In this document: in pieces, positions 1 through 64,000 of the stretch
How positions within the stretch are numbered: the first letter of the stretch is position 1
How the letters are laid out: each line of letters begins with the position of its first letter
Origin: Candidatus Nomurabacteria bacterium
Lineage (GTDB): Bacteria; Patescibacteriota; Saccharimonadia; Saccharimonadales; HK-STAS-PATE-42
Direction: 5' to 3'
NCBI GenBank assembly: GCA_023898665.1
Contig: CP060233.1
Span: forward strand, 612,368 to 676,367
Length of the DNA: 64,000 nucleotides
Made by a program: the position numbers and the translations under genes
The notes under the pieces: generated by a model
The model's input: the letters and a program-made list of their open reading frames with translations, nothing else
What the model was told of the DNA's origin: nothing
Databases searched by the model: none

Positions 1-893
1 GAGCGCCAAAGTCTTTTAAAAAATCCAAAAAACAAAAAATTGAAAAAATTGAAAAAAGTACTAAGCTTATTGCTGATAGCCTGAAGTTTATTGGTGAGCA
101 TTGGAAGACTCTGACCATAATCTTACTCAGCTATATTGGGGTTTATTTTTTGTTAGCATATGCAACTCCAAATATAAATTTGCCAGATTTGTTTAAACAG
201 GCTAATGACTCAGGAGCTAGCCCAGGCATAGCAGATAAGTTTAAAACTTTATCTGGGGCTTTATTTACTTACAGGAGTGATGCAACTGATTTTGCTCGCT
301 GGGCGCAATTCTTCCTAGCAATAATTTTTAGCTTGATATTTATTTATACGATCAGAAATTTGCACAAGGGCTATAAGTTAAGAGCTCGTGATGCTCTATA
401 TAACGGAACAAGCAATTTAGTGCCTTTTGTATTAAATATGTGTTTTATAGCTATCCAGCTCATCCCATTTACTTTAGTCGGAGTAATTTATAATATCGGC
501 ATGTCTCGAGGACTGTTTATTGGAGCCCTAGAAAAATATACAGCGACAATAGTACTAATCTTTTTTGGACTACTTACTTTCTGGTTTATACCTACGGCAA
601 TAATTTCTCTTTATGCCGTAACAGTACCTGGAGTCTACCCAACAAAAGCCATGCAAGCAGTAAGAATTATGGTCTCTAGAAGAAGATTAGAGGTGGTACG
701 ACATCTCACTGTATTTATATTATTTATCTTCCTTAGCTACTTAATTCTTTTACTTCTTCTTGTTACTTACTTACCAAGATTTGCCAACTTAAGCTTAGAC
801 CTCTTCTTTTTAATCGCTCTACCGCTTATACATGTGATGATGTACAAGCTTTACTTAAAACTTCTTGAAGGAGCCCAAGAGCAAAACATTTAG
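1..893 (+). CDS. polytopic membrane protein of unknown function (5' end outside window)
   Basis: The track ORF starts at TTG 150. The same frame is open from base 3 with no stop (APKSFKKSKKQKIEKIEK...), so the gene probably begins upstream of the window. It has several long hydrophobic segments and no family motif I recognise. Confidence 0.5.
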   Translation, partial: APKSFKKSKKQKIEKIEKSTKLIADSLKFIGEHWKTLTIILLSYIGVYFLLAYATPNINLPDLFKQANDSGASPGIADKFKTLSGALFTYRSDATDFARWAQFFLAIIFSLIFIYTIRNLHKGYKLRARDALYNGTSNLVPFVLNMCFIAIQLIPFTLVGVIYNIGMSRGLFIGALEKYTATIVLIFFGLLTFWFIPTAIISLYAVTVPGVYPTKAMQAVRIMVSRRRLEVVRHLTVFILFIFLSYLILLLLLVTYLPRFANLSLDLFFLIALPLIHVMMYKLYLKLLEGAQEQNI

Positions 894-953
894 ACGACTA
901 ACCAAATAAAAACTGTTAACTTTCTCTATAATATTGTATAATATATAGTTAAT

Positions 954-1751
954 ATGGGAGAGCTAATTAGAATTGGTGCCGAAGATTTTCGAAAAGGTTT
1001 AGGGGCATTAGTAGATCCGGCCGGGGCCCATGTTGCAGAACTAACTCTAAATGGAATGAATGTATTCTATCCAAAACAAGTTGTTGATGTGGATGGTGCA
1101 CAAAAAACAAGAGGAGGTATGCATCTATGCTCTCCATACTTTGGTCTCCCCGACTCAATGAAAGCACTAGGACAACCCCAGCACGGTTATGCAAGAGATG
1201 TTGAGTGGGAGGTCAATGCAGAAAGTAGTAGCTCGGTTAGTTTATCGCATGTGCAGACTGAAGGACCATTTAGTGGCTTAGTGCAACAGATTGAGTATAA
1301 GATTCTACAAGCTGGCGACAAAAGGTTCGATGCGACCCTTTGCGCCATGTTAAGTTTAAGAAACACAAGAAGTCGAGCAGGAGACATTCCTAAATCTGAT
1401 AGAGATATAATTGTAGCTCCAGGATTTCACCCATATTTTGATGAGCTATTTGATCAAACGCTTCATATGAATACACCTAGAAGATCAGATACAGCTAGAA
1501 GAATGGGAATATCTGCTATACAGACAATAAGAACTCAAAGTGATTTAGAAGTTGTTATTTTAACTAGTGGATTGCCAAATCTAATTGAGTGGACTGATGG
1601 CGCTGGGAGATATTCTTGTGTAGAACCTACTTGTGCAGGGGAGTCATTAGACACTTTTGAAGGTGCTTATATTATAAAACCGGGCTTTCAAAAAGATTTT
1701 GCAGTTGAGATTGCAGTTAGGAGAGATGATACCAATCTTTTCATGCTTTAA
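954..1751 (+). CDS. aldose 1-epimerase family protein (hexose-6-phosphate mutarotase-like)
   Basis: 265 aa. GGMHLCSPYFG and QPQHGYARDVEWEV resemble the YeaD / glucose-6-P 1-epimerase family pattern. The call is from motif memory only. Confidence 0.5.
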   Translation: MGELIRIGAEDFRKGLGALVDPAGAHVAELTLNGMNVFYPKQVVDVDGAQKTRGGMHLCSPYFGLPDSMKALGQPQHGYARDVEWEVNAESSSSVSLSHVQTEGPFSGLVQQIEYKILQAGDKRFDATLCAMLSLRNTRSRAGDIPKSDRDIIVAPGFHPYFDELFDQTLHMNTPRRSDTARRMGISAIQTIRTQSDLEVVILTSGLPNLIEWTDGAGRYSCVEPTCAGESLDTFEGAYIIKPGFQKDFAVEIAVRRDDTNLFML

Positions 1752-1781
1752 TATACACTTTGCTAAACTTAATTAGTATAG

Positions 1782-3782
1782 ATGAATAAAAGATCTGCTG
1801 AAAAAAGAATTCATAAGCTTAGGGAGTTAGTTAATGATTATCGCTATCGTTACCACGTGCTTGATGAGAGCACTATGAGTGAGGCTGCTGCAGATAGCTT
1901 AAAACACGAATTAGCTGAGTTAGAAAAAGAGTTTCCAGATCTAGTAACTCCAGATTCACCTACGCAGAGTATTCCGGGTGAGATTGCTAAAGGTTTTAAA
2001 AAAGTTCAACATGCAACTCGAATGCTAAGCTTAAATGATGTTTTCAGCAAAGAAGAAATTGAGGCTTGGGAAGCGCGAGTTCAGAAATTTACTCCTAATG
2101 AAAGGTTAGAGTTTTTTGCCGACATTAAATTAGATGGCTTGGCGTGTTCTCTAGTTTACGAGGATGGACTACTTGTTAGAGGAGCAACTCGTGGTGATAG
2201 TTTTATTGGTGAAGATGTGACTAATAATATTAAAACTTTAGAAAGTATTCCGCTTAGGCTTAATGACTATAAAGATTTTAGCAAAGGAAGAACTGAAGTT
2301 CGTGGAGAGATTGTTATCTTTAAAGATGAATTCGAGAAATTAAATACTAAGCTTAAAGAAGAAGGTTCTAAAACTTACGCTAATCCGAGAAACTTAGCTG
2401 CTGGAACCATCAGACAGCTCGACCCTAAACTTGTGGCCGCACGACCTCTTACTTTTTTTGCTTACGATTTAATCCATGATGGCTTCATAGCAACTCACCA
2501 AGAAGTTTATGAGAGTTTTAAGAAATTAGGTTTTAAGACTTCTGGAGCCTGGCAAACCTTTGAAGATATCGATTCTTTAGAAAAACACATAAGCAGTTGG
2601 TCAGAAAAAAGACAGGTTCTTAAGTTTAATACAGACGGTTTTGTTATTAAGATTAATGATAGAAAAGTATATTCTCAACTTGGAGTTGTTGGTAAAGCTC
2701 CGCGTGGAGCCGTGGCATTTAAGTATCCAGCCGAGCAAAGCACAACTAAAGTTCGAGATATTTTTGTAAGTATCGGTAGAACGGGCTCTGCTACTCCTGT
2801 AGCAATTTTAGAACCAGTAAACTTAGCGGGCACTACAGTCTCTATGGCTACACTTCATAATGATAGTGAGATTAAGCGTAAAGATATTAGAGTTGGTGAT
2901 ACTGTAATTGTAGAAAAAGCAGGAGATATAATTCCGGCCGTAATTGAGAGTTTAAAAGATTTAAGATCCGGTGATGAGAAAGAGTTTAGCTTCCCTAAGA
3001 ACTGCCCAGAGTGTAATACTATTTTAACTAAACTAAAAGAAGATGAGGCTGTTTGGCGCTGTCCTAATAATTCATGCCCAGCAAGAGTGAGTAAGAGAAT
3101 TCAACATTTTGCCTCGCGAGGAGCTTTAGATATTGAAGGTATGGGAGAAAAGAATGTAGAGGCTTTGCTTGATGCTAAGTTAATTAAAGATTCTGCTGAT
3201 CTTTATTCCCTGAGATATGAGGATGTTCTAAATTTAGAAAGGTTTGCGGAAGTTTCTAGCAGAAATCTAATTGATGCGATTAGCGAGAAAAAGAATCCAC
3301 CTTTAGCTAAATTTATTTATGCTTTAGGTATAAGACAGGTTGGATCTCAGACTGCAATTGATCTTGCTGAGAAGTTTAAAAAATTAGAAAGATTAAGCTT
3401 AGCTAATCTGGAAGAATTATTAGAAGTTGAAGGAATTGGAGAGGTTGTAGCAGAAAGTATTTTGGCCTGGTTTGGGGATCCTGAGAACAAAGAACTGCTA
3501 GAAAAGTTTAAAAAGAATAAAGTTGAACCTCAAGAAGTTGAAGAAGTTAGGGGTGGCAAGCTTGAAGGCTTAAGCTTTGTGATAACTGGAAGTATCAGTG
3601 GAATGAGCCGAGAAGAAGCTGCCGATAAGATTAGGGCTCTTGGTGGAACTTTCCAAAGCTCAGTTGGAAAAGGCACAACTTATTTAGTAGCAGGAGGAAG
3701 TGTTGGCGAATCAAAACTCAAAAAAGCCGAACAATTCGGAACTAAAGTAATCGACGAAGAAGAATTTAAACGACTGATATAA
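1782..3782 (+). CDS. ligA: NAD-dependent DNA ligase
   Basis: 666 aa. Adenylation lysine motif ADIKLDGLA, Cys4 zinc finger CPECNT...WRCPNNSCPA, an HhH region, and a C-terminal BRCT-like LSFVITGSISGMSREEA. Confidence 0.95.
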   Translation: MNKRSAEKRIHKLRELVNDYRYRYHVLDESTMSEAAADSLKHELAELEKEFPDLVTPDSPTQSIPGEIAKGFKKVQHATRMLSLNDVFSKEEIEAWEARVQKFTPNERLEFFADIKLDGLACSLVYEDGLLVRGATRGDSFIGEDVTNNIKTLESIPLRLNDYKDFSKGRTEVRGEIVIFKDEFEKLNTKLKEEGSKTYANPRNLAAGTIRQLDPKLVAARPLTFFAYDLIHDGFIATHQEVYESFKKLGFKTSGAWQTFEDIDSLEKHISSWSEKRQVLKFNTDGFVIKINDRKVYSQLGVVGKAPRGAVAFKYPAEQSTTKVRDIFVSIGRTGSATPVAILEPVNLAGTTVSMATLHNDSEIKRKDIRVGDTVIVEKAGDIIPAVIESLKDLRSGDEKEFSFPKNCPECNTILTKLKEDEAVWRCPNNSCPARVSKRIQHFASRGALDIEGMGEKNVEALLDAKLIKDSADLYSLRYEDVLNLERFAEVSSRNLIDAISEKKNPPLAKFIYALGIRQVGSQTAIDLAEKFKKLERLSLANLEELLEVEGIGEVVAESILAWFGDPENKELLEKFKKNKVEPQEVEEVRGGKLEGLSFVITGSISGMSREEAADKIRALGGTFQSSVGKGTTYLVAGGSVGESKLKKAEQFGTKVIDEEEFKRLI

Positions 3783-3793
3783 TTTATAACATA

Positions 3794-4204
3794 ATGAATA
3801 ACCTAGAATTGATTAAAGAGGCAAAAGAAGTCCTTAATCCTTTAAGGATTGGTGATGACTGCGTTGGTGATGTTGGCGCTGCGATACTAACTAGCGATGG
3901 TAATGTATTCAAAGGAGTTTCCGTAGACTTCGGATCCGGTCTAGGATGCTGCGCAGAAAGAATTGCTATTGGTAATATGTTTACAAACAAGTCGTACAAA
4001 ATAAAAAAGGTAGTTGCAGTTTGGAATAATAACCCAAAGAAGGAGTTATTTGTTTTACCACCTTGTGGTGCATGCAGACACTATATGTACAATATCGTAG
4101 AAGATGGAGGAGATATTGAAGTAGTTCTTTCTGCCTCAAAGTCAGTTAAACTTAAAGATCTTTTACCTCTTGGTGGATGGGACGTAGAGAAAGTTAATAT
4201 ATAG
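3794..4204 (+). CDS. cdd: cytidine deaminase family zinc enzyme
   Basis: 136 aa. Zinc-deaminase motifs CCAERIAIGNM and PPCGACRHYM (C/HAE ... PCxxC). The size fits the small tetrameric cytidine / blasticidin-S deaminase type. Confidence 0.7.
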   Translation: MNNLELIKEAKEVLNPLRIGDDCVGDVGAAILTSDGNVFKGVSVDFGSGLGCCAERIAIGNMFTNKSYKIKKVVAVWNNNPKKELFVLPPCGACRHYMYNIVEDGGDIEVVLSASKSVKLKDLLPLGGWDVEKVNI

Positions 4205-4210
4205 AAAACT

Positions 4211-4630
4211 TTGGAAGAAGATAAAAAGGTGATGTGCAAGGTCGCAATTATTTGCGGGACGAAAGTCCTGGTATTAAAGCGCTCTTGGAAGGTCATCTAT
4301 CATCCACATAGATGGGATATCCCTGGTGGAGCAAAAGACTTTGGCGAGAGTTTAGAGGATGCAGCTTCACGAGAATGTCTAGAAGAAGCTGGCTACGAAG
4401 TCGACCCTACTAAGCTTAAATTGATTGATACTCAGTCCAAGGTGCGTGATGGAAAGCCTGCGGAAAGATATTGCTTTGCTTTTTATGCTGAACAGGAATT
4501 TGAACCTAGGTTAAGCTTTGAGCACTCAGAATATAGGTGGCTAGAGATAGGCGAACTAGATGAAGTAAACTTACCAAACTTTTATAAAGATTGTATACGA
4601 GCTTGCTTAGCCGATGTCGAACTTCTCTAG
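4211..4630 (+). CDS. NUDIX hydrolase
   Basis: 139 aa. Nudix box GGAKDFGESLEDAASRECLEEAGYEV. Confidence 0.8.
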   Translation: MEEDKKVMCKVAIICGTKVLVLKRSWKVIYHPHRWDIPGGAKDFGESLEDAASRECLEEAGYEVDPTKLKLIDTQSKVRDGKPAERYCFAFYAEQEFEPRLSFEHSEYRWLEIGELDEVNLPNFYKDCIRACLADVELL

Positions 4631-6367
4631 CTTCTTTTTGGCTTCTTTTGTGCCAGAGTTTTGGAGCTCTAAAAGCTCTGAGTAAACCCCACCAGTTTTG
4701 GCGAGTTCTTTTGGTGAGCCAACTTCATCTATCTGACCATTCTTTAAAGTTACAATAAGATCCGCACCAGAGATTGTTGATAGCCTGTGCGCAATAATAA
4801 TTGTAGTCTTGTTATGCATAAGATTATCAAGAGCAATTTGTACTTCTTTCTCGGCTTTAGAATCTAGTGAGCTTGTTGCTTCATCTAGGATCAGAATTGG
4901 TGCATCTTTTAAAATGGTTCTAGCAATTGCTACGCGCTGTTTTTGACCTCCACTAAGCTTAACTCCACGCTCACCGATATAAGAGTTGTAACCATCTTTG
5001 AATTTAGAGATAAACCCGTCTGCATTGGCAGCTTTTGCTGCTTCCATAACCTGCTTTTTGCTAGCTTTAGGTTTTCCGTAAGCTATGTTTTCTGTAATTG
5101 TTCCGGAAAAAAGTGCGGGTTCTTGTAAGACTAAACCGATTTGTTTACGGAGCGATACTGTCTCTAGATTATTTAGGTCGTGACCATCTAGGAGAATTGT
5201 TCCTGATGATGGATGATAAAGCTTTAGAAGTAGGTGTGCTAACGTTGATTTACCTTGGCCTGATTCTCCAACAAGAGCTACTTTTTGTCCTGGTTTGACC
5301 TCAAAGTTTATGTTTTTAAAAACTGACTCACCTTTTTTGTATGAAAACTCGACATTATTAAACTTAATCTCACCATTTATTTTATCTATGATTTCTGTGG
5401 CAGATCTATCTTCTTCAACCTGGTCTAAAGTTATGAAGTAGTCTCTGGAGCTAGCAGTTGCAGCCTGAAGCTGACTTACTAAATATGAGATCATGAAGAT
5501 TGGAACTCTTACTAAAAGCGAGAATTGAATTAGTGCAACTGTATCACCAATTGTGATTGCTCCAGAATAAAGTTGCTGAACAATAGCTATAAAGACAAGG
5601 CCGAATATTATGTTTACTACAACTTTTCTCTCGACATCTTTCCTATTCCAGAAAATACTTTGCTTTTTATGTATTGGAGTAAGCTTCTCCAAAGTTGAGT
5701 TAAAATACTTATGCTCGCTATCCTCTGATGCAAAACTTTTGATAGTCTTTATGTTACTTATTGCCTCTTGAAAACGTCCAGCAGCGATATCTTTTAATTC
5801 GTTCTTTTGGTTCTCATAATTTTGCCAAGTACCGGAACTTCTAACTGTCATTAGAATATAAACAGGATAAATTGCAAGAAGAACTAGTCCCACAACCCAA
5901 CTAATACTAAATATAAAGAATAGGGAGAATACAGTAGTTGCTATGAATCCTAATAAGTTATTAGAAAAAGCCTGCATAAATGCGGCCAAACCTGTTGTTG
6001 AGCGATTAAGCTTAGAGACAATGGTTCCGGTTAATTCTTGGTCGAAGTAATTCTGAGGTAGTTTTAAAATCTTTTCATAGAACTTATCTGAAAGAAAGTT
6101 TGATATTTTTAAGCTTAACTGGTCACCAAAATATCCATTTACGTTATTAAGAAGTGTTTGAGCAATGTCTGCTATAAATATGGCAAGAACTAATAATAGC
6201 GCTGAGTTCCTGACAAGACTTCCCGAACTAAAGCCGTCTATTAATTCTCTTGTTATCAGCGGCATTACTTGCCCGAGCATGGCTACTGTTAAGCTTAAAA
6301 GCCCAATTGCAAGATAGTATCGCCATAAATGACCAGAGAATTTTAAAATTTTAAAAATACTACGCAT
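4607..6367 (-). CDS. ABC exporter, fused permease/ATPase (MsbA/MdlB-like)
   Basis: 586 aa. N-terminal six-TM exporter domain, then an NBD with Walker A GESGQGKST, signature LSGGQKQRVAIAR and Walker B ILILDEATSSLD. Confidence 0.9.
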   Translation of the reverse strand: MRSIFKILKFSGHLWRYYLAIGLLSLTVAMLGQVMPLITRELIDGFSSGSLVRNSALLLVLAIFIADIAQTLLNNVNGYFGDQLSLKISNFLSDKFYEKILKLPQNYFDQELTGTIVSKLNRSTTGLAAFMQAFSNNLLGFIATTVFSLFFIFSISWVVGLVLLAIYPVYILMTVRSSGTWQNYENQKNELKDIAAGRFQEAISNIKTIKSFASEDSEHKYFNSTLEKLTPIHKKQSIFWNRKDVERKVVVNIIFGLVFIAIVQQLYSGAITIGDTVALIQFSLLVRVPIFMISYLVSQLQAATASSRDYFITLDQVEEDRSATEIIDKINGEIKFNNVEFSYKKGESVFKNINFEVKPGQKVALVGESGQGKSTLAHLLLKLYHPSSGTILLDGHDLNNLETVSLRKQIGLVLQEPALFSGTITENIAYGKPKASKKQVMEAAKAANADGFISKFKDGYNSYIGERGVKLSGGQKQRVAIARTILKDAPILILDEATSSLDSKAEKEVQIALDNLMHNKTTIIIAHRLSTISGADLIVTLKNGQIDEVGSPKELAKTGGVYSELLELQNSGTKEAKKKLEKFDIG

Positions 6368-6382
6368 CTTATTTATTATAAC

Positions 6383-7159
6383 TTAAGCGAGTATTCTGAA
6401 TAACTTTTGCCATTGTTCTAAACTTAATTCTTCTGCTCTGGTCTCTAGGTTTAAGTTTAATTGGGTCAATCTTGTAGAGACCTCTTGTTTCGATATTCTA
6501 AGACCTGCACAGAGATTATTGACTAGAGTCTTTCTGGGTGACGAAAAGCTAAACTTAACAAGTTGAGAATATCTTTTAAAGTCTATGTTAAACAATGTTT
6601 CTTCTCTTGGTTCTAGAATAATAACTTGAGATTTAACTTTAGGCGGAGGAGAAAATGATTCTATACCTACAATAATCCCAAGTTCTGTTTTATAGAAGTA
6701 GTTTATAAGCATAGCAAGTTTATTTGAGTTACCGTTTTCTGGAGACTGCGCCATTTTTTCTGCGACCTCTTTCTGGACTAAAACTACAGCCAGTGACGGC
6801 TTGTTCTTCATCTCAATTAAGTTTCTAAAAAATATACCTGAGATGTAGTAAGGTAGATTTGCTACTAGTTTGTAATTCTTTTGGAGCTCCTCAAAGTTAA
6901 AAGTTCGTATGTCAGAATTTACAACTTCTAGATTAGTTTTGCCTGGGAAGCTTTTTGGTAAGTCTGATGCTAGCTTTTCGTCAAATTCTATTGCTAAAAC
7001 TTTAGCATCAGATTTTAAAAGTTTAGATGTGAGAGTACCTAAACCTGGTCCGACCTCAACGACAAAATCACTTTTATTAAGCTTAGCGTAGTCAGCAATT
7101 GCTTGCAGAATTAATGGATCTTGCAACCAGTGCTGACCAAGCTTTTTATTAGCAGGCAT
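6383..7159 (-). CDS. rsmA: 16S rRNA (adenine1518/1519-N6)-dimethyltransferase
   Basis: 258 aa. KLGQHWL N-terminus, SAM-binding VVEVGPGLGTLT, and NLPYYIS, all typical of KsgA/RsmA. Confidence 0.9.
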   Translation of the reverse strand: MPANKKLGQHWLQDPLILQAIADYAKLNKSDFVVEVGPGLGTLTSKLLKSDAKVLAIEFDEKLASDLPKSFPGKTNLEVVNSDIRTFNFEELQKNYKLVANLPYYISGIFFRNLIEMKNKPSLAVVLVQKEVAEKMAQSPENGNSNKLAMLINYFYKTELGIIVGIESFSPPPKVKSQVIILEPREETLFNIDFKRYSQLVKFSFSSPRKTLVNNLCAGLRISKQEVSTRLTQLNLNLETRAEELSLEQWQKLFRILA

Positions 7160-7161
7160 TT

Positions 7162-8013
7162 TTAAAGACTTTCTAGAACTTTAATGCGCTCTTCAATTGG
7201 AGGGTGTGTTGAAAATAATTTAGATAGAGACGAGGCCTTTAGAGGATTTGCTAAGAATAGATGAGCAGTAGCACTAGATTGAACTTTAAGTTTAGATCCT
7301 TTAGTGCTGATCTTCCTAAGAGCATTAGCAAGTTGTTTTGGTTGGTTAGTTATCTCAGCCCCTGAGAGATCCGCTGCGTATTCTCTCTGCCTAGAGATTG
7401 CGGCTTGGATTAATATTCCAACAAAGCTAGAGAGAATTGAGATTACAATATAGCTTAAGAAGCCACCACGGTTATCATCTCCGAATAATACTGAACGTAA
7501 GAAGAAGTCGAGAATTAAGTTTAGTGATGTAATGCAAGCAAATACAATCATCATTAGACGAATATCGTAGTTTTTGACATGTGAGATCTCGTGCGCAAGT
7601 ACAGCCTCTAGCTCTTCGTCTGATAGAACTTCTAAGATTCCGGTCGTTACTGCTACGTGGGCTTTTTCTGGAGATCTTCCTGTTGCAAAAGCGTTAGCCG
7701 CAGAATCGTTTACAATATAGAGCTTTGGCATCGGCAGTCCTGCTTTTTTTGTTAGACCTTCAACCATTTTAAAGATCTTCGGATAGTCTTTTTTTGAGAT
7801 TTCTTTGGCTCTATTAAGCTTAAGAGCAACTTTAGAGGCTGTAAAGTAGCTGATTAAAGCGTAAACTGCTCCGAAAAGGACTGAATAATAGACTCCGAAT
7901 ATATTGCCAGTAAATTGGTAATAGAGCCAACCTAAAAGGGATGTAAAGGCCAGAAGGCCTACAATAATTAAGTTTGATTTAAGCTTATTTTTAGAACTCG
8001 AATGTGTATGCAT
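7162..8013 (-). CDS. htpX: M48 zinc metalloprotease HtpX
   Basis: 283 aa. TM helices, the HEISHVKNYD (HExxH) motif, and a C-terminal FSTHPPIEERI. Confidence 0.9.
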   Translation of the reverse strand: MHTHSSSKNKLKSNLIIVGLLAFTSLLGWLYYQFTGNIFGVYYSVLFGAVYALISYFTASKVALKLNRAKEISKKDYPKIFKMVEGLTKKAGLPMPKLYIVNDSAANAFATGRSPEKAHVAVTTGILEVLSDEELEAVLAHEISHVKNYDIRLMMIVFACITSLNLILDFFLRSVLFGDDNRGGFLSYIVISILSSFVGILIQAAISRQREYAADLSGAEITNQPKQLANALRKISTKGSKLKVQSSATAHLFLANPLKASSLSKLFSTHPPIEERIKVLESL

Positions 8014-8085
8014 ATGACCCTATTATATCATCTACCTCAGTAAAAGGCACATATAGATATATGGTTTTATCTTACTATTAGAATA

Positions 8086-8628
8086 TTAAGTTGAAGAATC
8101 ACTTGATGCTTTTGCCACTTCTTGCTCCAACTCTTTCCGCCGAGCAATTGCTCTTTGACTTCTAATACGTCTACGTTCACGTTCGCTTAATCCTCCCCAT
8201 ATGCCAAACCTTTCTCCTTTAGACATTGCGTAACCTAAACAATCCTCTCTGACTGCACATCCTTTACATACTTCTTTGGCCTCTCTAGTAGATGCCCCTC
8301 TTTCAGGAAAGAAAAGTTCGGGATCAGTCCCTAAACAATTGGCAAAATCTTGCCATCCATTTGATTCTATTCCGTCTCTTAACACTTTAGACTTTGAAGC
8401 AAAAGAGCCAGCATTACTAGCCCTATGTTCTGATTTATGTTTTCGAAGCGCCTCTTCCGCCTCGTCAGTATAGCCTGGAGGACAATCTTCAGTATCCATT
8501 CCACCCAAATCTGCTTCGATTGACTCTAGATCTTCATCTGATGGCTCAACACCCAGAAAATCATCCAAAGTTGGTGATGGGGAAAAACTACCAGAATATA
8601 AATCTCCACCAGTTGTACCTGCTGCCAT
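8086..8628 (-). CDS. WhiB-like (Wbl) Fe-S transcription factor with long acidic N-terminal extension
   Basis: 180 aa. Four-Cys pattern NCLGTDPELFFPERG...AKEVCKGCAVREDCL, the GIWGG turn, and a basic tail SERERRRIRSQR. One sampled line of this gene is about 47 % G+C, above background. Confidence 0.85.
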   Translation of the reverse strand: MAAGTTGGDLYSGSFSPSPTLDDFLGVEPSDEDLESIEADLGGMDTEDCPPGYTDEAEEALRKHKSEHRASNAGSFASKSKVLRDGIESNGWQDFANCLGTDPELFFPERGASTREAKEVCKGCAVREDCLGYAMSKGERFGIWGGLSERERRRIRSQRAIARRKELEQEVAKASSDSST

Positions 8629-8729
8629 GTTTGCTACCTCTCTTTGTATAGTATTTTAAATGATAAGTTAAGTGCAAAGTAGCTCTAAACTTAACAACAA
8701 TTTTATAGAGAATTAATTTAATTAAATAT

Positions 8730-9125
8730 TTAAGAGGCTGATTTTTTGATGAATTCTGCTTCTTTTTCTAAGGTAACTTTAAGCTCGTAAGATTTACAAA
8801 GAGCATTACTGCAGTCTGCCGGATAGTATCTATACTCTGCTCCTGAGTTGCCAAGCATAATACCATTTGTATCAACGAGTGCTTCTGGATCTATACCAAC
8901 TAAGTTATCCTGAGTTATGACTTCAGGGTACTGACCATCTTTTTTATTAGCCTCTAGGGCAAAGTAAATCGCACTAATATCACGTTTTCGTTGGACATCA
9001 CGAGCATCTGCTGCATTTTGTCTGAGTAAATATGAAAATAATATACCTAGAACGGAAAATATTACTATTACAACTAATAGTTCTAAAGCTGTGTATCCTT
9101 TGTTATCTAGTTTTTTTAGATTCAT
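8730..9125 (-). CDS. type IV pilin-like protein (prepilin-type N-terminus)
   Basis: Leader MNLKKLDNKG is followed by YTALELLVVIVIFSVLGILF (Glu at +5 and a hydrophobic helix). The track ORF start at 9215 would run through tRNA-Gly, so I use the ATG at 9125. The ATG at 9143 is also possible. Confidence 0.7.
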   Translation of the reverse strand: MNLKKLDNKGYTALELLVVIVIFSVLGILFSYLLRQNAADARDVQRKRDISAIYFALEANKKDGQYPEVITQDNLVGIDPEALVDTNGIMLGNSGAEYRYYPADCSNALCKSYELKVTLEKEAEFIKKSAS

Positions 9126-9177
9126 ATTACTTAAGTTTAACATAACTATATACTCTATGTTACAATATAACAGTGAT

Positions 9178-9252
9178 GCGGGTGTGGTATAATGGCTATT
9201 ATTCCTGCCTTCCAAGCAGGCGATGAGAGTTCGATTCTCTCCACCCGCACCA
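9178..9252 (+). tRNA. tRNA-Gly (anticodon UCC), CCA encoded
   Basis: Hand fold: acceptor GCGGGTG/CACCCGC, anticodon arm CCTGC-CTTCCAA-GCAGG, T arm GAGAG-TTCGATT-CTCTC, 3' ACCA. Confidence 0.9.
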
Positions 9253-9281
9253 AGCCTAGGATTTTATAAAAATTACAAAAT

Positions 9282-9330
9282 ACGAGCACGCTTGCTTAGT
9301 TATCGAAGATAACGGCAAGGTGCTCGTTTT
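9282..9330 (+). terminator. hairpin plus T-run downstream of tRNA-Gly
   Basis: ACGAGCACGCTTGC ... GCAAGGTGCTCGT forms a 13-14 bp stem with one bulge and a long loop, followed by TTTT. Confidence 0.45.
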
Positions 9331-9437
9331 AGATCCATGAGTACTTGCTAATTTGCCTGAACTAAGTAACGTTTGCACCGTTTTAATAACACATATACGT
9401 GGTGATCACCTCTTGTAGTGTATAGTTAATTTATGAA

Positions 9438-10751
9438 ATGAAGAAAATCGTCCTCACATTACTTAGTCTTTTAGTTTCTGCTCTTGTTATAGCCGGAAGC
9501 ACAAGAGCTGAAAGTTATATATCAAATATAACTAGCTATCCATCAGATAATAAAGTTCCAAATATAATTTTTAATAACTTTGTAACTACATCTGAGGGAA
9601 AGATTATCTTCCGCACAGGTAAAACTGAGGGTACGAATAATGAAAATGAATTTAATATAGTCACTTTCGATCCTCTAAATAATCAATATAAGTTAGATCC
9701 AATACCTAGTGTTGGCCCAAATATACAAGATAGAGCTAGCCTCGGGACTACCGCTATAGACTCTGACGATAACATCTGGTTTACTGATACAGAAGTTGCT
9801 GACGTTAATAATTACACTGGAAGTAGCACCAACTACATACATAAAATAACGCCCACAGGTCAAAAATTTGACTACGTCTTACCCAGCCTACAAGCTAATG
9901 GATGTGATGCTGCACTATTTGGACTTGAGTTTATGCCAAATGGGGAGCTTTGGGGTTATGGAGGCGATATAGATGTGTGTAATAGTGCTCCTGGGGGCAT
10001 AATAGTAAGGATAAATCCTGTAAACGGATCCATAATTAATACCTATGAAACTGATCTAGGGTATATAGGCGGTTTGTATCAGATTTCTGATACATTAATT
10101 GGATACTATGGTGTACCCTTCGACAATAATGGCAAATCATTTGGATATCTAAATAAAAGTAGTGGAGTATACACAAGCATTGCTAGTGGAGGTGGAATTT
10201 TAAGTAAACCAGTTCTGGCAAAAGATGGAAACTACTGGGCAACAACATCAAACGATAGTGGTTATCAGTTTATACGTATTAATTCCGATAACTCATTCGA
10301 CAAGTTTGAAGCGCCCACAACTTACTTCAGTAATCTAGCAGTGGGTAAAGATGGAGAAATCTGGTTTTATTCTGTTGATATTCATGACGGATATACAGGG
10401 TCTATAGGAAGGCTTAATCTTGATGGAAGCTATAGAATAACAGAACAAATAGGTAAAAAGTATATTATGTATATGTCATATATAGAAAAAACGAAAGTGA
10501 TTTGGGCGCTCTCTATTGATACAGACACTTTAGTAAATGGAGGTGGAAATAGCACTGGCTTTCCCACTGAGCTTATAAGTCTTGAACTAGCAGACAATAG
10601 TCAAAGTACACAAACAATAACACCTAAGATACCAAGGTCTGGTTTAGTAAATCAAATAATGCTTGCTGTAATCATTCTAATATGTACATTAACTGCTATA
10701 ACCGTATTTACTATTAGAAAAATGAAGATGAGTAAACTGATAGTAAAATAG
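9438..10751 (+). CDS. secreted beta-propeller-repeat surface protein with C-terminal sorting-signal-like anchor
   Basis: 437 aa. Signal peptide MKKIVLTLLSLLVSALVIAGSTRA. Repeated units resemble Vgb/NHL-type propeller blades: DDNIWFTD...IHKITPTG, NGELWGYG...IVRINPVNG, DGNYWATT...FIRINSDNS, DGEIWFYS...IGRLNLDGS. The C-terminus is IPRSG, then a hydrophobic stretch, then RKMKMSK. Confidence 0.6.
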   Translation: MKKIVLTLLSLLVSALVIAGSTRAESYISNITSYPSDNKVPNIIFNNFVTTSEGKIIFRTGKTEGTNNENEFNIVTFDPLNNQYKLDPIPSVGPNIQDRASLGTTAIDSDDNIWFTDTEVADVNNYTGSSTNYIHKITPTGQKFDYVLPSLQANGCDAALFGLEFMPNGELWGYGGDIDVCNSAPGGIIVRINPVNGSIINTYETDLGYIGGLYQISDTLIGYYGVPFDNNGKSFGYLNKSSGVYTSIASGGGILSKPVLAKDGNYWATTSNDSGYQFIRINSDNSFDKFEAPTTYFSNLAVGKDGEIWFYSVDIHDGYTGSIGRLNLDGSYRITEQIGKKYIMYMSYIEKTKVIWALSIDTDTLVNGGGNSTGFPTELISLELADNSQSTQTITPKIPRSGLVNQIMLAVIILICTLTAITVFTIRKMKMSKLIVK

Positions 10752-10769
10752 AGTGCCTATTTACTCCAT

Positions 10770-11564
10770 CTAAGCGCCTAACTCCTCTAGAGCTTTACTG
10801 GCGGCGGCTTGTTGTGCAGTTTGTTTGCTGTGTCCAGTGCCTTGACCATATATTTTACCCTTTATAAACGCACCCAGAGTAAAACTTTTATCATGGTCTG
10901 GACCATATTCATCCAAAACTCTGTATACAGGTGGAACACCAAACTTGGACTGAGCTAGTTCTTGCAGTATAGACTTTGGATCACGCCAACTCTCAGTTTC
11001 TATCATAGTCTGAGTTTTGGTTAGTAAATTATCTGATATAAACTGCTCTGCAGTTCCAAAACCGAATTCAAGATATAGCGCACCAACAAATGCCTCAAAA
11101 GTATTTGCAAGTATTTGTAGACGAGACCTCTCAAGGTTTAATTTTTCTCCTTTACTTAATCTCAGGAGCTTATCCATTTCTAGGGCGTCAGCAACTGCGC
11201 CAATGCTTTCTGTACGGACTAAAGCAGATCTCCAAGCTGTTAGTACTCCTTCTGGCTCATCAGGATATTTTGAGTAGAGATATCTAGTTACTGCCAACTC
11301 TAGCACTGCATCTCCTAAGAACTCTAATCTCTCGTTGTTTTTAAATTTAGATTTCTTATGCTCATTTACATAGCTCCGGTGAGTAAAAGCATTTAGTAAT
11401 AAGCCTAGGTTTGAAAACTCTTTTTTAATAATTTCTTTACAGAAAGTTTGATAATCTGACATATCAACACCTTGGAAGAATATTCCGGAATTTTGATTTG
11501 ATTTCTGAGATTGAACCCCATGAGGTACTTCTTGAGGTTTTGGTTTTAAACTTTGTCGTGGCAT
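10770..11564 (-). CDS. rnc: ribonuclease III
   Basis: 264 aa. Signature NERLEFLGDAVLE and a C-terminal dsRBD (GPDHDKSFT...AQQAAASKALEELG). The internal ATG at 11462 (MSDYQTF...) is an alternative start. Confidence 0.9.
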   Translation of the reverse strand: MPRQSLKPKPQEVPHGVQSQKSNQNSGIFFQGVDMSDYQTFCKEIIKKEFSNLGLLLNAFTHRSYVNEHKKSKFKNNERLEFLGDAVLELAVTRYLYSKYPDEPEGVLTAWRSALVRTESIGAVADALEMDKLLRLSKGEKLNLERSRLQILANTFEAFVGALYLEFGFGTAEQFISDNLLTKTQTMIETESWRDPKSILQELAQSKFGVPPVYRVLDEYGPDHDKSFTLGAFIKGKIYGQGTGHSKQTAQQAAASKALEELGA

Positions 11565-11598
11565 ATTTTTATATCCAGTTTAGCAAATTATTAAATCT

Positions 11599-12225
11599 TT
11601 AAGCAGATATTTTAGCTCCAGGAGTTCTTTCTCTTATTTTTCTTAATCCTACTAACATTAATGTCTCAATTGCCTCATACTGTATTAAGTCGAGCGCGGT
11701 AGAGAACTCAAACCACCCAATACTCTTCATCCATGGATCGACTGTTCTAATTGCAGAGGTATCTCCTCGTGCTTCAATTAAAAAGATGTGCATAGTCATT
11801 AATACTAAAGTATTTTGGCGTCTATACTGGAAAGTGGATTTACCCAAGTGCTCATAAACTTTCATCTCCTGAAGATCAGTCTCTTCTCTAACTTCTCTTT
11901 CTGCAGTTTGGCTAGTAATCTCTCCTGGTTCTACATGGCCTTTAGGTATGGTCCACCTATCCCTTGAGTCTTGAGCGAGTAATATTTCTATAACCCCTGC
12001 TTTATTTATCCTATAAACCACCCCTCCAGCAGTTACCTCTTTAACAGCCTCTTTTATAAGAGGTCTTTTAACAATTCTGCCGAAGCTTTTTAGTGGAGAA
12101 GTCGACTTAAGTTGCTTGTTTTGTCCTTCAGTGCTAAATTTATCTTCTCTTTTGCTAAAAGAATTTTTGCTCTCTTGATTATTGGAGTAGTTTACTCTTT
12201 TATTACTCTTTTGATTTTGAGACAT
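11599..12225 (-). CDS. NUDIX hydrolase with basic low-complexity N-terminus
   Basis: 208 aa. Nudix box GHVEPGEITSQTAEREVREETDL. Confidence 0.8.
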   Translation of the reverse strand: MSQNQKSNKRVNYSNNQESKNSFSKREDKFSTEGQNKQLKSTSPLKSFGRIVKRPLIKEAVKEVTAGGVVYRINKAGVIEILLAQDSRDRWTIPKGHVEPGEITSQTAEREVREETDLQEMKVYEHLGKSTFQYRRQNTLVLMTMHIFLIEARGDTSAIRTVDPWMKSIGWFEFSTALDLIQYEAIETLMLVGLRKIRERTPGAKISA

Positions 12226-12246
12226 TTTTATTATTGGTTATTTATA

Positions 12247-12714
12247 TTACTTAGTTTTAACGTTTTTTGTTTTGGTTTTCTGATCTTGAGATATACTTTT
12301 GTAAACACTACCGAGTACACCATTGATAAATTTAGCAGCGTTATCCCCACCAAACTGTTTAGCCAGCTCCACGGCTTCGTCAATGGCAACTTTATAGGGG
12401 ACGTCTTGATATGGGAACTTTAGTTCATATACTGCAAGACGAATGATAGACACTTCTACCATAGGTATTTGATCAAGAGGCCAGTTTGTCGCGAATGGTA
12501 GCCAAAGATTATCCAGCTCTTCTTGTTTATTTACTACACCGATTATTACATTACTAACAAACTCAGTGTCTTGAATGTTTTCTCTATGGACAGAAAGGGC
12601 TCTAGCAGATATATCTTCAATGGCAAGGTTAGGATCTTTAAGACTACTCCGAACAAAGTACTCGTAAAGAGCCTGCATTGCTACTATTCTGCCAAGGTGC
12701 CGGTTTGCCGCCAT
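12247..12714 (-). CDS. nusB: transcription antitermination factor NusB
   Basis: 155 aa. RIVAMQALYEY and AVELAKQFGGDNAAKFINGVLG match the NusB pattern. Confidence 0.85.
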   Translation of the reverse strand: MAANRHLGRIVAMQALYEYFVRSSLKDPNLAIEDISARALSVHRENIQDTEFVSNVIIGVVNKQEELDNLWLPFATNWPLDQIPMVEVSIIRLAVYELKFPYQDVPYKVAIDEAVELAKQFGGDNAAKFINGVLGSVYKSISQDQKTKTKNVKTK

Positions 12715-12764
12715 AACTAGCTTAATTCTAACCTAATGTCAGGTGAAATTGAAGTGATTTATAT

Positions 12765-12941
12765 TTACTTTTTTGCTCGGACTTGAGAAGTGACTTTTTT
12801 ACCGCTCTCTTTTTTTGTGGTAAAAGCTTTTACCGGACTCTTGCTATTAACAGCTCTAGCTAGTGTTAACCTTAAATGAGACCTTCTAAGGCCAGTTTTT
12901 CTGTGTGAGGTTCGCCTCTTAGGGACTGTATTTTTTGCCAT
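12765..12941 (-). CDS. rpmF: 50S ribosomal protein L32
   Basis: Not in the ORF track because it is only 58 aa. My translation is MAKNTVPKRRTSHRKTGLRRSHLRLTLARAVNSKSPVKAFTTKKESGKKVTSQVRAKK. The VPKRRTS..R..RRSH motif is the L32 signature. Confidence 0.85.
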   Translation of the reverse strand: MAKNTVPKRRTSHRKTGLRRSHLRLTLARAVNSKSPVKAFTTKKESGKKVTSQVRAKK

Positions 12942-13017
12942 TTTCTATTTAATCTTATTAAGTGTAGTATTGTTCAGTGTTACGATTTAATATTGTAGCT
13001 TAACAGAGCTAAAAAGT

Positions 13018-13914
13018 CTACTCTCTTTCAGTAATACGATGTTTAAGCTTAGTCTTTTTAACTCCAAAAATCGATGTACCTATTGCAGTAATACTAGCAG
13101 CGATTATTATACCTACGGTTAAGACTGACCCTGTTTTTGGTGGCTTAACCGTTGATATGCCAATCCCTTCTGGAGAACAATTTGCATCGTCATAAGTCAC
13201 CTCTAAATAAGCGTAGTCCAAAAGACCTGTGACCACTTCTGGTTCAGTTTCTCCCATGCTTATTGCAATTTTTGTCAATGGGTTAGATAGCTGTGATTGT
13301 GATGGAATTATCTGGACAGGAGAGCTGCTTTCTGTCAACTCATTACTGAGTAATCCAGAGAAACTTGCTCCTTCGATATTTAATGCTGCTGGATTTACCA
13401 ACCCACCAAAAGCGTTGGAATCTAAAGAAGCCTGAGACGAATCCTCACTCATCTTAATATCAAAGCTCGGGTAACCTTGGTAATCTTCGGTGGTGACTAA
13501 TATAGCAGCGGAAGTTGGCTGTGTTTGTTCGATATCAGACTTCCATATAGCATGCACTACTACTTGTTCGATTTGCGAACCCAAACAAATCACATCTTTT
13601 TGATAATCTAACATTACAATAGAGTTTGTGCCGGGTGATCCTATTGGACCGGATATTGAAGGATCAAGTAAAGCAAACTGTCCGTCCTCAGAAAGAGAGT
13701 TTGCTAAATCTGTGCCACCATTACTATAAATTGAGCTTGGCGCTGAAGAACCAAAAGGGTAGATCTTGACTACACCAAGTTCGGCTTTTGTTGGTTTTAG
13801 AATAACTGTCTGCTGTGTCGCATATGTATTTTTAGGATTACTTAAGAAGCCTAGGCTAAATATTAAACTAAAAAGTACTAGCGAAATGTGTGTCAAAATT
13901 TTCTTCATTTGCAC
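13018..13914 (-). CDS. secreted surface protein with LPXTG-like (PPKTG) sorting signal
   Basis: 298 aa. N-terminal signal or anchor. The C-terminus is VKPPKTG, then the hydrophobic SVLTVGIIIAASITAIGTSIFGV, then the basic tail KKTKLKHR. Confidence 0.55.
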   Translation of the reverse strand: MQMKKILTHISLVLFSLIFSLGFLSNPKNTYATQQTVILKPTKAELGVVKIYPFGSSAPSSIYSNGGTDLANSLSEDGQFALLDPSISGPIGSPGTNSIVMLDYQKDVICLGSQIEQVVVHAIWKSDIEQTQPTSAAILVTTEDYQGYPSFDIKMSEDSSQASLDSNAFGGLVNPAALNIEGASFSGLLSNELTESSSPVQIIPSQSQLSNPLTKIAISMGETEPEVVTGLLDYAYLEVTYDDANCSPEGIGISTVKPPKTGSVLTVGIIIAASITAIGTSIFGVKKTKLKHRITERE

Positions 13915-13936
13915 TTTAAGCTTACCATAATTAGGC

Positions 13937-15382
13937 TTATTCTCTTCTCACTATCTTTTTATTTAATAATCTTATTAGGACACCAATTAATAGATAGCAA
14001 ACTACCATACCAAGTTGACTAAACTTAAGTTGTATAGAAGCCCAAGAGAGGGAAGACAATCTTTCAATCACTATGATTATTGGCGTTAAAATAACTTTAG
14101 GCAGTAGAGCTATAAATCTTAGCTGCTCAAAATCATACATACCGATAACTCCTACAATTAAAACTAAGAGCATAATGAAAGGAATCCATGACACAACTAG
14201 TATGTTGGCTAAAATGGATATTACTGAAAACGTACCAAATACATGTGCGATGAGCGGTGCCGTCATTATTTGGGCGCATACAGACTCTATAATCATTGAG
14301 ATGATTAATCCTGGTCTTTTATCTTTGTTTCTATATATTTGATCTGTTATTGCGGGAGCTAATATTAAGACTCCGAAAAATGCTAAAAAGCTAAGCCACC
14401 AACCAATGTCCTCTAAAAGATAGGTGGGATTAAAGATAGATGTAATTGCTGCGGATATTAAGATTAAGTTTAGTGGTGATATTTTTCTTCCCACAAAGCT
14501 ACATGAAATTGAGATTATACATACTACTGCTGCTCGAACTACACTTGGAGAGAAACCAGTAATTAACAAAAAAGTAAATATTAAGCTTAAAGATATAAGC
14601 GCTCTTTGATACTTAGAAAGTTTTTTACCCAATTTACTTACGGCTAAGACTAAAATTGTTAAGTTATAACCACTAACGGCAATAATATGTGTTAAGCCTA
14701 CTCTCGATAATTGATCTTGAAAGTCTTTGGTAATTGAAGATCTAACTCCTGCAAGAAAACCAATGCCCAGTGAAGCGTGAGGCTCAGGTAGGGACGAATA
14801 GACTGATGCAAAAAATTTTAACCTTACTTTTTCTAAAGTAGATGGACTTGAGTCTAAGACTTCAATATTTGCATACGAGATTGAACCTGTTCTAGATCCT
14901 AATGCTGGCTTAAGCTTGCCTTCAACAAATATACTATCCCCCCTGTAAACTGCGATATTTTGCTTAGTTCTAATTCTGATTCTGCCAGGTAAGTATTGTT
15001 GGTCTTCTATAAACTTTACTTTGGTAATATTAAATTCATAATCACCGTACTGGTTATAAGCTGCATCATCTTGAACGATGGCAATGAGACTTAACTGTCT
15101 CCCAAATAACTGATCATAAGTTTTTAAACTATTTTGAAAGTTTGATGAGCTGATAAATATTAAACCGGTACATATTAGTAGGGTTAATAGTCTGCCTGAT
15201 TTATGTTTCGATTTATAGATTAAGAATGCTCCAGTAAATAAAGTTACAGTCCAAACTTTAGATATTTGTATTGTAAAGTTAAAAGTAAATATCTTACCTA
15301 AATAAATTGACAATAAAACAACTAAGCTTAAAAGGGTAATAAAGTGAGACTGGCGATTAAAAGGCTGTGGCTTGGTAAGCAT
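13937..15382 (-). CDS. comEC: DNA internalisation channel protein ComEC/Rec2 (no metallo-beta-lactamase domain)
   Basis: 481 aa with many TM segments. Competence-domain motif GLTHIIAVSGYNLTIL and an OB/DUF4131-like N-terminal part. The protein ends straight after the membrane domain. Confidence 0.8.
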   Translation of the reverse strand: MLTKPQPFNRQSHFITLLSLVVLLSIYLGKIFTFNFTIQISKVWTVTLFTGAFLIYKSKHKSGRLLTLLICTGLIFISSSNFQNSLKTYDQLFGRQLSLIAIVQDDAAYNQYGDYEFNITKVKFIEDQQYLPGRIRIRTKQNIAVYRGDSIFVEGKLKPALGSRTGSISYANIEVLDSSPSTLEKVRLKFFASVYSSLPEPHASLGIGFLAGVRSSITKDFQDQLSRVGLTHIIAVSGYNLTILVLAVSKLGKKLSKYQRALISLSLIFTFLLITGFSPSVVRAAVVCIISISCSFVGRKISPLNLILISAAITSIFNPTYLLEDIGWWLSFLAFFGVLILAPAITDQIYRNKDKRPGLIISMIIESVCAQIMTAPLIAHVFGTFSVISILANILVVSWIPFIMLLVLIVGVIGMYDFEQLRFIALLPKVILTPIIIVIERLSSLSWASIQLKFSQLGMVVCYLLIGVLIRLLNKKIVRRE

Positions 15383-15481
15383 AGGAATTTTCTGAGTTTT
15401 AGAAGAAAGGAAAAAGTGAGAGAAGAGGTGAACTTACTTTATCTAGTTTAGACTATAGAAATGCTAGAATAAAGATCAAAT

Positions 15482-16099
15482 ATGAGCAAAAAGCAAACTA
15501 AATTAGAAAAAGACTTTAGTTTTGAGCTTTCTAACTGGTTAAAGTCCGATAATACAAAATCACTACTAGAGCTTGACACTTTTTTTGGTGATAAGACTTT
15601 TGCAATTTTATTTATGTTTATGATGGCGGCAAGTGCTCTGCCGATACCAACAGGGGGTGTAACTGATGTCTTTGCGATCATTACTGTATTGTTTTCTGCT
15701 CAGCTTATTTTGGGGAGAAAAAACTTGTGGCTACCTAAGCGCTGGAGAAAGATGAAGTTAAACAAATTGTTTTTGAATAAACTTTTGCCTGGATTAGTAA
15801 AATTAATAAGATGGTTAGAAAAATATTCAAACCCAAGGCTTAGTTGGGTTTTTAAAGGAAGATTATCAGATATACTACTAGGATTATCTGTAGCTGTACT
15901 GGCAATTGCTACAATTGCAGCGCCTCCTTTTTCTGGGCTTGACACAATTCCGGCACTTGGAGTGGTAATAATATCAGCAGGCATAGTCTTAAAGGATGGA
16001 CTAATGACATTAATAGGCTGGACAATTGGTGCAAGTGGGATCTTGATTCAGCTGTTGTTAGGTAAGGCTGCTGTTGAGCTCTTTCAAAGAGTTTTTTGA
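15482..16099 (+). CDS. ExoD-family membrane protein
   Basis: 205 aa. ALPIPTGGVTDVF, LWLPKRWRKMKL and PPFSGLDTIPALGVVIISAGIVLKDG match my memory of the ExoD family layout. Confidence 0.6.
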   Translation: MSKKQTKLEKDFSFELSNWLKSDNTKSLLELDTFFGDKTFAILFMFMMAASALPIPTGGVTDVFAIITVLFSAQLILGRKNLWLPKRWRKMKLNKLFLNKLLPGLVKLIRWLEKYSNPRLSWVFKGRLSDILLGLSVAVLAIATIAAPPFSGLDTIPALGVVIISAGIVLKDGLMTLIGWTIGASGILIQLLLGKAAVELFQRVF

Positions 16100-16241
16100 T
16101 TAAAACATACAAAGTTGTGCATAACACAACTATTTTAATTACGTTAGTGCTTTTACCAATACACGTGAGAAGAATATAATTCAGAGAAAGATAGAATATC
16201 TAAATAAAAACTAACAATTTAATTAAATATGGGGGCTTATT

Positions 16242-16622
16242 ATGGGCAGAAAGAAAACAATTACAAAACTAAGTGAAAGCTATGCTTTAAATGCATTTGT
16301 TGAGGCACCTATTTTTGATTGGAAACTTTCTAGGATTAGCTATTGGGCCAATATCATTACTCTTTCTGCTTTTACAACTTACTTTTTAGGAAGTTTGCAC
16401 ATGATAGATAAACTTTTTACCTTTATTATTAGTGGAAAAATAATGGGCACAAATTATGAGCTAACTTTTACTAATGTTTGCTGGATTAGTGCTGGGATAA
16501 TAAGTAGTCTACTTGCATGGTCAATTTATAGCTATCTTAAAGTTGCTAAAAACAGAAACAAGATCAAACTCCGTATACAAGAGGCCCAACCCTTTACCCT
16601 CAATGTAAGAATAAACGCCTAG
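16242..16622 (+). CDS. hypothetical small membrane protein
   Basis: 126 aa ORF with 2-3 hydrophobic segments and no recognisable motif. Confidence 0.35.
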   Translation: MGRKKTITKLSESYALNAFVEAPIFDWKLSRISYWANIITLSAFTTYFLGSLHMIDKLFTFIISGKIMGTNYELTFTNVCWISAGIISSLLAWSIYSYLKVAKNRNKIKLRIQEAQPFTLNVRINA

Positions 16623-16626
16623 TTTA

Positions 16627-18267
16627 CTAACTACTCATTGGGAGACGTTTACGCCAGTGGGCTGACTCAAACTCATGACGCATCATTAATACTAGATCTT
16701 CTTTAGTAGTACCAAATTTGACTCCTGGATTTAATATATTATATGGGTCAAAGATCTGTTTAACCCTGGCAAAAGCCTCATATATACTTGCTGGATACAT
16801 TGTCTTCATATATGGAGCGCGCAAACGTCCGTCATTATGCTCTCCAGATATTGTTCCGCCTAGATCTAAAACTAATCCATAGTATGCATCCATAATTTTA
16901 AATGCTTTTTGGCGATCGCCTAAAATGCTTAGGTTTAGCATGGGTTGAAGATGTATATTTGCATCGCCAGCATGACCCCATACAGCCACATCGAGATTAT
17001 ATTTACTAAATAATGAATAGGTCCCAGAAATAAGTTTAGTGAAATTTCCTGGTGGGACACATCCATCTTCAATAATTGGCACTGCAGCTTTACCACTATG
17101 TACTTCTCCCATAATTATCGCAGCAGAGTTTCTAACTTGCCAGATTTTTTCACGGTCATCAGGATCATTAGTTTCTGCAAGAATGGTTGCTTCAACATCC
17201 TCTGCAAAAGCTTTAAATCTTTTTACTTTTTTTGCTTGATCTTTTTCTTTTTGGTCATCGAACTCGACTATCAAGATAAAATTCGGATATGGCTCTTCTA
17301 GTAATCCATTTAATTGATTCGGCTGTAATTTGTGAACTTGATTAAGCAAATTCTTATCAACTATCTCAAGCGCTGAAGGTGTTAAGCTTAATGTATTTAA
17401 GTTTAACTCAGATAAATCCTCTAACCTGGTTAACCCGACCATAATCATAGACGAATTTGTATTATGTAAGCTTGCCTGGAGCTGAGCAGCCGTTACGACA
17501 CCTAGCGTTCCTTGTGAGCCGACAATAAGTGGAGTTAGATCAAAAGATCCATCTTTACCAACAACTTGAGAAAGAGCATATCCAGAGGAGTTTTTTGTCG
17601 TTCCTAGTTCAGATTGCTCTAAAAAATCACCAACTTCGTGGATTAAATCATCGACTTGTCTATATATTTCACCCTCAAAAGTATGCAATGACTTCTTTTT
17701 TGCAAGTTCTTTTTTGCTTAAGCGGGTCGTATAAATTGTATCTCCGTTTGAAAGAACAACATCTAATGCTTTAGTCATTTGACGGGTATCACCATATTTA
17801 ACAGTTCTTACTCCTGAGGCATTATTGGCTACTGCTCCTCCGATTGTTGAGTAATCTATACTACTTGGATATGGAGGTAAAAATAATCCGTGGCTATTTA
17901 ATGTAGTCTGTAATGATCTGTAATTAATGCCTGGCTGGACTGTGACTAAGCCTGTCTTTGCATCTAAACTTAAGAGTTTGTTTATGTGTGCAGGGAGGGT
18001 TAAGATAATTCCATCTCCTAAAGCGCCACCAGCCTGATCAGTACCAGAACCACGGGCAGTAATTGGTAAAATAGTCCCTTTTTCGGCAAGACGCCAACAG
18101 AATCTTAGGACTTTCCTTACATCTTGCGCATTTTTTGGATAAACGGCTAATCTTGGGGCAACTGTTAGTACACTTCCATCGGTAGAAAAGAAATCAAGGG
18201 TTCGACTATCTGAGGAGACCTCGCCCGAAACATGTTCTCGGAGGTATTCTGCGATCTTATTACTCAT
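16627..18267 (-). CDS. FAD-linked oxidase (GlcD / D-lactate dehydrogenase family)
   Basis: FAD-binding region ARGSGTDQAGGALG and C-terminal HAGDANIHLQP ... GGTISGEHNDGRLR. I place the start at ATG 18267 (MSNKIAEYL), because the track's TTG at 18303 is the TTGACA of a promoter-like element. Confidence 0.85.
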   Translation of the reverse strand: MSNKIAEYLREHVSGEVSSDSRTLDFFSTDGSVLTVAPRLAVYPKNAQDVRKVLRFCWRLAEKGTILPITARGSGTDQAGGALGDGIILTLPAHINKLLSLDAKTGLVTVQPGINYRSLQTTLNSHGLFLPPYPSSIDYSTIGGAVANNASGVRTVKYGDTRQMTKALDVVLSNGDTIYTTRLSKKELAKKKSLHTFEGEIYRQVDDLIHEVGDFLEQSELGTTKNSSGYALSQVVGKDGSFDLTPLIVGSQGTLGVVTAAQLQASLHNTNSSMIMVGLTRLEDLSELNLNTLSLTPSALEIVDKNLLNQVHKLQPNQLNGLLEEPYPNFILIVEFDDQKEKDQAKKVKRFKAFAEDVEATILAETNDPDDREKIWQVRNSAAIIMGEVHSGKAAVPIIEDGCVPPGNFTKLISGTYSLFSKYNLDVAVWGHAGDANIHLQPMLNLSILGDRQKAFKIMDAYYGLVLDLGGTISGEHNDGRLRAPYMKTMYPASIYEAFARVKQIFDPYNILNPGVKFGTTKEDLVLMMRHEFESAHWRKRLPMSS

Positions 18268-18276
18268 ATAAAAGTT

Positions 18277-18303
18277 AGTATAGCACAAGAAAACTGATGT
18301 CAA
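18277..18303 (-). promoter_or_regulatory. sigma70-like promoter upstream of the FAD-linked oxidase
   Basis: The minus strand reads TTGACA-15 nt-TATACT with a TG one base upstream of the -10 (extended -10). The ATG lies about 10 nt after the -10, so the leader would be very short. Confidence 0.4.
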
Positions 18304-18392
18304 TTTTAACCAAAGATAGTTGTTTTTTTAAGAGTTTTATGCTATTATTGTAAGTATACGAAATATTAGTGATTTAGCAATGGTGGTAAAAA

Positions 18393-18917
18393 ATGAAGGC
18401 TACAAAAAATAAATCAGAAATGGGTGAGGAATTAGAACAACACTCCGAGGGCTGGTTTTCAAGGAACAAAAAGAGGGTTGCTGGTGCTCTAGTCACTGGT
18501 AGTGTGGCAATGGGTATACCTCACGTAGTTGATAATTGGGATGAGTTATGGACAAGAGGCGTAGGCTATGGCATCGCATATACTGTTTTTGGATCACTTT
18601 ACTTAGCTGGTGGGGCAGTTAAGAGCGCGGGCATGGCAAAAAGAGGCGTTTCTAGGGCAGCTAATAAGAATCAGGACGAGATTAATAAGCCATATGATTC
18701 AGAGAACGCCGGGCTTATTGTTAATGGCATAGGAGCAGTAGGAATGGGGGCTACCGCTTTGGGGGCTACAGTTGCTTTACTGCCTGCTAAATCTTGGCCT
18801 CTCCCTGTAGCGGCTGCCGCCATTGACATAGTTGCTTCAGTATGGTCGAGAGCGACCTTAATTGAGTCAAAACCCGACTCACAGGAAAAGGGTAAAAATA
18901 GTCAAATTGATGTATAA
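18393..18917 (+). CDS. hypothetical Gly/Ala-rich membrane protein
   Basis: 174 aa with several Gly/Ala-rich hydrophobic segments. It is visibly more GC-rich than its surroundings (one sampled line about 52 %). Confidence 0.4.
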   Translation: MKATKNKSEMGEELEQHSEGWFSRNKKRVAGALVTGSVAMGIPHVVDNWDELWTRGVGYGIAYTVFGSLYLAGGAVKSAGMAKRGVSRAANKNQDEINKPYDSENAGLIVNGIGAVGMGATALGATVALLPAKSWPLPVAAAAIDIVASVWSRATLIESKPDSQEKGKNSQIDV

Positions 18918-18948
18918 TTACAGATATAGATAACTAGCTTAAGCTAAT

Positions 18949-19710
18949 ATGCCAACTACCACACATACAGAAACTCCAACTCTTAAAGTCAGATCTGCTG
19001 TAGAATCTGACATAAATGAACTTGTAAGACTAGAGCTGGAGACGTTTTCGGACGTATACGGAGATGAGCCAAGCAGCGAGGCAGTAAAGAGCGTTAGACA
19101 GAAATATACTGAACGTGTTGAACTGCTAGGCAGTTGGTTTACCGTCTTGGCAGATGAAAATGATAATTTATCTGGGATGCTAGTGTGCTGCACCACCTCA
19201 AACGACGATGAGTACTTCTTGGGTAATGGCGAGGAACATGATGACATGACAACTGCTGGGGCAGTTGAGACTATATATGATGCAGACGGAAAAAACTTAT
19301 ACATAGTAAACCTGGCGGTCTCCCATACTAACCAAGCCACCGCAGCTAGTAGTCTCCAACTAATACTAGATGGTATGCAACGAGCAGAAGATGAAGGTCT
19401 GAAAAAGGCTTACTTTACCAGCAGGCTACCTCTTTTCATGGAGTGGCTGGGTGAGAATGGGTATGATGGGCTAGACATGAACGACACTAAAGCTGTTACT
19501 TTACTGGCAAATGACTATATAAGAGCTACTAGAGAAGATGGTAAGCTTTATGATCCGCTATTGAATCTATATGTTAATGGTTATGGAGCTCATGTAATTA
19601 GGGCTATCCCCGAGGCCTGGATTATAGACTATCCGTCTAAAGCATTCGGCGCTGTTGGTGTTTATTACGTGGATAAGAGTGCGCGAGAAGCACACATGGG
19701 TGCTGAATAG
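18949..19710 (+). CDS. GNAT-like acetyltransferase (tentative)
   Basis: 253 aa. N-terminal LKVRSAVESDINELVRLELETF and LYIVNLAVSH resemble GNAT strands. I could not confirm a clear Q/RxxGxG/A motif. Confidence 0.4.
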   Translation: MPTTTHTETPTLKVRSAVESDINELVRLELETFSDVYGDEPSSEAVKSVRQKYTERVELLGSWFTVLADENDNLSGMLVCCTTSNDDEYFLGNGEEHDDMTTAGAVETIYDADGKNLYIVNLAVSHTNQATAASSLQLILDGMQRAEDEGLKKAYFTSRLPLFMEWLGENGYDGLDMNDTKAVTLLANDYIRATREDGKLYDPLLNLYVNGYGAHVIRAIPEAWIIDYPSKAFGAVGVYYVDKSAREAHMGAE

Positions 19711-19769
19711 GTCAATCCTTAGTGAAGAGCATAGAGCTTTTTGCTATAATTTAAGCATAAGCTTAAGTT

Positions 19770-21992
19770 ATGTCTTCTAGTCTAATTTTACCAATTGTTT
19801 TCTGTATTCTATCTATTTTTTCTGTCGGGCTAGTAATGGTAACCCACAACATAGAGAAAACCACAAAAACTTACTTCTCGCTTTCTATTATGACACTCGT
19901 ACTGTGGGTTCTGTCAGTACACTTTTCTAATACTTCCAGCTCATATGCCCTATTAATTAACAGGTTAGCCTTTTTCTTTCCCTTATTATCATTGAGTTTC
20001 TTTAGCCTGTTCATCGGTACGGCATACGGTAAGGATCTGGAGCCTGCAAAAGAGAAGACCTATGACTATTTAGCGATAATCTTTGCTACCTTTGGAAGTG
20101 TAATATCGCTAAGTGGCTTAGGAGTAGTTAAAGTAAATGAGAAGTTAGGTTCGACTGGACTGTTCCAGGGATATAGTATAGTCCCGGGAAGTCTATATTA
20201 TCTACTGTTGGCTATATTCATATCGTCAGCCATATGTCTAGGTATTAGAATTGTCTCGACATATAGGGTGGCAGGCGGGAAAAGGAGAGACTCTCTCAGA
20301 ACTGTAATAACTGGTTTGGCCGTAGCGGTGCCACTTTCAATTGTAACAAACCTCATCGGACCTCTAGTGTTCTCAGACTCATTAGTTGCTAGCACTTTAA
20401 GTAATCTTGCAATAATATTTTTTGTACTATCGGTTGCATACAGCATAATCAAGCATGCATTTCTAGACATAAGGACATCTGCCGTACGACTAGTGGGGTA
20501 TTTTTTCTCGATCGCAACTTTAGTCTTCTTATACTCACTTGTAATATACGGCATAGTGCTACCAATAGTAAGTCCGGGTGAAAAATTTAAGCCTTCCGTA
20601 TTACTCATGATTGCCCTAGGAACAGTGGGCACCATATATTTCTACGATAAGATTAAACTGCTATTTGATACAATCACTGATCGTCTTTTTTTTAAAAATG
20701 GTTATGATTTGCCAAAGTTTTTGGACGAGTTCAATCAGGCTTTGATAACTAGCAGTGATGTAGGTGAATTAAGTTCGTCAATATTCAAAGTTATGGGTGA
20801 CAATATTAAGACTGAATTTTTTGTTTTGGTAGTTAAGCATGGGAATTTTGAGATTACGATAGACAGCCGCAAACAGGAGAGTATAAGAGAGGCTGACGCC
20901 AAGGTACCATTGAGCCTGATTAACTACCATTTCAAGGGCGGCAACAGAGTTGTTTTAACTGATTATATGAATAAGGAGAAGTTCGATGGTCTGCACCAAT
21001 CTCTTACAGAGATGGATGCGTTGGCTGCAATTGATTTGAGTGAAGGTTCTAAAACTACAAGTTCATTAAAAAAAGTTCTCGCATCTGGCGATTTTAAAGC
21101 TATGTATTTAGGGCCAAAAAGAAGTGGAGAAAGTTATAATGCCCAAGATCTTGATGCGCTTAGAATTATCTCTAAAGAATTGGTGGTAGGACTGCAGAAT
21201 GCAATGAGATTCGAAGAAATTAAATTGTTTAACTTAGAGCTCCAACACAAAGTAGATTTGGCAACTGGAAAATTGAGGGATCAAAATAAAAAACTAATCT
21301 TAGCCGATGAACTAAAAGATGACTTCTTATCAATTGCATCACATCAAATGAGGACTCCAATAAGTGCAATTAACGGGTATGCTTCAATTTTAAATTCTGG
21401 AGATGCTGGTAAGCTAAATAAGAATCAGCAGAAGTTTGCAAAGATTATTGAAGAAAGCACTAAAAAGTTATCATATTTAATTAACGACTTCTTAACAGTA
21501 TCTCGATTGAAGAGTGGTAAGTTTAGCATCGAGAAGTCTGACACTAACTTAAAAACATTGCTAAAAAGTGAGGTTGAGGGACTTACAGCACAGTTTAAGT
21601 CCAAGGATGTTAAGCTTAGGGTTACAATTGATGAAAAGATCCCAAATATTCAAGCTGACGAGTCTAAGATAAGACAAGTTATGATGAATCTAATTGATAA
21701 TGCCCTCTACTATACTCCCTCTGATGGTGAGGTTAACGTAACACTGAAGAAGACTAGTCAGGGGATTGTATTCGAGGTAAGAGATAGCGGAATCGGAGTA
21801 CCAAAAGAAGATCAGCACAAACTATTTGCAAAAATGTATAGAGCAAGTAATGCTCAAAAAATGAGACCCGACGGAACTGGTCTAGGATTATACTTAGCCA
21901 AGAAAGTCATACTTGGACATCATGGGCATATTATTTTTAATAGCATTGAAGGTCAAGGAAGTACATTTGGATTTAGGATACCGACTAGGTAG
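19770..21992 (+). CDS. membrane sensor histidine kinase
   Basis: 740 aa. About 8 N-terminal TM helices, H box SHQMRTPISAINGY, N box LIDNALYYTP, and G boxes DSGIGVP and GTGLGLYLAK. Confidence 0.9.
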   Translation: MSSSLILPIVFCILSIFSVGLVMVTHNIEKTTKTYFSLSIMTLVLWVLSVHFSNTSSSYALLINRLAFFFPLLSLSFFSLFIGTAYGKDLEPAKEKTYDYLAIIFATFGSVISLSGLGVVKVNEKLGSTGLFQGYSIVPGSLYYLLLAIFISSAICLGIRIVSTYRVAGGKRRDSLRTVITGLAVAVPLSIVTNLIGPLVFSDSLVASTLSNLAIIFFVLSVAYSIIKHAFLDIRTSAVRLVGYFFSIATLVFLYSLVIYGIVLPIVSPGEKFKPSVLLMIALGTVGTIYFYDKIKLLFDTITDRLFFKNGYDLPKFLDEFNQALITSSDVGELSSSIFKVMGDNIKTEFFVLVVKHGNFEITIDSRKQESIREADAKVPLSLINYHFKGGNRVVLTDYMNKEKFDGLHQSLTEMDALAAIDLSEGSKTTSSLKKVLASGDFKAMYLGPKRSGESYNAQDLDALRIISKELVVGLQNAMRFEEIKLFNLELQHKVDLATGKLRDQNKKLILADELKDDFLSIASHQMRTPISAINGYASILNSGDAGKLNKNQQKFAKIIEESTKKLSYLINDFLTVSRLKSGKFSIEKSDTNLKTLLKSEVEGLTAQFKSKDVKLRVTIDEKIPNIQADESKIRQVMMNLIDNALYYTPSDGEVNVTLKKTSQGIVFEVRDSGIGVPKEDQHKLFAKMYRASNAQKMRPDGTGLGLYLAKKVILGHHGHIIFNSIEGQGSTFGFRIPTR

Positions 21993-22983
21993 GATATGTC
22001 CTTAACCTGATAATCCCCTCATGAGGACCAAGGTGCTGAACAACAGATGTTGAGTTTTTTGAGCCAAATTCTAATGCACTCTCAAGATCGTTTCCCAAGG
22101 CTAAATATGAGACAACTCCAGATGCAAAAGCATCACCCGCCCCAGTTCTATCAATTACTTCGACATCGTCAGATATAGGTTGGTAATACCCGATTTGACC
22201 ATCATGAGCATGAGCTCCATTTGGTCCGTCTGTTACAATGCATATTTTAACAAAGTTACAACCGTGTCTTGCAAGATCTACTGCAGAAGCCTCGCCAAAC
22301 AATATTGATGCCTCCTGTTTATTTAGTATTAAAACATCAACATCTGATTCTTGTAGCAATAGCTTAGTCTCTGCAGGATTGTCTAGTTCTATGCCTCCAG
22401 GGTTAAATGCAACCCTTACCTGATTAACTTTGGCGTACCTAAAAGCGCCCTCTAAAAGGTCTAAAGAATTGAGAGAAGATATATACAGCCATCTTGTTTC
22501 CACATCTTCTAATGTCGAAAGTAGAATCTGGTGATTAATTTCTGATCCAGGATAAGCTAGTATCGTTCTTTCTCCGTCTTTACTAAGCAGAATAGTACTA
22601 TGGCCGATCTTAACATCATCGCTAGAATAGATTAGATTATTATCTACATTCTCTGAGATCATTAAGCTTAAAAGATCATTAGATCTCGAATCTGTCCCAA
22701 CTTGAGTCAATAGTCCAACGGATAGATTCTGCCTTGCAAAAGTTAAGGAAGCGTTTAACGCATTACCTCCATAAAAAGTGTCGACGTCATCAATAGCTAA
22801 TTTTTCGCCTATCTGTATGTTCTGACGACATACTCCATGTGAGCAATATGGCTTAAAAACATCTCCGCTTAGTACATTATCCTGAACTGGTCTGCCGATA
22901 CAAACTACATCGTAGGCTAAGCTTGATCTCCTTTTTTTTATTGACCTTCTCGTAGTCATTTTTTTAGCTTTCAGCCCGACCAT
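21985..22983 (-). CDS. PfkB-family carbohydrate kinase
   Basis: 332 aa with the C-terminal PfkB signature DRTGAGDAFASG. The ATG at 22959 (MTTRRSIKK) is a likely alternative start that removes the overlap with the upstream gene. Confidence 0.85.
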   Translation of the reverse strand: MVGLKAKKMTTRRSIKKRRSSLAYDVVCIGRPVQDNVLSGDVFKPYCSHGVCRQNIQIGEKLAIDDVDTFYGGNALNASLTFARQNLSVGLLTQVGTDSRSNDLLSLMISENVDNNLIYSSDDVKIGHSTILLSKDGERTILAYPGSEINHQILLSTLEDVETRWLYISSLNSLDLLEGAFRYAKVNQVRVAFNPGGIELDNPAETKLLLQESDVDVLILNKQEASILFGEASAVDLARHGCNFVKICIVTDGPNGAHAHDGQIGYYQPISDDVEVIDRTGAGDAFASGVVSYLALGNDLESALEFGSKNSTSVVQHLGPHEGIIRLRTYPT

Positions 22984-24112
22984 CTATCTTCCAAGATCCT
23001 GTATCTGTTGAATAAACTACTCTGTAGATTTCTGTAACTGGCTGTATACTTTCAACGTTATTTCCATTTGAGTCTGGATAAACTGATATATAAGTTACAC
23101 TGGATGTTAACTTATAGTTGTCGCCATCTTTCTCTACTGTAACTATTCTGTAGCTCTTCGGGTAGAAATTAGTTCTTCTTGAAGGAGTCAAAGATGCGTA
23201 ATCATATTCTCCTTGATAACCCTTAGAAAGAGTAGCCTTTACTCCAGCCTCATTACCGTTAATATACGCTTTATAGTAAGAGTTTCCGACAGATTCTACA
23301 CTAGCTTTATCTGCAGCTTCTTTGGCTTTTGCTGCTACTTCTTCGTCTTTCTTTTTCTGTTCTTCTTCCTTCTTTTCTTTTTCTATTTCTTCCTTCTTAG
23401 ACTTAACTTGTTCTATATAGGTATCGAGATCAAAAAGATTAGGACTTATTTCTTCTTGAAGATTTCTCTGCAATCTAAATTGGTATACTTTGGATTTTAA
23501 ATCTTCTCCTTGTGAGTTTAATTTTGATAAGTCATCTTCACTAATAGAAGAAATATCAGAGTCGGTCTTAGCAAGTACTGTTGCTGAGTCTGAAAAGTAT
23601 ATTGCCATTTCTTTTGTTAAATCAGAGTATTCATTAGTTATTGAAGACTTATATACTAACGAGCTTTTTGAATCTGCATTAAAGCTTGTTGAATTTAACT
23701 TTTCGTTAAATGAGTAAAGCTCTTTTGTCAAATCTCTAGTACCCTCCAGGTTGACTTCTGATTCGACCTCTCGGTTAATTATGGAGCTTGAACTTACAAG
23801 GTCATGCCAAGAGTTTTTTATGTAGGAGTTTGCTTTAGCGGGTTGAACAACAAAGAACAAGAGTAGAATAACGGTAATTAGAACACCGACTCCGCCGCCT
23901 CCAAAAACATAAAGTTTTTTCTTTTTTGACCAGTCGCTCCAAAAATGAAGCTTATCCTTTATTTTTGATGATTTAGAAGAACCTGAATTATTTTTCGAGT
24001 TTGGTAGATTTGTTTGATCTTCGACAACCTCATCTTCATTTAAATTTTGACCATTAGATTGAGCTTCATCTACTTGGAGATATTCTTTTAGATCGTTATC
24101 TGATTTAGCCAT
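22964..24112 (-). CDS. hypothetical membrane-anchored protein with Lys/Glu-rich coiled segment
   Basis: 382 aa. Disordered N-terminus, one TM (LYVFGGGGVGVLITVILLLFFVV), a KEEIEKEKKEEEQKKKDEE stretch and a C-terminal globular part. Confidence 0.5.
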   Translation of the reverse strand: MAKSDNDLKEYLQVDEAQSNGQNLNEDEVVEDQTNLPNSKNNSGSSKSSKIKDKLHFWSDWSKKKKLYVFGGGGVGVLITVILLLFFVVQPAKANSYIKNSWHDLVSSSSIINREVESEVNLEGTRDLTKELYSFNEKLNSTSFNADSKSSLVYKSSITNEYSDLTKEMAIYFSDSATVLAKTDSDISSISEDDLSKLNSQGEDLKSKVYQFRLQRNLQEEISPNLFDLDTYIEQVKSKKEEIEKEKKEEEQKKKDEEVAAKAKEAADKASVESVGNSYYKAYINGNEAGVKATLSKGYQGEYDYASLTPSRRTNFYPKSYRIVTVEKDGDNYKLTSSVTYISVYPDSNGNNVESIQPVTEIYRVVYSTDTGSWKIDGRAES

Positions 24113-24248
24113 ATTATTTTTGGGAAATTTAGTTTAACTTATTTAAGCTTAAGCTTACTATAATTACACTTGGGGTAGCAATAGATATTAAGATAATATT
24201 TGATTGATAAATTTAATCTGTTAAAATAATAGTCAATCGGCATATAAT

Positions 24249-24887
24249 ATGGCAGGAAAAATTAAGTCAAAAATAAAAAACTCCACAAAAGAGAATACGG
24301 TGGGAGTTATTGTAGCGATTGTTGTGCTACTTACAATCCTATTGGTAGGACTTATAGCAATTAGAATTTCTCGATCAAATAATAAGCCAAGTCAGACAAC
24401 AAAGAGCTCTCAGATTGAAGAAGAGGAATCGTTTGATTTAGTCAGTAATGCTGAAAACAGTTCAGTAACTGCATATGTCGAACGAGGAGTCACCGCAGAT
24501 GAAAAACATTACTCTATATCAATGACAATTAGTGCTAATAATAGAACAATTAGAGTATTAAGAGGGTACCAAAATATCGAAGATAAAAGTGAAGGTTTAG
24601 ACAATAATATCGAAGCATATAAAACTTTCTTAAAGGCTTTGGAAAGATATGACTTTACTAAGCCTAGAGAAGACAAGAGTGGTCTAGGATGGCGAGAGGC
24701 TTGCCCTACTCAAAAAAGCTACCGATTTCAGCTTAACGATGGGTCCGATCAGAAGTTTGATCGGTGGTATACCTTCTGTAATGGAGAAAGGTTTGGAGAC
24801 TATGGTGGAAGAGTTAACTTAGTCTACACATTATTTAGAAAACAATTTCCGAACTACAACAAAGTAACTAGTGGCTTATCTTTATAA
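24249..24887 (+). CDS. hypothetical N-terminally anchored protein
   Basis: 212 aa. One TM (VGVIVAIVVLLTILLVGLIAI) and then a soluble domain. No motif recognised. Confidence 0.5.
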   Translation: MAGKIKSKIKNSTKENTVGVIVAIVVLLTILLVGLIAIRISRSNNKPSQTTKSSQIEEEESFDLVSNAENSSVTAYVERGVTADEKHYSISMTISANNRTIRVLRGYQNIEDKSEGLDNNIEAYKTFLKALERYDFTKPREDKSGLGWREACPTQKSYRFQLNDGSDQKFDRWYTFCNGERFGDYGGRVNLVYTLFRKQFPNYNKVTSGLSL

Positions 24888-24913
24888 GCTTTGGGAAGAT
24901 AGTGGTATTAAAC

Positions 24914-25102
24914 CTACTCATCAGTTCTCGTTAAGTCATGTACGCCTTCAGAAACTAAAGATATTGCGGCACATAACACTGCTCCCTTTACCAGCATGTC
25001 ACTCAATCTTCCAAGTTCTGTAGCTAACCCAAATGAGACAAGAGATGTAACTCCATAGCAATTTCTAATTATAGCACTAGACTCTGAAACAAATTCTCTC
25101 AC
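24914..25102 (-). CDS. hypothetical small protein
   Basis: 62 aa ORF immediately downstream of gatB on the same strand. There is no other support. Confidence 0.25.
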   Translation of the reverse strand: MREFVSESSAIIRNCYGVTSLVSFGLATELGRLSDMLVKGAVLCAAISLVSEGVHDLTRTDE

Positions 25103-25103
25103 T

Positions 25104-26576
25104 TTATAGTTTTGATCTTATTATTTTCTGAGCAGTTGATGGGTTAGCTTTTCCTGAACTTAGCTTCATTATTTGACCGACTAAGAATCCGATGGCTTTT
25201 TCCTCTCCGTTTTTTAGATCTTGAACCGGTTTTGGATTGTCTTGCATTACTTGCTCTACTATTTTTTCTAACTCTTCGTCATTATTAATTTGAATTAAGT
25301 TTAGCTCAGATGCTAGCTCTTCTGGATCTTGGTCCTTTTTTGCTAAGTGGTTTAGTATCTCTTTGGCCGCGGTAGAATTCAGCTTTCCTTCTTCTACCAT
25401 ATTACTTAAAGTAACTAAGCTTTTTGGATTAAACTTAATATCATTATCTTCATTTGAGTCATCTTGATCTTCTGAAGTTGAGCTAGAGAATATCTGAAGC
25501 CAATTAGCAATTCTTTTTTGATGACTAACATCTACACCAAGTTCTTTTGCTTCGATCAAAACTTTAGCAAGGTTTGGTGATTCTACTATAGTCTCCATTT
25601 GAGAATGATTTAAACCTAAAGTAGACAATAATTCTCTGATCTTTGATGGCATAGTCGGAAGCTCATCTTTTACTTCGTCAATATACTCTTGAGTTAATAC
25701 AACAGGAGGGATGTCTGGTTCGGGCATGTATCTGTAGTCGTGTGCATCTTCTTTTGACCTTTGTGAGAAAGTTTTATTCTCTGCATCGTTCCACCCACGA
25801 GTCTCTTGTACAATTTCTTCACCTTTTTCTATAATTTCTACCTGCCGTTCAAACTCGAAATTTATACAGTTTTCTACTGCCCTGAATGAGTTAAGATTTT
25901 TAATTTCTGCCCGTGTGCCGAGTCTTTTAGATCCTTTTGGAGCAATAGATATATTAACATCAAAACGCATGTTTCCATAATAGAGATTAGCGTCAGAGAC
26001 ATCTGCATACCTCATTCTTAAATTGAGTTCTCTTGCGTAGGCTTTAGCTGCTTCAGCAGAGTGAATGTCAGGCTCTGATACTATCTCGATAAGTGGAGTG
26101 CCTGCTCTATTTAAGTCTACCAGGGAATAATTTTCTCCGGTTGGATGAGTTAGTTTACCAGCATCTGCTTCTAGGTGAGCTCTCTCTATGCCCACTTTGA
26201 TTTTTTCTCCAGATCTTAAGCATACTTCTACTTCACCGGAGCCAATTATTGGCTGTTCAAACTGTGAGATTTGATATCCCATAGGTAAATCTGGATAAAA
26301 ATAATGTTTTCTATCAAACTTAGAAAATAAGTTAACCTTAGAATTTAATGCATGTCCTGCTTTAATTGCTAAATGAACTGCTTCTTTATTTAAAACTGGC
26401 AGTGTACCAGGTAAACCAAAACATATTTCTGAAACTGTAGTATTTGGCATAGCATCTCTTGCATCGTTATCAACTGGGGCAAACAATTTGGTCTTCGTTT
26501 TAAGCTGAACATGGCATTCGATACCAATAGTCATCTCATATTTGTCAGCAATTTTTGGATCTAACATTATTTCCAC
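25104..26576 (-). CDS. gatB: Asp/Glu-tRNA amidotransferase subunit B
   Basis: 490 aa. GIECHVQL, KHYFYPDLP and DLNRAGTPLIEIVSEPD motifs, plus a C-terminal GatB/YqeY tail. Confidence 0.95.
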   Translation of the reverse strand: MEIMLDPKIADKYEMTIGIECHVQLKTKTKLFAPVDNDARDAMPNTTVSEICFGLPGTLPVLNKEAVHLAIKAGHALNSKVNLFSKFDRKHYFYPDLPMGYQISQFEQPIIGSGEVEVCLRSGEKIKVGIERAHLEADAGKLTHPTGENYSLVDLNRAGTPLIEIVSEPDIHSAEAAKAYARELNLRMRYADVSDANLYYGNMRFDVNISIAPKGSKRLGTRAEIKNLNSFRAVENCINFEFERQVEIIEKGEEIVQETRGWNDAENKTFSQRSKEDAHDYRYMPEPDIPPVVLTQEYIDEVKDELPTMPSKIRELLSTLGLNHSQMETIVESPNLAKVLIEAKELGVDVSHQKRIANWLQIFSSSTSEDQDDSNEDNDIKFNPKSLVTLSNMVEEGKLNSTAAKEILNHLAKKDQDPEELASELNLIQINNDEELEKIVEQVMQDNPKPVQDLKNGEEKAIGFLVGQIMKLSSGKANPSTAQKIIRSKL

Positions 26577-27151
26577 TCTCCTGTTTCTTGGTTATAGTTC
26601 TTCCACATTTGTGAAGCAACAGGTTTAGTATCTCCAGAGTATTTAGAAGTAAGCTTATTAGAACCATAAGGTTCTTCTGCGGCTGATGAGATTTTTTCAA
26701 AAGCGATTTGTGCTATAGGCATTTTGTAATAAAGTAGAACTGGTATTTCTGCAGTGTTGTGTAATTCTAAAGTCATTTTTAGTTTATTTCCTGGGTCTAG
26801 GAAACCTGCTGTCACATGTATTAATACACCAAGTCTTCCTACTGAGCTTTTGCCCTCTAGTCTGCCAACATAGTCGTCTCCGACTCCAGTCTCTTCTAAA
26901 ATTAAGCCTAGGGCAAATTCTCCTGGATGGAGGACGAATGGCTCATTTTCTGAGATTTCGATTGGTCTCATTAAATTGTCAACAGGTTTTTTTGGATCGA
27001 TTACAGAGTTCTTTTTTGTATCGAAGACTAAAAAATGCTTATCTAAATGGAGATCATAAGATGCAGGTTGAAGGTTTTTTTCGTCATATGGAGAGACTGA
27101 AATGTAGCCACTTTCAATAGCTCTTTTTATATCTTTATCTGATAGAATCAT
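26567..27151 (-). CDS. dcd: dCTP deaminase
   Basis: 194 aa. MILSDKDIKRAIE N-terminus, GRLEGKSSVGRLG and PIAQIAF are typical of the Dcd/dUTPase fold. Confidence 0.85.
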   Translation of the reverse strand: MILSDKDIKRAIESGYISVSPYDEKNLQPASYDLHLDKHFLVFDTKKNSVIDPKKPVDNLMRPIEISENEPFVLHPGEFALGLILEETGVGDDYVGRLEGKSSVGRLGVLIHVTAGFLDPGNKLKMTLELHNTAEIPVLLYYKMPIAQIAFEKISSAAEEPYGSNKLTSKYSGDTKPVASQMWKNYNQETGEWK

Positions 27152-28551
27152 TTGATTGTCTCCTCTACTATTTCTGAGAATTCTAGTACTTTTTTATCGT
27201 CACCGTGTTTACCAATTACCTGCAAACCAACCGGCATATTCGATTCTGCACCAAGAGCTACAGGAATAGATGAAGCCGGTGAACCTATTAGGCTCGGCGC
27301 AACAGTCATGATGTCTCCTAAGTACATCTTTATTGGATCTTCTGACTCGCCAAACTTAAATGCTGTTGTTGGAACAACTGGACCGAGAAGCACATCATAT
27401 CTTTTAAATGCCTTATCAAATGCGTTTATAAGAAGTGTCCTTACCTGTTGGGCTTTTTTATAATATGCGTCGTAATAGCCGGAGGATAGAACGTAAGTCC
27501 CAATGAGTATTCTTCTTTTATTTTCTGCGTTAAAACCTTCTCGTCGGCTCTTCTCATATATTTCGTTAAGCTTAGCCGACTTATCGGTTGAGTGGCCATA
27601 TCTTATTCCATCATATCGAGCTAGATTGGATGATATTTCTGCAGGAACTATTATGTAATAAGCAGCTAATGCGTATTCAATTTCTGGGATTGAAATTTCC
27701 TCTATCTCTACTCCACTATCTTTTAATTTTTTTAGCGAGTTTTGAAGTGCATCTTTAACTTCTTTATCAATGCCTTCAGCCATAAGCTCTTTAATAACAG
27801 CTACTTTGTATTTATTAGCATTATCAAATTCTTCTAGACTTAAACTCTCAGTTTTATAAATAGTTGTAGAGTCTTTCGGATCTATACCGCTTATAATATC
27901 TACTACTTCTGCAAGGTCTTTTGTATTTGAAGAGATGACGCCGACCGTATCTGTAGAAGAAGCCATAGAGATTGCGCCACATCTTGAAACACGCCCATAG
28001 CTAGGCTTAAAACCATAGGTTCCGGTAAAGCTGGCTGGCTGGCGGATTGAGCCTCCGGTATCAGTACAAACAGAAAATGGGACAATACCTAAACCGACAG
28101 AAGCTGCTGAGCCTCCTGATGAGCCACCTGGGACTCTTTTTATATCATGTGGATTAAGGGTTTTAGTGAAGTCAGATTTCTCAGTACTAGAGCCATGCCC
28201 AAAAGAGTCCAAGTTAGCTTTAGCGATACATATAGCTCCTTCATCCTCTAACTTTTTTATAGCTGTTGCGGTATAAGGGGCTAAGAAGTTACCTAAAATA
28301 TTAGAAGCTGCCGTAGTTATAGTGCCTTCAATTAATAAGTTATCCTTTGCAATAAAAGGAATACCATAGAGCCTGCCTTTTTTGTTAGAATCTTCTAGAT
28401 CTTTAGCTCTCTTTTTTGCTATCTCAAACATATCTGAGATTGTCGAGTTAAACTGATTAGAATTTTTAAGTCTAGCAATAGCTTCTTCTACTAAATCGAT
28501 TGGCTTTTTGCCATTTTTTAATTCTTCTTTCAGATCAGCAATGGATATCAT
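27148..28551 (-). CDS. gatA: Asp/Glu-tRNA amidotransferase subunit A
   Basis: 467 aa with the amidase signature GGSSGGSAASVGLG ... TDTGGSIRQPASF. Confidence 0.95.
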   Translation of the reverse strand: MISIADLKEELKNGKKPIDLVEEAIARLKNSNQFNSTISDMFEIAKKRAKDLEDSNKKGRLYGIPFIAKDNLLIEGTITTAASNILGNFLAPYTATAIKKLEDEGAICIAKANLDSFGHGSSTEKSDFTKTLNPHDIKRVPGGSSGGSAASVGLGIVPFSVCTDTGGSIRQPASFTGTYGFKPSYGRVSRCGAISMASSTDTVGVISSNTKDLAEVVDIISGIDPKDSTTIYKTESLSLEEFDNANKYKVAVIKELMAEGIDKEVKDALQNSLKKLKDSGVEIEEISIPEIEYALAAYYIIVPAEISSNLARYDGIRYGHSTDKSAKLNEIYEKSRREGFNAENKRRILIGTYVLSSGYYDAYYKKAQQVRTLLINAFDKAFKRYDVLLGPVVPTTAFKFGESEDPIKMYLGDIMTVAPSLIGSPASSIPVALGAESNMPVGLQVIGKHGDDKKVLEFSEIVEETIK

Positions 28552-28554
28552 AAT

Positions 28555-28863
28555 TTATAATACTTTTTTTACTTTAATCTGACTTTTAAAGGTCTCTGGA
28601 GCAAGGTCAAGAAGCTCCTTAGAGCCTACTAAACCATTGTCTATAACATCTTCTCGAGTTACATTTTTATTTCCTGAAACTTGATAAGTTGGCTCAACTC
28701 CCTCTGCGTCAATTTCTTGTAGCTTTCCTATCATCGTAAGAATAGCACTAACTTCTTGTTGATATTTATCTATTTCTTCTGCGGTAAGTTCTAAAGAAGA
28801 AAGCTTAGCGAGCTTAATAATCTCTTCTTTGGAAATTTGATCTATACTTGCACTACTCATCAC
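28555..28863 (-). CDS. gatC: Asp/Glu-tRNA amidotransferase subunit C
   Basis: 102 aa. KLAKLSSLELTAEEIDKYQQEVSAIL matches the GatC pattern, and it is the first gene of the gatC-gatA-dcd-gatB string. Confidence 0.85.
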   Translation of the reverse strand: MMSSASIDQISKEEIIKLAKLSSLELTAEEIDKYQQEVSAILTMIGKLQEIDAEGVEPTYQVSGNKNVTREDVIDNGLVGSKELLDLAPETFKSQIKVKKVL

Positions 28864-28895
28864 CTTAATTATACTATATGTGGATAAGATATATT

Positions 28896-29196
28896 ATGTT
28901 TGATGGTGGAGATGTCGCGTTTACTATAGGATATTTGAAAGAAAGACTTTCCAGATCAGTGGGAGCTGATTGCCCCAGATGCCATAACCTTTTTAGCTAG
29001 TGATCCGAACAGTCCTGAGGGTTTAGTCTATCACTTCGTCAGACTAGGTATGATGAACCCGGAAAGTATTAGCATTATGGAAAGATCACGTAACGGTCAG
29101 CAAGCGTTATATGCTTTCGATATAAATGCATGGAAAGACCATCCAGAATATCATTCTATTCGAGTTGAGCCAAAGCCAGGTTACCAACAAGCATGA
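28896..29196 (+). pseudogene. frameshifted ORF of unknown function
   Basis: ATG 28896 opens MFDGGDVAFTIGYLKERLSRS... and stops at 28998. The +1 frame then continues without a start codon as KKDFPDQWELIAPDAITFLASDPNSPEGLVYHFVRLGMMNPE...KPGYQQA to TGA 29194-29196. Joined, the two pieces give about 100 aa. Confidence 0.3.
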
Positions 29197-29248
29197 TTAT
29201 TAATATAATAAGTCATCAATAATTGCTCCTGAGTGGTAAAATTAAGGG

Positions 29249-29731
29249 GTGAGTAAAAAGAGCACTAAAACTAAAAAAAAGAATATAAATGGCTCGATTA
29301 AAAACCGTCGAGCTAGCTATGACTATTCTCTTGAAGAAGGTTTTAAATTTGGTATGGTCTTAAATGGCCGTCAAGTAAGAGCAATTAGAAATAACCACCT
29401 GAGCTTAACCGGCAGTTTTGTAAATATAAAAGATAGAGAGCTATGGTTAATTAATGCAAAGTTAACTTTGCCTAAAACATCATCTGATAAAAAAGAAAAT
29501 CTAACCAGTAATGAGCCAATTAAACTATTGGCCACTAAAAAAGATCTAAAAGAAATTCAATCTGCCAAAAACTCTGGTCGTACTGTCGTCCCGACGGAAG
29601 TCATTAATAACTCGAGATATATTAAGCTTAGAGCTTCAACTGGTAAGGGCAAAAAAGAGTACGATAAAAGACAAGCTAAAAAGAAGCGTGAATTTGATAT
29701 CCAAAGCAAACGAGACCTAACTGATTTCTAG
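29249..29731 (+). CDS. smpB: SsrA-binding protein SmpB
   Basis: 160 aa with a GTG start. NRRASYDYSLEEGFKFGMVLNGRQVRAIR matches the SmpB N-terminal motif, and the C-terminal tail is basic. Confidence 0.9.
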   Translation: MSKKSTKTKKKNINGSIKNRRASYDYSLEEGFKFGMVLNGRQVRAIRNNHLSLTGSFVNIKDRELWLINAKLTLPKTSSDKKENLTSNEPIKLLATKKDLKEIQSAKNSGRTVVPTEVINNSRYIKLRASTGKGKKEYDKRQAKKKREFDIQSKRDLTDF

Positions 29732-30657
29732 TATACAAAGTATAAATATATGGCAATACCCCAAACGCTTATGGCGGCGACTACCATTAAAATTACAAAA
29801 TAGAAACTAAATCCACGACTTATTTTAGTTTTAATTTTATTTTGCTTTTGATTTTTTTGCTTAAGCTTAGCTTCTGAGTTTGTCTTTTTTGTACTATATA
29901 TATAACTTTTGGGCAATTTTTGCCCATATATCTTGTGTACTTTACCAACCTCTTCGGTTAGTTCGTCTGCTTCTAAAAGTTTATCTTCCGGTCTATTTTG
30001 AGTGTTTAAAGCTTCGTCACTTATATAACCGTTATTTTGCTCAGCCATGGTAGGTTCTTGGTTAATGCTCATTACTGGAGATGGACCAGTGATGTCTTCT
30101 AAGCTTGTCGATATGTTTTGATTTTGATTTTGAACAGATTCTTTTTTTGAATATATACCCCCATCAGTATCAGTATCTTCCCTGGGTGATTCATCTTCAT
30201 TGATTGAGACTTGCTTTATTAAATAATCATCACTTAAGTCACCAATAGTTTTATCCAGATTATTACTCAAATTTTCTAGCCGTGGCTCGGGATGAATAAT
30301 AGGGGTTATATCATTATTTAATGGAGAAATATTGGTTGAATTTGATGAAAGAAAAGGAGTTGGTGATGGAGGCTTAAAGTCCATAACCCTACCAGAAGTC
30401 TGAAGATGAGCATGTGGATTATTAAGTTTAGGAGGAGCTGGAAATCTTCTAGCTGGATTTGATCTTATATTGTTACTTGCGACAATGATCCTTTTTGTAG
30501 CTATGTCGCCTTGCTCTTGTGCAACCTCAGCTCTTTTTGCTGTTTCTGATCTTTTTTGAGCCGCTACATGCAGCTTTTGAGTACGATCTTCACCTTGAGC
30601 CTTACTAACAAGCTCAGCCATAGCTTTTTCTATCTCTGCAAAATCGATTTCACTCAC
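29728..30657 (-). CDS. hypothetical tail-anchored protein
   Basis: 309 aa. The body is largely low-complexity or disordered, with a single C-terminal TM (FSFYFVILMVVAAISVWGIAIYLYF). Confidence 0.45.
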   Translation of the reverse strand: MSEIDFAEIEKAMAELVSKAQGEDRTQKLHVAAQKRSETAKRAEVAQEQGDIATKRIIVASNNIRSNPARRFPAPPKLNNPHAHLQTSGRVMDFKPPSPTPFLSSNSTNISPLNNDITPIIHPEPRLENLSNNLDKTIGDLSDDYLIKQVSINEDESPREDTDTDGGIYSKKESVQNQNQNISTSLEDITGPSPVMSINQEPTMAEQNNGYISDEALNTQNRPEDKLLEADELTEEVGKVHKIYGQKLPKSYIYSTKKTNSEAKLKQKNQKQNKIKTKISRGFSFYFVILMVVAAISVWGIAIYLYFVY

Positions 30658-30710
30658 TTTTTAGTCCCACCTGGAGTAATATAAGTTTTATTATCTAATA
30701 ATAGTATAGC

Positions 30711-32717
30711 TTAAGCACTAATATTATTGCCAATATCTTCCAAAGATTTAACATTTAAGCTTGCGGAACCGACCAATAGCCCGTTAAATCCTAATTTTAG
30801 AATCTGCCTTGCATTATCAGGAGTAACACTTCCACCATATAATATTTTGTTAACAGACCTTTGATCACTTAAAAAATCTTTGATTGACTTAAGTTGATTG
30901 AGTAAAAACTCACCTGAGGGCACCTTACCAGTTCCAATAGAAAAAACTGGTTCGTAAGCTACTATTATTAAGTCAGTTTGCTGCGAGTTAAGATTATCAA
31001 AAACACTTTTGAGTTGTTTATATACTTCGCGTTGATGGTTTAGTTCATCTTTGCTTTTGCCTCCAACACATAAAATTACCTTTAAATTATTATCTATGGC
31101 TTTTATTACTTTTTCAAAAACTATTTGATCATCTTCTTCGTGTTTGATTCTTCTCTCGCTGTGACCGATAATCGTACCTTCTGCTAGATTTTTTATTTGA
31201 GTAGCTGCGATTTCTCCTGTATCTGAGCCTTCGTCTTCGTGAGAAATATTTTGTGAGTAGAGGTCCGGTTTTCTCTTTAAATTAGAGCTTTCAATTATAT
31301 GTCTAAACTCCCCGAGAGAGATGTTAGAAGGAGCTACACAAAGCTTAATATTAGAATTAACTAAACTCTCTGATGTAATAAATTGCTGAAACCACTCTAC
31401 TGACTCCTCTAAACTAAAGTGTGATTTAAGGTTAGCAATTAAGGTGGGAGAATTACCCGACAACTTTACAATTCGATCGTTCTCATCAGTATTGTAAGTA
31501 TTTTCTTGTGAAAATTCATTATCAAACTGATCCGGTGAGGTTTCTAGTGCTTTTATACCAGGTAATTCTTCCCCACTTAGCATTAATAAACTTGCACCTC
31601 CCCCAGTAGATAAATGATCAATTAGCTCTAAGGCCTGTTGATTTAAGTTATCTTTAACGAAATCTACAGTATCCCCTCCACCAATGATTATTTTTAGATC
31701 TCTATTTTTTTTTGACTCTATTAAATAATCTAAGATACTTTTAGATCCTTTAGAAAATGGAGGTTTTTCGGCAAAGCCAAGAGTTCCTGCCCAAAGAATA
31801 ACCTCTGCATTATCAATTTCTTCTCTGTATTTATCAATTGTACTTTGTCCAATATCTAGAATCATCTGGTCAGGTTTTATATTTGTGTCATCAAATTCAT
31901 GAGCGAGTAGTTCATCAGGAGATTTTGCACAAATGTAATCCTCCGGTAGTAGTATCTTAGTTTCTGTATACTCTGATTTATTGGCAATCTGATTAGCTAA
32001 ACTTAAACAGTTATCATCAAATAAACTCGCGGCTATATTCTTTTCTAAAGCTTTTAAAAATGTATTTGCTACCACTCCTCCTGTAAGTACAGAATCTGCT
32101 GTGTTTAGAAAATTTGATATAACAGGCAGTTTGCTCTCGACTTTAGCTCCTCCAACTAACAGAACTAAATTAGTTTCTTCTATATTTTGGAGTGATGAAA
32201 TTTCTTTTTGGAGTAAGAATCCAGCTGCAGACGGAAGAACTTTGGGTAACTTTGTGATACTGGCGTGATCGCGGTGGATTGCACCAAAGGCATCTTGAAC
32301 AAAAAATTCAGCACCTGTTACTTTAACTAAGTTCATGGCGAACTCAAGGTCAGAAGCCTCTTCTTCTGGCCAGAATCTTAGGTTCTCAATCAAAAATATA
32401 CCTTTTTGTTTTTCTAATCCTTCATTTGTATCAAAGGGGTCTGAGATAAACTTAACTTTTTTGTTTAGTTGATCACTAAGTATACCTGTAAGATACTTAA
32501 GTGATAGCTTTTGGTTAACCTTACCTTCAGGGCTACCTAAATGAGATGTAATAAAAATAGTAGCTCCGGATTCTTTAAGATATTCAATTGTTGGAAGTGA
32601 TGATTCTAGGCGAAAAAAGTCAGTAAACTCACCTCTATTATTTTGTGGTAAATTTAAATCGCATCTTAGTATTATTCGACTTTTTGCTGTAATATCAACT
32701 TGCTGAACTAAATTCAT
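30711..32717 (-). CDS. pgk/tpiA: fused phosphoglycerate kinase / triosephosphate isomerase
   Basis: The N-terminal ~400 aa is PGK (RCDLNLP, IIGGGDTVDF, STGGGASL). The C-terminal ~250 aa is TIM (IIGHSERR, VAYEPVFSIGTG, LYGGSV). I place the start at ATG 32717 (MNLVQQVD), one base after the pyk stop codon, whereas the track start at 32756 overlaps pyk. Confidence 0.9.
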   Translation of the reverse strand: MNLVQQVDITAKSRIILRCDLNLPQNNRGEFTDFFRLESSLPTIEYLKESGATIFITSHLGSPEGKVNQKLSLKYLTGILSDQLNKKVKFISDPFDTNEGLEKQKGIFLIENLRFWPEEEASDLEFAMNLVKVTGAEFFVQDAFGAIHRDHASITKLPKVLPSAAGFLLQKEISSLQNIEETNLVLLVGGAKVESKLPVISNFLNTADSVLTGGVVANTFLKALEKNIAASLFDDNCLSLANQIANKSEYTETKILLPEDYICAKSPDELLAHEFDDTNIKPDQMILDIGQSTIDKYREEIDNAEVILWAGTLGFAEKPPFSKGSKSILDYLIESKKNRDLKIIIGGGDTVDFVKDNLNQQALELIDHLSTGGGASLLMLSGEELPGIKALETSPDQFDNEFSQENTYNTDENDRIVKLSGNSPTLIANLKSHFSLEESVEWFQQFITSESLVNSNIKLCVAPSNISLGEFRHIIESSNLKRKPDLYSQNISHEDEGSDTGEIAATQIKNLAEGTIIGHSERRIKHEEDDQIVFEKVIKAIDNNLKVILCVGGKSKDELNHQREVYKQLKSVFDNLNSQQTDLIIVAYEPVFSIGTGKVPSGEFLLNQLKSIKDFLSDQRSVNKILYGGSVTPDNARQILKLGFNGLLVGSASLNVKSLEDIGNNISA

Positions 32718-32718
32718 A

Positions 32719-34173
32719 TTAGATGACTCTAACTTTAATTGTGTCTGTGCCTCCAACTTTGCCAGGGTAATGCCCGCTTGCCGTTACAACTACATCTCCA
32801 GAGCTCAAAACTCCCCCTCTGTTCAACCAATTGGTTAATTTAGTTGAAGCAGATTTGTCTACTGGTCTGACAAAACTTTTTACACCGTAAACTATTGCCA
32901 GCTGTTGTGCGGTTGATGAGTTTTGAGTTACAGCAATAATGGTTCTTTCTGGTCTATGACTAGCTACATTAATTGCGCTTTTGCCTGTTGATGTTTCTAC
33001 TACAATAGCTACCGCTCCCACAATATTAGCAAGACCGATGACAGTTGACGCAATCGCTTCGGCAATAGTTTCTTGATGAGGTGCGCTTTTAAATACTGCT
33101 TTTACATTGTTATGTTTTTGAGTATGAAGGATAATCCTCTTCATCGTTGCAATTGACTCAAGTGGATATGAGCCTATTGCTGTCTCTTCAGAGAGCATCA
33201 CACAGTCTGTACCAATAACTACTGCAGTTGCTACGTCACTAACTTCTGCCCTTGTGGGTTCTGGTGAAGCCGTCATGCTTGCGAGCATCTGAGTAGCAAC
33301 AATAGAAAACTTATGATTCTGTATGCATAGCCCAATTATTCTTCTTTGAAGGACTGGTACGCTTTCTGGTCCAACCTCTGTCGCTAGGTCACCTCTTGCT
33401 ACCATCGCTCCATCGCATTCTATAATTATTTCTTCGAGATTCTCTACAGCTTTCTTTGTTTCTACTTTTGCAATAACTTTTGAATCTGAACCTAACTGTT
33501 TAAGAAGATTTTTAAAATACCTAACATCATCGGCTGTTTGGACAAAGCTTAACGCAACATAATCAAATCCTTTGTCAGCTCCAAACTTTACATCTTTGAT
33601 ATCTTTTTCGGTAATAATATGTCCCGTAAAATCTGTTTCTGGTAAGTTTAATCCTTTGCCCGATAAGACAACTCCACCATTAATTATTTTTACTTGAATA
33701 CTTTTCTTCTCTGGATCAACTGCAATTATTTCCCCTTTCATCCTTCCATCTGCTATATATACCGGTTGACCAGTTTGGGCAGTCTTAGAAAGATCAAACT
33801 CTACTGGTAAGACTTTACCTATTAGGCTTAATTCGGCATCAAATTTTAACTCCCAAATAGAGCCCTCATCGAGAGAAACTCCCTGTCCTTCGAACTGACT
33901 GAGTGCTATTTTAGGGCCGTGTAGATCTTGGACGATTGCAACTGGCTTACCTCTTTTTTTAGAAGCCTCTCTAATGAGCTTAATGGCTTTTAGTTTTTCT
34001 GAATGAGAACCATGACTAAAGTTAAGTCGAAAACCATCTGTACCTGATTCGATCATGCCCTTAATTTTTTCTTCTGATAGAGTAGCTGGACCAACTGTCG
34101 CTAGAATCTTTACTCGCTTGGTCTCCTCAAGTTTAAGGTTGGGCATTAATTTTGTAACGTTTAGACTTGGCAT
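32719..34173 (-). CDS. pyk: pyruvate kinase
   Basis: 484 aa. KILATVGP, RLNFSHG, AKVETK and MVARGDLATEVG motifs. Confidence 0.9.
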   Translation of the reverse strand: MPSLNVTKLMPNLKLEETKRVKILATVGPATLSEEKIKGMIESGTDGFRLNFSHGSHSEKLKAIKLIREASKKRGKPVAIVQDLHGPKIALSQFEGQGVSLDEGSIWELKFDAELSLIGKVLPVEFDLSKTAQTGQPVYIADGRMKGEIIAVDPEKKSIQVKIINGGVVLSGKGLNLPETDFTGHIITEKDIKDVKFGADKGFDYVALSFVQTADDVRYFKNLLKQLGSDSKVIAKVETKKAVENLEEIIIECDGAMVARGDLATEVGPESVPVLQRRIIGLCIQNHKFSIVATQMLASMTASPEPTRAEVSDVATAVVIGTDCVMLSEETAIGSYPLESIATMKRIILHTQKHNNVKAVFKSAPHQETIAEAIASTVIGLANIVGAVAIVVETSTGKSAINVASHRPERTIIAVTQNSSTAQQLAIVYGVKSFVRPVDKSASTKLTNWLNRGGVLSSGDVVVTASGHYPGKVGGTDTIKVRVI

Positions 34174-34281
34174 TTAAAAGTTTAAATAAGTTTAGTGCTT
34201 ATGTTTATATAGCTAATTCTAACACAAAAACTCCTACCACTAACTGTTAGTAGAGAATTATTTTTAGTAGAATTTAAAGAA

Positions 34282-35313
34282 ATGATTTTAGAAAATTTAA
34301 GATTAGTTAACTTCAGAAACTATCCTGATAAAGTTTTTAGACCTAATGATAGTTTAGAAATGATTATAGGACCAAATGGAATTGGTAAAACTAACATACT
34401 AGAGGCGATTCATCTAATCTGCGGGGGCTCTAGTTTTAGATTAAGAAGAGATCTTGAACTTATAAAGAAGGGTGCAAAGTGGGCAAGAATAGAAGCAAAT
34501 TTAGATCTAGATGGTAGAAAAGAAAAAAGAATATTAAAGCTAAGCTTAAATGATGAGGGTAGAATATCTAAGAAACTAGAGATTGATGATACTAACAGAA
34601 TCGCCAGCAAACATCTTTTACCCGTAGTAGTTTTTGAACCCGATCAAATGAGAATAGTAACCGAAGGTCCTGACTTAAGAAGAAGTTATCTAGATGAGCG
34701 AATTTCTTTTTTGGACTTTGAATACTCTAAGAATATTGCTGATTATAAACGAGTAATTTCTCAAAGAAATAAATTACTAAAACTCATTAAGAGGAACGAG
34801 GCAAAAAAAGAAGATCTATTTATTTGGCATGTTAAGCTAAGTGAGCTAGCTGCACCTATTGTACTGGCAAGAAGAAGGTATTTAAAAGAATTAAACGAAA
34901 AACTCCAGAATGATTACAGAAAGATTAGTAAGAAAAAGGATTTAGTATCCTTAGAGTATTTACCAAGTTTCGAAAAAGAAAGTTCTGCCAAATTGAGTAG
35001 TGAGCTCTTTAATAAGCTTGAGGCAGATATTGAAGTTGATATACATGCTGGCTTTACAAGAAGAGGACCTCATAGGGATGATTGGGAGATTAAGCTTAAT
35101 GGTCAGAGTGCGAGTACTGGAGCTAGTCGGGGAGAAATAAGAACTATAGTCCTCAGCCTAAAATTATATGAGTTTGAACATCTAAGAGATAGTTTTGGGA
35201 TAACTCCTTTGATATTACTTGATGATGTAATGAGCGAGCTCGACTCTACAAGAAGGCAGGAGTTATTAGCATTCTTTAAAGATGCTCAGGTTATTATGAG
35301 CGGCGTGGAGTGA
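34282..35313 (+). CDS. recF: DNA replication/repair protein RecF
   Basis: 343 aa. MILENLRLVNFRNY, Walker A GPNGIGKTNILEAI, and Walker B region LILLDDVMSELD. Confidence 0.85.
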   Translation: MILENLRLVNFRNYPDKVFRPNDSLEMIIGPNGIGKTNILEAIHLICGGSSFRLRRDLELIKKGAKWARIEANLDLDGRKEKRILKLSLNDEGRISKKLEIDDTNRIASKHLLPVVVFEPDQMRIVTEGPDLRRSYLDERISFLDFEYSKNIADYKRVISQRNKLLKLIKRNEAKKEDLFIWHVKLSELAAPIVLARRRYLKELNEKLQNDYRKISKKKDLVSLEYLPSFEKESSAKLSSELFNKLEADIEVDIHAGFTRRGPHRDDWEIKLNGQSASTGASRGEIRTIVLSLKLYEFEHLRDSFGITPLILLDDVMSELDSTRRQELLAFFKDAQVIMSGVE

Positions 35314-35339
35314 TAAGAAAAATTCTATTTGAATTAATA

Positions 35340-36083
35340 TTAATCGGAATAAGGATAAACACCTCCATCACCATCAAGTTGGTCTTCTTGACTGGAAATA
35401 TACCTACTTCTTTGGAGCTCATTAGGATAAGACAAAACAACTTCATCAAGATTTATTCCTGCTTTAGTTATCTTTTCTTTTACTTCTGCATTATATTTAT
35501 CGAGCTTTTTTAAATAATCTGGCAACTCTTCATCAATTTTTTTTATATCAAGAAGATTGATGGATATTATTAGCGTATCCCCCAACTCATAACTAATTTT
35601 GTAGTGCTCATTATTCTCTGAAGCAAGTTTGACTAAACCTGGATACTTTTTTTGTATAAAATCACTCTCATCAATATTTGCATCTGAAGAGTTATTATTT
35701 GGTTCATCCAAAACGGTAAAGTTAAATACAAAATTATTTATTTCTTTTTCTCCAAATTTTAGATTAGGTATTAAAATATTATATTTTGCAGATTTATTAA
35801 AGTATTCAAGTGGTACAATTATTATTTGTTTTTCGTCTACTAGCACATCTATATTTACCAAGGGTTCAATTTTAATTTCTTTGATAACTTCATCTTTGTT
35901 TGTAATAACTTTATTAAAGTTAAGTCTAATGGCCGAGAACTCAGCTATATCTCCATCATTTGGGGTCGATCCTGTAAGTCTAGGTTTCGATGACATATTA
36001 ATGTAGAAAATGACTAATACTAGTGTGAGTAATAGACCCATTGATATGTATATCTTTTTGTAAGTACTATTAAGCTTGATCAT
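35340..36083 (-). CDS. hypothetical N-terminally anchored protein, last gene of the VirB4 cluster
   Basis: 247 aa. One TM (IYISMGLLLTLVLVIFYI) followed by a segment that looks like an Ig-like fold (TGSTPNDGDIAEFSAIRLNFNKVI). Confidence 0.45.
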   Translation of the reverse strand: MIKLNSTYKKIYISMGLLLTLVLVIFYINMSSKPRLTGSTPNDGDIAEFSAIRLNFNKVITNKDEVIKEIKIEPLVNIDVLVDEKQIIIVPLEYFNKSAKYNILIPNLKFGEKEINNFVFNFTVLDEPNNNSSDANIDESDFIQKKYPGLVKLASENNEHYKISYELGDTLIISINLLDIKKIDEELPDYLKKLDKYNAEVKEKITKAGINLDEVVLSYPNELQRSRYISSQEDQLDGDGGVYPYSD

Positions 36084-36106
36084 GTATATATATTATCATT
36101 TATTAA

Positions 36107-38191
36107 TTAGTCTTCAGTTACTCCACTATCTTGTTCTGTAGGAGCATCTGTTAAAGGGTTAAAATCGTTTTCTGGCTGTACAGTTGATGCGTCTACATAT
36201 CTACCAAAACCGACTAAACTTGGTATGGCCCTGTAGTCTTGATATGTTCTTTTGCTAACTGAGTTACTTGAGTTACCTTCAACAGTAGATATCTGGTATC
36301 CGTTTACAGCAACAACAATACCTATATGGCCAATGCCTCCGTCCAGTTGCGCACCAGAACTGCCTCTGCCTTTAACGAATATGTCCCCAGGCTGAGGCCT
36401 AAATTGCTCTTTCCACGAAAAAAAGAATTTATTATCTTCGAACCACTGACCTACTCCTTTGGCTAGGGCGCCCCCACCAATAGGCTGCCCAGCCTCTTTA
36501 AATACCCAGTTTACAAAAACTGCGCACCAAGGAATGCCACAAGATTGATTTGTTTCGCTAAAATATTTTTCGATTTCATCACCACAATTTGATGATCCTT
36601 CTTCTTTTCTACCTACTTCTGCCTCAGCGATCTGAACCACTGTGCCTCCGGATCCAGATGAATTGCAATCACCTAATCCACCACTCGATGAATAGTCTGC
36701 ATAACTCTCAATATTTTCATCCCCGGCATAACCAGCAAGCTTATTAATCATGTTTTTTACGTCACTGAAATATTGCTCTGTATTATTTTCTACAGGCGGA
36801 GCATAAGCATATATGTAGTCTCTGAGGTTTCCAGGCCAACTACCATTATCAATTTTTCGCCGAGTATAAACAAACCAACTGTCTTCTCCTGAGAGGCTAT
36901 CTTGCCATGACGACCAAGCGTAAACTAGCCTCCCTCCTGAAGAGAGGACATGCGGTTGTTGTGAAGTTGCCGTTCTTCCAAAGGCATTGTTACTACCAGG
37001 TATTAAGTGCCAAGCTTTTGGATTATCATTGTTCATTGCAAAGTTATTCTCTACGCTTAAGTGTGCTATAGCTAAAAATGGATTTATATTTGAAGCCTTA
37101 CCTCCTTCAATAAAAGAGGACCCAAGCCCGCTAAAAGGTGAGGTGGAGTTTTTTTCTTTTTCTTTCTCAGATATTAATTTATTAATGGCACCCGAGAGCT
37201 GCTCATTTGAGAAATTATTTAAAGCAGTAGGATAGACAATCTCGTAATATGGATTTGATTGCCCAGGAGCTGGAGTGGTTGTATTATTCGAGTCGTTATT
37301 ATTGATGTTATTCTGAGCATCGGTTGGATTGCTCTGTGTATTTATAGGTATAGATGCGAGTGTTGCGTTAACTATTGAGTTTGCATAGTCATCTTCTGAT
37401 ATATTATTCTGTCCTGCTTCTAAATATACCCATGGTACTTTTGAGAGTAATTGGACATTCGATATATTACCACCCGATTTACCTTCATCTGTCCTGCTAT
37501 TAAAATCGTTATCCTTTACTACAACTTTGTTATTTTCAGTTTTGTTTCTTTCATTCTTAAATACTTCTGAGTAAAGCTGGCTTTTTAAGGCAATATCATT
37601 CAAAGAAAAGGCTACTTTTTCTCCGTTTGGCTTTTCTCTGTAAAGTCCGACTCGTTGAGGGTATATCTCTCCAACTTCGCCCCAATTTGTATCAGTGCCC
37701 ATTGTATGTATGCTCACTGCTAAATCCGCGCTGGCATCATTCGCAATTTTTGCACGATCCTGATGGCTTACTGTATCTGTCTCGGTTTGTTTTGTAAGCA
37801 GCACTGAATATCCTTTTTGTTCTAAAAGAGATTTTGCTTTTGTCGCTACTCTAAATACAATTGCTCTTTCCCCTCCATTGGCTCCAGTATTGTTTGTTGT
37901 TGTAGTAGTAAGAAGGCCGCTGGCGGGATCGATTGACTCACCATTAGTCCCATCATGGCCGGGGTCAAGTACAACTGTTTTGTCCCCTGAATCTATTTGA
38001 TTGCCGTTATTATTAGATACGCAAATACTCTCACCGTCTGCATTTGTCCATTCCGAGCTCCTAAGTATGTCATTTTTTTCGTTTTTTGTAGCTGCATACA
38101 CTGACATCTCAGGTAGTATGGCTACTACTAGCAGTGCGAATAATAGCGGGAACTTAAGTATTTTTTTTATCATCATAGTGCTATCTTCCAT
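36107..38191 (-). CDS. secreted three-domain peptidoglycan hydrolase (Amidase_3 + glucosaminidase-like + CHAP)
   Basis: 694 aa with a signal peptide. Amidase_3 pattern: VVLDPGHDG ... ASADLAVSIH. Central FLAIAHLSVENNF ... SNNAFGR resembles GH73/FlgJ-type glucosaminidase. C-terminal CHAP: IPWCAVFVNWVF ... GDIFV ... GHIGIVVAVNG ... VEGNS. Confidence 0.8.
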   Translation of the reverse strand: MEDSTMMIKKILKFPLLFALLVVAILPEMSVYAATKNEKNDILRSSEWTNADGESICVSNNNGNQIDSGDKTVVLDPGHDGTNGESIDPASGLLTTTTTNNTGANGGERAIVFRVATKAKSLLEQKGYSVLLTKQTETDTVSHQDRAKIANDASADLAVSIHTMGTDTNWGEVGEIYPQRVGLYREKPNGEKVAFSLNDIALKSQLYSEVFKNERNKTENNKVVVKDNDFNSRTDEGKSGGNISNVQLLSKVPWVYLEAGQNNISEDDYANSIVNATLASIPINTQSNPTDAQNNINNNDSNNTTTPAPGQSNPYYEIVYPTALNNFSNEQLSGAINKLISEKEKEKNSTSPFSGLGSSFIEGGKASNINPFLAIAHLSVENNFAMNNDNPKAWHLIPGSNNAFGRTATSQQPHVLSSGGRLVYAWSSWQDSLSGEDSWFVYTRRKIDNGSWPGNLRDYIYAYAPPVENNTEQYFSDVKNMINKLAGYAGDENIESYADYSSSGGLGDCNSSGSGGTVVQIAEAEVGRKEEGSSNCGDEIEKYFSETNQSCGIPWCAVFVNWVFKEAGQPIGGGALAKGVGQWFEDNKFFFSWKEQFRPQPGDIFVKGRGSSGAQLDGGIGHIGIVVAVNGYQISTVEGNSSNSVSKRTYQDYRAIPSLVGFGRYVDASTVQPENDFNPLTDAPTEQDSGVTED

Positions 38192-41100
38192 TTATTGACC
38201 AATGCCAAGCTTCTTTAGGGTAGTTCTTAAATCCATATTTAGCAGCGTTTCCCGCTAACCATTTGTAGCAAGAAGTTTGCCTAGTACTACAGCCCTTAAA
38301 GTCAATAGCGACTCCCCCTTCATGATTTGAAGTTCCTGGTCGAGCTGTTGGTGGGCTGCATTCTCCTGGAGGTCTTTCAATTATTGCGTAATTAGAAGAT
38401 CCACAATTTCTTCGTCTTAAGTCTACTTGCTCATCGTAGGACCTAAATGCATTACCGTCCAGCTTAACACCATCTGCAGCGGCAGCTTTAACCATGTTAT
38501 CTACATTAGTACAGTACTCAGCACGTATATCAATTGAAGTGCCCGGAACAACCTGCACTTCTATATCGTTTTTTGGCTTGCCAGAATTTGGTCTCGTAAC
38601 CGCTACAGACTCACACTTGCCAAGAGCACCTTCGAGAGGCTGATCATTAACATCTGATGTACCACCGTTATCTGAACTGGTTGTATCAAAGTTCTCGAAT
38701 CCACATATTTTGTCATCTATTCTGAAGTTTGTACCCATTGTATCCGTAACCGTGCAAAGTAGCCTGCAGCCGTCTATCTCAGTAGATGTACCTGACCCAT
38801 CTGGATCTTTCAAATTAGGATCGGTTCCGTCCTCAGCAGCCTTTCTTTTGGCATCAATAGCAGAAGTCTGATCTTCGCATCTTTCTGCATCAGACAGGTC
38901 TTGAATCTGCTCTTCCGTAAGTCCATCAATATATGAATCTGGTATGCCATAGCAAATAACCCCAAAGTCTGTAATAGCCTGGCCTTTTTTATTTTCTTGG
39001 GTACATGTATCTGAGTTAGAATCTGCAAATGCAGTTTTTGACCCCCCGCTAAATGCAAGTGCTATGTTATTAAATGGATTTATAAAGTTATTATATCCAC
39101 CTTCAGTTACAGCCATACCGATGAATCCTGAAGCTAAAGTATCCGAATGAGATATATCGAACATCCTATCAAAGAATGAACTTGAAGCTAACTCCTCCCG
39201 CCTTTCGGCAGCTATAGATTGGTTAAGGCTTGCTGCTTGATCTGGAGTAAGAGGTATACCACCAAGACCCCCGCCGTCTCCGACTCCCTTGGCAAAAGCA
39301 GATTGTTGTACTTCGCCTCCACCGATCCAAGCATCAACCATTCTTGCACCCGATTTTGTGTCAGTTTTTAATCCGCCTTGTAGTAACTCTGGTCCAGCTA
39401 AGCTTTGCCCCGTGATCAAAATAGTGAGGCCGTTTGATATCCAGCCTGTAACATTTTGCATAAGTGCTTTTATAGGCGGAATCTCTGCTATAAAATTAGC
39501 AACTCTATCTAAGCTTAACAAGCTAATTAATCTTGAGAATCCACCTTGAGCACCGTGATATGTTTCTTGAAGACTTGGACAAAATGGAAGGTCTGGTTGA
39601 CTATTAATTCCTCCGCTTGCAACTAAAGATAGAATACATCCGCTAGTGTAAGTACTTAAGCCCTGGTATGCTCCCGCGCCGTTCTGTACGAATGAGAATA
39701 ATGAACTTAATGGGTTTAAGGGATCGTAATCTACTCTGTGATTTTCGCAAGTATTTTGGTCGTCCGCCATACCAACTTGTTTTAAATTTGATGGATCCCC
39801 CTTAGAAAAAATCTCTTCGATTCCGGAGCCAAGACTCGCAGGATCAGAGATGGATATATTAGGCTTACAGTTATACCCTGCAGGCTTTTTTCCGTTTATT
39901 GACTTGTAGCCGACCATATCTGCAAATAATCTGCTACTACCAAGTCCATTAATTAAACTTAGTCTCATATCTCCAGCTGACTGAAGATCTACATAACTTC
40001 TTTTTTCTTCACTAATTGTTGTATCTAAAAGATTTGCAACATCAAGCATCGATTGAGCGTTCTGCGAGCTAATAAAGTGCTGCAGTGTTCCGTCTGTTGC
40101 AAGATCTAAGGCATCCAGTACAGTCAGAGCTAACATAACCCAACCAATTACAGGGATCGCTTTTGTTGCAGTTTCTCCGAATTTTTCTGCTAAAGTCTCA
40201 TTTAGCTTATTAATTAGATCTTTGACGATCTGTACTTCAATCTCTTGAAGGCTTTTACCACCATATTTATCTAAAAGTTCAGTTACTTTTTCAACGCCCA
40301 ATCTATCAGCAGCAGCTGCGATCGCCCTATTCTCTTTAATTAGGTTACTAGGACTTGCCCTTGAAGATTCTCCACTTAGCAGTATCTCAAGAAGCAAACC
40401 GACCCTCGCATTACCTTTATTTACTACAAATTTAGTTAGGTATTTTCTAAAATCAGAAGTTGCCGTTTTCTTTAGCGCTGTTATGTCGTCAAGCTTTTTA
40501 GCAACTTTTTGTGGAGTAAAGACTCGGCCGGGTAAGCCAAGATCTCTTAAATAGCCCGCTTTTAAGTTCCTTCGCTTTAAGTACTGATGCCACTTAGTGT
40601 CGTTTTTAAGTGATGCTTTCATCTCCTTTCTTATAATTAAAGATGCCTCCCTTCTGCCAACAAACTCTGCAGTGTCTAAGTCTGGGACACCAAATTTTCC
40701 AGACGCTTGAAAATTTCCGCCTTCAGATTCTGGCCTGTTTATTGTGACCTTATAGGGTCTACCAGAATCTCTTTGTGAGTAATCATACTCAACATTAACA
40801 CCATTTCTAGAGAGAGAATCTTCTATTTTGGCGGCTTGCCAGTCGTTAAAAAGCTGAGATAAACGAGTGTCTCTTTCTTCGATTCTAGGCCTACATGCAT
40901 TGATTCCGGCGACATTTCCGGCAAGATTATAAGCGGTTTTACATTTTTCTACAGCTACCCTATTCTTCATATAAGAATAGAGGACTTTTTGGCCCATCTT
41001 ATCGACAGCACGTTCGGTATAGGCAGAAACTTTGTTTTGTATCCAACTTTGCATTGCATGAGGAATAACCCCAAGTATTCCTATTGGCACTGCCACAGCT

Positions 41101-41636
41101 ATAGCAAAAACTGCACCGAGAGCCAGCATTCTAACTCGCTTTCTTGCTCTACCACGAATATTAAGTCTACTAACTTTCTGACTTTCTACTTGATCAATCC
41201 TTTCTCCGATATCTTTAATCCACTGTTGATTATATTTATCGATGGTATCACTTAATTTTTGCGCTTCTGAATTACTCGAGATAGTTTTTGTTTTAGTACT
41301 CTTTTTTTTACTTGATTCTCCATCCGCTTCTTGCGACGATGAACCTATTGTCGGCCTAAAGCCTGATTGTTTAGTGCTTGGACTTGTTTGTTTTGCTGTA
41401 CCAAAATTATCATTATAAAAATCATCAACAGGATTAACATTAGAGCTACTAGATTCGGCTTCGGCTAGATCTTTAACTGCGAGAACGCCATCTCTTAAGC
41501 CAGCTTCCATTTGATCTAATTCGGCCAATTCTTTTGGGGTTATAGAAGTGTCACCATCTGGCGCATTGGTAAATGGCATTGGTCTCTTAGGTTTTACACC
41601 AGGTAGGTTACGGTTATTAGTCTGTTGTTTAGCCAT
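38181..41636 (-). CDS. large membrane-anchored protein with C-terminal M15 (VanY-type) peptidase domain
   Basis: 1151 aa. Disordered N-terminus and TM segments near VRMLALGAVFAIAVAVPIGILGV and AIPVIGWVMLALTVLDALDLA. C-terminal FRSYDEQVDL ... PGTSNHEGGVAIDF ... AKYGFKNYPKEAWHWS matches the VanY/M15B pattern. Confidence 0.75.
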   Translation of the reverse strand: MAKQQTNNRNLPGVKPKRPMPFTNAPDGDTSITPKELAELDQMEAGLRDGVLAVKDLAEAESSSSNVNPVDDFYNDNFGTAKQTSPSTKQSGFRPTIGSSSQEADGESSKKKSTKTKTISSNSEAQKLSDTIDKYNQQWIKDIGERIDQVESQKVSRLNIRGRARKRVRMLALGAVFAIAVAVPIGILGVIPHAMQSWIQNKVSAYTERAVDKMGQKVLYSYMKNRVAVEKCKTAYNLAGNVAGINACRPRIEERDTRLSQLFNDWQAAKIEDSLSRNGVNVEYDYSQRDSGRPYKVTINRPESEGGNFQASGKFGVPDLDTAEFVGRREASLIIRKEMKASLKNDTKWHQYLKRRNLKAGYLRDLGLPGRVFTPQKVAKKLDDITALKKTATSDFRKYLTKFVVNKGNARVGLLLEILLSGESSRASPSNLIKENRAIAAAADRLGVEKVTELLDKYGGKSLQEIEVQIVKDLINKLNETLAEKFGETATKAIPVIGWVMLALTVLDALDLATDGTLQHFISSQNAQSMLDVANLLDTTISEEKRSYVDLQSAGDMRLSLINGLGSSRLFADMVGYKSINGKKPAGYNCKPNISISDPASLGSGIEEIFSKGDPSNLKQVGMADDQNTCENHRVDYDPLNPLSSLFSFVQNGAGAYQGLSTYTSGCILSLVASGGINSQPDLPFCPSLQETYHGAQGGFSRLISLLSLDRVANFIAEIPPIKALMQNVTGWISNGLTILITGQSLAGPELLQGGLKTDTKSGARMVDAWIGGGEVQQSAFAKGVGDGGGLGGIPLTPDQAASLNQSIAAERREELASSSFFDRMFDISHSDTLASGFIGMAVTEGGYNNFINPFNNIALAFSGGSKTAFADSNSDTCTQENKKGQAITDFGVICYGIPDSYIDGLTEEQIQDLSDAERCEDQTSAIDAKRKAAEDGTDPNLKDPDGSGTSTEIDGCRLLCTVTDTMGTNFRIDDKICGFENFDTTSSDNGGTSDVNDQPLEGALGKCESVAVTRPNSGKPKNDIEVQVVPGTSIDIRAEYCTNVDNMVKAAAADGVKLDGNAFRSYDEQVDLRRRNCGSSNYAIIERPPGECSPPTARPGTSNHEGGVAIDFKGCSTRQTSCYKWLAGNAAKYGFKNYPKEAWHWSINGR

Positions 41637-41659
41637 CTAATAAATTGACTCTATTAATT

Positions 41660-43591
41660 TTAGTTTTGAGGTGAAACTCCTTGGTTTGGAGATTGTATTG
41701 AAGCATTACTATTAACAGCCTCAAACCTTTGTTCTGGGTTATCTTGCTGAAGCTGATATGATGCATCTGCCATAGCAGATATTTCTTTTGCTTTGGCAAG
41801 CTGTGCTGGATCAGTTGTAATAATCTCAGTCTCTGTTGGGCTAGCCTCTACCTTTACATGTACATGGTTGGAGCCAGCAAACAGTAAACCTTGACCGACA
41901 GGGAACTGTGTTAACCTTTTCTTCTCTTCGTCAGTTAGCTTGAAGACCTGCTGAAGGATATCTACTGCAGATGTAGACTGTTTAAGAAGTAGTTGCATCG
42001 ATGCGTTAGAGACAATAGCACGACCAGCTTGATCGGTCATCATATCCTCAACATCCTGAGTTACGGTAGTTAAGCCTAAGTAATACTTACGGGCTCTTTT
42101 TGCCAAAGAGAACATAAAGTCTGCAGAATCTTTATATTTTAACAACTGCCAAGCTTCATCAACAATTAAGTTTCTTCTCTTTTTATCGCTCTTAGTTTTG
42201 TTCCAGATGTGGTTCAAGACAATATACATCGCTACCGGACGTAATTCTTCTTCTAAGTCTCTAATATTAAATACGACTAAGTTATTATTAATATCAATAT
42301 TGCTCTGTTGGGAGAAGATCCCTGCAAATGTACCTGTAATGTATTTACGAATCATTTGGGCCATAGCCGGACCAGTACCTTGCATATGAGCAAGCGTCTC
42401 GTAGAGATCTGATATGGTTGGAGGCCGAGATTGGTGAGTTAGTGGATCTGCAGTTATACCTGCACGAGCGTAAGTATCAATTAAAGCTTGGTCTAGATCT
42501 GCTTCCATTACTGGGTTAACTTGCCCACCCATCATCAATCTAAATAATCCGTGAAGCATGATTAAGTTTGCCCTTAGGGCGTTATCGGCTTCTTCTACAT
42601 CAACGACTCTTGGTAAATCAAAAGGATTAATTCTAGTAGTAGAACTTAGGCTTAAGCGGATATATGTACCGCCTACAGCCTCGGCTAGCTTTTGATACTC
42701 GTTCTCCGGATCGATAATAACTACTTCCGTTCCCATCATCATGCTTCTAAGGGCTTCGAGTTTTACAGCGAAGGATTTACCTGCTCCTGATTTTGCAAAG
42801 ACTACCATATTGGCATTTTCTAATGAGAATCTATCAAAGATAACTAGACCGTTATTATGCATATTAATTCCATACAAGATTCCGTTTTCTTGGGTAAGAT
42901 CGGCAGAGGTGAATGGGAAGCTGGTAGAGAGTGCTCCGGTATTCATGTTGCGTCTTACTTGTAAATCATCAGTGTTTTGAGGAAGTGATGAGTTAAAGCC
43001 AGCCTCCATTTGGGAGCTTGCAACTTTTGAGTAAACTAATTGTTGGCCTAAGATTGTCTCAACCTTATGCTGTATAAAATCTAGTTCTTCTAAACTTTTG
43101 CCGTAAATCGTTAGATATAAACCAAAACGGAAAAAGCGCTCTTCGCCAACTTGAAGAGCGTCCCGAAGTTGCTCAGCATCTGAGATTGCTGCTTGCTTGC
43201 CCGGATCACGCGTTCGACCTTTTTCTTGGTCAATCATAATCCCAGCTTCGAGTTGTGTGACTTTTTTTCTTAAGTTTTCTAATACGATCTGACTTGCAAC
43301 GGGATATATAAACATACTTAGATCAAGTTCTTCGTCTATATTAACTATCGGAGACAACCAGCCGGTAAAAATTTGTCTAGGATAGCCAAAGACGTACATC
43401 GTTCTGGCAAAATAAGTACCAAGCTTAAATTCACTAGAGGAGAACTCTAGGCTGCTTGGAGCCACGAAATCTCTAAGTTCGGTAATTCCTCTTAAAAAAG
43501 CTGCTTCAACTTCTTGTTGTTCTCTTATTCTTTGCTGTTGAGCAATGTCGATTGGGTCATTCCGTTCTTGATTTTTATTAAATAATGCCAT
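41660..43591 (-). CDS. VirB4/TraE-type type IV secretion ATPase
   Basis: 643 aa. Walker A FAKSGAGKSF, Walker B NLIVDEAWQLL, and an N-terminal domain with the layout of Gram-positive conjugation VirB4 homologues. Confidence 0.85.
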   Translation of the reverse strand: MALFNKNQERNDPIDIAQQQRIREQQEVEAAFLRGITELRDFVAPSSLEFSSSEFKLGTYFARTMYVFGYPRQIFTGWLSPIVNIDEELDLSMFIYPVASQIVLENLRKKVTQLEAGIMIDQEKGRTRDPGKQAAISDAEQLRDALQVGEERFFRFGLYLTIYGKSLEELDFIQHKVETILGQQLVYSKVASSQMEAGFNSSLPQNTDDLQVRRNMNTGALSTSFPFTSADLTQENGILYGINMHNNGLVIFDRFSLENANMVVFAKSGAGKSFAVKLEALRSMMMGTEVVIIDPENEYQKLAEAVGGTYIRLSLSSTTRINPFDLPRVVDVEEADNALRANLIMLHGLFRLMMGGQVNPVMEADLDQALIDTYARAGITADPLTHQSRPPTISDLYETLAHMQGTGPAMAQMIRKYITGTFAGIFSQQSNIDINNNLVVFNIRDLEEELRPVAMYIVLNHIWNKTKSDKKRRNLIVDEAWQLLKYKDSADFMFSLAKRARKYYLGLTTVTQDVEDMMTDQAGRAIVSNASMQLLLKQSTSAVDILQQVFKLTDEEKKRLTQFPVGQGLLFAGSNHVHVKVEASPTETEIITTDPAQLAKAKEISAMADASYQLQQDNPEQRFEAVNSNASIQSPNQGVSPQN

Positions 43592-43604
43592 AACTCTATT
43601 TATT

Positions 43605-44510
43605 TCATTGTTCGCTTGCTTTCTCGAGATGCACTTGGCGTGCTGAGCCTTCTCCTTTTGAGACGACTGGGCTACTTAAGCTTTCCATATCAAGCAGTGT
43701 TTGTCGTGTGGCAGTATCAGGGTTGTAATAATTGTAAAATAACTCGATTAGCTCAGAAGTACTTAATGGGGCAGCAGTAACTCCCATTTGGAGTAATCCA
43801 TTAACAACTCCTTGTACACGATTTCTAAGCTCAACTTTCGATTTCTCCAGCTTCTCTTCGTCCATTCTAATTGGCCCGTGGGATTCTTTTTTAAATAGTT
43901 TAGAAAATGCGGTTGCTGTAACATTTTTATCTTTAGTTCTGTCATCTTCTCCAGGGACTAAAGGCACAACTACATAGAACTCTTTACTCATAATGTTCGT
44001 TTGCGAAACAAGATTCGAAATAAAGTAAATATAATCTTCCATTAATAACCCTAAGAGCATATTGTCTGTCTCTCCTCTAATTTTAGCGAGTTTTTCGAGG
44101 TATGGGCCCATGTCGATTTTTCTAGATCTAACTAAAATCTGGACATTAAAATATAGTGAGTTCAAGAAAGATTGATAAGCATACTCGACTGACTCTTGTT
44201 CAGCAATGCTCATTAGATCGTAATTTATTGACTTGGCTTTAACTACGGCACGAAAACTGCCATCGTTCATAATAACTAAACCGTCTCTAATCTCTGCGAA
44301 CTTCAGTAAGTTTTGAGAGCTATACCGATTAGACTTATCTTTTACTGCTTTATCGAATTGGGCCTCGTGATCAGCTAAGTAACTATCAATGTCGCTTGGA
44401 CCTTTTTTTTGTGGATTAAATACTCCCTTTAGACCTCCGCCAGAGTTATTACCACCCTGGTTGCTTTGGCTTGTGTTTGTTTGATTGCTTTGTGGGCCAA
44501 CCGGATTCAT
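43605..44510 (-). CDS. VirB4-cluster protein, soluble, no NTPase motifs
   Basis: 301 aa and first gene of the cluster. Gly/Asn/Gln-rich N-terminus. The segment IRDGLVIMNDGSFRAVVKAKSINYDLMSIAEQESVEYAYQSFLNSLYFNVQILVRSRKIDMGPYLEKL resembles, by eye, the non-catalytic N-terminal region of VirB4-family proteins. Confidence 0.4.
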   Translation of the reverse strand: MNPVGPQSNQTNTSQSNQGGNNSGGGLKGVFNPQKKGPSDIDSYLADHEAQFDKAVKDKSNRYSSQNLLKFAEIRDGLVIMNDGSFRAVVKAKSINYDLMSIAEQESVEYAYQSFLNSLYFNVQILVRSRKIDMGPYLEKLAKIRGETDNMLLGLLMEDYIYFISNLVSQTNIMSKEFYVVVPLVPGEDDRTKDKNVTATAFSKLFKKESHGPIRMDEEKLEKSKVELRNRVQGVVNGLLQMGVTAAPLSTSELIELFYNYYNPDTATRQTLLDMESLSSPVVSKGEGSARQVHLEKASEQ

Positions 44511-44649
44511 GCTTAGCTTTTTGTATCTAATATTATTTTTGGCTAGGCCATCTACCCTCTAGCCTCAGCAGCTTATATTCCACTGATTTATACCATATGA
44601 TTATGGCATAAGCAGGATATGTTTTCCAGTTATTTGACTAGTCTTTTAT

Positions 44650-45063
44650 CTAGTTATATAGTTTAGCTTTTTTAAATAATTCATTAAGCTGTGAATCCAG
44701 TTCTTTATAACTTATTTTTGCAACCGTATCCGTATGTACAAAAACCATCGTCAACTGATCATCTTTAAAATCGGATTGGTTAATTCTAATCCACTCAAAT
44801 ACACGTCTTCTAATTCGGTTACGCACTACAGCTGATTTGGAGACTTTTTTGCTCACAACAACTGCAAACTTAGGAGCTAGCTTCATTTCAGAATTAAGCT
44901 TAGGTCGGGTATTAACTAGTTTTTTATAGCGTGATTGAATAAAATCGTGTTCACTGGGCAAAGTTCTAAGGCTAAATGACTCACTCCTTGCTGGTAAGCC
45001 TTTTTTTAAGACGATCTGTATAAAACCGTCCCAACTCTTGAATCTTAATTGTTTTTGTACCAT
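44650..45063 (-). CDS. rnpA: ribonuclease P protein component
   Basis: 137 aa. VSKKVSKSAVVRNRIRRRVFEWIR is the RnpA RNR motif, and the gene sits directly downstream of rpmH. The true start may be internal. Confidence 0.75.
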   Translation of the reverse strand: MVQKQLRFKSWDGFIQIVLKKGLPARSESFSLRTLPSEHDFIQSRYKKLVNTRPKLNSEMKLAPKFAVVVSKKVSKSAVVRNRIRRRVFEWIRINQSDFKDDQLTMVFVHTDTVAKISYKELDSQLNELFKKAKLYN

Positions 45064-45091
45064 TCAACTCTAGTCTAACAGATTAGAGATA

Positions 45092-45229
45092 TTAGTAGCT
45101 GAGTTTTTTGCGACCTTTTAGACGGCGAGCTTTTAAGACTGCACGTCCACCAGCTGTAGACATTCTTTTTCGGAAACCGAATTTACGCTTAGCTTTTTTT
45201 CTTTTTGGTTGGAAAGTTCTTTTTGACAT
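45092..45229 (-). CDS. rpmH: 50S ribosomal protein L34
   Basis: Not in the ORF track because it is only 45 aa. My translation is [45 protein letters not shown], a classic L34 sequence. Confidence 0.9.
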
Positions 45230-45317
45230 ATTAAGATATTGTAACACATACTCTTAGTAAAAGTTAAGTTTAGCTCGAGATAGTACATAATTTTTGCTAA
45301 AATAAGGTTATAAGATT

Positions 45318-46226
45318 ATGTCTCAACAAAAAAATAAAAAAGGAGAATACAAAGTTCTTCTCTATTATAAGTTTGTTCCGGTTGAAGATCCGGAATCTGT
45401 ACTGCTTTGGCAAAAAACACTTTGTGAAAATTTAGATTTAAAGGGGAGAATAATAGTAGCTCCTCACGGAATTAATGGAACTCTTGGCGGAAGTTTAGAA
45501 GCCTGTAAACTCTATGTAAAAGCCATGAAGAAGAGCTCTAAGTTTAGAGATACTCAGTTTAAGTGGAGTGAGGGAACTGGTGATGACTTCCCTAAGCTTA
45601 GTGTAAAAGTTAGAAAAGAGTTGGTAACACTAGATCCCGAAAAAGAGTTTGATGTTTATAACAAAAGTAAAGGCTTAAGTCCCCAGCAATGGCATGAGTA
45701 TTTAGAAAATCATCCAGATGTGACTCTTCTTGATGCAAGAAATGTTTACGAAAGTGAAATTGGTGTATTTAAGGCAGGATCAAAAAATTTAATTGCTCCT
45801 AAGATTAATGCATTTAGAGAGATTAAAGAGCATTTAGATGATATCCCGAAAGATAAGCCGGTTTTAACTTATTGTACTGGAGACGTAAGATGCGAGTACT
45901 TAAGTGCTTATATGAAAGACAAAGGATTTGAAGAGGTTTATCACCTTGAGGGAGGAATAGTAAAGTATGGGCAGCAGTTTGGAGACAAAGGATTTTGGAA
46001 TGGTAAATGCTTTACCTTTGATAATAGAATGAAGTTAGACTTTGCAGATGACATTGCTGAATGCAAATCATGCGGAAAAAAGACGAGTGAGCAAATAAAT
46101 TGTAAAGCGACCGATTGTAATGAGCTTCAGGTTATTTGTATTGATTGTCAAAAAAAAGGTTTTAAGTGTATAAAGTGCGGGAATGTTGGCATCGGAAGAA
46201 AACATAAAGATAAAACAAGAGGGTAA
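45318..46226 (+). CDS. trhO: rhodanese-domain tRNA U34 hydroxylase TrhO (YceA/UPF0176 family)
   Basis: 302 aa. LLYYKFVPVEDPE N-terminus, rhodanese active-site loop YCTGDVRCE, and a Cys-rich C-terminus. Confidence 0.75.
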   Translation: MSQQKNKKGEYKVLLYYKFVPVEDPESVLLWQKTLCENLDLKGRIIVAPHGINGTLGGSLEACKLYVKAMKKSSKFRDTQFKWSEGTGDDFPKLSVKVRKELVTLDPEKEFDVYNKSKGLSPQQWHEYLENHPDVTLLDARNVYESEIGVFKAGSKNLIAPKINAFREIKEHLDDIPKDKPVLTYCTGDVRCEYLSAYMKDKGFEEVYHLEGGIVKYGQQFGDKGFWNGKCFTFDNRMKLDFADDIAECKSCGKKTSEQINCKATDCNELQVICIDCQKKGFKCIKCGNVGIGRKHKDKTRG

Positions 46227-46326
46227 AGTTCACTCTTAATTCTCTCGATCTTTACGCTCTGTTTAAATACGGTCGAGGTGACTTCTTAAATATGATAAAA
46301 TTGTTTAAGAATTATAGACTTAATTT

Positions 46327-46542
46327 ATGAATATATTTGAGATTACAATAATTGCCAGTGCTATTATAATGATTATCTTAATCTTAGTGCAAACTCGTGG
46401 AGCGAGCCTTGGAGCCGGCTTTGGAGGATCTGGTGAACTCTATACAGCTAGGCGCGGGGTAGAGAAAAACATCTTCCAAATTACAATAATTGTCGCTGTC
46501 ATATTTGTTAGTAGCATAATGTTAAGTATTTTGTTGGGTTAA
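46327..46542 (+). CDS. secG: preprotein translocase subunit SecG
   Basis: 71 aa with two TM helices flanking LVQTRGASLGAGFGGSGELY, as expected for SecG. Confidence 0.75.
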   Translation: MNIFEITIIASAIIMIILILVQTRGASLGAGFGGSGELYTARRGVEKNIFQITIIVAVIFVSSIMLSILLG

Positions 46543-46623
46543 AAAGTATTCCTTTAAGGAGCTTCCTTGCTTAAAGCTCGCAAAAAAGCTTAAACTTAAT
46601 GGCATAACTTCTCTATTTATAAA

Positions 46624-47325
46624 ATGAAGATAAAGTTACAAAAACCGAAGAATTTAGCACAAAATTTTGACTTTAAAAAAAGTGTTGATAAAGCACACAA
46701 GAATATACATAGAAGAAGTCTAACATCTACGAGAAGACATATTGTAGGCAAAGCTGACTCGATTAAGAATCTAAGGGCTAGAAAATTAGTATTTTCTTGG
46801 AGCGCAAAATTTTTAATTGTTTTAGTACTTGGCTTATTAAGTTACTCTAAACTTAATTCTGCTGGAAGGTTCACAGGATTTGTTGGCGGGGGAGAAGTTA
46901 TTGCTGGCATAGAAGATCCGAACGAACAAATTAATTTGAACCCGTTGACACTAAGTACTCCTGCAGAATCCGCAGTTGGCAGATTAATTTACAGCTCTAT
47001 TTTAAAGTACGACCAAGAAGGAAAGCTGAAAGGAGATTTAGCAAAAAGCTATTCTATTGAGGATTCTGGCAAGAAGATTAGAGTTAGACTAAAAGATAAT
47101 ATAAAATGGCATGACAAAAAGAGTATTGTTGCTGACGATATTGTTTTTACTTTTACTAAGCTTAAAGATATTAGAGTAAATAGCAGTCTTAGAGATTCTC
47201 TCAATGGTGTTGATGTTGTTGCTCTTGATAACAAAAATTTTGAGATCACTAGCCCTAGAGTGGTGAGTGGTTTAGATGACTTGCTAACAAAAATCAGGAT
47301 CGCTCCCAAACATATTTTTGAATGA
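46624..47325 (+). pseudogene. family-5 (OppA/DppA-like) solute-binding protein, N-terminal fragment ending at an in-frame TGA
   Basis: 233 aa. N-terminal TM anchor and KWHDKKSIVADDIVFTF, the typical SBP_bac_5 motif. It is in the same frame as the next ORF, separated only by TGA 47323-47325. Confidence 0.7.
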
Positions 47326-47370
47326 GTAGACAGCGATAAGATATCAACCGTAAATTACAATAAGATCCCC

Positions 47371-48426
47371 GTGGGGAGTGGTTCCTTTGAAATCGCTGGA
47401 GATGTAACATCAAGTGCAAAAACGACATTGGGTATTAATGGACCCGGAAGTTTTCAGCAAGTAAGTTTAGTACCCAATATGAGCTACTATGATAATTCTG
47501 CTCAAGCAAAACTAACTTTTAGAGTTTTTAATACTCGAGAAGACCTAAACTCTGCCTTTAATAATGGCTCAATCGAGATGTATATCGGTAGCGGGAATCA
47601 AATTAATAAGAATGAGGATTCAGAAGAAGCTGAAATAAAATTAAGTTCTGGTGTATTTAGTTTTTTTAACTTAAAAAGCCCCTATTTATCGGACATAAAA
47701 TTGCGCAGAGCTCTTTCGGGATATATTAATAGAAAATCATTGAGTATTTTAAATAGTGGAGTTAAACCACTTTATTCCCCAATTTTAGAAGTAGGTGATA
47801 CTGAACAGCCTGTCATTAATATTGAGGAAGCAAAAAAACTTATAGCAGAAGCCGGATATACTCTTGACACAAACTCAAATCAATTTATTAAAGATGGGCA
47901 GCCCCTTAGGCTTAATCTTGTTACTGGCGACTCAGATGAATACTCTAGAGTCGTTGACGAGCTTGCAAAAACTTGGAAGGAAATTGGAGTTAGCCTTGAG
48001 ATCATAAAAGCTAAATCAAGTGATTTGCAGTCTAATTATTTTGTTAATAAAGGATACGACATTCTTGTGTATGGTATATCACTTAATCAAGCGACCGAAC
48101 CTTATGCTTACTGGTCGAGTGATGCGGCCAACCCTAAAGGTTTAAACTTCAGTAATTATAAATCGCCGGCAAATGACGCCGATCTTGATGTAGCTAGATC
48201 TAAACTTAATCCAGCAGAAAGAAATGTAAGGCTAGAGAGATTTGTAAAAAGATGGAAAGAGGATGTACCTGCCGCTGCTCTTTATGTGCCAAGTCTAAAA
48301 GTAATGTATAGGTCAGGGTCGGTTCAGCCTGATGTTAATCAGCAGACCTATGTCAGCGGCTTCACAGATGCTTTTGATCTATTTAATCAGATAAAGGGTC
48401 AAAAGAAGAAGTTATATCAAAACTAG
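47371..48426 (+). pseudogene. family-5 solute-binding protein, C-terminal fragment
   Basis: 351 aa. It begins at VGSGSFEI, which corresponds to the PxGTGPY motif of the family. Translating through the TGA gives HIFE*VDSDKISTVNYNKIPVGSGSFEI with no other stop. Confidence 0.7.
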
Positions 48427-48447
48427 CAATTCACAATCAATGTTGCT

Positions 48448-49224
48448 TTATTGATTAATGCCTACTCCGTATAGCTGTTCTAATAACTTAAATCTTGGGG
48501 TCCAAATCTGCCAGCACAAAAGTAGCGCAGCGACTTCTAAGCTTAATTCGTTAGTTTTTTGAGAATAATAAAAGTTATCTTCGGTAGCTATTATTCTATT
48601 TTCATCATGCAATACAATATTTGCCTGAATATGTTTATCTAATATTGATAATACTTCAGTTATTTGGTTAAAAGAAGAGCTGGATAAGAGAGGTTTAGTC
48701 AACTTAACATCTGAAATTTTTATTATTTTTTGCAGATTTTTAAAGTTTATTACTAAAGATATTTTTTCATTGTTTAAGATCTCATCAGGATAATGTAGTA
48801 CTAAGTTTATTGCAGAATCTGTTATTACGACTGGTTTATATGTTTTTGAAATAGCTAGGGCAAGTTTATACTCAGTTGCAGAGCTACTACCGATATCAGC
48901 TAAGATTAATCCATCCGACATTGCTAACTCTTCTAGTAGCAATTTTTGACCTACATCTGTTAAGCCATAGTAATTATCAAAGATCAACCCTGTGAGTAAT
49001 TGCTCCTCTCTTTTAAAAACTCTTGCAAGAGATTCTGGGACTAAAGTTTGTATGTTACCAATTCCAGCTTTATTAGCTGACTTAAATATCGTATCAACCT
49101 CTTTTAGCTTTAAGCTTACGCCCCCCAGAATAACTATCGATCCTGCTTGATCTTTTCTTTCTGGCTTCTCCCAACTTAATTTTGAGCTTAAGTTAGTGGT
49201 ATCAAGTGGATGTAGGCCAGGCAT
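48448..49224 (-). CDS. divergent YjeF_C / NAD(P)HX-dehydratase-like protein
   Basis: 258 aa. The order GSIVILGGVS...ANKAGIGNIQTLVPE, then KPVVITDSAINLVL, then ANIVLHDENRIIATE follows the YjeF C-terminal kinase-fold layout. The usual GxGD motif appears to be missing. Confidence 0.35.
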   Translation of the reverse strand: MPGLHPLDTTNLSSKLSWEKPERKDQAGSIVILGGVSLKLKEVDTIFKSANKAGIGNIQTLVPESLARVFKREEQLLTGLIFDNYYGLTDVGQKLLLEELAMSDGLILADIGSSSATEYKLALAISKTYKPVVITDSAINLVLHYPDEILNNEKISLVINFKNLQKIIKISDVKLTKPLLSSSSFNQITEVLSILDKHIQANIVLHDENRIIATEDNFYYSQKTNELSLEVAALLLCWQIWTPRFKLLEQLYGVGINQ

Positions 49225-49225
49225 A

Positions 49226-50026
49226 TTAATCTTCTATTTCGATTGAGACGGGACAGTGGTCTGAGCCCATTACATCTGGATGAATTTTTGCATCTTTTAG
49301 TTTAGGTAAAAATGATTTTGAGATTAGCCAGTAATCTATGCGCCAACCAACGTTGCGGGCTCGAGCATTTTGCCAATGTGTCCACCATGTGTAAAGTTCT
49401 GGTGTTTCTGGATTAAAGTGACGTAGAGTATCTACAAATCCTGCAGCTAAGAATTCTGAAAAGCCTTCACGCTCTTCGTTTGTGAATCCGTGTTTACCGA
49501 CATTTGGTTTTGGATTAGCTAAATCTATCTCTTCATGGGCAACATTTAGGTCTCCACAAAATAAAACAGGCTTCTTTTTTTCTAACATTTGCATATACTC
49601 TAAGAACGCTGGATCCCAAGACTTACGTCTCAGTTCTAGACGAGTTAAATCTCCCTTTGAGTTTGGTGTGTAGACAGTGGCGACAAAAAACTCTTCAAAC
49701 TCAGCAACAGTAACCCTGCCTTCTTCATTTGTATGCCCATATCCATCGATTAACTCTGGGTACTTCTTTAATATTTCATCTGGAAAATTTAAGATAACGT
49801 TAAGTGGTTCTGTTTTAGAGAAAATTGCTGTACCAGAATACCCCTTCTTCTTTGCGGAGTTCCAAACCTCAAAGTAATCTGGTAAATCAATCTCAACTTG
49901 ATCTTGTGAGGCTTTAGTCTCTTGCAAGCATAAAATATCTGGTTGGTGCTCTTCAATGAACTTCAAAAAAGTGCCTTTGGTAAGCCCGGCCCGAATCCCA
50001 TTAACATTCCAAGAATAAAGTTTCAT
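49226..50026 (-). CDS. xth: exodeoxyribonuclease III
   Basis: 266 aa. MKLYSWNVNGIRA, LCLQETK, WWTHWQNARARNVGWRIDY and SDHCPV. Confidence 0.9.
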   Translation of the reverse strand: MKLYSWNVNGIRAGLTKGTFLKFIEEHQPDILCLQETKASQDQVEIDLPDYFEVWNSAKKKGYSGTAIFSKTEPLNVILNFPDEILKKYPELIDGYGHTNEEGRVTVAEFEEFFVATVYTPNSKGDLTRLELRRKSWDPAFLEYMQMLEKKKPVLFCGDLNVAHEEIDLANPKPNVGKHGFTNEEREGFSEFLAAGFVDTLRHFNPETPELYTWWTHWQNARARNVGWRIDYWLISKSFLPKLKDAKIHPDVMGSDHCPVSIEIED

Positions 50027-50098
50027 ATGGGTTTTATTATACTCTAAACTCTTCTTATATTGACTGGCTGTACCTATATATGTTAGAATTATATTAGT

Positions 50099-50680
50099 AT
50101 GCCGAATACATCGATTGATAAACTAAACATACTCTTACATCCTGATTTCTTCCGACTTAGAGCAGAGGACGAGATACCAGCAATTGTATCGCGTTACGAA
50201 AACCGACTTCTAGGCTTGATCGATGAAGCCGATGATAATAACCGAGCAGTTCTGTTGCACGATGTCCTAGGCCTAGTGCCGAGTAGCCCTAAGAACGGTG
50301 TATTCTGGGGAAAATTCGAAGACGACATGAAGGTTATGACCGCCCAGGGAGATGGCTCGCTCGCAAACTCCGCTCAATGTGAAAAGCTATGGGACATCAT
50401 ACAAAGATCTAACCCGCAAAGAATAGTTGTAAGTGGTAGTTACTTTAACGGATGTGTAGGTGGATTTGTAGCGGGCCTGGCTAACGCGATGGCCTACCAA
50501 AAGCCTGCTTACTTGGCTCAACATACCACCTATGGCGACATAACGATCCTTAAGAGAAAAGACGTTGATACTAGAATCGAGCTGGGCACTGTACTAGACA
50601 ACCCACGCATAAGAAGTGTTGAGCTAAACGGTCGAGAGATCCTACAAGGTGAGGATTATAGAGTATTTAAGATAAGGTAG
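50099..50680 (+). CDS. hypothetical protein, tandem paralogue A
   Basis: 193 aa. It shares LLHPDFF and RIVVSGSYFNGCVGGFV with the next gene. Confidence 0.5.
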   Translation: MPNTSIDKLNILLHPDFFRLRAEDEIPAIVSRYENRLLGLIDEADDNNRAVLLHDVLGLVPSSPKNGVFWGKFEDDMKVMTAQGDGSLANSAQCEKLWDIIQRSNPQRIVVSGSYFNGCVGGFVAGLANAMAYQKPAYLAQHTTYGDITILKRKDVDTRIELGTVLDNPRIRSVELNGREILQGEDYRVFKIR

Positions 50681-50683
50681 CCT

Positions 50684-51232
50684 ATGGCAGAGGATGAAAA
50701 AGCTGACATTTTTGTGCATCCAGACTTTTTAAATCGTGTCAGAAACAAAGAAATTGATGAGAATACTAACCCATTTTATCTAGCGTACTTAAAAAGTATA
50801 AAAGAGAAAATGAAAGCAGCTCAATTTGGTGTTTTAGCTTACAATCCCTATATGGGAGATCCAAAACACCCAGATACTGATAAAGAGTATACAGATTTGT
50901 TTTCGACACCTGAAAGGTTATGTATTCCTACTAAAAAAGGCTCCGGCGAACCGTATGACCATTCATCACATGAATCACTGAGTGAGCATATTGAAACACT
51001 GTGCCCTAAACTTATAGTTGTGCACGGAAGTTATGCAAATGCATGCGTTAAAGAAATGGTAAGTAGCGTAAGGTCAATTACCGACCAAAGGGTGGTTCTC
51101 GGAATAGTATTAAGCAGATATTTTGGAGACGGATACCCTGTGCCACATGAATCCTTCTCTGAAATGCATCCAGATATGGCGGATACTTTAGATTATAAAG
51201 AAACAAATATTCATGGGATAAGATATTTGTAA
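50684..51232 (+). CDS. hypothetical protein, tandem paralogue B
   Basis: 182 aa. IFVHPDFL and LIVVHGSYANACVKEMV align with paralogue A. The start is 4 nt after the stop of A. Confidence 0.5.
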   Translation: MAEDEKADIFVHPDFLNRVRNKEIDENTNPFYLAYLKSIKEKMKAAQFGVLAYNPYMGDPKHPDTDKEYTDLFSTPERLCIPTKKGSGEPYDHSSHESLSEHIETLCPKLIVVHGSYANACVKEMVSSVRSITDQRVVLGIVLSRYFGDGYPVPHESFSEMHPDMADTLDYKETNIHGIRYL

Positions 51233-51238
51233 TAGATA

Positions 51239-51805
51239 TCAGTTCTGTAGAGCTATCTTAATTCTCTCTTCGGCGCTTAAGCTTAGATCAATTCCTTCTA
51301 TAGCTTTAGCAGCATCTTTTGGTGAGTAACCAAGTGAGATTAAAGCTTGATAAGCTTCGTCATCTTCATGAGAGCTGGCTTTACCTGCATTATCGATAAG
51401 AGCTGTGTCGCTTAGCCTTCCAGAAAGCTCTAAGATTAATCTTTCGGCCAGTTTTTTGCCTACACCAGAAGCTTGTTGAATATATTTAGCATTAGAATTA
51501 ACAAGAGCAGTTTTAAGATCAGATATGCTACCGATATTTAAAACAGCAAGAGCGGCCTTGGGGCCGGCTCCGTTTACACTTAAAAGTTTTTCAAAAAGTT
51601 CTAATTCTGCTACATCCGCAAATCCAAATAAATCGTGTTTATCTTCTTTGATGTTTTCGTGAATCCAAAGTTTAACACCATCTTCTAAATTAAGTTGATT
51701 TATTTGAGCTTCTGTCGAGAAGATCTTATAGCCAACTCCATCGTTAAATAAGACAAGTGAGTCAATATCTTTCTTTACGACCTTTCCCTCGAGTAGTGCA
51801 ATCAT
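51239..51805 (-). CDS. ruvA: Holliday junction DNA helicase subunit RuvA
   Basis: 188 aa. MIALLEGKVV N-terminus, HhH region LLSVNGAGPKAALAVL ... ASGVGKKLAERLILEL, and a short C-terminal domain. Confidence 0.85.
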   Translation of the reverse strand: MIALLEGKVVKKDIDSLVLFNDGVGYKIFSTEAQINQLNLEDGVKLWIHENIKEDKHDLFGFADVAELELFEKLLSVNGAGPKAALAVLNIGSISDLKTALVNSNAKYIQQASGVGKKLAERLILELSGRLSDTALIDNAGKASSHEDDEAYQALISLGYSPKDAAKAIEGIDLSLSAEERIKIALQN

Positions 51806-51862
51806 GGTAATTTTAAGTCTAACATAGCTTTTGGTATAATCTTAAGGGTTAGAACTTGATGA

Positions 51863-51938
51863 GGCGCTATAGCTCAGTTGGTAGAGCAGAGGCCTGAAGA
51901 GCCTTGTGTCCCTGGTTCAAGTCCAGGTGGCGCCACCA
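51863..51938 (+). tRNA. tRNA-Phe (anticodon GAA), CCA encoded
   Basis: Hand fold: acceptor GGCGCTA/TGGCGCC, D arm GCTC-AGTTGGTA-GAGC, anticodon arm GAGGC-CTGAAGA-GCCTT, T arm CCTGG-TTCAAGT-CCAGG. Confidence 0.9.
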
Positions 51939-51953
51939 AGTTCTTTTTGCTAT

Positions 51954-52029
51954 GCGGGTGTAGCTCAGCTGTTAGAGCGCTTCCTTGCCAAGGAAGAGGT
52001 CCCGGGTTAGAGTCCCGGTACCCGCACCA
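51954..52029 (+). tRNA. tRNA-Gly (anticodon GCC), CCA encoded
   Basis: Hand fold: acceptor GCGGGTG/TACCCGC, D arm GCTC-AGCTGTTA-GAGC, anticodon arm CTTCC-TTGCCAA-GGAAG, T arm CCGGG-TTAGAGT-CCCGG. Confidence 0.85.
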
Positions 52030-52048
52030 ATATAGATTTTCAAACATT

Positions 52049-52072
52049 AGAGACCAAACGGTCTCTTTTTGT
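52049..52072 (+). terminator. intrinsic terminator after the tRNA pair
   Basis: AGAGACC-AAAC-GGTCTCT followed by TTTTTGTTT. Confidence 0.6.
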
Positions 52073-52091
52073 TTGAAGTAAATCTAAGTCC

Positions 52092-52535
52092 TTAAATCCA
52101 GTCAAAAAATCTATATGACCAATCTCTAAATCCACTCACACCTGGATTGTCACCATCATACTCTAGCTCAACATATTCTTGCGGCACATATTTATAACCA
52201 TGTTCGTCTAGAAGCTCTAAAATTATGGAGCGCAGTGACTTATCTAATCCATCTTCAGTCTCAAAAAGACATACCATATTTCCGTAGCTGCTAAACTTCA
52301 ACCATGCGTATGGGTTATAAAAATATACCTGTGAATGGAAACTGGCATCCTGTACTTCTCCTCCAGTATCGGTATTAAACTCTTGCCCTGTCTTTTCCTC
52401 TAGATCTTTCACGTACAACTTGAACTTCGCTACAGCAGCGCTTCTGTCAAAACCGTTAGGCTCTTCTGTACCACCTAATAATTCCATATCGTGAAAAAGT
52501 TGAATAGCTTCTTCATTGTTCTGAACCGTACTCAT
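52092..52535 (-). CDS. hypothetical acidic protein (island gene)
   Basis: 147 aa uninterrupted ORF with no motif I recognise. Confidence 0.45.
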   Translation of the reverse strand: MSTVQNNEEAIQLFHDMELLGGTEEPNGFDRSAAVAKFKLYVKDLEEKTGQEFNTDTGGEVQDASFHSQVYFYNPYAWLKFSSYGNMVCLFETEDGLDKSLRSIILELLDEHGYKYVPQEYVELEYDGDNPGVSGFRDWSYRFFDWI

Positions 52536-52575
52536 GAGTGTTATTATATCCTCCTCGTCTTAGGGCAGCAACGAT

Positions 52576-52720
52576 TTAGATCAAATCAGCAGATAGATTA
52601 AACACCTTCGCCAGATTTATTAACTTTTGATTATCAAATTGTTCAATTGCAGATGTTTGAAATACGTCAACTATCCTGCACCAATTTATTGCATAACAGT
52701 ATAAACTTGCACCTTTTTCG
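52576..52720 (-). pseudogene. remnant of an XRE-family helix-turn-helix gene
   Basis: The C-terminal part DVFQTSAIEQFDNQKLINLAKVFNLSADLI looks like the second half of a Cro/C1 HTH domain. The N-terminal half of the track ORF (MCFPVLPFCQLCFHSS...) does not look like protein. Confidence 0.3.
52677..52706. repeat. repeat R1, copy a
   Basis: TGCACCAATTTATTGCATAA (52677-52696) is identical to 55627-55646. The next ~10 nt are also similar (cagTATAAAC versus taTATAAAC). Confidence 0.8.
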
Positions 52721-52744
52721 GGTGGATTTTCTGCTATTGAGGAG

Positions 52745-53478
52745 TGAAAACAGAGCTGGCAAAATGGAAGGACTGGGAAACACATTTGTGGTGGTTCTGG
52801 GCCACTTTCGCCTACAGAACAGGAGGTTTATCAACCTCTGTCGTGGTTACGGTGAAAAGCCTGCTGACGGTCTTCTTGTCGCAACACAATCAATTCTAGT
52901 GCTGTGAGAACGCAATACTGAATACTGATGGTTCGCCAGCCGAGATGTGCGGCAATGGGCTACGGTGTCTTGCAAAGTTTGCCAGGGCCTGAAGGACTTG
53001 TTAATAAAGCTAGTTTTGTTGTTCAGACTGATGCGGGACAATTGAGGTTCGCTGCGATGATAGCGACGAAGAATCTGGTCGAGGCGCAGGCTGGCAAAGT
53101 AGCAGTTTCTGATAAGCCGATAAATATCCACGTGTGAGAAGTTTCACTGCAAATGTTGGCAACCCACATGCGGTGACGTTTGTGGATGACTTAGAGTCAG
53201 CGCTAGTTACAACTTCGACCTAAGGTTGAAGTAGATAACTTCCCAAATAAGACGAATGTTGAGTTTTGTCCAAGTGTTGACCAGAACAATATCATCCAGA
53301 ACATGGAACGAGGATGGTGAAACACTGCTTGTGGTACAGGCATGACAGCTGCCTCAGCTGTATTCGTTGAATAGGTCATGGTGAGTACCACGGTGGAAGT
53401 TCGTGAGGCAGGGCTAAGCTCTGGGTTGATGAAAATGGCTTTACACGGATGCGTTAGGTCCAGCAACATTTAGCTAGT
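52745..53478 (+). pseudogene. dapF: diaminopimelate epimerase pseudogene
   Basis: DapF hallmarks are spread over different frames with stops: KMEGLGNTFVVV (GNDF box), [22 protein letters not shown] (first catalytic Cys) near 52927-52992, NVGNPHAVTFVDDLES near 53153-53200, ERGW*NTACGTGMTAASAV (second catalytic Cys) near 53305-53350, and GPATFS* at the end. One sampled line is about 52 % G+C. Confidence 0.75.
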
Positions 53479-53526
53479 AGATAACCTTGTTTATATCTAC
53501 TCGGCTCTTTCCGATGTCGTGTATCG

Positions 53527-53583
53527 TAAAACTACCGCCCTCAATCACCCACACAAAAAGTTTAAGTACATTCTGTAGAGTTA
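53527..53583. repeat. repeat R2, copy a
   Basis: A 57-nt segment about 80 % identical (hand alignment) to 56498-56554. On the minus strand it reads TLQNVLKLFVWVIEGGSF... Confidence 0.75.
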
Positions 53584-53604
53584 CACCAGTCTGCTTATGC
53601 TTAT

Positions 53605-54162
53605 TTATCTGAGGCCCAGGGGTCTTTTTTTATATTCAGGATCAATATCTACTCTTACTTTGCCGTCATCATCCGAGCTAGTAGTAACCCGCTTGAAGCC
53701 ATGCTTCTCATAGTAGTGAACTGCCCTTTTGTTACTTTCGAATACTCCTCCCCAGAGAATAATTCTTTCCTTGCCAAACTTTTTAGCAACGTCTTTGATG
53801 ATTGGCATTAACTTTCCTCCTAGACCAAGGTCCTGATACTTATCAGAAAGAGTTATACCAAACCTACAATCTCTTTCTTCGGTTAACTCGTACCCAGCTT
53901 CTTTAAATCGTGTTAAATCTCCTCCTGGAAGACCAAAACTAAACTCAAGAAGTCCTACGGTCTCTTGGTCCGATTCTACCACTAGTCTTAGTTTGTCATA
54001 TTTATTTATGGCATCGCACAGCTCCTTTGCCATCACTTCGTCATAAGTATCAAAAGTACTGAATTCTCTAGTATCACTAGAAAGGTTGGCTAAGAACTCT
54101 CCTAGCATCTCAATATCTTCATTGACCAAGGGTCTTACTGCCAATGCTGGACCATCGATCAA
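53605..54162 (-). CDS. GNAT family N-acetyltransferase
   Basis: 185 aa. Motif A YQDLGLGGKLM and motif B NKRAVHYYEKHGFKRV. Confidence 0.8.
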   Translation of the reverse strand: MIDGPALAVRPLVNEDIEMLGEFLANLSSDTREFSTFDTYDEVMAKELCDAINKYDKLRLVVESDQETVGLLEFSFGLPGGDLTRFKEAGYELTEERDCRFGITLSDKYQDLGLGGKLMPIIKDVAKKFGKERIILWGGVFESNKRAVHYYEKHGFKRVTTSSDDDGKVRVDIDPEYKKRPLGLR

Positions 54163-54261
54163 TTCTACTTCGTAGTTTACTTGTGAAGGATCTTCAAAGA
54201 TGGAATTTAGGGTTATTATTAATAAGATATTAACACAGGGGTCTGTTATGATAATCCTTAT

Positions 54262-54978
54262 ATGTCGCTTACTAAAGTAAAGAAACTCCTAGAATACTAT
54301 GAAGGTGGAGCTATCCCAGTATTGTCTCAACATGAAGTCCATCCTGATGTACCAATCGATAGCCGAGAAAATTATTTGTATTTTACGTTACCGGTTTGCA
54401 TAAACTTTCAACGTAATTCACCAGCCATGTGGGCAGCAGCCTTAAAGACTTGGGAAGATGAGTCCACTAGATACTTATTCTTTCCTGAGAAGTTAGCTGT
54501 CACGCCAATTGAAAAAGTAAGAGATGACCTTTTGAAGCATCGTCTGGGGTTGCAGCCCAATAAACACGTCCTAATATGGACCACTATCGCTCGAACACTT
54601 CATGAACATTACAATGATGATCCACGAGACATACTAAAGGAAGCAGAAGGAGATGCTGGTAAGCTAATCGAACTATTACAAGTTACTCATAAGAAGCGCT
54701 TTCCGTACTTGAGTGGACCAAAACTTTCAAACTATTGGCCGTATATATTATCCCAATATACAGATGTAGAGCTTTCTAGCCCACAAGAGATATCGATAAT
54801 CCCAGACACGCACGTTTTGCAGGGAAGTGTCGTTCTAGGGATAGTTGCGCCAGGCGCGAACTCTAAACAGGTTGAGGCTACCTGGAAAGAATTGTTAAAA
54901 GATACGGCGATTAATCCTTCTCGGGTTCACCCAGCATTATGGAACTGGAGTAGGAACAAGTTCGAGCCTAAGGTTTAG
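54262..54978 (+). CDS. hypothetical protein (possible HhH-type fold)
   Basis: 238 aa. FPYLSGPKLSNYWPYIL is faintly reminiscent of HhH-GPD glycosylase hairpins. That is weak evidence. Confidence 0.4.
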   Translation: MSLTKVKKLLEYYEGGAIPVLSQHEVHPDVPIDSRENYLYFTLPVCINFQRNSPAMWAAALKTWEDESTRYLFFPEKLAVTPIEKVRDDLLKHRLGLQPNKHVLIWTTIARTLHEHYNDDPRDILKEAEGDAGKLIELLQVTHKKRFPYLSGPKLSNYWPYILSQYTDVELSSPQEISIIPDTHVLQGSVVLGIVAPGANSKQVEATWKELLKDTAINPSRVHPALWNWSRNKFEPKV

Positions 54979-55481
54979 GCTAATATCTTGTTATAAAACT
55001 CATACTTAGCGGCTTGGTATTCCCTGAAAGGCTTGCCGTTTGCATCTGACTTTAGCTTTTCGTATTCATCTTTTAATTCACTATTATTCTTGAGCAGTTC
55101 GAATACTCTTATCTGCTCAGCCATGGAAGGAGTAGAAGGGTCAGTTAGATAAAGCTCTACCTCAACACCCTCTCTTTCAAACATCCACTCAACGTTATCT
55201 TCGTGTTTATGGGTTGGTTCTCCAAATAACTCTATCAGTCTATCTAGATACATATTGAAGTCTTCTTTAGGATGGAGCATATACATGTCTAAGTCACCCT
55301 GACCAGATATACCAAGTCCAGTAGCCCCCATTAGCCTTATGTCTATATCTTCGGAGATGGCTTTGATGGCAGAGATTATCTGATCTGCTACTCTTTGTAA
55401 CTCTTCAGTATAAGGTTTGATATGGACCAACCTGTCTTCTGGGATAGTCTTTAAATAGTTAGCTTGTGGTTTGGTTAACAT
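54975..55481 (-). CDS. nucleotidyltransferase-fold protein (GrpB-like)
   Basis: 168 aa. MGATGLGISGQGDLDMYML fits the hG[GS]...D.D NTase motif, and the C-terminal REYQAAKYEFYNKIL resembles GrpB family ends. Confidence 0.5.
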   Translation of the reverse strand: MLTKPQANYLKTIPEDRLVHIKPYTEELQRVADQIISAIKAISEDIDIRLMGATGLGISGQGDLDMYMLHPKEDFNMYLDRLIELFGEPTHKHEDNVEWMFEREGVEVELYLTDPSTPSMAEQIRVFELLKNNSELKDEYEKLKSDANGKPFREYQAAKYEFYNKILA

Positions 55482-55490
55482 AACTAAATC

Positions 55491-55634
55491 TTAGCATAGG
55501 GATCTGTTATGTATGTAAGTCTCTACACTCCCCTTATTAATTAAGTACTCCCTGTAGGGTACAGCTAGGAGTATTCTCCATAAAGCCATTTCTTCTCTGA
55601 TCTCGTGTAAAAATAATGAGTAGTATTGCACCAA
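55491..55634 (-). CDS. possible small XRE-like HTH ORF or remnant upstream of the NTase gene
   Basis: 47 aa from a TTG/GTG start: VQYYSLFLHEIREEMALWRILLAVPYREYLINKGSVETYIHNRSLC. It loosely resembles the IREE.g.s...LA ... yi..iE.G pattern. It ends 10 nt before the NTase ATG, and its 5' end lies inside repeat R1b. Confidence 0.2.
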   Translation of the reverse strand: MVQYYSLFLHEIREEMALWRILLAVPYREYLINKGSVETYIHNRSLC

Positions 55635-55655
55635 TTTATTGCATAATATATAAAC
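55627..55655. repeat. repeat R1, copy b (promoter-like)
   Basis: It has the same 20-mer as 52677-52696. On the + strand it reads TTGCAC (55626-55631), 17 nt, then TATAAA (55649-55654), 47 nt upstream of ATG 55701. Confidence 0.8.
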
Positions 55656-55700
55656 GCCTTCCGAGGTGTTTTTTTACCGCCTTAGTGGTATTATCAACTT

Positions 55701-56435
55701 ATGATGAGCGGAAGAGCAGAAGTACCTGAAGCAGCAGTAGCGGATCTAAGATCAGTTGGATTCCCTTTGCTTGATGAGGTTGATGGAGATAAGCTGGTCA
55801 GAATTACAAACCACCCACATGGCAGAGAGGGAATTATTGAAGCTAGGCATTTTATGCCTATGGGCTACGATCTCTCTGACGTGCAGCTTGCAATGAGACA
55901 GAGCAATAGAGACTTTACTGATAGCGAACATTTCAAAGGCGTGGTCTCAAGCTACCTAGGACCACACGCAATGAGACTAAGTTCTTCTATATTCAGCGAG
56001 CTAATTCTTAGAGCGGGGATTGATCGTTCTGCAAGAACTGCAGTTACTGCAGTGCGCATAGTACTAGACCAAGAGGAAGCGGGACATTTAGAGGCTGCCG
56101 TTTGGGAAGATGGCGAAAAGTATGATGATCCGCAAGCCATGATCGAAGCTTTATCTACAGATAGGTACAGAATACTCGGTGAACCGATAGGTAGGAGAGA
56201 CCGGGAAGTAGCTCCCGACTATAGTGGACCTATGGTCGTGCATGCAGTGACCACGGCAGTACAGGGACTTGGCGGCACTCTGAGTCTAATGAGTAAAGGC
56301 TTAAGGGTAGATGTGTGGTTTGACGCAGAAGCAGAAGAATTTAAGTTCGTGGCCGCAGAAGAATGCGCGGTTACTGCCGGCAACTTGATTACCGTTAAAT
56401 TTCCCAACCACAGTGAAGTCCCTCAGCCTGCTTAA
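55701..56435 (+). CDS. hypothetical protein, GC-rich island cargo
   Basis: 244 aa uninterrupted ORF rich in Ala, Arg, Glu and Val. No motif recognised. Its composition is clearly more GC-rich than the core genes. Confidence 0.5.
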   Translation: MMSGRAEVPEAAVADLRSVGFPLLDEVDGDKLVRITNHPHGREGIIEARHFMPMGYDLSDVQLAMRQSNRDFTDSEHFKGVVSSYLGPHAMRLSSSIFSELILRAGIDRSARTAVTAVRIVLDQEEAGHLEAAVWEDGEKYDDPQAMIEALSTDRYRILGEPIGRRDREVAPDYSGPMVVHAVTTAVQGLGGTLSLMSKGLRVDVWFDAEAEEFKFVAAEECAVTAGNLITVKFPNHSEVPQPA

Positions 56436-56497
56436 GCAAGCATCTTAATAGATAATATTCTGGATAATTGTATATTTGCTTTTTGAATTTGGCACTA

Positions 56498-56554
56498 TAA
56501 AACTACCACCTTGAATAACCCATACAACAAGTTTAAGTATATTTTGTAGAGTTA
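56498..56554. repeat. repeat R2, copy b
   Basis: Homologous to 53527-53583. The minus strand reads ITLQNILKLVVWVIQGGSFIVPNSKSKYTIIQNIIY* with its stop at 56445-56447 and no start codon upstream. Confidence 0.75.
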
Positions 56555-56643
56555 TAGATATTGTATCGAATACTGTTAAACGACTTCTATTACTTTTCTG
56601 TTAGTATTAACTCTAGTTAGGTTATTAAGCTAGAAAGGTTTTT

Positions 56644-57024
56644 ATGTCTAAGTATGTTGATGGTTTCGTATTAGTTGTCCCTAAAGATAAAAGAAAAGAG
56701 TATAAGAAGATGGCAGAGGAAGGTCGAGAATCTTGGATGAAGCATGGGGCTCTCCACTATTTTGAGTGTATTGGCGATGATTTGGGACAGCAAGAGATGG
56801 GTACAGAAAAATCACGCTCTTTTAAAGAAATGGCAGGAGCTGGAGACGATGATGACGTATGGTTTTCTTTTATCGTTTTTGAATCAAAGGCACAAAGAGA
56901 TGAGATAAATAAAAAAGTATTGGCCGAGATGGATGAAGCCTACAAAGTTAAGAGTGATTTTGTAAGCCCTTTTGAGATGAGTAAAATGGCCTATGGTGGA
57001 TTTGAGAGTGCAGTTGAAGGGTAG
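56644..57024 (+). CDS. DUF1428 family protein
   Basis: 126 aa. MSKYVDGFVLVVPKDKRKEYKKMAEEGRESWMKHGALHYFECIGDDL matches the DUF1428 N-terminal pattern as I remember it. Confidence 0.7.
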   Translation: MSKYVDGFVLVVPKDKRKEYKKMAEEGRESWMKHGALHYFECIGDDLGQQEMGTEKSRSFKEMAGAGDDDDVWFSFIVFESKAQRDEINKKVLAEMDEAYKVKSDFVSPFEMSKMAYGGFESAVEG

Positions 57025-57171
57025 GCGTTATAAATAACAATCTAAGTGTATGATAAGTTCATAAGAATACATGTTAAAGGAGATGATTTATGAAAAGCGA
57101 AAAAATATCCTGTTAAGTTTAATATTGACTATCCAGTTCAATTAGATAGATTTACAACCTTCTTTAGAATA

Positions 57172-57726
57172 TTGTGGAGTGTACCAATTTTAATCCTTTT
57201 ATCTATTTTAACTTCTTCAGGCAGAGAAGTCTTTGTAAATGAGGCAGGTAAGCAAATGACCACTAGTGGGGGTAGTATTGCTGGGGGGTTATCGGCCGCA
57301 ACCGCTCTTATGATAGTCTTTCGACAGAAATACCCTAAGTGGTGGTATAACTTTGCACTGGAGCTAAATAGGTTTATGGCAAGAGTTGGCGCTTATTTGC
57401 TTTTACTTACAGATAAGTATCCCTCTACAGATGAAAACCAGTCAGTATATTTAGATGTAGACTATCCTAATGTTGAAAAAGAATTAAATCGCTGGTTACC
57501 CTTAGTTAAGTGGTTATTGGCTATTCCGCATTACGTAGTTTTAATATTTTTATTAATCGGTGTATTCTTCTCAACCTTAATTGCCTGGTTTGTAATACTA
57601 TTTACCGGTAGATACCCTAGGGGTTTATTTGATTATGTAGTGGGGGTAGGACGGTGGATAATGCGCGTAAATGCCTATGCCTTTTTATTAACAACTGACG
57701 AGTATCCTCCATTCAGTTTGAAATAA
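57172..57726 (+). CDS. DUF4389 family membrane protein (5' part displaced by a frameshift)
   Basis: 184 aa from TTG. LAIPHYVVLIFL ... FTGRYPRGLFDYVVGVGRW ... YAFLLTTDEYPPFSL is typical of DUF4389. Conserved N-terminal sequence (YPVKFNIDYPVQLDRFTTFFRILW) continues upstream in the same frame without a start. An SD-preceded ATG at 57090 lies in the +1-shifted frame. Confidence 0.65.
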   Translation: MWSVPILILLSILTSSGREVFVNEAGKQMTTSGGSIAGGLSAATALMIVFRQKYPKWWYNFALELNRFMARVGAYLLLLTDKYPSTDENQSVYLDVDYPNVEKELNRWLPLVKWLLAIPHYVVLIFLLIGVFFSTLIAWFVILFTGRYPRGLFDYVVGVGRWIMRVNAYAFLLTTDEYPPFSLK

Positions 57727-57754
57727 CTAAAATAAAAAGGATTATACTTTAATT

Positions 57755-57937
57755 ATGGCAAAAGCAAGTAGTGGCTCTAGTGGAGCAGTTTACGGACTAG
57801 GTGTAATCGGTGCTCTTGTTTATTTTATGCAAGCAGCAACAAGTTTTGGTGATGTAATTTCGGGCATATTTAAGGCACTAGTTTGGCCGGCCTATGTTGT
57901 GTTTAAGTTCTTAGAGCTATTTTATGGGAAAGTTTAA
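57755..57937 (+). CDS. hypothetical small membrane protein
   Basis: 60 aa with two hydrophobic helices (VYGLGVIGALVYFMQ and ALVWPAYVVFKFL). Confidence 0.4.
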   Translation: MAKASSGSSGAVYGLGVIGALVYFMQAATSFGDVISGIFKALVWPAYVVFKFLELFYGKV

Positions 57938-57949
57938 AGCATAGCATTT

Positions 57950-58366
57950 ATGAATTCTCACGAATTGAACAAGATAGTTAATACTCCTGAACTTGACGTT
58001 GTAAGAGTTGTTTCTTTAAGGAATAACTCAAGTGAGGTTTTGTTAGTGCAAGAAGTTGATGATATCAACTGGAAGCTCCCAGGTGGAAAAATACATGAGG
58101 CTGAGACAATATTTGAAGCTTTTGAAAGAGAGATTGAAGAGGAGCTTGGATTTAAACCCACTCGAGAAATGATTGTTAACTACGTATCTGCTAATATTCC
58201 AGACAGTGAAAATATCAGACATATTTTTTTAATTAACGAAGTTGATGAGAGTTCAATAATACAGACAGAAGAGGTGGCAGAAGCTAGATATTTTAATCTT
58301 GAGGAGCTGCCTGAAACTAAGTTCTCTGGTCATATTTCATCTGCAGTCAAACTAATCATTAAATAA
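57950..58366 (+). CDS. NUDIX hydrolase
   Basis: 138 aa. Nudix box GGKIHEAETIFEAFEREIEEELGF. Confidence 0.8.
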   Translation: MNSHELNKIVNTPELDVVRVVSLRNNSSEVLLVQEVDDINWKLPGGKIHEAETIFEAFEREIEEELGFKPTREMIVNYVSANIPDSENIRHIFLINEVDESSIIQTEEVAEARYFNLEELPETKFSGHISSAVKLIIK

Positions 58367-58412
58367 TAAGCTATCATTTTTGTTATAATCAGCTAAAAAT
58401 AGCCCCTTATTT

Positions 58413-58487
58413 GCCGCCTTAGCTCAGTGGTAGAGCGCATCCATGGTAAGGATGAGGTCACGAGTTCAATCCTCGTAGGCGGCTCCA
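58413..58487 (+). tRNA. tRNA-Thr (anticodon GGU), CCA encoded
   Basis: Hand fold: acceptor GCCGCCT/AGGCGGC, D arm GCTC-AGTGGTA-GAGC, anticodon arm CATCC-ATGGTAA-GGATG, T arm ACGAG-TTCAATC-CTCGT. Confidence 0.9.
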
Positions 58488-58568
58488 ATTTGAATTTTTA
58501 TAGAAGTAGTAGAAAATGGGCTTCTGATCTGTTATAATAGAGTATTAAAGCTTAAAAAATTATTAAAG

Positions 58569-58781
58569 ATGGCAAAGAAGAGTAAAGGTAAGAAGTCTAG
58601 TAAAAGAAAGATTGTTGGTTTAGTCTGTGAAGAAAGCGGACACCGACATTACTACACTACTAAAGGACCGAATGTAACTGAAAAACTTAGGCTACGTAAA
58701 TATAACCCCGTTCTTAGAAAAATGACCTGGTACTTAGAGACCAAAAAGAACTTAGGTCGTAACGAAGCTCCTAAGCGATAA
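58569..58781 (+). CDS. rpmG: 50S ribosomal protein L33
   Basis: 70 aa. IVGLVCEESGHRHYYTTKGPNVTEKLRLRKYNPVLRKMTWYLETK follows the L33 pattern. The usual Cys pairs are absent, so this is a zinc-free type. Confidence 0.85.
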   Translation: MAKKSKGKKSSKRKIVGLVCEESGHRHYYTTKGPNVTEKLRLRKYNPVLRKMTWYLETKKNLGRNEAPKR

Positions 58782-58790
58782 TAAGTAAAG

Positions 58791-58812
58791 ACTCTCTAGC
58801 TAGAGAGTTTTT
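58791..58812. terminator. bidirectional hairpin terminator between rpmG and the PilB-like gene
   Basis: ACTCTC-TAGCTA-GAGAGT followed by TTTTT, overlapping the stop codon of the convergent gene. Confidence 0.5.
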
Positions 58813-60124
58813 ACTTACAAATATCGATTACGTCAGATAGATCAACTTCTTTTCTGAGTGCTTTTATTAGCCCATCTTCTCTTTTGCTCATCATTCCGGA
58901 CTGTAGAGCAAGACGATTTAATGTCTCAGCTGAGAGATTAGTGTTTCTGGCAAAAGTTCTTTTGAGGTAATCGTTTAGTTTAAGTACTTCAACTAAATTC
59001 GTCACTCCGCCATATTCTGATACTACTGGGAGTTCTAGATGTAATAACTCTTCTGGACTTTTGATACCAGCATGTGAGTATATTATCTTCCAAGACTCTG
59101 GTAATTCTAAGCCAAAAAAGTTTTCTAATTGAGAGATTATACTATTGTCTAGCTGATGATTCCCATTTGAGCTGGCAATTGTCTGGATTGGTGAAATAGA
59201 TGCTACCGTTTTTAACTCAAGTAAAAATTCATTTTTTACATCTTCAGGAATTAAGTTTATTACTCTTTTTAGAGATCCAGCGACTGATCCCTCTGACATA
59301 GCTATAACTACTAATTTTCCAGATACAGAAAGCTCATGTGCAATTTCTAGAGTATCTTTTGTGAGTACATCGACTAAGCAAACTACCCGAGGGTTAGAAG
59401 TTATTACTTGCTCTATAAACTTTTTAGTTAAAGAACTAACTTTTGTAAATATTCTATCGTGATTTTTAACCTCGGGTAGATTCATATAACTAGAATCAAA
59501 ACTTACTGATGCGATATTGTTTTGTTGTTTTAAATAGTTTAGACATGAGTTTATTAAAACTCTAAGATTATACGAATCTTTTGAGTCTATTAAAATAATT
59601 CCTTTTCTATAATCTAGTACTTCTTCAAGATCTTCTAATGATTTACCCCAAAAACCGCTATCCTCTAGGGTTTTATGAGATGAGTTAGAGCTTAAGTTGA
59701 TAATTAAATGGGAATTACCGTCTTCAATGTTTTGAATGTAAGTTAAATTTAATTTTTGACTATCAATACTTAAACTAGCAGTTTGGACTGGGTTTAAGTC
59801 TGATTTTTCTAGATTAGATGAGGTTTTAATAAAATCTAGTAATTCTTCTAGAATATTATTATTAAAGTTTTTGCCTGTTGGTTGTAGCTTACTGGATATC
59901 TCAAAAAAGCAGCCGTATGATTTATTGTTTGAATAGATATGAATAGAAGAGGCATCAGCTTTTTGGGATGTACTAATTAAGTTTAATATTAGAGCTTCAA
60001 TAGGATCAGAAGATACTACTCTTTTAGATCCTAAAGAAGTTTCAGACTGATTTGTATTATTTTTTTTGCCCACCAAAATAGATTTTTTCTCCACGTTATT
60101 ACTATATAGTTTAATACTTGTCAC
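58811..60124 (-). CDS. degenerate PilB/GspE-family protein lacking all NTPase motifs
   Basis: 437 aa. ADASSIHIYSNNKSYGCFFEI aligns with SASDIHFENARDFVRVRFRI of the PilB at 62807. Walker A GPTGSGKTTTL is replaced by DSKDSYNLRVL, VIMVGEIRD by VVCLVDVLTKD, and TGHLVLSTFHA by SGKLVVIAMSE. Confidence 0.6.
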   Translation of the reverse strand: MTSIKLYSNNVEKKSILVGKKNNTNQSETSLGSKRVVSSDPIEALILNLISTSQKADASSIHIYSNNKSYGCFFEISSKLQPTGKNFNNNILEELLDFIKTSSNLEKSDLNPVQTASLSIDSQKLNLTYIQNIEDGNSHLIINLSSNSSHKTLEDSGFWGKSLEDLEEVLDYRKGIILIDSKDSYNLRVLINSCLNYLKQQNNIASVSFDSSYMNLPEVKNHDRIFTKVSSLTKKFIEQVITSNPRVVCLVDVLTKDTLEIAHELSVSGKLVVIAMSEGSVAGSLKRVINLIPEDVKNEFLLELKTVASISPIQTIASSNGNHQLDNSIISQLENFFGLELPESWKIIYSHAGIKSPEELLHLELPVVSEYGGVTNLVEVLKLNDYLKRTFARNTNLSAETLNRLALQSGMMSKREDGLIKALRKEVDLSDVIDICK

Positions 60125-60248
60125 CCATGGGTTGCAACAGGGTAGAGATTATTGGTATAATCAAGAAACAAAGTTTTTTAAAAGTCCTGAGCTTGCTAAA
60201 GGATAATAAAAAAATAAATATCTTATATAAAAAAGAAGAGTTAAGAAG

Positions 60249-60674
60249 ATGAACCAAAAAGTATTAGAAGTTGCCAATAAATTTAAAAAACATGCTGTTG
60301 TGGATGTTAGAACTGGTGACGTTGTTAGGGTCAGCCAAAGGATTAAAGAAGGCTCAAAAGAGCGTGTCCAGGTTTTTGAAGGTCTAGTTATTCGAGTTAG
60401 AAACAAGAATGGAATTGCAAACTCAATTCTAGTAAGAAAACTCGCTAGTGGAGTCTGGGTCGAAAAAGGCTTTATGCTAAATGCTCCTAGTGTAGAAAAA
60501 GTAGAGGTTGTTAGACGTCAAAAAGTTAGAAGAAACTACCTAACTTATATGCGTGAGCGCGCTGGTAAGAATACTCGTCTCAAGAGCGCCACTAAGTTCG
60601 ATCACACCGCTGTAAATACTCTGCCAGAGAAGCCAGTAGAAAAAGTTGAGGAGCCAAAAGAGGAAGTGAACTAA
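60249..60674 (+). CDS. rplS: 50S ribosomal protein L19
   Basis: 141 aa. DVRTGDVVRVSQRIKEGSKERVQVFEGLVIRVRNKNG is typical of L19, here with a C-terminal extension. Confidence 0.9.
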   Translation: MNQKVLEVANKFKKHAVVDVRTGDVVRVSQRIKEGSKERVQVFEGLVIRVRNKNGIANSILVRKLASGVWVEKGFMLNAPSVEKVEVVRRQKVRRNYLTYMRERAGKNTRLKSATKFDHTAVNTLPEKPVEKVEEPKEEVN

Positions 60675-60678
60675 AATA

Positions 60679-61206
60679 ATGAATTTCCACGATATTTTAG
60701 AAACTGGAGATTATCAAAATGGTATCGTTAATACTGTTATCGAGATTCCTAAAGGTAGTGTTTTAAAGCTTGAGTACGAAGCTGAGAGAGGGTGCTTCTT
60801 TGTGGATAGAGTTGAGCCGAGTATTTTTCCTAAACCAGCCAACTATGGTTTTATCCCAAAGACCCTTGATGAGGACGGAGATGCCCTTGATACTTTAGTT
60901 GTCACAGTAGAACCTGTCCCAACTGGTGCTGTTATGGAAGTTAAGATTCTAGGAGTACTTAACTTCGAAGACGATGGAGAGATGGACTACAAGATTATTT
61001 GTGTAGCAAGTGATGATAGAACTGAGAATAAGAGGTTAGAATCTCTTGATGATCTTGGTGAACAATGGAAGAAGGAGGTTGAATTCCATTTTAACCACTA
61101 TAAAGACCTAAAGAAACCAGGTACAACAAAAGTTTTAGGTTACGGAGATGCTGAAGAAGCAAAAAAAATAATTGCTGAGAGCATCGAACGCTGGAACAAT
61201 AAGTAA
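60679..61206 (+). CDS. ppa: inorganic pyrophosphatase (family I)
   Basis: 175 aa. VIEIPKGSVLKLEYE, NYGFIPKTLDEDGDALD and FNHYKDL. Confidence 0.9.
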   Translation: MNFHDILETGDYQNGIVNTVIEIPKGSVLKLEYEAERGCFFVDRVEPSIFPKPANYGFIPKTLDEDGDALDTLVVTVEPVPTGAVMEVKILGVLNFEDDGEMDYKIICVASDDRTENKRLESLDDLGEQWKKEVEFHFNHYKDLKKPGTTKVLGYGDAEEAKKIIAESIERWNNK

Positions 61207-61251
61207 CTCTACTTGCATAATATAATACTAATATGATATAATAATAGTATT

Positions 61252-61653
61252 ATGAGTAACCAAGAATTCTATCCATACATAAAGGCACCTGGTGTAGTAC
61301 AAGATATAGGAGATAATGAACACGCTATTATAAGTAGACCTGTCCCAAAAAAAGGGGAATTCGCTACTAGTTGGGATTATGAAGAAGCTGTGTCACAGTA
61401 CCATAGAGAAAGATTAGAGCACGCAGCAACTAAATGTTTAGCACTAAGTATAAGAAACAATGGAGTTAACTCACTTACCCCTAATAGTTGTATTGCAGAA
61501 GGTTGTGGCCATTCAGTAAGTATGTCACAGCTTAAGTTTCAGCCAAATATGGAAATAGGATGCCCTCTCGGCCTCACAGCATCAGAACAACCAGTAGATA
61601 TTAAAGATAAAAATACTAACTTAAAGCTATCTGATCATAGACCATACCTCTAG
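61252..61653 (+). CDS. hypothetical protein
   Basis: 133 aa ORF with no recognisable motif. Confidence 0.4.
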   Translation: MSNQEFYPYIKAPGVVQDIGDNEHAIISRPVPKKGEFATSWDYEEAVSQYHRERLEHAATKCLALSIRNNGVNSLTPNSCIAEGCGHSVSMSQLKFQPNMEIGCPLGLTASEQPVDIKDKNTNLKLSDHRPYL

Positions 61654-61740
61654 TACCTTTATTAATCTCTCGCTTGATAACTTATCAGCTTAAGCGTTAT
61701 ACTTAAGGGTGTATAAGATTTATCTGATTGGTGGGAATAG

Positions 61741-62751
61741 ATGAAGACTCGAATTGCTATTAACGGATTTGGCCGAATTGGTAGAACGGCTTTTAAAATT
61801 GCTCATCGAAGGAGCGATATTGAGATAGTTGCTATTAATGATCTTGGAGATCCTAATGCTCTAGCTCATTTGCTAAAGCACGACTCGACTTATCATAACT
61901 ATAGTTGGTACAAAACTATTGAAGCTGGCGAAAAAGAGATTATTGTAGATGGTTTAAAGATTCCGGTTTATAGCGAAAAAGACCCTAATAATTTACCTTG
62001 GAAGAAGCTTGAAGTTGATATCGTTATAGAAAGCACTGGCTTTTTTACAGAGCCCAAAAAAGCAAAATCTCATTTAAAAGCTGGGGCCAAAAAAGTTATT
62101 ATTTCTGCTCCCTGCAAAGGTGAGGGAGCTAAGACTGTCATACTAGGAGTTAACGATGGTGATCTTAGAAAAGATGATGTGGTTATCTCAAATGGCAGCT
62201 GCACTACTAACTGCGTCGCTCCCGTCTTAAAGATTTTAGAAGATGCTTTTGGAGTTAAGAAGTCAATGATGACTACTGTTCATAGTTATACCAACTCGCA
62301 GAGTCTACAAGATGGTGCTAAAAAAGATTTAAGAGAATCAAGAGCTGCTAGTGAAAATATTGTTCCGACTTCTACTGGAGCATCAAAAGCAGTCGGGGCC
62401 GCAATGCCAGAGACTAATGGATTATTTAATGGCTTAAGCATCAGAGTTCCGAATCCAGTAGTAAGTTTAATTGACTTAACTTTAATTACTAAAAAGAAAG
62501 TTACTAAAGAAGAAGTTAACGAGACACTTATAAAAGCGGCTAGTCAAGCTAGATGGCAAGGAATTGTTACAACTACAGATGAGGAGCTAGTTTCTAGTGA
62601 TTTTATTGGGAATAGCCATTCAGCCATTGTCGACCTACCCCTTACTGACGTAGTTGATGGAGACCTGGTTAAAGTTGTTGCTTGGTACGACAACGAGTGG
62701 GGCTACAGTAATAGATTAGTTGAGATATGTGTTGATGCTAATAATCTTTAG
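61741..62751 (+). CDS. gap: glyceraldehyde-3-phosphate dehydrogenase
   Basis: 336 aa. INGFGRIGR, active site SNGSCTTNCVAP and WYDNEWGYS. Confidence 0.95.
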   Translation: MKTRIAINGFGRIGRTAFKIAHRRSDIEIVAINDLGDPNALAHLLKHDSTYHNYSWYKTIEAGEKEIIVDGLKIPVYSEKDPNNLPWKKLEVDIVIESTGFFTEPKKAKSHLKAGAKKVIISAPCKGEGAKTVILGVNDGDLRKDDVVISNGSCTTNCVAPVLKILEDAFGVKKSMMTTVHSYTNSQSLQDGAKKDLRESRAASENIVPTSTGASKAVGAAMPETNGLFNGLSIRVPNPVVSLIDLTLITKKKVTKEEVNETLIKAASQARWQGIVTTTDEELVSSDFIGNSHSAIVDLPLTDVVDGDLVKVVAWYDNEWGYSNRLVEICVDANNL

Positions 62752-62783
62752 ACTAACAATATCTAGCTAAGTATAATAATCAT

Positions 62784-62821
62784 AATAGAGTAATTTAATA
62801 CAACAATTAAATTACTCTATT
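62784..62821. terminator. perfect 16-bp inverted repeat between gap and pilB
   Basis: AATAGAGTAATTTAAT - ACAACA - ATTAAATTACTCTATT. The 3' arm is the last codons plus stop of pilB (NRVI*). Confidence 0.5.
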
Positions 62822-64000
62822 AATCTCTTCAATAGTTGTCTCGCCGGCAAGGCATTTTAAGAGTCCAGCTTGATACATGGTTATCATCCCTTGCCTCTTC
62901 GCGGCATCTTCAAGCTGCTGGGATGTTGGTAATACTTCTTCGTTTAACAAAGCTCTTATTTCGTCACCGATAGTTAGCTCCTCTATGATCGAGGTCCTGC
63001 CTTTATAGCCAAAAGGATTTTCTTCTGATTTACCTGGTTTATACAATTGAAAGTTATTAAGATCTTGAGCTGGCTTAATGTCTGCTGGCAAATCTTTTAA
63101 ATGCTCTTGGAAGTGTTTTATTATATTAGGCTCTGGCTGATAAGGAGTGCGAGTAGCGGGATCCAAACTTCTTACTAAGCGCTGAGAAATTATTAGCTTT
63201 ACTGCAGAAGCAAATATAGGGTTTCTTCCCACAAGACCTAGCATTCTGCTCATAGCAGCTGAAGCTGAGGAAGCGTGGAAAGTTGATAATACTAGATGCC
63301 CAGTGATGGATGCTTGTAGGGCAGTATGGGCAGTGTCCTCGTCACGGATCTCACCGACCATAATGACATCAGGGTCAAGGCGTAAGACTGCCCTAAGCTT
63401 ACTGGCAAAGCTATCACCACTTCTTGTGTCTACCGGGATTTGACTCATCCCATCTAGGCCGTATTCGACAGGGTCTTCCAGGGTCATTAATTTCTTCTCT
63501 GGAGTATTAAGCCTCATCAACACAGAGTACAGCGTGGTTGTCTTACCAGACCCAGTTGGGCCTACTACTAGGACCATTCCGTGAGGGTGAGATATAACGT
63601 TATCAATTGGTGCACGCTCCCTTGAGTCGAGACCAAGCTTATCCAGGTCGAGTAAGTCGACATCAAAGTTAAAAAGACGCAGGACTGCATCCTGGCCATA
63701 AACAGTAGGAACCGTTTCTATACGCATGTTTAGAATGTCTTCTTGACCTTCTGGAGAAGTGACTCTCTCTGAAAGGTGACTAGTTTGAGCATCGTTTGAG
63801 CTTGAAGAGATGCCTGCCCTAACTGCAATACTCTGTTGCACATGATAGTACTTTTGGTGGGTTAATACTGCGATAACATGCAGCATGCCATCAATACGGA
63901 ATCGTACTCTTACAAAATCTCGAGCATTTTCGAAGTGGATATCAGACGCTGAGAGCTTATAGGCTTGGTTAATTATGTAGCTTAGAAGATCATCACTATT
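62807..64000 (-). CDS. pilB: type IV pilus assembly / type II secretion ATPase PilB/GspE (N-terminus outside window)
   Basis: The frame stays open past the track start to the window edge (..AYKLSASDIHFENARDFVRVRFRIDGMLHV..). Walker A GPTGSGKTTTL, VIMVGEIRD, His box TGHLVLSTFHA. Confidence 0.9.
   Translation of the reverse strand, partial: NSDDLLSYIINQAYKLSASDIHFENARDFVRVRFRIDGMLHVIAVLTHQKYYHVQQSIAVRAGISSSSNDAQTSHLSERVTSPEGQEDILNMRIETVPTVYGQDAVLRLFNFDVDLLDLDKLGLDSRERAPIDNVISHPHGMVLVVGPTGSGKTTTLYSVLMRLNTPEKKLMTLEDPVEYGLDGMSQIPVDTRSGDSFASKLRAVLRLDPDVIMVGEIRDEDTAHTALQASITGHLVLSTFHASSASAAMSRMLGLVGRNPIFASAVKLIISQRLVRSLDPATRTPYQPEPNIIKHFQEHLKDLPADIKPAQDLNNFQLYKPGKSEENPFGYKGRTSIIEELTIGDEIRALLNEEVLPTSQQLEDAAKRQGMITMYQAGLLKCLAGETTIEEINRVI

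Follow-up and report, generated by a model that had tools for sequence, protein, structure and literature searches.

A hyper-abundant word, YTAAGYTTAR, in one clade of Saccharimonadales and its possible role as a DNA-uptake sequence

The palindromic octamer TAAGCTTA (hereafter the C-word) occurs at 38 exact sites in the window, a stretch of 64,000 nt from a Candidatus Saccharimonadales genome (Saccharibacteria/TM7, CPR), and is the 8-mer with the highest count there. The over-representation claimed in the initial annotation is therefore real: a mononucleotide model built from the base counts expects ~2.1 sites (the annotation had estimated ~2 per 64 kb), Markov models of orders 1-3 expect ~4-4.5 per strand, and dinucleotide-preserving shuffles yield 3.65 ± 1.98 with a maximum of 9. 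Synonymous-codon shuffling of each gene leaves 3.94 ± 1.95 coding sites (maximum 11, n = 1000) against the 33 observed (z = 14.9), so that codon-aware shuffles come nowhere near ~38 sites and a single codon-pair preference is insufficient, as had been argued. The maximal-order Markov comparison proposed at that stage is of no help; the order-6 model expects 29.9 sites, but this figure is uninformative because the 7-mers TAAGCTT (54 in the window) and AAGCTTA (47) consist mostly of the octamer itself. The HindIII hexamer AAGCTT was correctly counted at 85 copies, nearly half of which (38, 45 %) carry the T...A flanks; the 47 copies outside the octamer, 43 of them in CDS, are not enriched in the window relative to synonymous shuffles (33.6 ± 5.6) or an order-2 Markov model (51).

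The unit that is enriched spans 10 nt, YTAAGYTTAR, that is (T/C)TAAG(C/T)TTA(A/G), and beyond ±1 nothing is conserved. The palindrome, which had been taken as the unit, is enriched and is the commonest form in this genome, but the non-palindromic one-off variant TAAGTTTA (complement TAAACTTA; hereafter the T-word) is favoured too, by 4-17-fold. The window holds 41 T-words between 236 and 62469, against 9.6 expected. The 23 TAAGTTTA copies start on the + strand at 236, 1351, 2621, 6452, 7287, 7516, 9132, 14465, 17031, 17398, 21518, 25296, 30423, 33643, 34187, 45265, 45539, 47462, 48802, 57114, 59252, 59978 and 62462, and the 18 TAAACTTA copies at 1764, 2818, 4147, 4566, 5359, 6419, 6550, 8686, 14020, 17965, 25430, 31998, 32447, 39954, 46591, 46848, 48201 and 51007. 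Across the clade, the word reaches 0.6-1.8 copies per kb, an enrichment of 10-27 times over chance.

The C-words lie in genes of many kinds. One (62-69) falls in the gene cut by the left window edge and one (790-797, Leu-Ser-Leu) in the hypothetical gene 150-893, followed by four in LigA (1814-1821 and 2348-2355, Lys-Leu; 2026-2033 and 3394-3401, Leu-Ser-Leu), one in a NUDIX gene (4411-4418, Lys-Leu), four in an ABC transporter gene (4954-4961 and 6007-6014, Lys-Leu; 6110-6117 and 6290-6297, Leu-Ser-Leu), one in the KsgA gene (7078-7085, Lys-Leu) and two in the HtpX gene (7815-7822 and 7980-7987, both Lys-Leu). Further sites are found in the hypothetical gene 13018-13914 (13044-13051), in ComEC (14582-14589 and 15323-15330, both Leu-Ser-Leu), and in the genes for an FAD-linked oxidase (17383-17390), a histidine kinase (21611-21618), a PfkB kinase (22663-22670), dCTP deaminase (26650-26657), GatA (27567-27574) and SmpB (29623-29630). 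The remainder of the coding sites are in the hypothetical gene 29728-30657 (29862-29869), a RecF-like (SMC_N/AAA_23) gene (34541-34548 and 35091-35098), a giant VanY-domain gene (39510-39517), the genes for RnpA (44895-44902), a rhodanese of UPF0176 (45593-45600) and SBP_bac_5 (47157-47164), the hypothetical gene 48448-49224 (48538-48545, and 49111-49118 as Val-Ser-Leu), the RuvA gene (51278-51285) and a PilT/PilB-type T2SSE ATPase gene (63394-63401). Four sites are non-coding, as originally reported: 13917-13924, in the spacer that separates the ComEC stop codon from the neighbouring gene; 19758-19765, 5 bases before the start codon of the histidine-kinase gene; and two overlapping copies (TAAGCTTAAGCTTA, 24144-24157, with starts at 24144 and 24150) in a divergent intergenic region. 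Of the 38 positions first listed, 36 were exact, and 13054 and 47156 were typographical errors for 13044 and 47157.

The enrichment acts at the level of DNA, not of protein or RNA, because the coding density (34 in 57.6 kb) equals the non-coding density (4 in 6.4 kb), both stop-free phases noted earlier are used within annotated CDS (19 sites as xxT-AAG-CTT-Axx, of the Lys-Leu type, and 14 as xTA-AGC-TTA, of the Leu-Ser-Leu type), and the T-word orientations are balanced. The orientation ratios are 23:18 in the window, with further counts of 19:15 and 14:15; both orientations and both sense strands are equally used, and these counts reveal no strand skew.

The word is neither specific to the window nor an artefact, because relatives and a second genome region carry it. 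The C-word is present 38 times in 22 kb of L087 (1.4 expected), 40 times in 22 kb of L090 (1.5 expected) and 34 times (1.3 expected) in L268, a second region of the 744-kb contig of L090; in these related lineages its density climbs to 1.8 per kb (27-fold), and two distinct parts of the genome are affected. The expectation that close relatives would share the word was nevertheless borne out only in part, since L089 and L085, the two nearest sampled lineages, have no C-word and yet keep ComEC. Twenty-three more distant Saccharimonadales loci (LigA identity 52-62 %) contain 0-2 sites each, and neither these nor ~50 unrelated bacterial loci have any dispersed 8-mer with at least 15 copies and more than ~7-fold enrichment. 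The enrichment is thus restricted to one clade of Saccharimonadales, tiny epibiotic Saccharibacteria that carry a genomic watermark in genes and spacers; literature searches on this phylum found no comparable word. Individual sites are kept or re-created at the same positions despite saturation of synonymous sites (a third-position identity of 0.40): 6 of 13 sites in the window have an exact counterpart in L090, compared with 7.6 % for control 8-mers. The LigA site at 2026 occupies the same alignment column in L087, L090 and L091, and the NUDIX site at 4411 is common to L087 and L090. At ~10 % divergence, conservation of the word (74-87 %) does not differ significantly from that of control 8-mers (71-73 %).

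Counts of synonymous choices reveal lineage dialects at position 5. The window, L087 and L090 prefer C, C equals T in the L093/P0138 lineage, the T-word dominates in one sub-lineage, and the word is largely lost from L089 and L085. Within T-AAR-CTT-A, the AAG:AAA ratios are 21:7, 26:6 and 48:5 in C-dialect lineages and 5:12 in L093 and L269 combined, the background fraction of AAG being 0.31-0.42. T-words number 34 in L093 (2.0 expected) and 22-27 in L271-273 (2.2 expected). AT mutation pressure does not account for this difference, because GC content is higher in the lineage rich in T-words. The T-word is directly favoured, being over-represented where the protein has Lys-Phe or Leu-Asn-Leu; there a C-word would call for an amino-acid change. 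Since TAAATTTA is only 2-4-fold over expectation in T-dialect loci (small counts) and is not enriched in C-dialect lineages, recognition is asymmetric, with G4 required and a pyrimidine at position 5.

YTAAGYTTAR is perhaps a DNA-uptake or transformation-enhancing self-recognition word in the manner of DUS/USS; we hold this best reading, already raised in the initial annotation and partly supported here, only tentatively. It fits best because of the word length, density, equal orientation, dialects and ComEC/type IV pilus genes. In its behaviour the word resembles the "self" tags that mark DNA for uptake in Neisseria and Haemophilus, and its 10 bp and 0.6-1.8 copies per kb match known uptake sequences. 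The window contains competence genes, all on the - strand: the DNA-import channel ComEC, which the uptake hypothesis requires (13937-15382; Pfam Competence, 9.4e-46), a type IV pilin-like gene with an N-terminal methylation motif (8730-9215; N_methyl, 3e-05), and PilB-like (58811-60124; T2SSE, 1.3e-08) and PilT/PilB-like (62807-63886; T2SSE, 1.9e-81) ATPases of the T2SSE family. ComEC-dependent natural transformation has been shown experimentally in cultured Saccharibacteria (PMC10633639). Within the type IV pilus/ComEC competence machinery, some DNA-binding component may prefer fragments that carry the word, and kin DNA would consequently be taken up and recombined more often. Under such an uptake or recombination bias, which we infer to be the force maintaining the word, word-creating mutations (synonymous changes, changes in spacers and, occasionally, amino-acid replacements) would be fixed more often than word-destroying ones. 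Copies would then accumulate where the protein sequence permits (Lys-Leu, Leu-Ser-Leu, Lys-Phe and Leu-Asn-Leu), and sub-lineages would have drifted into dialects at position 5, L089 and L085 having largely lost the word. If so, fragments with TTAAGCTTAA or TTAAGTTTAA should be favoured over scrambled controls.

The main rival is a methylation-linked word like the HIP1 palindrome of cyanobacteria, which this hyper-abundant word also resembles. Three lineages have as their commonest form a perfect palindrome built around a HindIII core, a structure that fits methyltransferase targets and HIP1 better; the DNA examined showed no methyltransferase gene. Transcription terminators hold about half of DUS/USS copies, frequently arranged in inverted pairs (bioRxiv 10.1101/2025.10.24.684340), whereas ~89 % of the copies here are intragenic. 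This intragenic location and the palindromic form count against the uptake reading, as do the patchy distribution, the spacing, which is not more regular than chance would give (CV 0.9-1.3), the non-significant conservation at ~10 % divergence and the non-specific density in repair genes. Sequence alone does not decide between uptake, methylation or both.

The gaps described originally at 8.0-13.0, 50.1-51.2 and 52.1-58.4 kb, and the lone C-word (39510) at 36.1-44.5 kb, are as claimed. The uneven density mostly tracks where Lys-Leu and Leu-Ser-Leu peptides are available, and the suggested core/accessory split is not clean, because the conserved T4SS (VirB4) cluster (36107-44510, - strand), word-poor in every lineage examined, is core DNA. 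This cluster is syntenic throughout the clade (VirB4 identity 93-95 %), and its synonymous sites are saturated, so that it was not transferred recently; its poverty in words is mainly explained by 2.5 times fewer Lys-Leu contexts. The 8-13 kb gap likewise houses the core genes RNase III and NusB. Within the segment lacking the C-word at 52030-58412, which has tRNA genes at both ends, the 52.1-56.4 kb stretch adjoins tRNA genes and is missing from L268. Alone among the word-poor stretches, it looks like a real insertion; such inserted DNA without the word counts in favour of the uptake reading. Repair and recombination genes have a word density of 3.0 vs 1.2 per kb, which is not specific to them, other cytoplasmic housekeeping genes being equally dense. 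The word also shapes proteins: Leu-Ser-Leu occurs 31 times (16 expected) and Lys-Leu 188 times (144 expected), and at the HtpX site at 7815 the relatives have Lys-Val, so that a Val-to-Leu change created the word.

The palindrome TAAGCTTA (here the C-word) is the top-ranking 8-mer of the whole window, and the total of 38 sites in the initial annotation is confirmed by a recount, with 36 of the 38 start coordinates exact and two to be corrected (13054 to 13044, and 47156 to 47157). About 2.1 sites are expected from the base counts of the window, 3.65 ± 1.98 (maximum 9) from dinucleotide-preserving shuffles, and about 4–4.5 from Markov models of orders 1–3. When synonymous codons are shuffled within each gene, a procedure that preserves every protein and the codon usage of each gene, 1000 rounds yield 3.94 ± 1.95 coding sites and never more than 11, whereas the real sequence has 33 (z = 14.9). 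The maximal-order Markov expectation (29.9) is set aside as circular, because the 7-mers from which it is calculated are mostly pieces of the octamer. The inner hexamer AAGCTT does occur 85 times, 45 % of the copies carrying the T...A flanks, as had been counted by hand. Its 47 occurrences outside the octamer are near the expected number (33.6 ± 5.6 with the synonymous shuffle of coding sequences and 51 with order-2 Markov), so that the enrichment resides in the longer word and not in the HindIII site.

The enriched unit extends one base beyond the octamer on either side, with a pyrimidine at −1 and a purine at +1 (66 of the 76 window flanks and 272 of 300 flanks of the pooled set), and 29 of the 38 window sites have the full 10-mer YTAAGCTTAR; a site logo inspected for conservation beyond these flanks showed none. 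The only strongly enriched single-base variant is the non-palindromic TAAGTTTA (the T-word) together with its complement TAAACTTA, whereas the other one-off variants are near expectation. In the window, deviants at the two central positions number 41 (9.6 expected), as opposed to about 1–1.8-fold at the outer positions. Lineages that prefer the C-word show no enrichment of the double variant TAAATTTA, and loci dominated by the T-word only a mild one (2–4-fold, on counts of 2–5).

The gene content of the window fits Saccharibacteria (WhiB, ComEC, a pilin, T2SSE ATPases, a VirB4 cluster with giant cell-wall hydrolases, a PGK-TIM fusion and GatCAB), and LigA (1782–3782) is 100 % identical to a protein of a Candidatus Saccharimonadales MAG. 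Enrichment of the C-word beyond the window, which the initial annotation had proposed to look for in related genomes, is found both in syntenic DNA of relatives and in a second genome region. In L081, a locus of the same species from other samples, 18 copies are observed in 17 kb (1.4 expected). Among syntenic loci of 22 kb there are 38 copies in L087 (LigA 79 % identical; 1.4 expected), 40 in L090 (77 %; 1.5 expected), seven in L091 (77 %; 1.0 expected) and two in L092 (72 %; 1.3 expected), and 16 kb of L093 (68 %) contain five (0.9 expected). Another 22 kb of the 744-kb contig of L090, designated L268, contain 34 copies (1.3 expected). No copy is present in 22 kb of either L085 or L089 (both LigA 83 %; 1.4 and 1.3 expected, respectively). 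The excess thus amounts to about 10-fold in the window and 26–27-fold in relatives, and the density to 0.6 per kb in the window and 1.5–1.8 per kb in L087, L090 and L268. A neighbor-joining tree of eight concatenated orthologues gives the groups ((window, L089), L085) and (L091, (L087, L090)), together with L092 and L093. A LigA search of genome contigs provided relatives at ≤62 % identity and unrelated phyla, which served as negative controls: among the matches listed, 23 GTDB Saccharimonadales loci (LigA 52–62 %) have 0–2 copies each and no other hyper-abundant word, and about 50 unrelated bacterial loci have no dispersed 8-mer that combines at least 15 copies with an excess above about 7-fold. 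The enrichment is real, present in every genome region examined, specific to one clade and patchy inside it. The same-species loci L081–L084 are 99.9 % identical to the window, with zero polymorphism at the words. The PGK-TIM fusion gene (30711–32756) is conserved throughout the clade, and the WhiB-family regulator (8086–8628) is present in most sampled relatives (L085, L090, L092 and L093). A search of metagenome contigs with PGK-TIM returned matches of only 32–41 % identity, and among viral contigs, a search for two or three closely spaced words found no word-rich one, the matches being chance pairs or local tandem repeats.

The T-word with its complement is enriched in every lineage counted, from L087 (29 observed, 2.6 expected) and L090 (19 and 3.0) to L085 (11 and 2.1), and it is the dominant word in L093 (34 and 2.0), in L269, a second region of the L093 lineage (20 and 1.9), and in L271–273, loci of a sister population of L093 (22–27 and 2.2). 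Dialects can be compared where the choice is synonymous, namely between AAG and AAA within T-AAR-CTT-A (Lys-Leu). The ratio of AAG to AAA is 21:7 in the window, 26:6 in L087 and 48:5 in L090 and L268 combined, but 5:12 in L093 and L269 combined, against a background AAG fraction of 0.31–0.42. Because the T-word is also in excess where the peptide is Lys-Phe or Leu-Asn-Leu and the C-word would cost an amino-acid change, it is directly favored and is not merely a decayed palindrome; AT mutation pressure is not the cause, because GC is higher in the T-preferring lineage (0.41–0.42 versus 0.375). The simplest description suggested by these sequences would be an asymmetric word, TAAGYTTA, in which some lineages favor C at position 5, giving the palindrome, and one lineage (L093/P0138) makes no distinction between C and T at this position. 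The synonymous choices and the counts in L093 and L269–273 thus distinguish two dialects, and yet the word is nearly absent in the sisters L089 and L085. In these nearest sampled relatives the T-word and its complement are still 2–5-fold enriched despite the absence of the C-word from 22 kb, and at orthologous sites a flanking base is lost while AAGCTT is often retained; the total absence might reflect active avoidance rather than decay. The T-dialect is carried by a very widely sampled Saccharibacteria population (L271–L273: ENA ERZ724546 NODE_1, 467 kb; JGI 3300056831 and 3300056623), whose VirB4 protein P0138 is found in 126 collection blocks and which would be suited to population-genetic tests. 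Other long contigs represent the C-dialect (JGI 3300048586 Ga0498924_0000005, 744 kb), a genome with P0010/P0129 (a 667-kb JGI contig) and a word-poor genome (GCA_029781075.1).

The force behind the word acts at the level of double-stranded DNA. Coding and non-coding DNA are alike in density (34 sites in 57.6 kb and four in 6.4 kb), and the asymmetric T-word is balanced both between sense and antisense relative to transcription and between orientations on the plus strand (23:18 in the window, 14:15 in L087 and 19:15 in L093). This balance, which holds in the window although the GC skew there is mostly positive and the cumulative skew rises almost monotonically, excludes an mRNA signal and oriented signals of the Chi or KOPS type. 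Chi and KOPS/SRS are over-represented 5–8-mers that are read by DNA-processing machines and are strongly oriented with replication; the word described here is likewise over-represented, but without strand orientation. In codon alignments of twelve orthologous genes, Lys-Leu and Leu-Ser-Leu are written in the word-rich lineages with those synonymous codons that produce the word, whereas the same peptides in L085 and L089 are encoded by other codons. The protein itself can be altered, as in HtpX, in which the window has Lys-Leu where relatives have Lys-Val. A preference for these codon pairs or peptides, or an oriented recombination or segregation signal, would agree with the restriction of every coding site to a few peptide contexts and with the abundance of the word in repair and recombination genes. 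Such an origin is nevertheless very improbable, in view of the synonymous shuffles (3.9 coding sites instead of 33), the equally word-rich non-coding DNA, the other codons used by L085 and L089 and the unskewed T-word, and the initial statement that no single codon-pair preference explains the word holds on the first two of these grounds. A bias toward genome-maintenance genes is numerically real (3.0 versus 1.2 per kb) but was discarded, because it extends to other cytoplasmic housekeeping genes and the lineages compared are not independent. Mimicry of the −10 promoter element (TAnnnT) was also rejected, because this genome shows no enrichment of TAAATTTA, although its match to the −10 consensus is the closer one.

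Individual sites turn over, but between distant lineages they are shared more often than control 8-mers. Synonymous sites are saturated between the window and L090 (third-position identity of about 0.40), and still L090 has an identical word at six of 13 window sites, compared with 7.6 % of control 8-mers; in the sister L089 the figure is 0 of 14. Sharing at saturation amounts to 27–46 %, versus 6–8 % of control 8-mers, whereas at about 10 % divergence words (74–87 % conserved) and controls (71–73 %) do not differ significantly. This pattern suggests many individually weak sites in an equilibrium kept by a genome-wide bias, and makes strong selection on individual sites less likely.

The empty and poor stretches of the window are located as described initially, but the possibility, raised there for testing, that density separates core from accessory DNA is borne out only in part: 52.1–56.4 kb is a word-free piece that looks acquired, whereas the VirB4 cluster and the gap at 8–13 kb are core. 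The gap consists of core genes (RNase III and NusB) with few permissive peptides. The VirB4 cluster, a type IV secretion system (T4SS) locus, is syntenic in all relatives, its VirB4 is 93–95 % identical, and words are scarce in it throughout the lineages (in L268, six sites in 9.65 kb versus 28 in the 12.3 kb of flanks). Lys-Leu dipeptides per kb are 2.5 times fewer in the cluster, and the fraction realized as words is mildly lower (0.29 versus 0.44 in L268). Recent horizontal transfer of the cluster was considered and ruled out by the saturation of its synonymous sites. In all three lineages compared (window 36107–44510, L268 9101–18751 and L269 6166–15759), the GC content of the cluster is 2–5 points above that of its flanks, and identity between lineages, 93 % for VirB4, falls to 49 % for the giant VanY-domain protein next to it.

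The segment at 52.1–58.4 kb is bracketed by tRNA-Phe and tRNA-Gly(gcc) at its left (51863–52029) and tRNA-Thr at its right (58413–58487). These 6.4 kb have zero copies of the word, and also only 11 Lys-Leu contexts, so that just about 1.3 copies are expected. The first 4.3 kb (52.1–56.4 kb) are missing from L268, in which the same two tRNAs are directly followed by hypothetical, DUF1428 and DUF4389 genes; to judge from this comparison, the piece is probably acquired DNA. It encodes a hypothetical protein, a GNAT, a second hypothetical protein, a GrpB and a third hypothetical protein. Two pairs of direct repeats about 2.95 kb apart (52677–52696 and 55627–55646, 20 nt, 100 %; 53527–53583 and 56498–56554, 57 nt, 86 %) suggest a segmental duplication of which one copy would now be without a long ORF.

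The reading we favor is that the word marks self DNA for uptake or transformation, in which case a bias toward taking up and recombining DNA from kin would maintain it. The preference is based on the length of about 10 bp, the density of 0.6–1.8 per kb, the balanced orientations, the enriched one-off variant, the single-base dialects, the effect on peptides, the restriction to a clade and the presence of pilus and ComEC genes; in most respects, these properties match those of known DNA-uptake enhancing sequences. The predicted competence genes of the window are ComEC, the pilin and two T2SSE ATPases, and ComEC-dependent natural transformation has been shown in cultured Saccharibacteria of other lineages (PMC10633639). 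Several points count against uptake. As many as 34 of the 38 copies (about 89 %) are intragenic, and the four non-coding ones lie between a stop codon and the start of the next gene, immediately before a start codon or between divergent genes, whereas about half of DUS and USS copies sit in transcription terminators, frequently as inverted pairs (bioRxiv 10.1101/2025.10.24.684340). Moreover, spacing is no more even than random (CV 0.9–1.3), and the word is missing from lineages that retain ComEC.

The DUS of Neisseriaceae resembles the word in being a 10–12-bp sequence of about one copy per kb in both orientations, with lineage dialects, in hosts with type IV pili and ComEC genes. As for recently inserted DNA, the window segment that includes the probably acquired piece has zero copies, with about 1.3 expected. 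One-off variants of DUS are likewise enriched. Related lineages have DUS dialects that are one or two bases apart (PMC3630211). [quoted passage not shown] USS, which is also a hyper-abundant short word with two or more sub-types between lineages, is mostly intragenic in restricted reading frames and biases the encoded peptides, and the present word is likewise mostly intragenic and is associated with Leu-Ser-Leu at twice the expected count (31 versus 16). USS is flanked by AT-rich segments, whereas conservation here stops at ±1. Transformation in Campylobacter jejuni (RAATTY/CtsM) relies on a short AT-rich palindrome too, a methylated 6-mer that serves as a self mark and is not known to be hyper-abundant.

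A further parallel is HIP1 (GCGATCGC) of cyanobacteria, an octameric palindrome in 15–300-fold excess both inside and between genes, whose sites are common to different genomes beyond neutral expectation (PMC5861425) and which has lineage-specific replacements (PMC4390886); it has itself been proposed as an uptake sequence. The present word has a comparable palindromic form, location and excess (about 10-fold in the window and 26–27-fold in relatives) as well as lineage variants, its sites are shared more often than controls at saturation but not significantly so at about 10 % divergence, and in both cases the hosts are naturally competent (here, other Saccharibacteria). As the main rival to uptake, an orphan or restriction-modification DNA methyltransferase might recognize TAAGCTTA or a close word, and a methylation-dependent process might create or maintain it, be it biased mismatch repair (Elhai's model), strand discrimination for repair, chromosome organization or methylation-dependent enhancement of transformation. 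Such an origin would suit the 10–27-fold excess of an octameric palindrome in coding and non-coding DNA alike, the lineage-specific variants, the positional sharing and the HindIII/AluI-type center (AAGCTT/AGCT), and a C-to-T change at the sole C converts the octamer into just the one-off variant that is abundant. Transformation in Synechococcus is increased by methylated HIP1 (bioRxiv 10.1101/2024.09.10.611283); the transformation-enhancing variant overlaps with uptake, and the two ideas may converge. Methylation as the source is nonetheless rather unlikely. One sub-lineage favors the non-palindromic TAAGTTTA 10–17-fold, with no preference for C, although all described HIP variants are palindromic; AAGCTT outside the octamer is at expectation; and a drive for repair of T:G to C:G should deplete TAAGTTTA, which is instead enriched in every lineage. 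Deviants are central and not outer, the reverse of what Elhai described for HIP1. HIP1 is in addition GC-rich, whereas the present word is AT-rich. No DNA methyltransferase domain was found among about 60 window ORFs of at least 100 aa or the genes called on the loci of relatives, which cover a fraction of each genome.

Two further explanations are possible but fit worse. An abundant DNA-binding protein, whether nucleoid-associated, chromosome-organizing or a global regulator, might bind as a dimer to TAAG half-sites, and selection for chromosome structure would then preserve the word. The ranking in the C-dialect follows the number of half-sites, from TAAGCTTA with two through TAAGTTTA with one to the unenriched TAAATTTA with none, and a role in nucleoid structure has been proposed for HIP1 (PMC5861425). 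In the T-dialect, however, the half-perfect word outnumbers the perfect palindrome by about 4:1 without preference for C and with enrichment still strong, and sister lineages have lost TAAGCTTA completely with no evident consequence. No nucleoid protein is known to require an exact 8–10-mer that recurs about once per kb within genes, and a binding protein of this kind is regarded as improbable. The word could instead be a functionless by-product of a sequence-context-specific bias in mutation or repair, with no role in recognition, as the fast turnover with many lineage-specific sites, the lack of excess conservation at about 10 % divergence and the patchy phylogenetic distribution would permit. 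Little credence is given to this possibility, because the bias would have to span ten bases and make one word from many precursors, even through amino-acid changes, for which the only known mechanism is recognition by a protein; its preferred base at one position would also have to change from lineage to lineage, and the bias would have to leave the remaining one-off variants near expectation.

A search of the literature on Saccharibacteria and Patescibacteria found nothing on uptake sequences, methylation motifs or this word. The phenomenon belongs with the known hyper-abundant watermark words DUS, USS and HIP1, and what is new is the sequence, the phylum, the quasi-palindromic form and the mixture of DUS-like and HIP-like properties. 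To our knowledge, sequence-specific DNA uptake is firmly established in two proteobacterial families only, with HIP1 as a third, debated case. The word would add a comparable case in Patescibacteria, which have only recently been shown to be naturally transformable (PMC10633639). The quasi-palindromic 10-mer TTAAG(C/T)TTAA, with its lineage dialects, may be the first self-recognition sequence for DNA uptake or transformation in the CPR, a proposal that we consider quite possible, although somewhat short of probable. If it is correct, some ultrasmall epibionts police gene exchange among kin much as Neisseria and Haemophilus do, and DUS/USS and cyanobacterial HIP1 might be linked as versions of one phenomenon. 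The proposal is directly testable with TTAAGCTTAA or TTAAGTTTAA on donor DNA (a further oligonucleotide version is TTAAATTTAA) and uptake or transformation as the readout, and the word could become a practical aid to genetic work on CPR bacteria that are uncultured or hard to transform. It could also mark native DNA in bins of the clade, although in the window it does not cleanly separate acquired from native DNA. With strong C-dialect, T-dialect and lost states, the clade is a natural comparative experiment, in which phylogenetic profiling could identify the responsible gene or protein.

Two further loci deserve mention. The ORFs at 50099–50680 and 50684–51232 are tandem paralogues of no assigned function that are 25 % identical and share the motif VVxGSYxNxCV, and L268 has one copy only, between RuvA and an ExoIII-like gene. 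Assignment of the second ORF (50684–51232) as a UDG or T:G glycosylase, suggested by a weak, sub-threshold UDG Pfam match, received no support from PDB sequence searches; its motif looks isochorismatase-like. The SBP_bac_5 gene (46624–48426) is interrupted by a single in-frame TGA (47323–47325), and its relatives are single genes of 597–620 aa with Asn or Ser at this codon; the TGA could reflect a recent nonsense mutation, an error of sequencing or read-through.

Follow-up and report, generated by a model that had tools for sequence, protein, structure and literature searches.

Saccharibacteria are very small and live on other bacteria. In an epibiont-type member of Ca. Saccharimonadales, a gene for a VirB4-type ATPase is followed by genes for several predicted cell wall-cleaving enzymes, which raises the question of what apparatus these genes belong to and whose wall is cut. 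The original prediction, which correctly took the organism for an epibiont, had suggested a machine of separate evolutionary history that might breach a host wall rather than conjugate DNA. In order to answer this question, we analyzed a window of 64,000 nt (64 kb) of the chromosome around the locus.

A VirB4 Gene Cluster Between rnpA and recF

The presence of five tightly spaced, co-directional genes directly downstream of rpmH-rnpA was confirmed: they occupy the minus strand from 35340 to 44510 and either overlap or are separated by gaps of at most 23 nt (Table 1). At the position matching rpmH, the related locus L007 carries a Ribosomal_L34 gene. An L001 gene with 99.975% identity to the window recF matches SMC_N and AAA_23, as do the orthologues from L007 and L008. 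The recF gene adjoins the cluster in every relative as well as in Southlakia epibionticum, for which RecF is listed at this position in table S1 of the respective study (PMC10633639). A candidate operon promoter was found upstream of the first gene, whereby the number of promoter-like sites in this region is not above that of shuffled sequences, so that the evidence for it is weak.

Table 1. Positions of genes, domains and a candidate promoter in the analyzed window.
Feature	Position	Strand	Characteristics
recF	34282..35313	+	convergent downstream context gene; read as RecF by inspection of the translation
247-aa protein	35340..36083	-	N-terminal TM anchor (11-29); weak Ig-like (Big_5) domain
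694-aa secreted three-domain peptidoglycan hydrolase (predicted)	36107..38191	-	signal-peptide-like N-terminus
CHAP domain of 694-aa hydrolase	36272..36541	-	residues 551-640; C556, H622, E638/N640
GH73-like (glucosaminidase-like) domain of 694-aa hydrolase	36713..37117	-	residues ~359-493; putative catalytic E381; NNAFG motif
Amidase_3 domain of 694-aa hydrolase	37412..37975	-	residues 73-260; Zn ligands H79, E108, H162; Pfam 3.6e-15
1151-aa fast-evolving envelope protein	38181..41636	-	hydropathy and conservation profile
VanY / M15 (LdcB-like) peptidase domain of 1151-aa protein	38199..38531	-	residues 1036-1146; H1105, D1112, H1145
VirB4 ATPase, CD1110 / MPF_FATA type	41660..43591	-	Walker A G269-S273, Walker B D478-E479
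TrsD-like protein, 301 aa	43605..44510	-	related to VirB4 N-terminal domain; soluble, without TM segment
Intergenic region, 139 nt, candidate operon promoter	44511..44649	-	TGGAAA-17-CATAAT with TG, 44628-44600; consensus scan
rnpA (RNase P protein)	44650..45063	-	upstream context gene; Pfam Ribonuclease_P 4.7e-18
rpmH (ribosomal protein L34)	45092..45229	-	upstream context gene; read as L34 by inspection of the translation

The 301-aa protein encoded by the first gene matches NCBIfam TrsD (1.6e-6), aligns to positions 6–119 of the CD1110 VirB4 model (2.4e-6) and carries a precomputed PF26593 TraC-like assignment. Over the aligned part, it is 85–93% identical to its counterparts in L007, L008, and L010 and 72% identical to that of L013. 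The assignment of the second gene product as a VirB4-type ATPase held up, since P-loop_TraG (3.9e-28), CagE_TrbE_VirB (5e-5), and NCBIfam conju_CD1110 (377 bits, cut-off 325) all matched. It shares 29–39% identity with plasmid VirB4 proteins of Firmicutes and Actinobacteria.

The Predicted Wall-Cleaving Domains and Their Catalytic Residues

The third gene encodes the 1151-aa protein, which consists of a poorly conserved N-terminal tail (1–170), a TM segment (173–191), a second conserved hydrophobic helix (~490–512), a Cys-rich middle part and the C-terminal M15 peptidase, with conserved Cys residues on both sides of the two hydrophobic helices. The structure model gave no usable fold (pLDDT 39). 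As had been predicted, the protein ends in an M15/VanY peptidase (Pfam VanY 2e-11; NCBIfam LdcB 5.5e-5), and its SxHxxGxAxD and ExxH motifs are kept in eight of nine relatives. For the non-peptidase part, 154 relatives were found among 1.84 billion representatives, and the family HMM also hits the proteins encoded at the equivalent position in L013, L014, and L015.

The start of the 694-aa hydrolase probably lies at 38176, giving 689 aa. Among the three domains proposed for this enzyme, Amidase_3 and CHAP (Pfam 4.1e-11; TIGR02594 7e-11) were clearly recovered, whereas the glucosaminidase assignment is weaker, as PF01832 was hit at E=2e-4 and 22.5 bits, below the cut-off of 30.2. In the structure model (pLDDT 64 overall, 80–93 in the amidase domain), the amidase resembles Rv3717, Ami1, and CwlV (Foldseek, TM 0.70–0.74). 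Its three Zn ligands align to the solved amidases AmiA (8c2o) and Ami1 (7agl), and the motif points to E258 as a putative catalytic residue. A comparison of the GH73-like profile with the PDB yielded three top hits that are all GH73 (LytB 4q2w/7pj3 and 5wqw; E 0.06–0.16), whereby E381 aligns to the LES Glu of LytB, which we take to be the catalytic GH73 residue, and the NNxFG motif is aligned too. A homologue of this domain is found at the N-terminus of P0017, the hydrolase in the same slot of L014 (3e-20). The CHAP domain fold weakly matches PlyC and the phi812 CHAP domain. Four distinct bond specificities, as had been claimed for the two proteins, cannot be read from sequence, and the targets of Amidase_3 and CHAP may overlap.

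The Cluster Very Probably Corresponds to a Known Saccharibacterial T4SS

Chromosomal, non-conjugative T4SSs have already been described in Saccharibacteria (PMC10633639; PMC12102498; PMC12857230). In S. epibionticum ML1, the system is encoded by SEML1_0004–0019, and SEML1_0004/5–0009 were found to be essential by Tn-seq (Wang et al., 2023; PMC10633639). The genes called essential include SEML1_0006 (two lysozyme-like domains and a Cys protease), SEML1_0007 (1113 aa, C-terminal DD-peptidase), SEML1_0008 (VirB4), and SEML1_0009 (TrsD-like) (PMC10633639). A survey across Patescibacteria described T4SSs without relaxase, seldom with an adjacent T4CP, next to rpmH, rnpA or dnaA, in which peptidase and lysozyme homologues encoded downstream of virB4 are essential (Quinonero-Coronel, 2025; PMC12102498).

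Judged by position, architecture and the family HMM match to the S. epibionticum-like locus L014, the window genes correspond to SEML1_0004/5–0009. L014 has the order PrgI, TrsD, VirB4, 1127-aa protein, hydrolase, recF, dnaN, dnaA, and its 1127-aa protein belongs to the family of the 1151-aa protein (HMM 5e-24). What the window shares with the system of S. epibionticum and the Patescibacteria T4SS clade is the gene order, in which the TrsD-like and VirB4 genes are followed by genes for an ~1100-aa protein ending in a DD-peptidase, for a wall hydrolase of three domains and for one or more small anchored proteins, and then by the convergent recF. Ori-proximal core neighbours, a monoderm (MPF_FATA) VirB4 ancestry and the lack of a nearby relaxase and coupling protein are likewise common to them. 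The arrangement had been called unusual, which is true in comparison to classical Gram-positive conjugation systems only, as S. epibionticum has the same layout downstream of virB4. However, there are differences. In the window, the TrsD-like gene follows immediately after rnpA-rpmH, recF has no dnaA-dnaN next to it, the hydrolase combines Amidase_3, GH73-like and CHAP domains instead of GH73, phage-tail lysozyme and Cys protease domains, and one anchored partner gene (247 aa) is present instead of two. L014 and S. epibionticum carry PrgI/VirB3, VirB6-like, VirB8-like, and pilin (VirB2) genes around virB4, whereas none was found in the whole 64-kb window; in the clade of this cluster, no PrgI, VirB6 or pilin gene lies alongside. 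A complete apparatus in this organism is thus an assumption. Altogether, the cluster very probably represents the VirB4-proximal half of a chromosomal, relaxase-less Saccharibacteria/Patescibacteria T4SS derived from Gram-positive (MPF_FATA) conjugation machinery, a system that is already known and not new.

Vertical Descent of the Cluster

L001, L006–L010, and L013 retain the gene order rnpA, TrsD-like gene, VirB4, M15 protein, hydrolase, anchored protein, recF (in opposite direction), and pyk; in L011 and L012, it is preserved in part. The same core neighbours (rnpA, recF, pyk) surround the block in every relative examined (at least eight), even at 60% recF identity. A new finding is that VirB4 shows the strongest conservation of all genes in the region: it is 85–95% identical to its syntenic relatives, compared to 60–77% for recF, and shows a dN of 0.054–0.064 (versus L007, L008, and L010) against 0.16–0.19 for recF/pyk at a similar pS (0.82–0.93). 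Synonymous sites have reached the same saturation in the cluster as in recF and pyk. These sequence comparisons suggest vertical descent under strong constraint.

The reported G+C content of 42–57% was not reproduced: the genes have 39–41% (247-aa gene, 29%), only ~3 points over the typical window value of ~37%, and other regions are equally high. The near-absence of TAAGCTTA was confirmed (1 copy versus 5.4 expected, P=0.02) and is also seen in four related loci. The shared core neighbours, the saturated synonymous sites and a G+C content only slightly above that of the window rule out that the cluster is an insert with a composition and a recent history of its own. An ordinary or decayed integrative conjugative element, with relaxase, coupling protein and att sites just outside or recently lost, could be suspected from the conjugative (CD1110) type of VirB4, the slightly raised G+C content and the TAAGCTTA depletion. 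However, no coupling protein (VirD4), relaxase, integrase or att-like flanking repeat was found in the whole 64 kb, which extends the earlier observation for the vicinity of the cluster. Together with the identical flanks, the saturation and a VirB4 conservation that is the opposite of decay, this largely refutes such an element, to which we assign hardly any probability. The cluster does not constitute a mobile element, and conjugation of DNA by it is very unlikely; the view that the apparatus is rather not a conjugation machine is probably right and agrees with the published Saccharibacterial T4SSs (PMC10633639; PMC12102498; PMC12857230).

VirB4 could also be the centre of a ComB- or Ced-type machine for the uptake of DNA or nucleotides, as it is weakly similar to CedB (1e-15) and CedD (2.6e-5) in NCBIfam, far under their cut-offs, natural competence is known in Saccharibacteria, and a gene resembling comEC was recognized in the window by inspection. 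Since comEC is dispensable in S. epibionticum, whereas the T4SS is essential (PMC12857230), the essential role is not competence, and we regard this explanation as improbable.

Hydrolase Turnover and the Target Wall

At least seven domain architectures occupy the hydrolase slot among the loci fetched, although their VirB4 proteins are 72–95% identical, and an eighth has been reported for S. epibionticum (PMC10633639). This variety beside a near-unchanging VirB4 gene, as judged from the sequences, is new here. The hydrolase gene and the 247-aa gene (slots 4 and 5) co-vary as a two-gene cassette: the 247-aa protein is 35% identical to the product of a 245-aa gene of L013, which has the same hydrolase type, and is unrelated to the ~440-aa slot-5 family found with Amidase_2 hydrolases. 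Another new finding is that the 1151-aa protein diverges at 7–10 times the rate of VirB4. The type of peptidase at its C-terminus varies as well (VanY in 14 of 46 members, M23 in 4, DUF2272 in 1).

PrgK (pCF10), TraG (pIP501), and CwlT (ICEBs1) are VirB1-like hydrolases of Gram-positive conjugative T4SSs, which act on the donor's own wall and vary in their domains. Like the window proteins, they are multi-domain, membrane-anchored or secreted peptidoglycan hydrolases encoded beside virB4, join a domain that cuts glycan strands to a peptidase of the CHAP or NlpC/P60 type, and presumably make way for the channel through the wall. In contrast, the window system is chromosomal and core, has no DNA-processing genes, splits the function over two genes with four catalytic-type domains, adds Amidase_3 and M15 peptidase, and has a GH73-like instead of an SLT glycosidase. 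A T4SS-like locus on a megaplasmid of Pontibacillus sp. ALD_SL1 (NZ_CP062975.1, 352–361 kb), a free-living Firmicute unlike our organism, comprises a pilin-like gene, a TrsD-like gene (6e-23 to the 301-aa protein), a CD1110 VirB4 (38% identity) and, next to it, the gene of a TM protein of 1050 aa that carries NlpC/P60-like and M23 motifs; here, too, no relaxase is in view, and the plasmid is typed non-mobilizable. However, this large hydrolase is not detectable as a member of the 1151-aa protein family, and no second hydrolase is annotated alongside, the next gene being a convergent hypothetical one.

It is an even bet that the enzymes remodel the epibiont's own wall only, for T4SS/pilus passage or daughter-cell separation, and that the slot diversity reflects relaxed constraint. 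A wall hydrolase right after virB4 is a general MPF_FATA feature, as exemplified by the Pontibacillus protein and a B. mycoides "lytic transglycosylase/C40 peptidase," and a VirB1-type function has been described (PMC12102498). However, this does not easily account for the retention of two genes with four domains, for the rapid replacement of the cassette beside a motor that has barely changed, and for the finding that every single one of the genes is essential in S. epibionticum.

Alternatively, the hydrolases, with or through the T4SS, might cut host peptidoglycan at the attachment site and create a feeding or exchange conduit, which we consider possible but rather doubtful. The slot architectures, the joint switching of slots 4 and 5, the fast change of the 1151-aa protein including its peptidase type, and the requirement of the genes for epibiotic growth in S. 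epibionticum (PMC10633639) would fit; a conduit to the host is also a speculation found in reviews. The rapid cassette turnover is compatible with host-wall breaching but does not prove it: PrgK, TraG, and CwlT differ in domain make-up yet target the donor wall, any hole-punching enzyme might be neutrally replaceable, and fast change could also come from surface exposure to phages or predators. Overall, the observation behind the original prediction is partly confirmed and its interpretation partly supported.

Proposed Function of the Cluster in the Epibiont

Within the relaxase-less T4SS, the TrsD-like protein and the VirB4 ATPase would form a cytoplasmic motor that powers the assembly of a membrane channel and probably also of a VirB2-type pilus, whose gene would lie at another place in the genome. 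The 1151-aa protein may be anchored in the membrane and present a long Cys-rich ectodomain ending in the M15 peptidase. The presumably Sec-exported 694-aa enzyme, with the 247-aa anchored protein as its likely cassette partner, would cut the glycan strand (GH73-like), the MurNAc-L-Ala link (Amidase_3) and the stem or cross-bridge peptide (CHAP). Jointly, the enzymes might constitute an enlarged VirB1/PrgK/CwlT equivalent that opens a peptidoglycan path for the apparatus, whereby the wall opened would surely be the epibiont's own and possibly that of the host at the contact site. Close relatives differ in their wall-cutting genes, which are exchanged, but have nearly the same motor gene, and if host walls are indeed the target, the hydrolase cassette would set which hosts are usable.

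A Five-Gene VirB4 Locus Between rnpA and recF

The five genes of the cluster show an operon-like layout, being separated by gaps of at most 23 nt or overlapping each other, whereby the TrsD-like gene is located immediately upstream of virB4 with a 13-nt gap. On the other side of the cluster, recF is followed by pyk and pgk-tpi. ORF analysis and profile searches largely bore out the genes and domains that the original prediction had read from the sequence alone, although one of the domains, of the GH73 type, stayed below threshold. It had also been stated that no relaxase, VirD4, integrase, or oriT lies near the cluster, and this can be extended to the whole 64-kb window. ORF translations with a minimum length of 70-90 aa were inspected and 20 unassigned ORFs outside the cluster were scanned against Pfam, which yielded no coupling protein, relaxase, or integrase in the window, and none of its ORFs gave a Pfam or visible match to a VirD4/TcpA coupling protein or a relaxase. 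By the same procedure no PrgI, VirB6, VirB3, or T4SS pilin (VirB2 array) was detected within the 64 kb. Neither oriT-like nor att-like repeats were found; those that occur around the cluster are short and no better than expected by chance, and a promoter/terminator scan gave counts no higher than in shuffled sequence.

Features of the window and of two related loci (window positions unless another locus is named)
Feature	Position	Strand	Remark
TrsD-like gene	43605-44510	minus	301 aa
virB4	41660-43591	minus	643 aa
M15-ended envelope protein gene	38181-41636	minus	1151 aa
Three-domain hydrolase gene	36107-38191	minus	694 aa
Anchored partner gene	35340-36083	minus	247 aa
rnpA	44650-45063		upstream of cluster
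rpmH	45092-45229		upstream of cluster
recF	34282-35313		downstream of cluster, convergent
SBP_bac_5 solute-binding gene	46624-48426		split by TGA stop, SNP at 47323
tRNA genes	51863-52026, 58413-58484		bracket region 52000-58400
Two genes of region 52000-58400	54262-54978, 55701-56435		G+C 0.42-0.48
Stretch of ~1 kb	52536-53604		no convincing ORF, 43% G+C
Type IV pili/competence gene	8730-9215		prepilin-type N-methylation protein (Pfam)
Type IV pili/competence gene	13937-15382		ComEC-like membrane protein (by inspection only)
Type IV pili/competence gene	58811-60124		degenerate T2SSE ATPase (1.3e-8)
Type IV pili/competence gene	62807-63886		strong T2SSE ATPase (1.9e-81)
Slot-5 gene, L007	15456-16793
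Slot-5 gene, L013	10096-10833

The Cluster Encodes a CD1110-Type VirB4 and Predicted Cell Wall Hydrolases

VirB4 matched the Pfam families P-loop_TraG (3.9e-28), AAA_10, DUF87, and CagE_TrbE_VirB, and exceeded the cut-off of the NCBIfam model conju_CD1110 (377 bits vs. 325), of which positions 185-734 were covered. Its Walker A (G269-S273) and Walker B (D478-E479) motifs are intact, in agreement with the VirB4-type ATPase called before, and by its profile matches the protein is of the monoderm MPF_FATA (CD1110) type. Among plasmid virB4 genes from outside Patescibacteria, the closest ones belong to Firmicutes and Actinobacteria and show 29-39% identity. The 301-aa protein matched NCBIfam TrsD (1.6e-6) as well as the first ~120 positions of VirB4 models and thus represents a TrsD-type relative of the VirB4 N-terminal domain; in precomputed hits it is labelled PF26593 TraC-like.

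The 1151-aa protein ends, as expected from the original prediction, in a VanY/M15 domain (VanY 2e-11; LdcB model 5.5e-5), whose residues H1105, D1112, and H1145 are kept in eight of nine relatives, the motifs being absent from these columns in the ninth. A strong TM segment (173-191) is preceded by an Arg/Lys-rich stretch, and a second hydrophobic helix is located at ~490-512. In the protein family this helix is flanked on both sides by Cys columns, several of them nearly invariant, which suggests that the protein is largely extracytoplasmic. A search of 1.84 billion representatives with the non-peptidase part gave 154 relatives (E<=1e-3), most of them 800-1300 aa long, with 24-30% identity. 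Among 46 scanned family members the C-terminal peptidase was VanY in 14, M23 in four, and DUF2272 in one. A family HMM recognized the position-equivalent proteins of the related loci L013 (2e-199), L015 (1e-38), and L014 (5e-24). An alignment-based word-indexed homologue search returned the same nine proteins again, a metagenome scan with the alignment had no matches, and a genome scan gave two loci only. The AlphaFold2 model, built on a nine-sequence alignment, has a pLDDT of 39.

The 694-aa protein has a signal-peptide-like N-terminus. Both the Amidase_3 (3.6e-15) and the CHAP domain (4.1e-11) that had been assigned to it were matched, with H79, E108, and H162 aligning to solved amidases and C556 and H622 in the CHAP domain. 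In Foldseek searches the amidase fold of the structure model matched Rv3717, Ami1, and CwlV at TM 0.70-0.74; CHAP gave weak matches only, and none was specific to the middle domain, where the pLDDT is 50-80. For this middle domain a glucosaminidase module had been proposed. The Pfam match to Glucosaminidase PF01832 (E=2e-4, 22.5 bits) is below the cut-off of 30.2; the three best matches of a four-sequence profile to the PDB were all GH73 enzymes (LytB 4q2w/7pj3, 5wqw; E 0.06-0.16). In this weak match E381 is paired with the Glu of the LES motif in LytB, taken here as the GH73 catalytic residue, and NNAFG with NNFFG. The middle domain is probably GH73-like, so that the glycosidase beside CHAP would be a sub-threshold GH73-like domain and not SLT, while same-slot hydrolases of relatives do include SLT or phage-tail lysozyme. 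At virB4, VirB1-like features are present, namely an export signal or TM segments combined with the predicted hydrolase residues of the amidase, GH73-like, CHAP, and M15 domains. The 247-aa protein is anchored at its N-terminus and gave a weak Ig-like match.

Hydrolase and Anchored Partner Behave as a Cassette

In every compared locus the gene after the M15 protein gene (slot 4) encodes a wall hydrolase of several domains, whose make-up varies between the loci.

Predicted domains of the slot-4 hydrolase in the window and the related loci
Locus	Domains
Window, L001, L013	Amidase_3 + GH73-like + CHAP
L006, L007, L009, L010	Amidase_2 + SLT
L011	Amidase_2 + VanY
L012	Phage_lysozyme2 + Amidase_2
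L008	Phage_lysozyme2 + M23
L014	GH73-like + Phage_lysozyme2 + M23
L015	GDSL esterase + GH73-like + Phage_lysozyme2 + C39-like peptidase

The protein of the following gene (slot 5) invariably carries an N-terminal anchor, yet its families in L006-L015 are unrelated to each other and match the hydrolase type, whereby a ~440-aa family goes with Amidase_2 enzymes and a ~245-aa family with the window-type hydrolase. Since the slot-5 family tracks the hydrolase type, slots 4 and 5 behave as a cassette, and on the predicted domains the combination of Amidase_3, GH73-like, and CHAP is one among several cassette types. The co-variation suggests a functional pair, such as an enzyme and its anchor, regulator, or protector.

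The Locus Is Old and Vertically Inherited

A separate evolutionary history had been supposed for the cluster. However, the order rnpA, TrsD-like gene, virB4, M15 protein gene, hydrolase gene, anchored protein gene, recF (in opposite orientation), pyk, pgk-tpi is shared by L001 (99.975% identical to the window), L006-L010, and L013, the gene order of the cluster is partly kept in L011 and L012, and synteny with core genes extends to at least eight relatives. The proteins of this conserved arrangement differ strongly in their rates. Identity to the window is 85-95% for VirB4 of the nearer loci (72-73% for L014/L015), compared to 60-77% for RecF (38% for L014/L015), 64-81% for Pyk of the nearer loci, and 42-62% for the 1151-aa protein, which drops to 23% in L013 and is undetectable by BLAST in L014. 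The hydrolase and the anchored protein have no orthologue in most compared loci; a 440-aa partial protein from Candidatus Saccharimonadales (NCBI name) is 100% identical to the hydrolase over 63% of the latter and points to this order as the source of the window. Compared to L007, L008, and L010, dN is 0.054-0.064 for virB4, 0.15-0.19 for recF and pyk, and 0.39-0.53 for the 1151-aa protein gene.

Recent lateral transfer as a cause of the high VirB4 identity was rejected, because synonymous sites are saturated in every gene, with a pS of 0.82-0.93 for virB4; the identity therefore reflects purifying selection. An integrative conjugative element (ICE) was likewise rejected by synteny, saturated dS, and the missing mobility genes and repeats: every relative shows the same flanks, dS has reached saturation just as in core genes, and presence is not variable. 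Core synteny and saturated synonymous sites thus speak for vertical descent instead of a separate history, and judged from them the cluster is an old core locus.

Base composition had been a further argument for a separate history. On the gene scale, the cluster has a G+C content of 39-41% (29% for the 247-aa gene) instead of the 42-57% claimed, vs. ~37% for the window, and several other window regions are as G+C-rich or richer, so that this argument was dropped. The word TAAGCTTA, a palindrome with a HindIII site, is the commonest 8-mer of the window (38 copies vs. 3.65 expected; e.g., at 62-69, 24144-24157, and 39510-39517). Its near-absence from the cluster, pointed out earlier, proved to be real (one copy vs. 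5.4 expected, P=0.02) and recurs in the clusters of related loci rich in the word, with six copies observed and 17.1 expected in L007, seven and 18.9 in L006, and five and 15.3 in L013. The depletion has two components: the cluster offers fewer peptide contexts that could accommodate the word, and a smaller fraction of these contexts is realised (pooled 0.31 vs. 0.45, P=0.046). Given the core synteny and the saturated synonymous sites, it is no sign of recent foreign origin. Among syntenic relatives the word is patchy, with 1.2-2.0 copies per kb in L006, L007, L011, and L013 and at most 0.2 per kb in L008-L010, L012, L014, and L015, and in the rich lineages 63-73% of all capable peptide contexts encode it. 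One possibility is that the word resembles an uptake sequence or is linked to methylation; the phylum is naturally competent.

Other Features of the Window

The tRNA-bracketed region 52000-58400 contains the highest gene G+C content of the window in the two genes measured, no copy of TAAGCTTA, and accessory-type genes (DUF1428 and DUF4389 by Pfam; GNAT- and NUDIX-like by inspection only). As a candidate strain-variable island it is preferable to the T4SS cluster. The contig of L001 ends exactly at 51899. For the ~1-kb stretch within this region there was no Rfam match, even at E<=1. The split SBP_bac_5 gene is intact (600 aa) in L001, which has GGA (Gly) at the stop position, and represents a nonsense polymorphism, a young pseudogene, or a sequencing error. 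Four genes related to type IV pili/competence are distributed over the window.

Relationship to Known Type IV Secretion Systems

A conserved T4SS region in Saccharibacteria was first described by McLean et al. (2020; PMC7427843). In Southlakia epibionticum, SEML1_0006-0019 were identified as an essential T4SS by Tn-seq (Wang et al., 2023; PMC10633639), and essentiality for epibiotic growth is known only for this T4SS. Its subunits resemble Gram-positive conjugation systems, and pilins are present without a recognisable coupling protein or relaxase. There, recF on the plus strand is followed by SEML1_0004 and 0005 (Ig-like proteins, anchored or exported), SEML1_0006 (643 aa; glucosaminidase, phage-tail lysozyme, and Cys protease), SEML1_0007 (1113 aa; Hedgehog/DD-peptidase fold at the C-terminus), SEML1_0008 (VirB4), SEML1_0009 (TrsD-like), SEML1_0010 (PrgI), SEML1_0011-0013 (large membrane proteins, one VirB6-like), and SEML1_0014-0019 (pilins) (PMC10633639). 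A survey of Patescibacteria placed their VirB4 beside MPF_FATA; TrsD was the commonest partner, rpmH, rnpA, dnaA, and dnaN often lay nearby, and hardly any genome had a relaxase (Quinonero-Coronel et al., 2025; PMC12102498). A 2025 review repeats the T4SS findings and speculates on a conduit to the host (PMC12857230).

The match to these gene tables and to the survey thus identifies the window cluster as the counterpart of SEML1_0004/5-0009. With the chromosomal T4SS of Patescibacteria/Saccharibacteria it shares the CD1110-type VirB4 with a TrsD-like gene directly upstream, the lack of relaxase and coupling protein (in 64 kb), the core site near rpmH, rnpA, and recF, and genes for a peptidase and a lysozyme-type hydrolase that directly follow virB4. 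In contrast to S. epibionticum, rnpA-rpmH abut the TrsD-like gene in the window clade and recF is not beside dnaN-dnaA, whereas L014 keeps the S. epibionticum-like order; PrgI, VirB6, and pilin genes adjoin the locus in S. epibionticum and L014 but were not found within the 64-kb window. The cluster therefore belongs to an already known system, and the suspicion that it does not conjugate DNA is already published. Of the original interpretation, the relaxase-less apparatus has its place among known T4SS for which conjugation is doubted in the literature too, while the separate history and the high G+C content did not stand.

From Gram-positive ICEs and plasmids the window differs by the lack of relaxase, oriT, VirD4/TcpA, integrase, and att sites. 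Exported or anchored wall hydrolases beside virB4 are shared with the PrgK/TraG/CwlT type. CHAP is present in the 694-aa protein, and its glycosidase would be a sub-threshold GH73-like domain instead of SLT. A megaplasmid of the Firmicute Pontibacillus (L016, NZ_CP062975.1, 4477-14030) carries a TrsD-like gene (6e-23), a CD1110 VirB4 (38% identity), a pilin-like gene, and a 1050-aa TM hydrolase of the NlpC-P60-like/M23 kind; it has no relaxase nearby and is typed as non-mobilizable. This locus may be a non-patescibacterial analogue of a relaxase-less, pilin-bearing T4SS. Its virB4-hydrolase layout shows that the large hydrolase right after virB4 is an inherited MPF_FATA trait.

Proposed Function and Implications

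In the mechanism that we propose, the TrsD-like protein and VirB4 would constitute the motor. The M15 protein would work together with the secreted hydrolase as an enlarged counterpart of VirB1/PrgK and clear a way through peptidoglycan for a channel or pilus, and the anchored 247-aa protein would be the partner of the hydrolase. The chances are about even that the target is the epibiont's own wall. That the host wall is a target too appears somewhat doubtful. A host-adapted module would be in keeping with the turnover of the cassette, which could also be explained by neutral replacement or surface-directed selection. Rather unlikely is the idea that the two-gene hydrolase cassette, together with the varying C-terminal peptidase of the 1151-aa protein, constitutes a swappable host-range module, in which every lineage would possess wall-cutting domains suited to its host's peptidoglycan. 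With these the near-frozen VirB4 motor would penetrate the wall of the host and set up a conduit for feeding.

No T4SS had been reported as essential to its own carrier bacterium before that of Saccharibacteria. The window does not present a new kind of system; its value lies in the split locus and in the contrast between motor and cassette. This contrast offers a testable handle, as the motor is extremely constrained whereas the adjoining wall-cutting genes are exchanged as cassettes from one close relative to another. A cassette type that tracks host wall chemistry would suggest that breaching of the host wall is the essential function, and would indicate a genetic host-range determinant in these uncultured epibionts.

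Follow-up and report, generated by a model that had tools for sequence, protein, structure and literature searches.

Genomic islands that integrate at ssrA in Dehalococcoides (ssrA-GIs) carry the serine recombinase DsiB, whose ~540-aa gene lies on the reverse strand beside attL at the small-RNA gene (PMC3146451). These islands are stacked downstream of ssrA, with repeats of the 3' end of the target between them, and some of the segments lack integration genes and have been proposed to be cis-mobilisable (PMC3146451). The "suicidal" tyrosine integrases of the SSV1 type, found in archaeal viruses and plasmids and described as exclusive to archaea, have their att site in the integrase's own gene, which is split at tRNA integration and leaves fragments at both ends (PMC8371274).

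We compared these systems with a locus in a patescibacterial genome, within the 64-kb stretch of DNA that was analysed as a whole (the window). Patescibacteria (the CPR) have tiny genomes, and the routes by which they gain genes are poorly understood. We judge, with a probability of about 0.8, that positions 52030-56559 of the window are a stack of segments that integrated at the end (3') of a tRNA-Gly(GCC) gene by means of large serine recombinases (LSRs). The resemblance to ssrA-GIs and to accretion of CIMEs lies in an LSR gene beside attL, in stacked islands and in segments without a recombinase. Unlike in ssrA-GIs, however, the target is tRNA-Gly, the common core is 6-7 nt long rather than a 20-bp direct repeat, there is neither a second small recombinase nor a six-gene integration module, and a segment can be a single gene. 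The crossover also falls inside the recombinase ORF, so each junction bears a fragment of the recombinase tail.

What the locus shares with the SSV1-type enzymes is an attachment site inside the gene for the integrase, which is cut in two when the element enters a tRNA gene. Because the recombinase here is of the large serine type and comes from Patescibacteria, whereas the SSV1 type is tyrosine and archaeal, we regard it as an analogue of that type and not a member, and only the last ~35 of its ~580 codons are split off. Integron arrays are similar in their mostly single, unrelated genes of one orientation, their recurring site module and their one fixed anchor, but the locus has no IntI tyrosine recombinase and no attC hairpin (the repeat R2, described below, folds no better than shuffled sequence). 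Furthermore, each unit brings its own predicted terminator and promoter, and the anchor is the 3' end of a tRNA. In mycobacteriophage integration-dependent immunity, reportedly described by Broussard and colleagues in 2013, attP lies inside the repressor gene. Integration at a tRNA likewise truncates the C-terminus of an element-encoded protein there, with attP in the 3' end of the gene, although it is the repressor that is cut and the integrase is a tyrosine enzyme, whereas here the recombinase itself is truncated. By analogy, one may conjecture a regulatory role for the truncation.

The LSR gene and its attachment site

In 26 to ~35 Saccharibacteria genomes, an LSR gene adjoins tRNA-Gly(GCC). 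The 545-560-aa LSR is convergent with the tRNA gene and overlaps it in 26 genomes, reading …NDFVR-GA through the core. At ~35 loci, a tail reading GA-(E/T)LQNLLKLF…IIY* stands 1-10 kb upstream at the far end of the island, on the same strand as the LSR. It directly follows TGGTGC(G/A), a copy of the tRNA end GCACCA, in the LSR reading frame, and it is always terminated by a stop codon. Since the tail continues the LSR frame straight after the copy of the tRNA end, the attachment site lies inside the LSR gene, which is split on integration. The core itself was found at both attL and attR in ~30 loci. LSR homologues in sister strains and relatives, outside the window, carry the LSR domains PF00239, PF07508 and PF13408, and CxxC…YYYKCxxxxC motifs are visible in them.

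Four unsplit fossil ORFs (P0122, P0124, P0129 and P0147) hold the LSR C-terminus, the core and the tail in a single frame. Among 1.84 billion representative proteins there was no full-length unsplit LSR, the free circular form, and only such N-terminally truncated fossils were recovered. In 30 tails, the final codons, ~100 nt from the core, are essentially invariant at codon positions 1 and 2 and variable at position 3, which is the signature of purifying selection. The continuous frame, the fossil ORFs and the selection on the tail together place the att core within the integrase ORF, as in self-splitting integrases.

By comparative sequence, then, the crossover core GCACCA, the 3' end of the tRNA, lies inside the LSR ORF ~37 codons before its stop. 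Upon integration, the LSR body stays against the tRNA at attL and the last ~35 codons are carried to the far end at attR; a core in this position means that integration separates the LSR body from its tail. Such a crossover is a bacterial, serine-family counterpart of the archaeal self-splitting integrases, and the split LSR offers a testable idea of how directionality could be controlled without a separate factor. The tail fragment is also a simple sequence marker by which insertion junctions, whether old or new, can be mapped in Patescibacteria genomes, and compact LSRs that target a defined tRNA end have practical interest as tools for integration.

Junctions and cargo between tRNA-Gly and DUF1428

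The tRNA-Gly(GCC) gene in the window (51954-52029, + strand) was identified with ARAGORN and Rfam and ends in GCACCA (52024-52029), the attB core of the LSR islands. The flank that follows (52030-52075, +) comprises a spacer, a terminator hairpin (52049-52066) found by terminator scan and a T-run, and is the empty site for an island, c, of at least 7 kb. In four sister-strain contigs (L011-L014), the insertion point of island c is precisely the tRNA-Gly 3' end, and it is within this end that the homology of these contigs to the window breaks. In L011 the same post-tRNA flank stands after R2c, a third copy of R2, and CGCACCA. Island c, with an LSR gene that has two in-frame stops in L011, is thus present in the sister strains and missing from the window, with CGCACCA as its junction, and has the short core and empty site of LSR islands. 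Further LSR islands occupy the same tRNA-Gly in sister strains. On the right, the array is bounded by a DUF1428 gene (56644-57024, +; Pfam match), a conserved chromosomal neighbour whose homologues (69 % identical) lie directly past the distal LSR-island junction in L018 and L047.

Between these bounds the window has four junctions, with a fifth in the sister strains, all in one orientation. Every junction is alike in its order of tail, (C/T)(C/T)GCACCA, spacer, terminator-like hairpin and, often, extended -10 box. Successive att-type junctions of direct orientation downstream of one target are the mark of an accretion array, and we interpret 52030-56559 as one. No LSR gene occurs anywhere in the window, which leaves its segments unable to move by themselves, and among the contigs of this species neither unit a nor unit b showed a circular junction or a different occupancy.

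These two units had been noticed in a first-pass annotation as copies of two repeats, R1 and R2, in the same order around unrelated interiors, and repeat searches and comparison of the interiors confirm this. R1 (TGCACCAATTTATTGCATAA) occurs exactly twice in the 64 kb, at 52677 and 55627, with 20/20 nt identical and no further copy at up to 3 mismatches (chance expectation 0.02); with the TATAAAC tail, R1a and R1b are 93 % identical across 30 nt (blastn). The R2 copies, at 53527 and 56498, share the 57-nt block reported, but its identity is 86 % and not ~80 %, and the likeness reaches beyond it to the stop codon, over all 35 codons (~110 nt). A sensitive nhmmer search found no third copy of R1 or R2 in the window; elsewhere, R1 recurs in the unrelated contig L098 (20/20 identical) and R2-type tails in many genomes. 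From R1 to R2, start to start, the spacing is 850 nt in unit a and 871 nt in unit b. The interiors show no DNA or protein similarity, which excludes simple duplication of the whole interval. The two units are thus a repeated flank-cargo-flank architecture, and their unrelated cargo is richer in GC (46-48 %) than the flanks (27-36 %).

By comparative sequence, R2 is the last ~35 codons of an LSR gene. The earlier reading of R2 as minus-strand coding sequence holds, since five of the eight differences between R2a and R2b are synonymous and both copies end at the same stop codon. R2a (53474-53588, -; GV-TLQNVLKLFVWVIEGGSFTIHDIGKSRVDINKVIY*) aligns with R2b and R2c, matches the tail profile at E = 3.8e-9 and ends in a decayed core, ACACCA (53583-53588), beyond which the terminator scan found a spacer, a terminator-like hairpin (53611-53626) and a T7 run (53589-53635, +). 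R2b (56445-56559, -; SI-TLQNILKLVVWVIQGGSFIVPNSKSKYTIIQNIIY*) matches at E = 8.6e-7, and its core has decayed to ATAGAT. The profile was built solely from tails in other genomes. R2c is the right end of the polymorphic, LSR-bearing island c. R2a and R2b are two orphaned type-1 tails (…LQN[VIL]LKLF…IIY*), with a decayed core after each. Because both cores are mutated, both junctions are probably dead.

R1 appears to be a second kind of junction, formed by the tail of a second LSR family, GCACCA and a module of spacer, terminator and promoter. Left of R1a, a putative type-2 tail relic (52576-52683, -; WC-RIVDVFQTSAIEQFDNQKLINLAKVFNLSADLI*) has homologues in L026, L047 and L021, with E values of 1e-11 to 1e-28 against the L047 and L021 tails and the post-core sequence of a 116-aa ORF in L026. 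The same stretch had been called an XRE-like remnant, yet it has no HTH Pfam match at E <= 0.01 and matches the type-2 tails instead. In a sister-strain contig of the same species (L112), the fusion of a full type-2 LSR to tRNA-Gly falls at the same W-C codons. Two LSR families thus occur at this tRNA-Gly in sister strains (L011 and L112), as well as in relatives, and the earlier remark that the architecture has no obvious recombinase does not hold. The relic left of R1b (55515-55633, -) is decayed; it keeps the WC…F.T spacing and ~110 nt of it are homologous to the sequence left of R1 in L098, a weak similarity that makes its assignment to type 2 weaker than that of R1a.

Both R1 copies have an intact core, found by repeat search. 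In R1a (52677-52706, +), GCACCA (52678-52683) is followed by the conserved spacer ATTTATTGCATAA…TATAAAC and then by a terminator-like hairpin, a T-run and a candidate extended -10 box (52710-52745, +), which reads TGCTATTAT in the error-free copy of contig L001. R1b (55627-55655, +) has its core at 55628-55633 and the same spacer, with a module (55654-55694, +) of hairpin (55654-55669; -9.3 kcal/mol, z = -2.95), T-run (55670-55676) and candidate extended -10 box TGGTATTAT (55686-55694) that ends 6 nt before an ATG. This last box was read by eye and was not called by the consensus scan. A promoter had been proposed at R1, which is only partly right: in R1b the usable promoter-like box is the candidate beyond the hairpin and T-run, not TTGCAC-17-TATAAA within the repeat. 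By comparative sequence, R1a and, more weakly, R1b are each a type-2 tail (WC-xIVDVFQT…NLI*) with an intact core and the conserved module, in which the spacer, terminator hairpin and T-run precede a candidate extended -10 promoter for the next gene. The first base of contig L001 coincides with that of R1a, a hint that the left context may be different in the sample concerned.

The R1 20-mer consists of the tRNA-end core and the first 13 nt of the spacer, and these bases, rather than the hairpin or the -10 box, are the best conserved. As they are perfectly conserved beside strongly diverged tails (~39 % identical between R1a and R1b by manual count), the R1 core may still be a recombinase half-site, as the pattern suggests. 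The flank module may be the native downstream flank of a tRNA or the left arm of a recombinase-less element; compared with the 3' end of the LSR, it showed no detectable likeness. In a scan of JGI metagenomes, the exact R1 19-mer was rare, with two copies of the window locus (L097 and L100), L098 and one chance match.

The first segment of the array carries a 147-aa ORF without a family match (52092-52535, -). The cargo of unit a is dapF (52764-53477, +), which had been taken for a pseudogene. Six other, independent assemblies are 100 % identical to one another at this locus and encode an intact 243-aa DapF. Against them the window has 27 indels and 10 substitutions, all within 52704-53453, while the flanks are identical; the breakage is almost certainly an assembly error from an unpolished long-read patch. 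The middle segment (53605-55481), by ORF and family search, contains genes for a GNAT acetyltransferase (-), a 238-aa protein (+) and GrpB (-). Unit b carries a 244-aa ORF without a family or PDB match (55701-56435, +), whose context is identical in 13 contigs. The contigs of this species show no alternative cargo at either unit position.

Origin of the units and arrays in other genomes

A unit, as we use the term, is the DNA between successive junctions: a flank module opens it on the left, a type-1 tail closes it on the right, and a single foreign gene stands between them. The units would be elements without a recombinase, or else full islands reduced by site-specific deletion, and LSRs of the sister-strain type would have placed or mobilised them in trans, as for cis-mobilisable elements in tandem arrays. 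Comparable arrays exist in other genomes. L026 has three type-1 tails ~0.6 kb apart, and two of the units between them contain one small gene each. Four type-1 tails and one type-2 tail occur in L101, and in L098 the order is R2, core, dehydrogenase, type-2 relic, R1.

The units could instead be decayed distal ends of successively integrated LSR islands that lost their LSR genes and most of their cargo by ordinary deletion, with R1 kept only as terminator and promoter. Hybrid junctions of tail, core and another LSR's 3' end in L021, L047, L101 and L026 demonstrate that tandem integration occurs, an LSR in L015 is truncated at the core, and the terminator and -10 motifs are present. We nevertheless consider this explanation unlikely: random deletions would not stop at the core each time, they would not yield one flank module in three units whose cargo differs (R1a, R1b and L098) or the repeated flank families within arrays (L026 u2/u3, L101 a/c), and conservation of R1 peaks outside its hairpin and -10 box. 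The first-pass annotation favoured duplication of an R1-gene-R2 segment followed by exchange of the cargo through homologous recombination in the flanks, with no dedicated recombinase. That the two copies agree in order and nearly in spacing, while their interiors are unrelated, fits this scheme, the identical 20-mer could be a substrate for homologous exchange or gene conversion, and the start of L001 would agree with another left context. Yet each flank is of a junction type found at LSR-island ends in dozens of unrelated genomes, tied there to tRNA and LSR and not confined to local paralogues. Flanks of 20-57 nt are very short for RecA-dependent exchange, and the divergence of the R1-adjoining tails fits a recent duplication poorly. 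Duplication with swapped cargo is accordingly improbable, and what survives of the proposal is the gene-exchange architecture, whose flanks are the junction types of recombinase-bearing islands.

Short conserved ends around single genes of the same orientation also call to mind integron cassettes, and R1 and R2 might be the ends of another mobile element (integron attC, or MITE or IS termini) or a structured RNA. We give this almost no credence. R2 has no significant RNA fold on either strand (z = +0.3 to +1.7 versus shuffled sequence) and is demonstrably protein-coding, R1 and R2 are not connected by terminal inverted repeats, Rfam gave no match, and the associated recombinase is of the serine type and not IntI.

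Beyond stacking of integrated segments, we raise a tentative and rather doubtful generalisation, that Patescibacteria practise an integron-like form of LSR gene capture. Units of one or a few genes, each with a site of tail, GCACCA and terminator/promoter, would be stacked at tRNA-Gly, and the C-terminal ~35 codons of the LSR would be exchanged at each recombination event. If so, integration would truncate the LSR, and the tail of a neighbouring unit could rebuild or alter the enzyme. It would then be a "suicidal" serine integrase that limits or regulates itself, as has so far been reported for archaeal tyrosine integrases alone.

The stacked segments point to a recurrent route of gene gain, in which a tRNA-Gly hotspot served by two LSR families accumulates foreign genes such as dapF and acetyltransferases, and a dehydrogenase in L098. 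In relatives, the islands of L015 and L020 carry MmeI-type restriction, KAP NTPase and TatD genes.

Two units with shared flanks and unrelated interiors

The array lies directly downstream of the tRNA-Phe and tRNA-Gly(GCC) genes, the latter ending at 52029, and its cargo has a GC content of 46-48 %, compared with 27-36 % in the flanks. The 20-nt repeat R1, TGCACCAATTTATTGCATAA, occurs in the 64-kb window at 52677 and 55627 only, even when three mismatches are allowed (0.02 expected), and both copies are directly followed by a TATAAAC tail. The copies of the 57-nt repeat R2, at 53527 and 56498, are 86 % identical. Sensitive profile searches identified no further R1 or R2 in the 64 kb. Between the R1-to-R2 interval of the dapF unit (unit a) and that of the unit with the 244-aa ORF (unit b), we found neither DNA nor protein similarity; the interiors are dissimilar, not homologous from end to end. 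The two-unit observation of the first-pass annotation stands.

Its reading of R2 as minus-strand coding sequence is also borne out. Five of the eight differences between the copies are synonymous in this 35-codon frame, which stops at the same aligned codon in both, and a third copy together with 30 homologues fixes the frame. A plus-strand frame (KTT.LN.P..KFKYIL*) was dropped for the latter reason. We rejected R2 as a structured DNA or RNA or an attC site, because it folds no better than shuffled sequences and Rfam has no match for it. The 43-aa peptides of the three R2 copies returned nothing in a word-indexed protein search, and homology was recognizable only through genomic context. The exact R1 20-mer had no match in 185,579 species genomes; the source genome is evidently not among the species representatives of that collection.

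The dapF gene had been called a pseudogene. However, six independent assemblies of this locus (L001, L002 and L011-L014), mutually 100 % identical, encode an intact DapF of 243 aa (TIGR00652, 1.7e-65). Against these assemblies the window shows 27 indels and 10 substitutions, all within 52704-53453, with more than 5 kb of the remaining sequence identical; judged from these alignments, the pseudogene is an artefact. Near 57100 (approximately 57099-57104), a homopolymer reads A6 as against A8, and the DUF4389 gene is shortened to 184 aa from 212 aa. The 52704-53453 patch and this homopolymer both resemble long-read errors left unpolished in the source genome. Contig L001, a Logan contig from SRR12358676, begins exactly at the first base of R1a (window 52677), as would be expected if the assembly graph branched there, that is, if the sample held an alternative left context.

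The cargo ORFs of 244, 238 and 147 aa have no Pfam, NCBIfam or PDB match. No alternative cargo or occupancy was found for unit a or b, and all unit b contexts, which come from same-species contigs, are identical. In unit a the cargo stop codon overlaps the antisense stop of the adjoining recombinase tail as CTAG (53474-53477), and in contig L026 it does so as TTAA (about 5651-5654). The cargo abuts the end of a full-length tail exactly in both cases, and the tail is truncated in neither.

A serine recombinase gene split at the tRNA-Gly core

The third R2 copy comes from the same species. Contigs L011-L014 match the window from dapF leftwards to 52023, inside the tRNA-Gly 3' end, and beyond this point carry at least 7 kb of other DNA, island c, with EamA, GNAT, methyltransferase and Macro-domain genes and a large serine recombinase (LSR). 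By this comparison island c is a presence/absence polymorphism. At its right end R2c abuts CGCACCA and encodes the minus-strand peptide TEKNLLKLFEWLVENETYSAPVLEKATLGTDKIIY*, which can be aligned codon by codon with R2a and R2b. The locus had been described as lacking an obvious recombinase, but clear recombinases are present in the sister strains. The island c LSR (L011 7836-8570) has two in-frame stops, one at the conserved W of …LIAWHPDRL… and one two codons past DR; this stretch is covered by one contig only, and the gene is either a pseudogene or affected by assembly errors.

This LSR family is common in Patescibacteria, and a scan of species genomes gave 80 loci, nearly all from Saccharibacteria. 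In these loci an LSR of 545-560 aa runs convergently into the 3' end of a tRNA gene, which it overlaps; the tRNA is Gly-GCC in the nearest clade and Pro, Leu or Val in other clades. At the junction the protein reads …YKLNEPWxGFVxxNDFVR-GA and stops inside the antisense tRNA. About 35 loci have TGGTGC(G/A) again on that strand, 1-10 kb upstream, with a terminator-like hairpin of the chromosomal flank before it and, in the same GGT-GCN frame, GA-(E/T)LQNLLKLF…IIY* after it. A profile of this tail made from other genomes only matches R2a (3.8e-9) and R2b (8.6e-7), and real ORFs hold the LSR C-terminus, core and tail contiguously, for example …NDFVRGAMEQNLLKLFEALIDNQ…NIIY in protein P0124. Over the tail's last codons, which lie about 100 nt away from the core, positions 1 and 2 are essentially invariant and position 3 is variable. 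At least one tRNA-Pro locus (L087) has a tail arranged like those of the tRNA-Gly loci.

Because the junction frames, profile matches, contiguous ORFs and codon-position pattern all point the same way, we place the crossover core, GCACCA at the tRNA-Gly(GCC) 3' end, inside the LSR ORF, a gene evidently split by its own integration. R2 is accordingly best described, on sequence grounds, as an orphaned LSR C-terminus of 35 codons, marking where an island has its distal (attR) end. A full-length, unsplit LSR was not found among the representative proteins, and the same search of a viral collection gave two integrated copies only.

We also considered whether R2 completes a short LSR cut at codon 339 (P0001) in the WC frame. 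This idea was rejected because P0001 is a deletion variant; normal members are 545-560 aa long and continue across the core in frame GA. P0001 (L015 10001-11101) is a type-1 LSR, the family to which the R2 tails belong; it is cut between the zinc-ribbon Cys pairs and fused directly to the tRNA-Gly core, a deletion anchored at the core. Contig L015 comes from the nearest relative that has been sequenced (identity 68 % for RuvA and 89 % for Xth), and its island carries an MmeI-type restriction enzyme, a helicase and a T5orf172 gene.

R1 and a second recombinase family

The minus-strand peptide to the left of R1a, WCRIVDVFQTSAIEQFDNQKLINLAKVFNLSADLI*, had been taken for an XRE-like remnant but has no helix-turn-helix match. 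Instead, it is homologous to the part of a 116-aa ORF in L026 that follows the W-C (TGGTGC) codons, and to tails in L047 and L021. Furthermore, L112, a contig whose RuvA is identical to that of the window, contains a second full-length LSR family whose end, …SYILNDPFKTIVETKKKALSGSNSDI-WC, is fused to the antisense tRNA-Gly. This homology and fusion therefore identify the supposed remnant as the tail of a type-2 LSR.

R1 itself comprises the core GCACCA and the first 13 nt of a flank module that runs through a spacer, a hairpin, a T-run and an extended -10 box (TGCTATTAT or TGGTATTAT), with the cargo start codon shortly after. For the 244-aa gene, a start without a leader is predicted, at 55701. 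In a metagenome scan, the unrelated contig L098 yielded a third R1 that matches 20/20. There the hairpin is as in the window with base changes, the -10 box is unchanged and the downstream gene is a different one. To the left of this R1, about 110 nt are homologous to the left flank of R1b; the type-2 WC…F.T spacing is kept in this heavily decayed sequence. L098 also has a type-1 tail upstream of a dehydrogenase gene.

Two other origins for the R1 flank were weighed. A degenerate type-1 LSR 3' end does not fit, as a profile of 26 such ends matched neither R1a nor R1b. A decayed tRNA-Gly 3' end, an idea taken from contig L020, is contradicted by the left side of R1a, which is clearly a type-2 tail arm; that reading may apply to L020 only. 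The motif TTATTGCATAAT is not a genome-wide promoter motif, being found 22 times against 16 expected.

An inverted repeat encodes the C-terminal residues in each of the two LSR families (NEPWxGF, or KKKALSG in type 2; e.g., L018 11595-11640 and L112 about 840-880). On the tRNA strand this repeat reads as spacer, hairpin and T-run, and thus the integrated LSR gene seems to supply a replacement tRNA-Gly terminator through what would be a dual-use sequence.

An array accreted at tRNA-Gly

Reading away from the tRNA, the core (52024-52029) and a terminator flank (T0, 52030-52075) are followed by the 147-aa ORF, a type-2 tail with core and R1a module (R1a at 52677), dapF, and R2a (53527) with a decayed core and terminator. 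GNAT, 238-aa ORF and GrpB genes then precede a decayed type-2 tail with core and R1b module (R1b at 55627), the 244-aa ORF, R2b (56498) with a decayed core and, finally, DUF1428. Since DUF1428 also lies just past the distal junction of L018 and of L047 (69 % identity at the protein level), all of 52030-56559 is accreted DNA. The junctions that we examined, both in the window and in other contigs, are all built alike, from tail, (C/T)(C/T)GCACCA, spacer and terminator-like hairpin. Other genomes contain similar arrays. In L026 three type-1 tails follow one another at intervals of about 0.6 kb, and of the units between them two contain just one small gene each, preceded by a homologous flank module. 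The L101 array combines four type-1 tails with a single type-2 tail. In L021, L047, L101 and L026 there are hybrid junctions that join a tail and core to the 3' end of a different LSR, which shows that tandem integration beside a resident island occurs.

The first-pass annotation was right to see a gene-exchange architecture, but it attributed this to duplication and homologous replacement of cargo, where the evidence favors site-specific recombination at the tRNA gene. Comparative sequence shows that the target is the tRNA-Gly 3' end, that R2 and the sequence left of R1a are LSR tails, and that each unit is bounded by successive junctions. We infer that these units are recombinase-less elements, or site-specific deletion derivatives, that were placed or moved in trans, because both ends belong to conserved module families around unrelated cargo, because their boundaries coincide with the core, and because the R1 core and 13 nt are perfectly kept in three copies despite widely diverged adjacent tails. 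Such conservation would be the pattern of a recombinase half-site still in use. Counting against present-day mobility are the absence of an LSR gene from the window, the mutated cores beside R2a and R2b, the two in-frame stops in the island c LSR, and the failure to find either alternative unit a or b occupancy or a free-form, full-length unsplit LSR.

We rate the locus as a tRNA-anchored island accretion with recombinase-less segments, which is a known kind. Among described systems, the stacked ssrA genomic islands of Dehalococcoides come closest; there, a serine recombinase of about 540 aa lies beside attL on the reverse strand and tandem islands include proposed cis-mobilisable segments (PMC3146451). 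The self-splitting LSR parallels the "suicidal" tyrosine integrases of the SSV1 type, described as exclusively archaeal in a 2021 review (PMC8371274). Unlike those, the enzyme here is a bacterial serine recombinase and loses only its last ~35 codons. The array also looks similar to that of an integron but does not qualify as one, with attC fold and IntI both absent. What is unusual is a recombinase gene split by its own integration, and one- or few-gene units with terminator and promoter modules in a CPR lineage. Full-text literature, with incomplete coverage, yielded no description of this system in Saccharibacteria or Patescibacteria, and an earlier one may exist.

The tRNA-Gly(TCC) gene at 9178-9252 has the same end, CCCGCACCA, and could be a secondary LSR target; no tail relic was detected near it. 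The motif CAYAGGGRTCTGWTAT occurs at 54234-54249 and 55495-55510, with weaker matches at 32432 and 42400, and in L011 at about 2410-2440; its 4 occurrences compare with 0.2 expected by chance. It lies just upstream of plus-strand gene starts, those of the 238-aa ORF in the window and EamA in L011, and may be a promoter-associated or regulator-binding motif. Inside LSR islands, a conserved element of about 100 nt, TTATTGCATAATAT…AACAGGGGTGGGCGAAAAT…CCCCTGTT, includes a long hairpin and lies in L026 (7100-7204), with similar copies in L064 (about 6551), L074 (about 8418) and L075 (about 5106). It has no Rfam match and may represent either a small RNA or a regulatory element.
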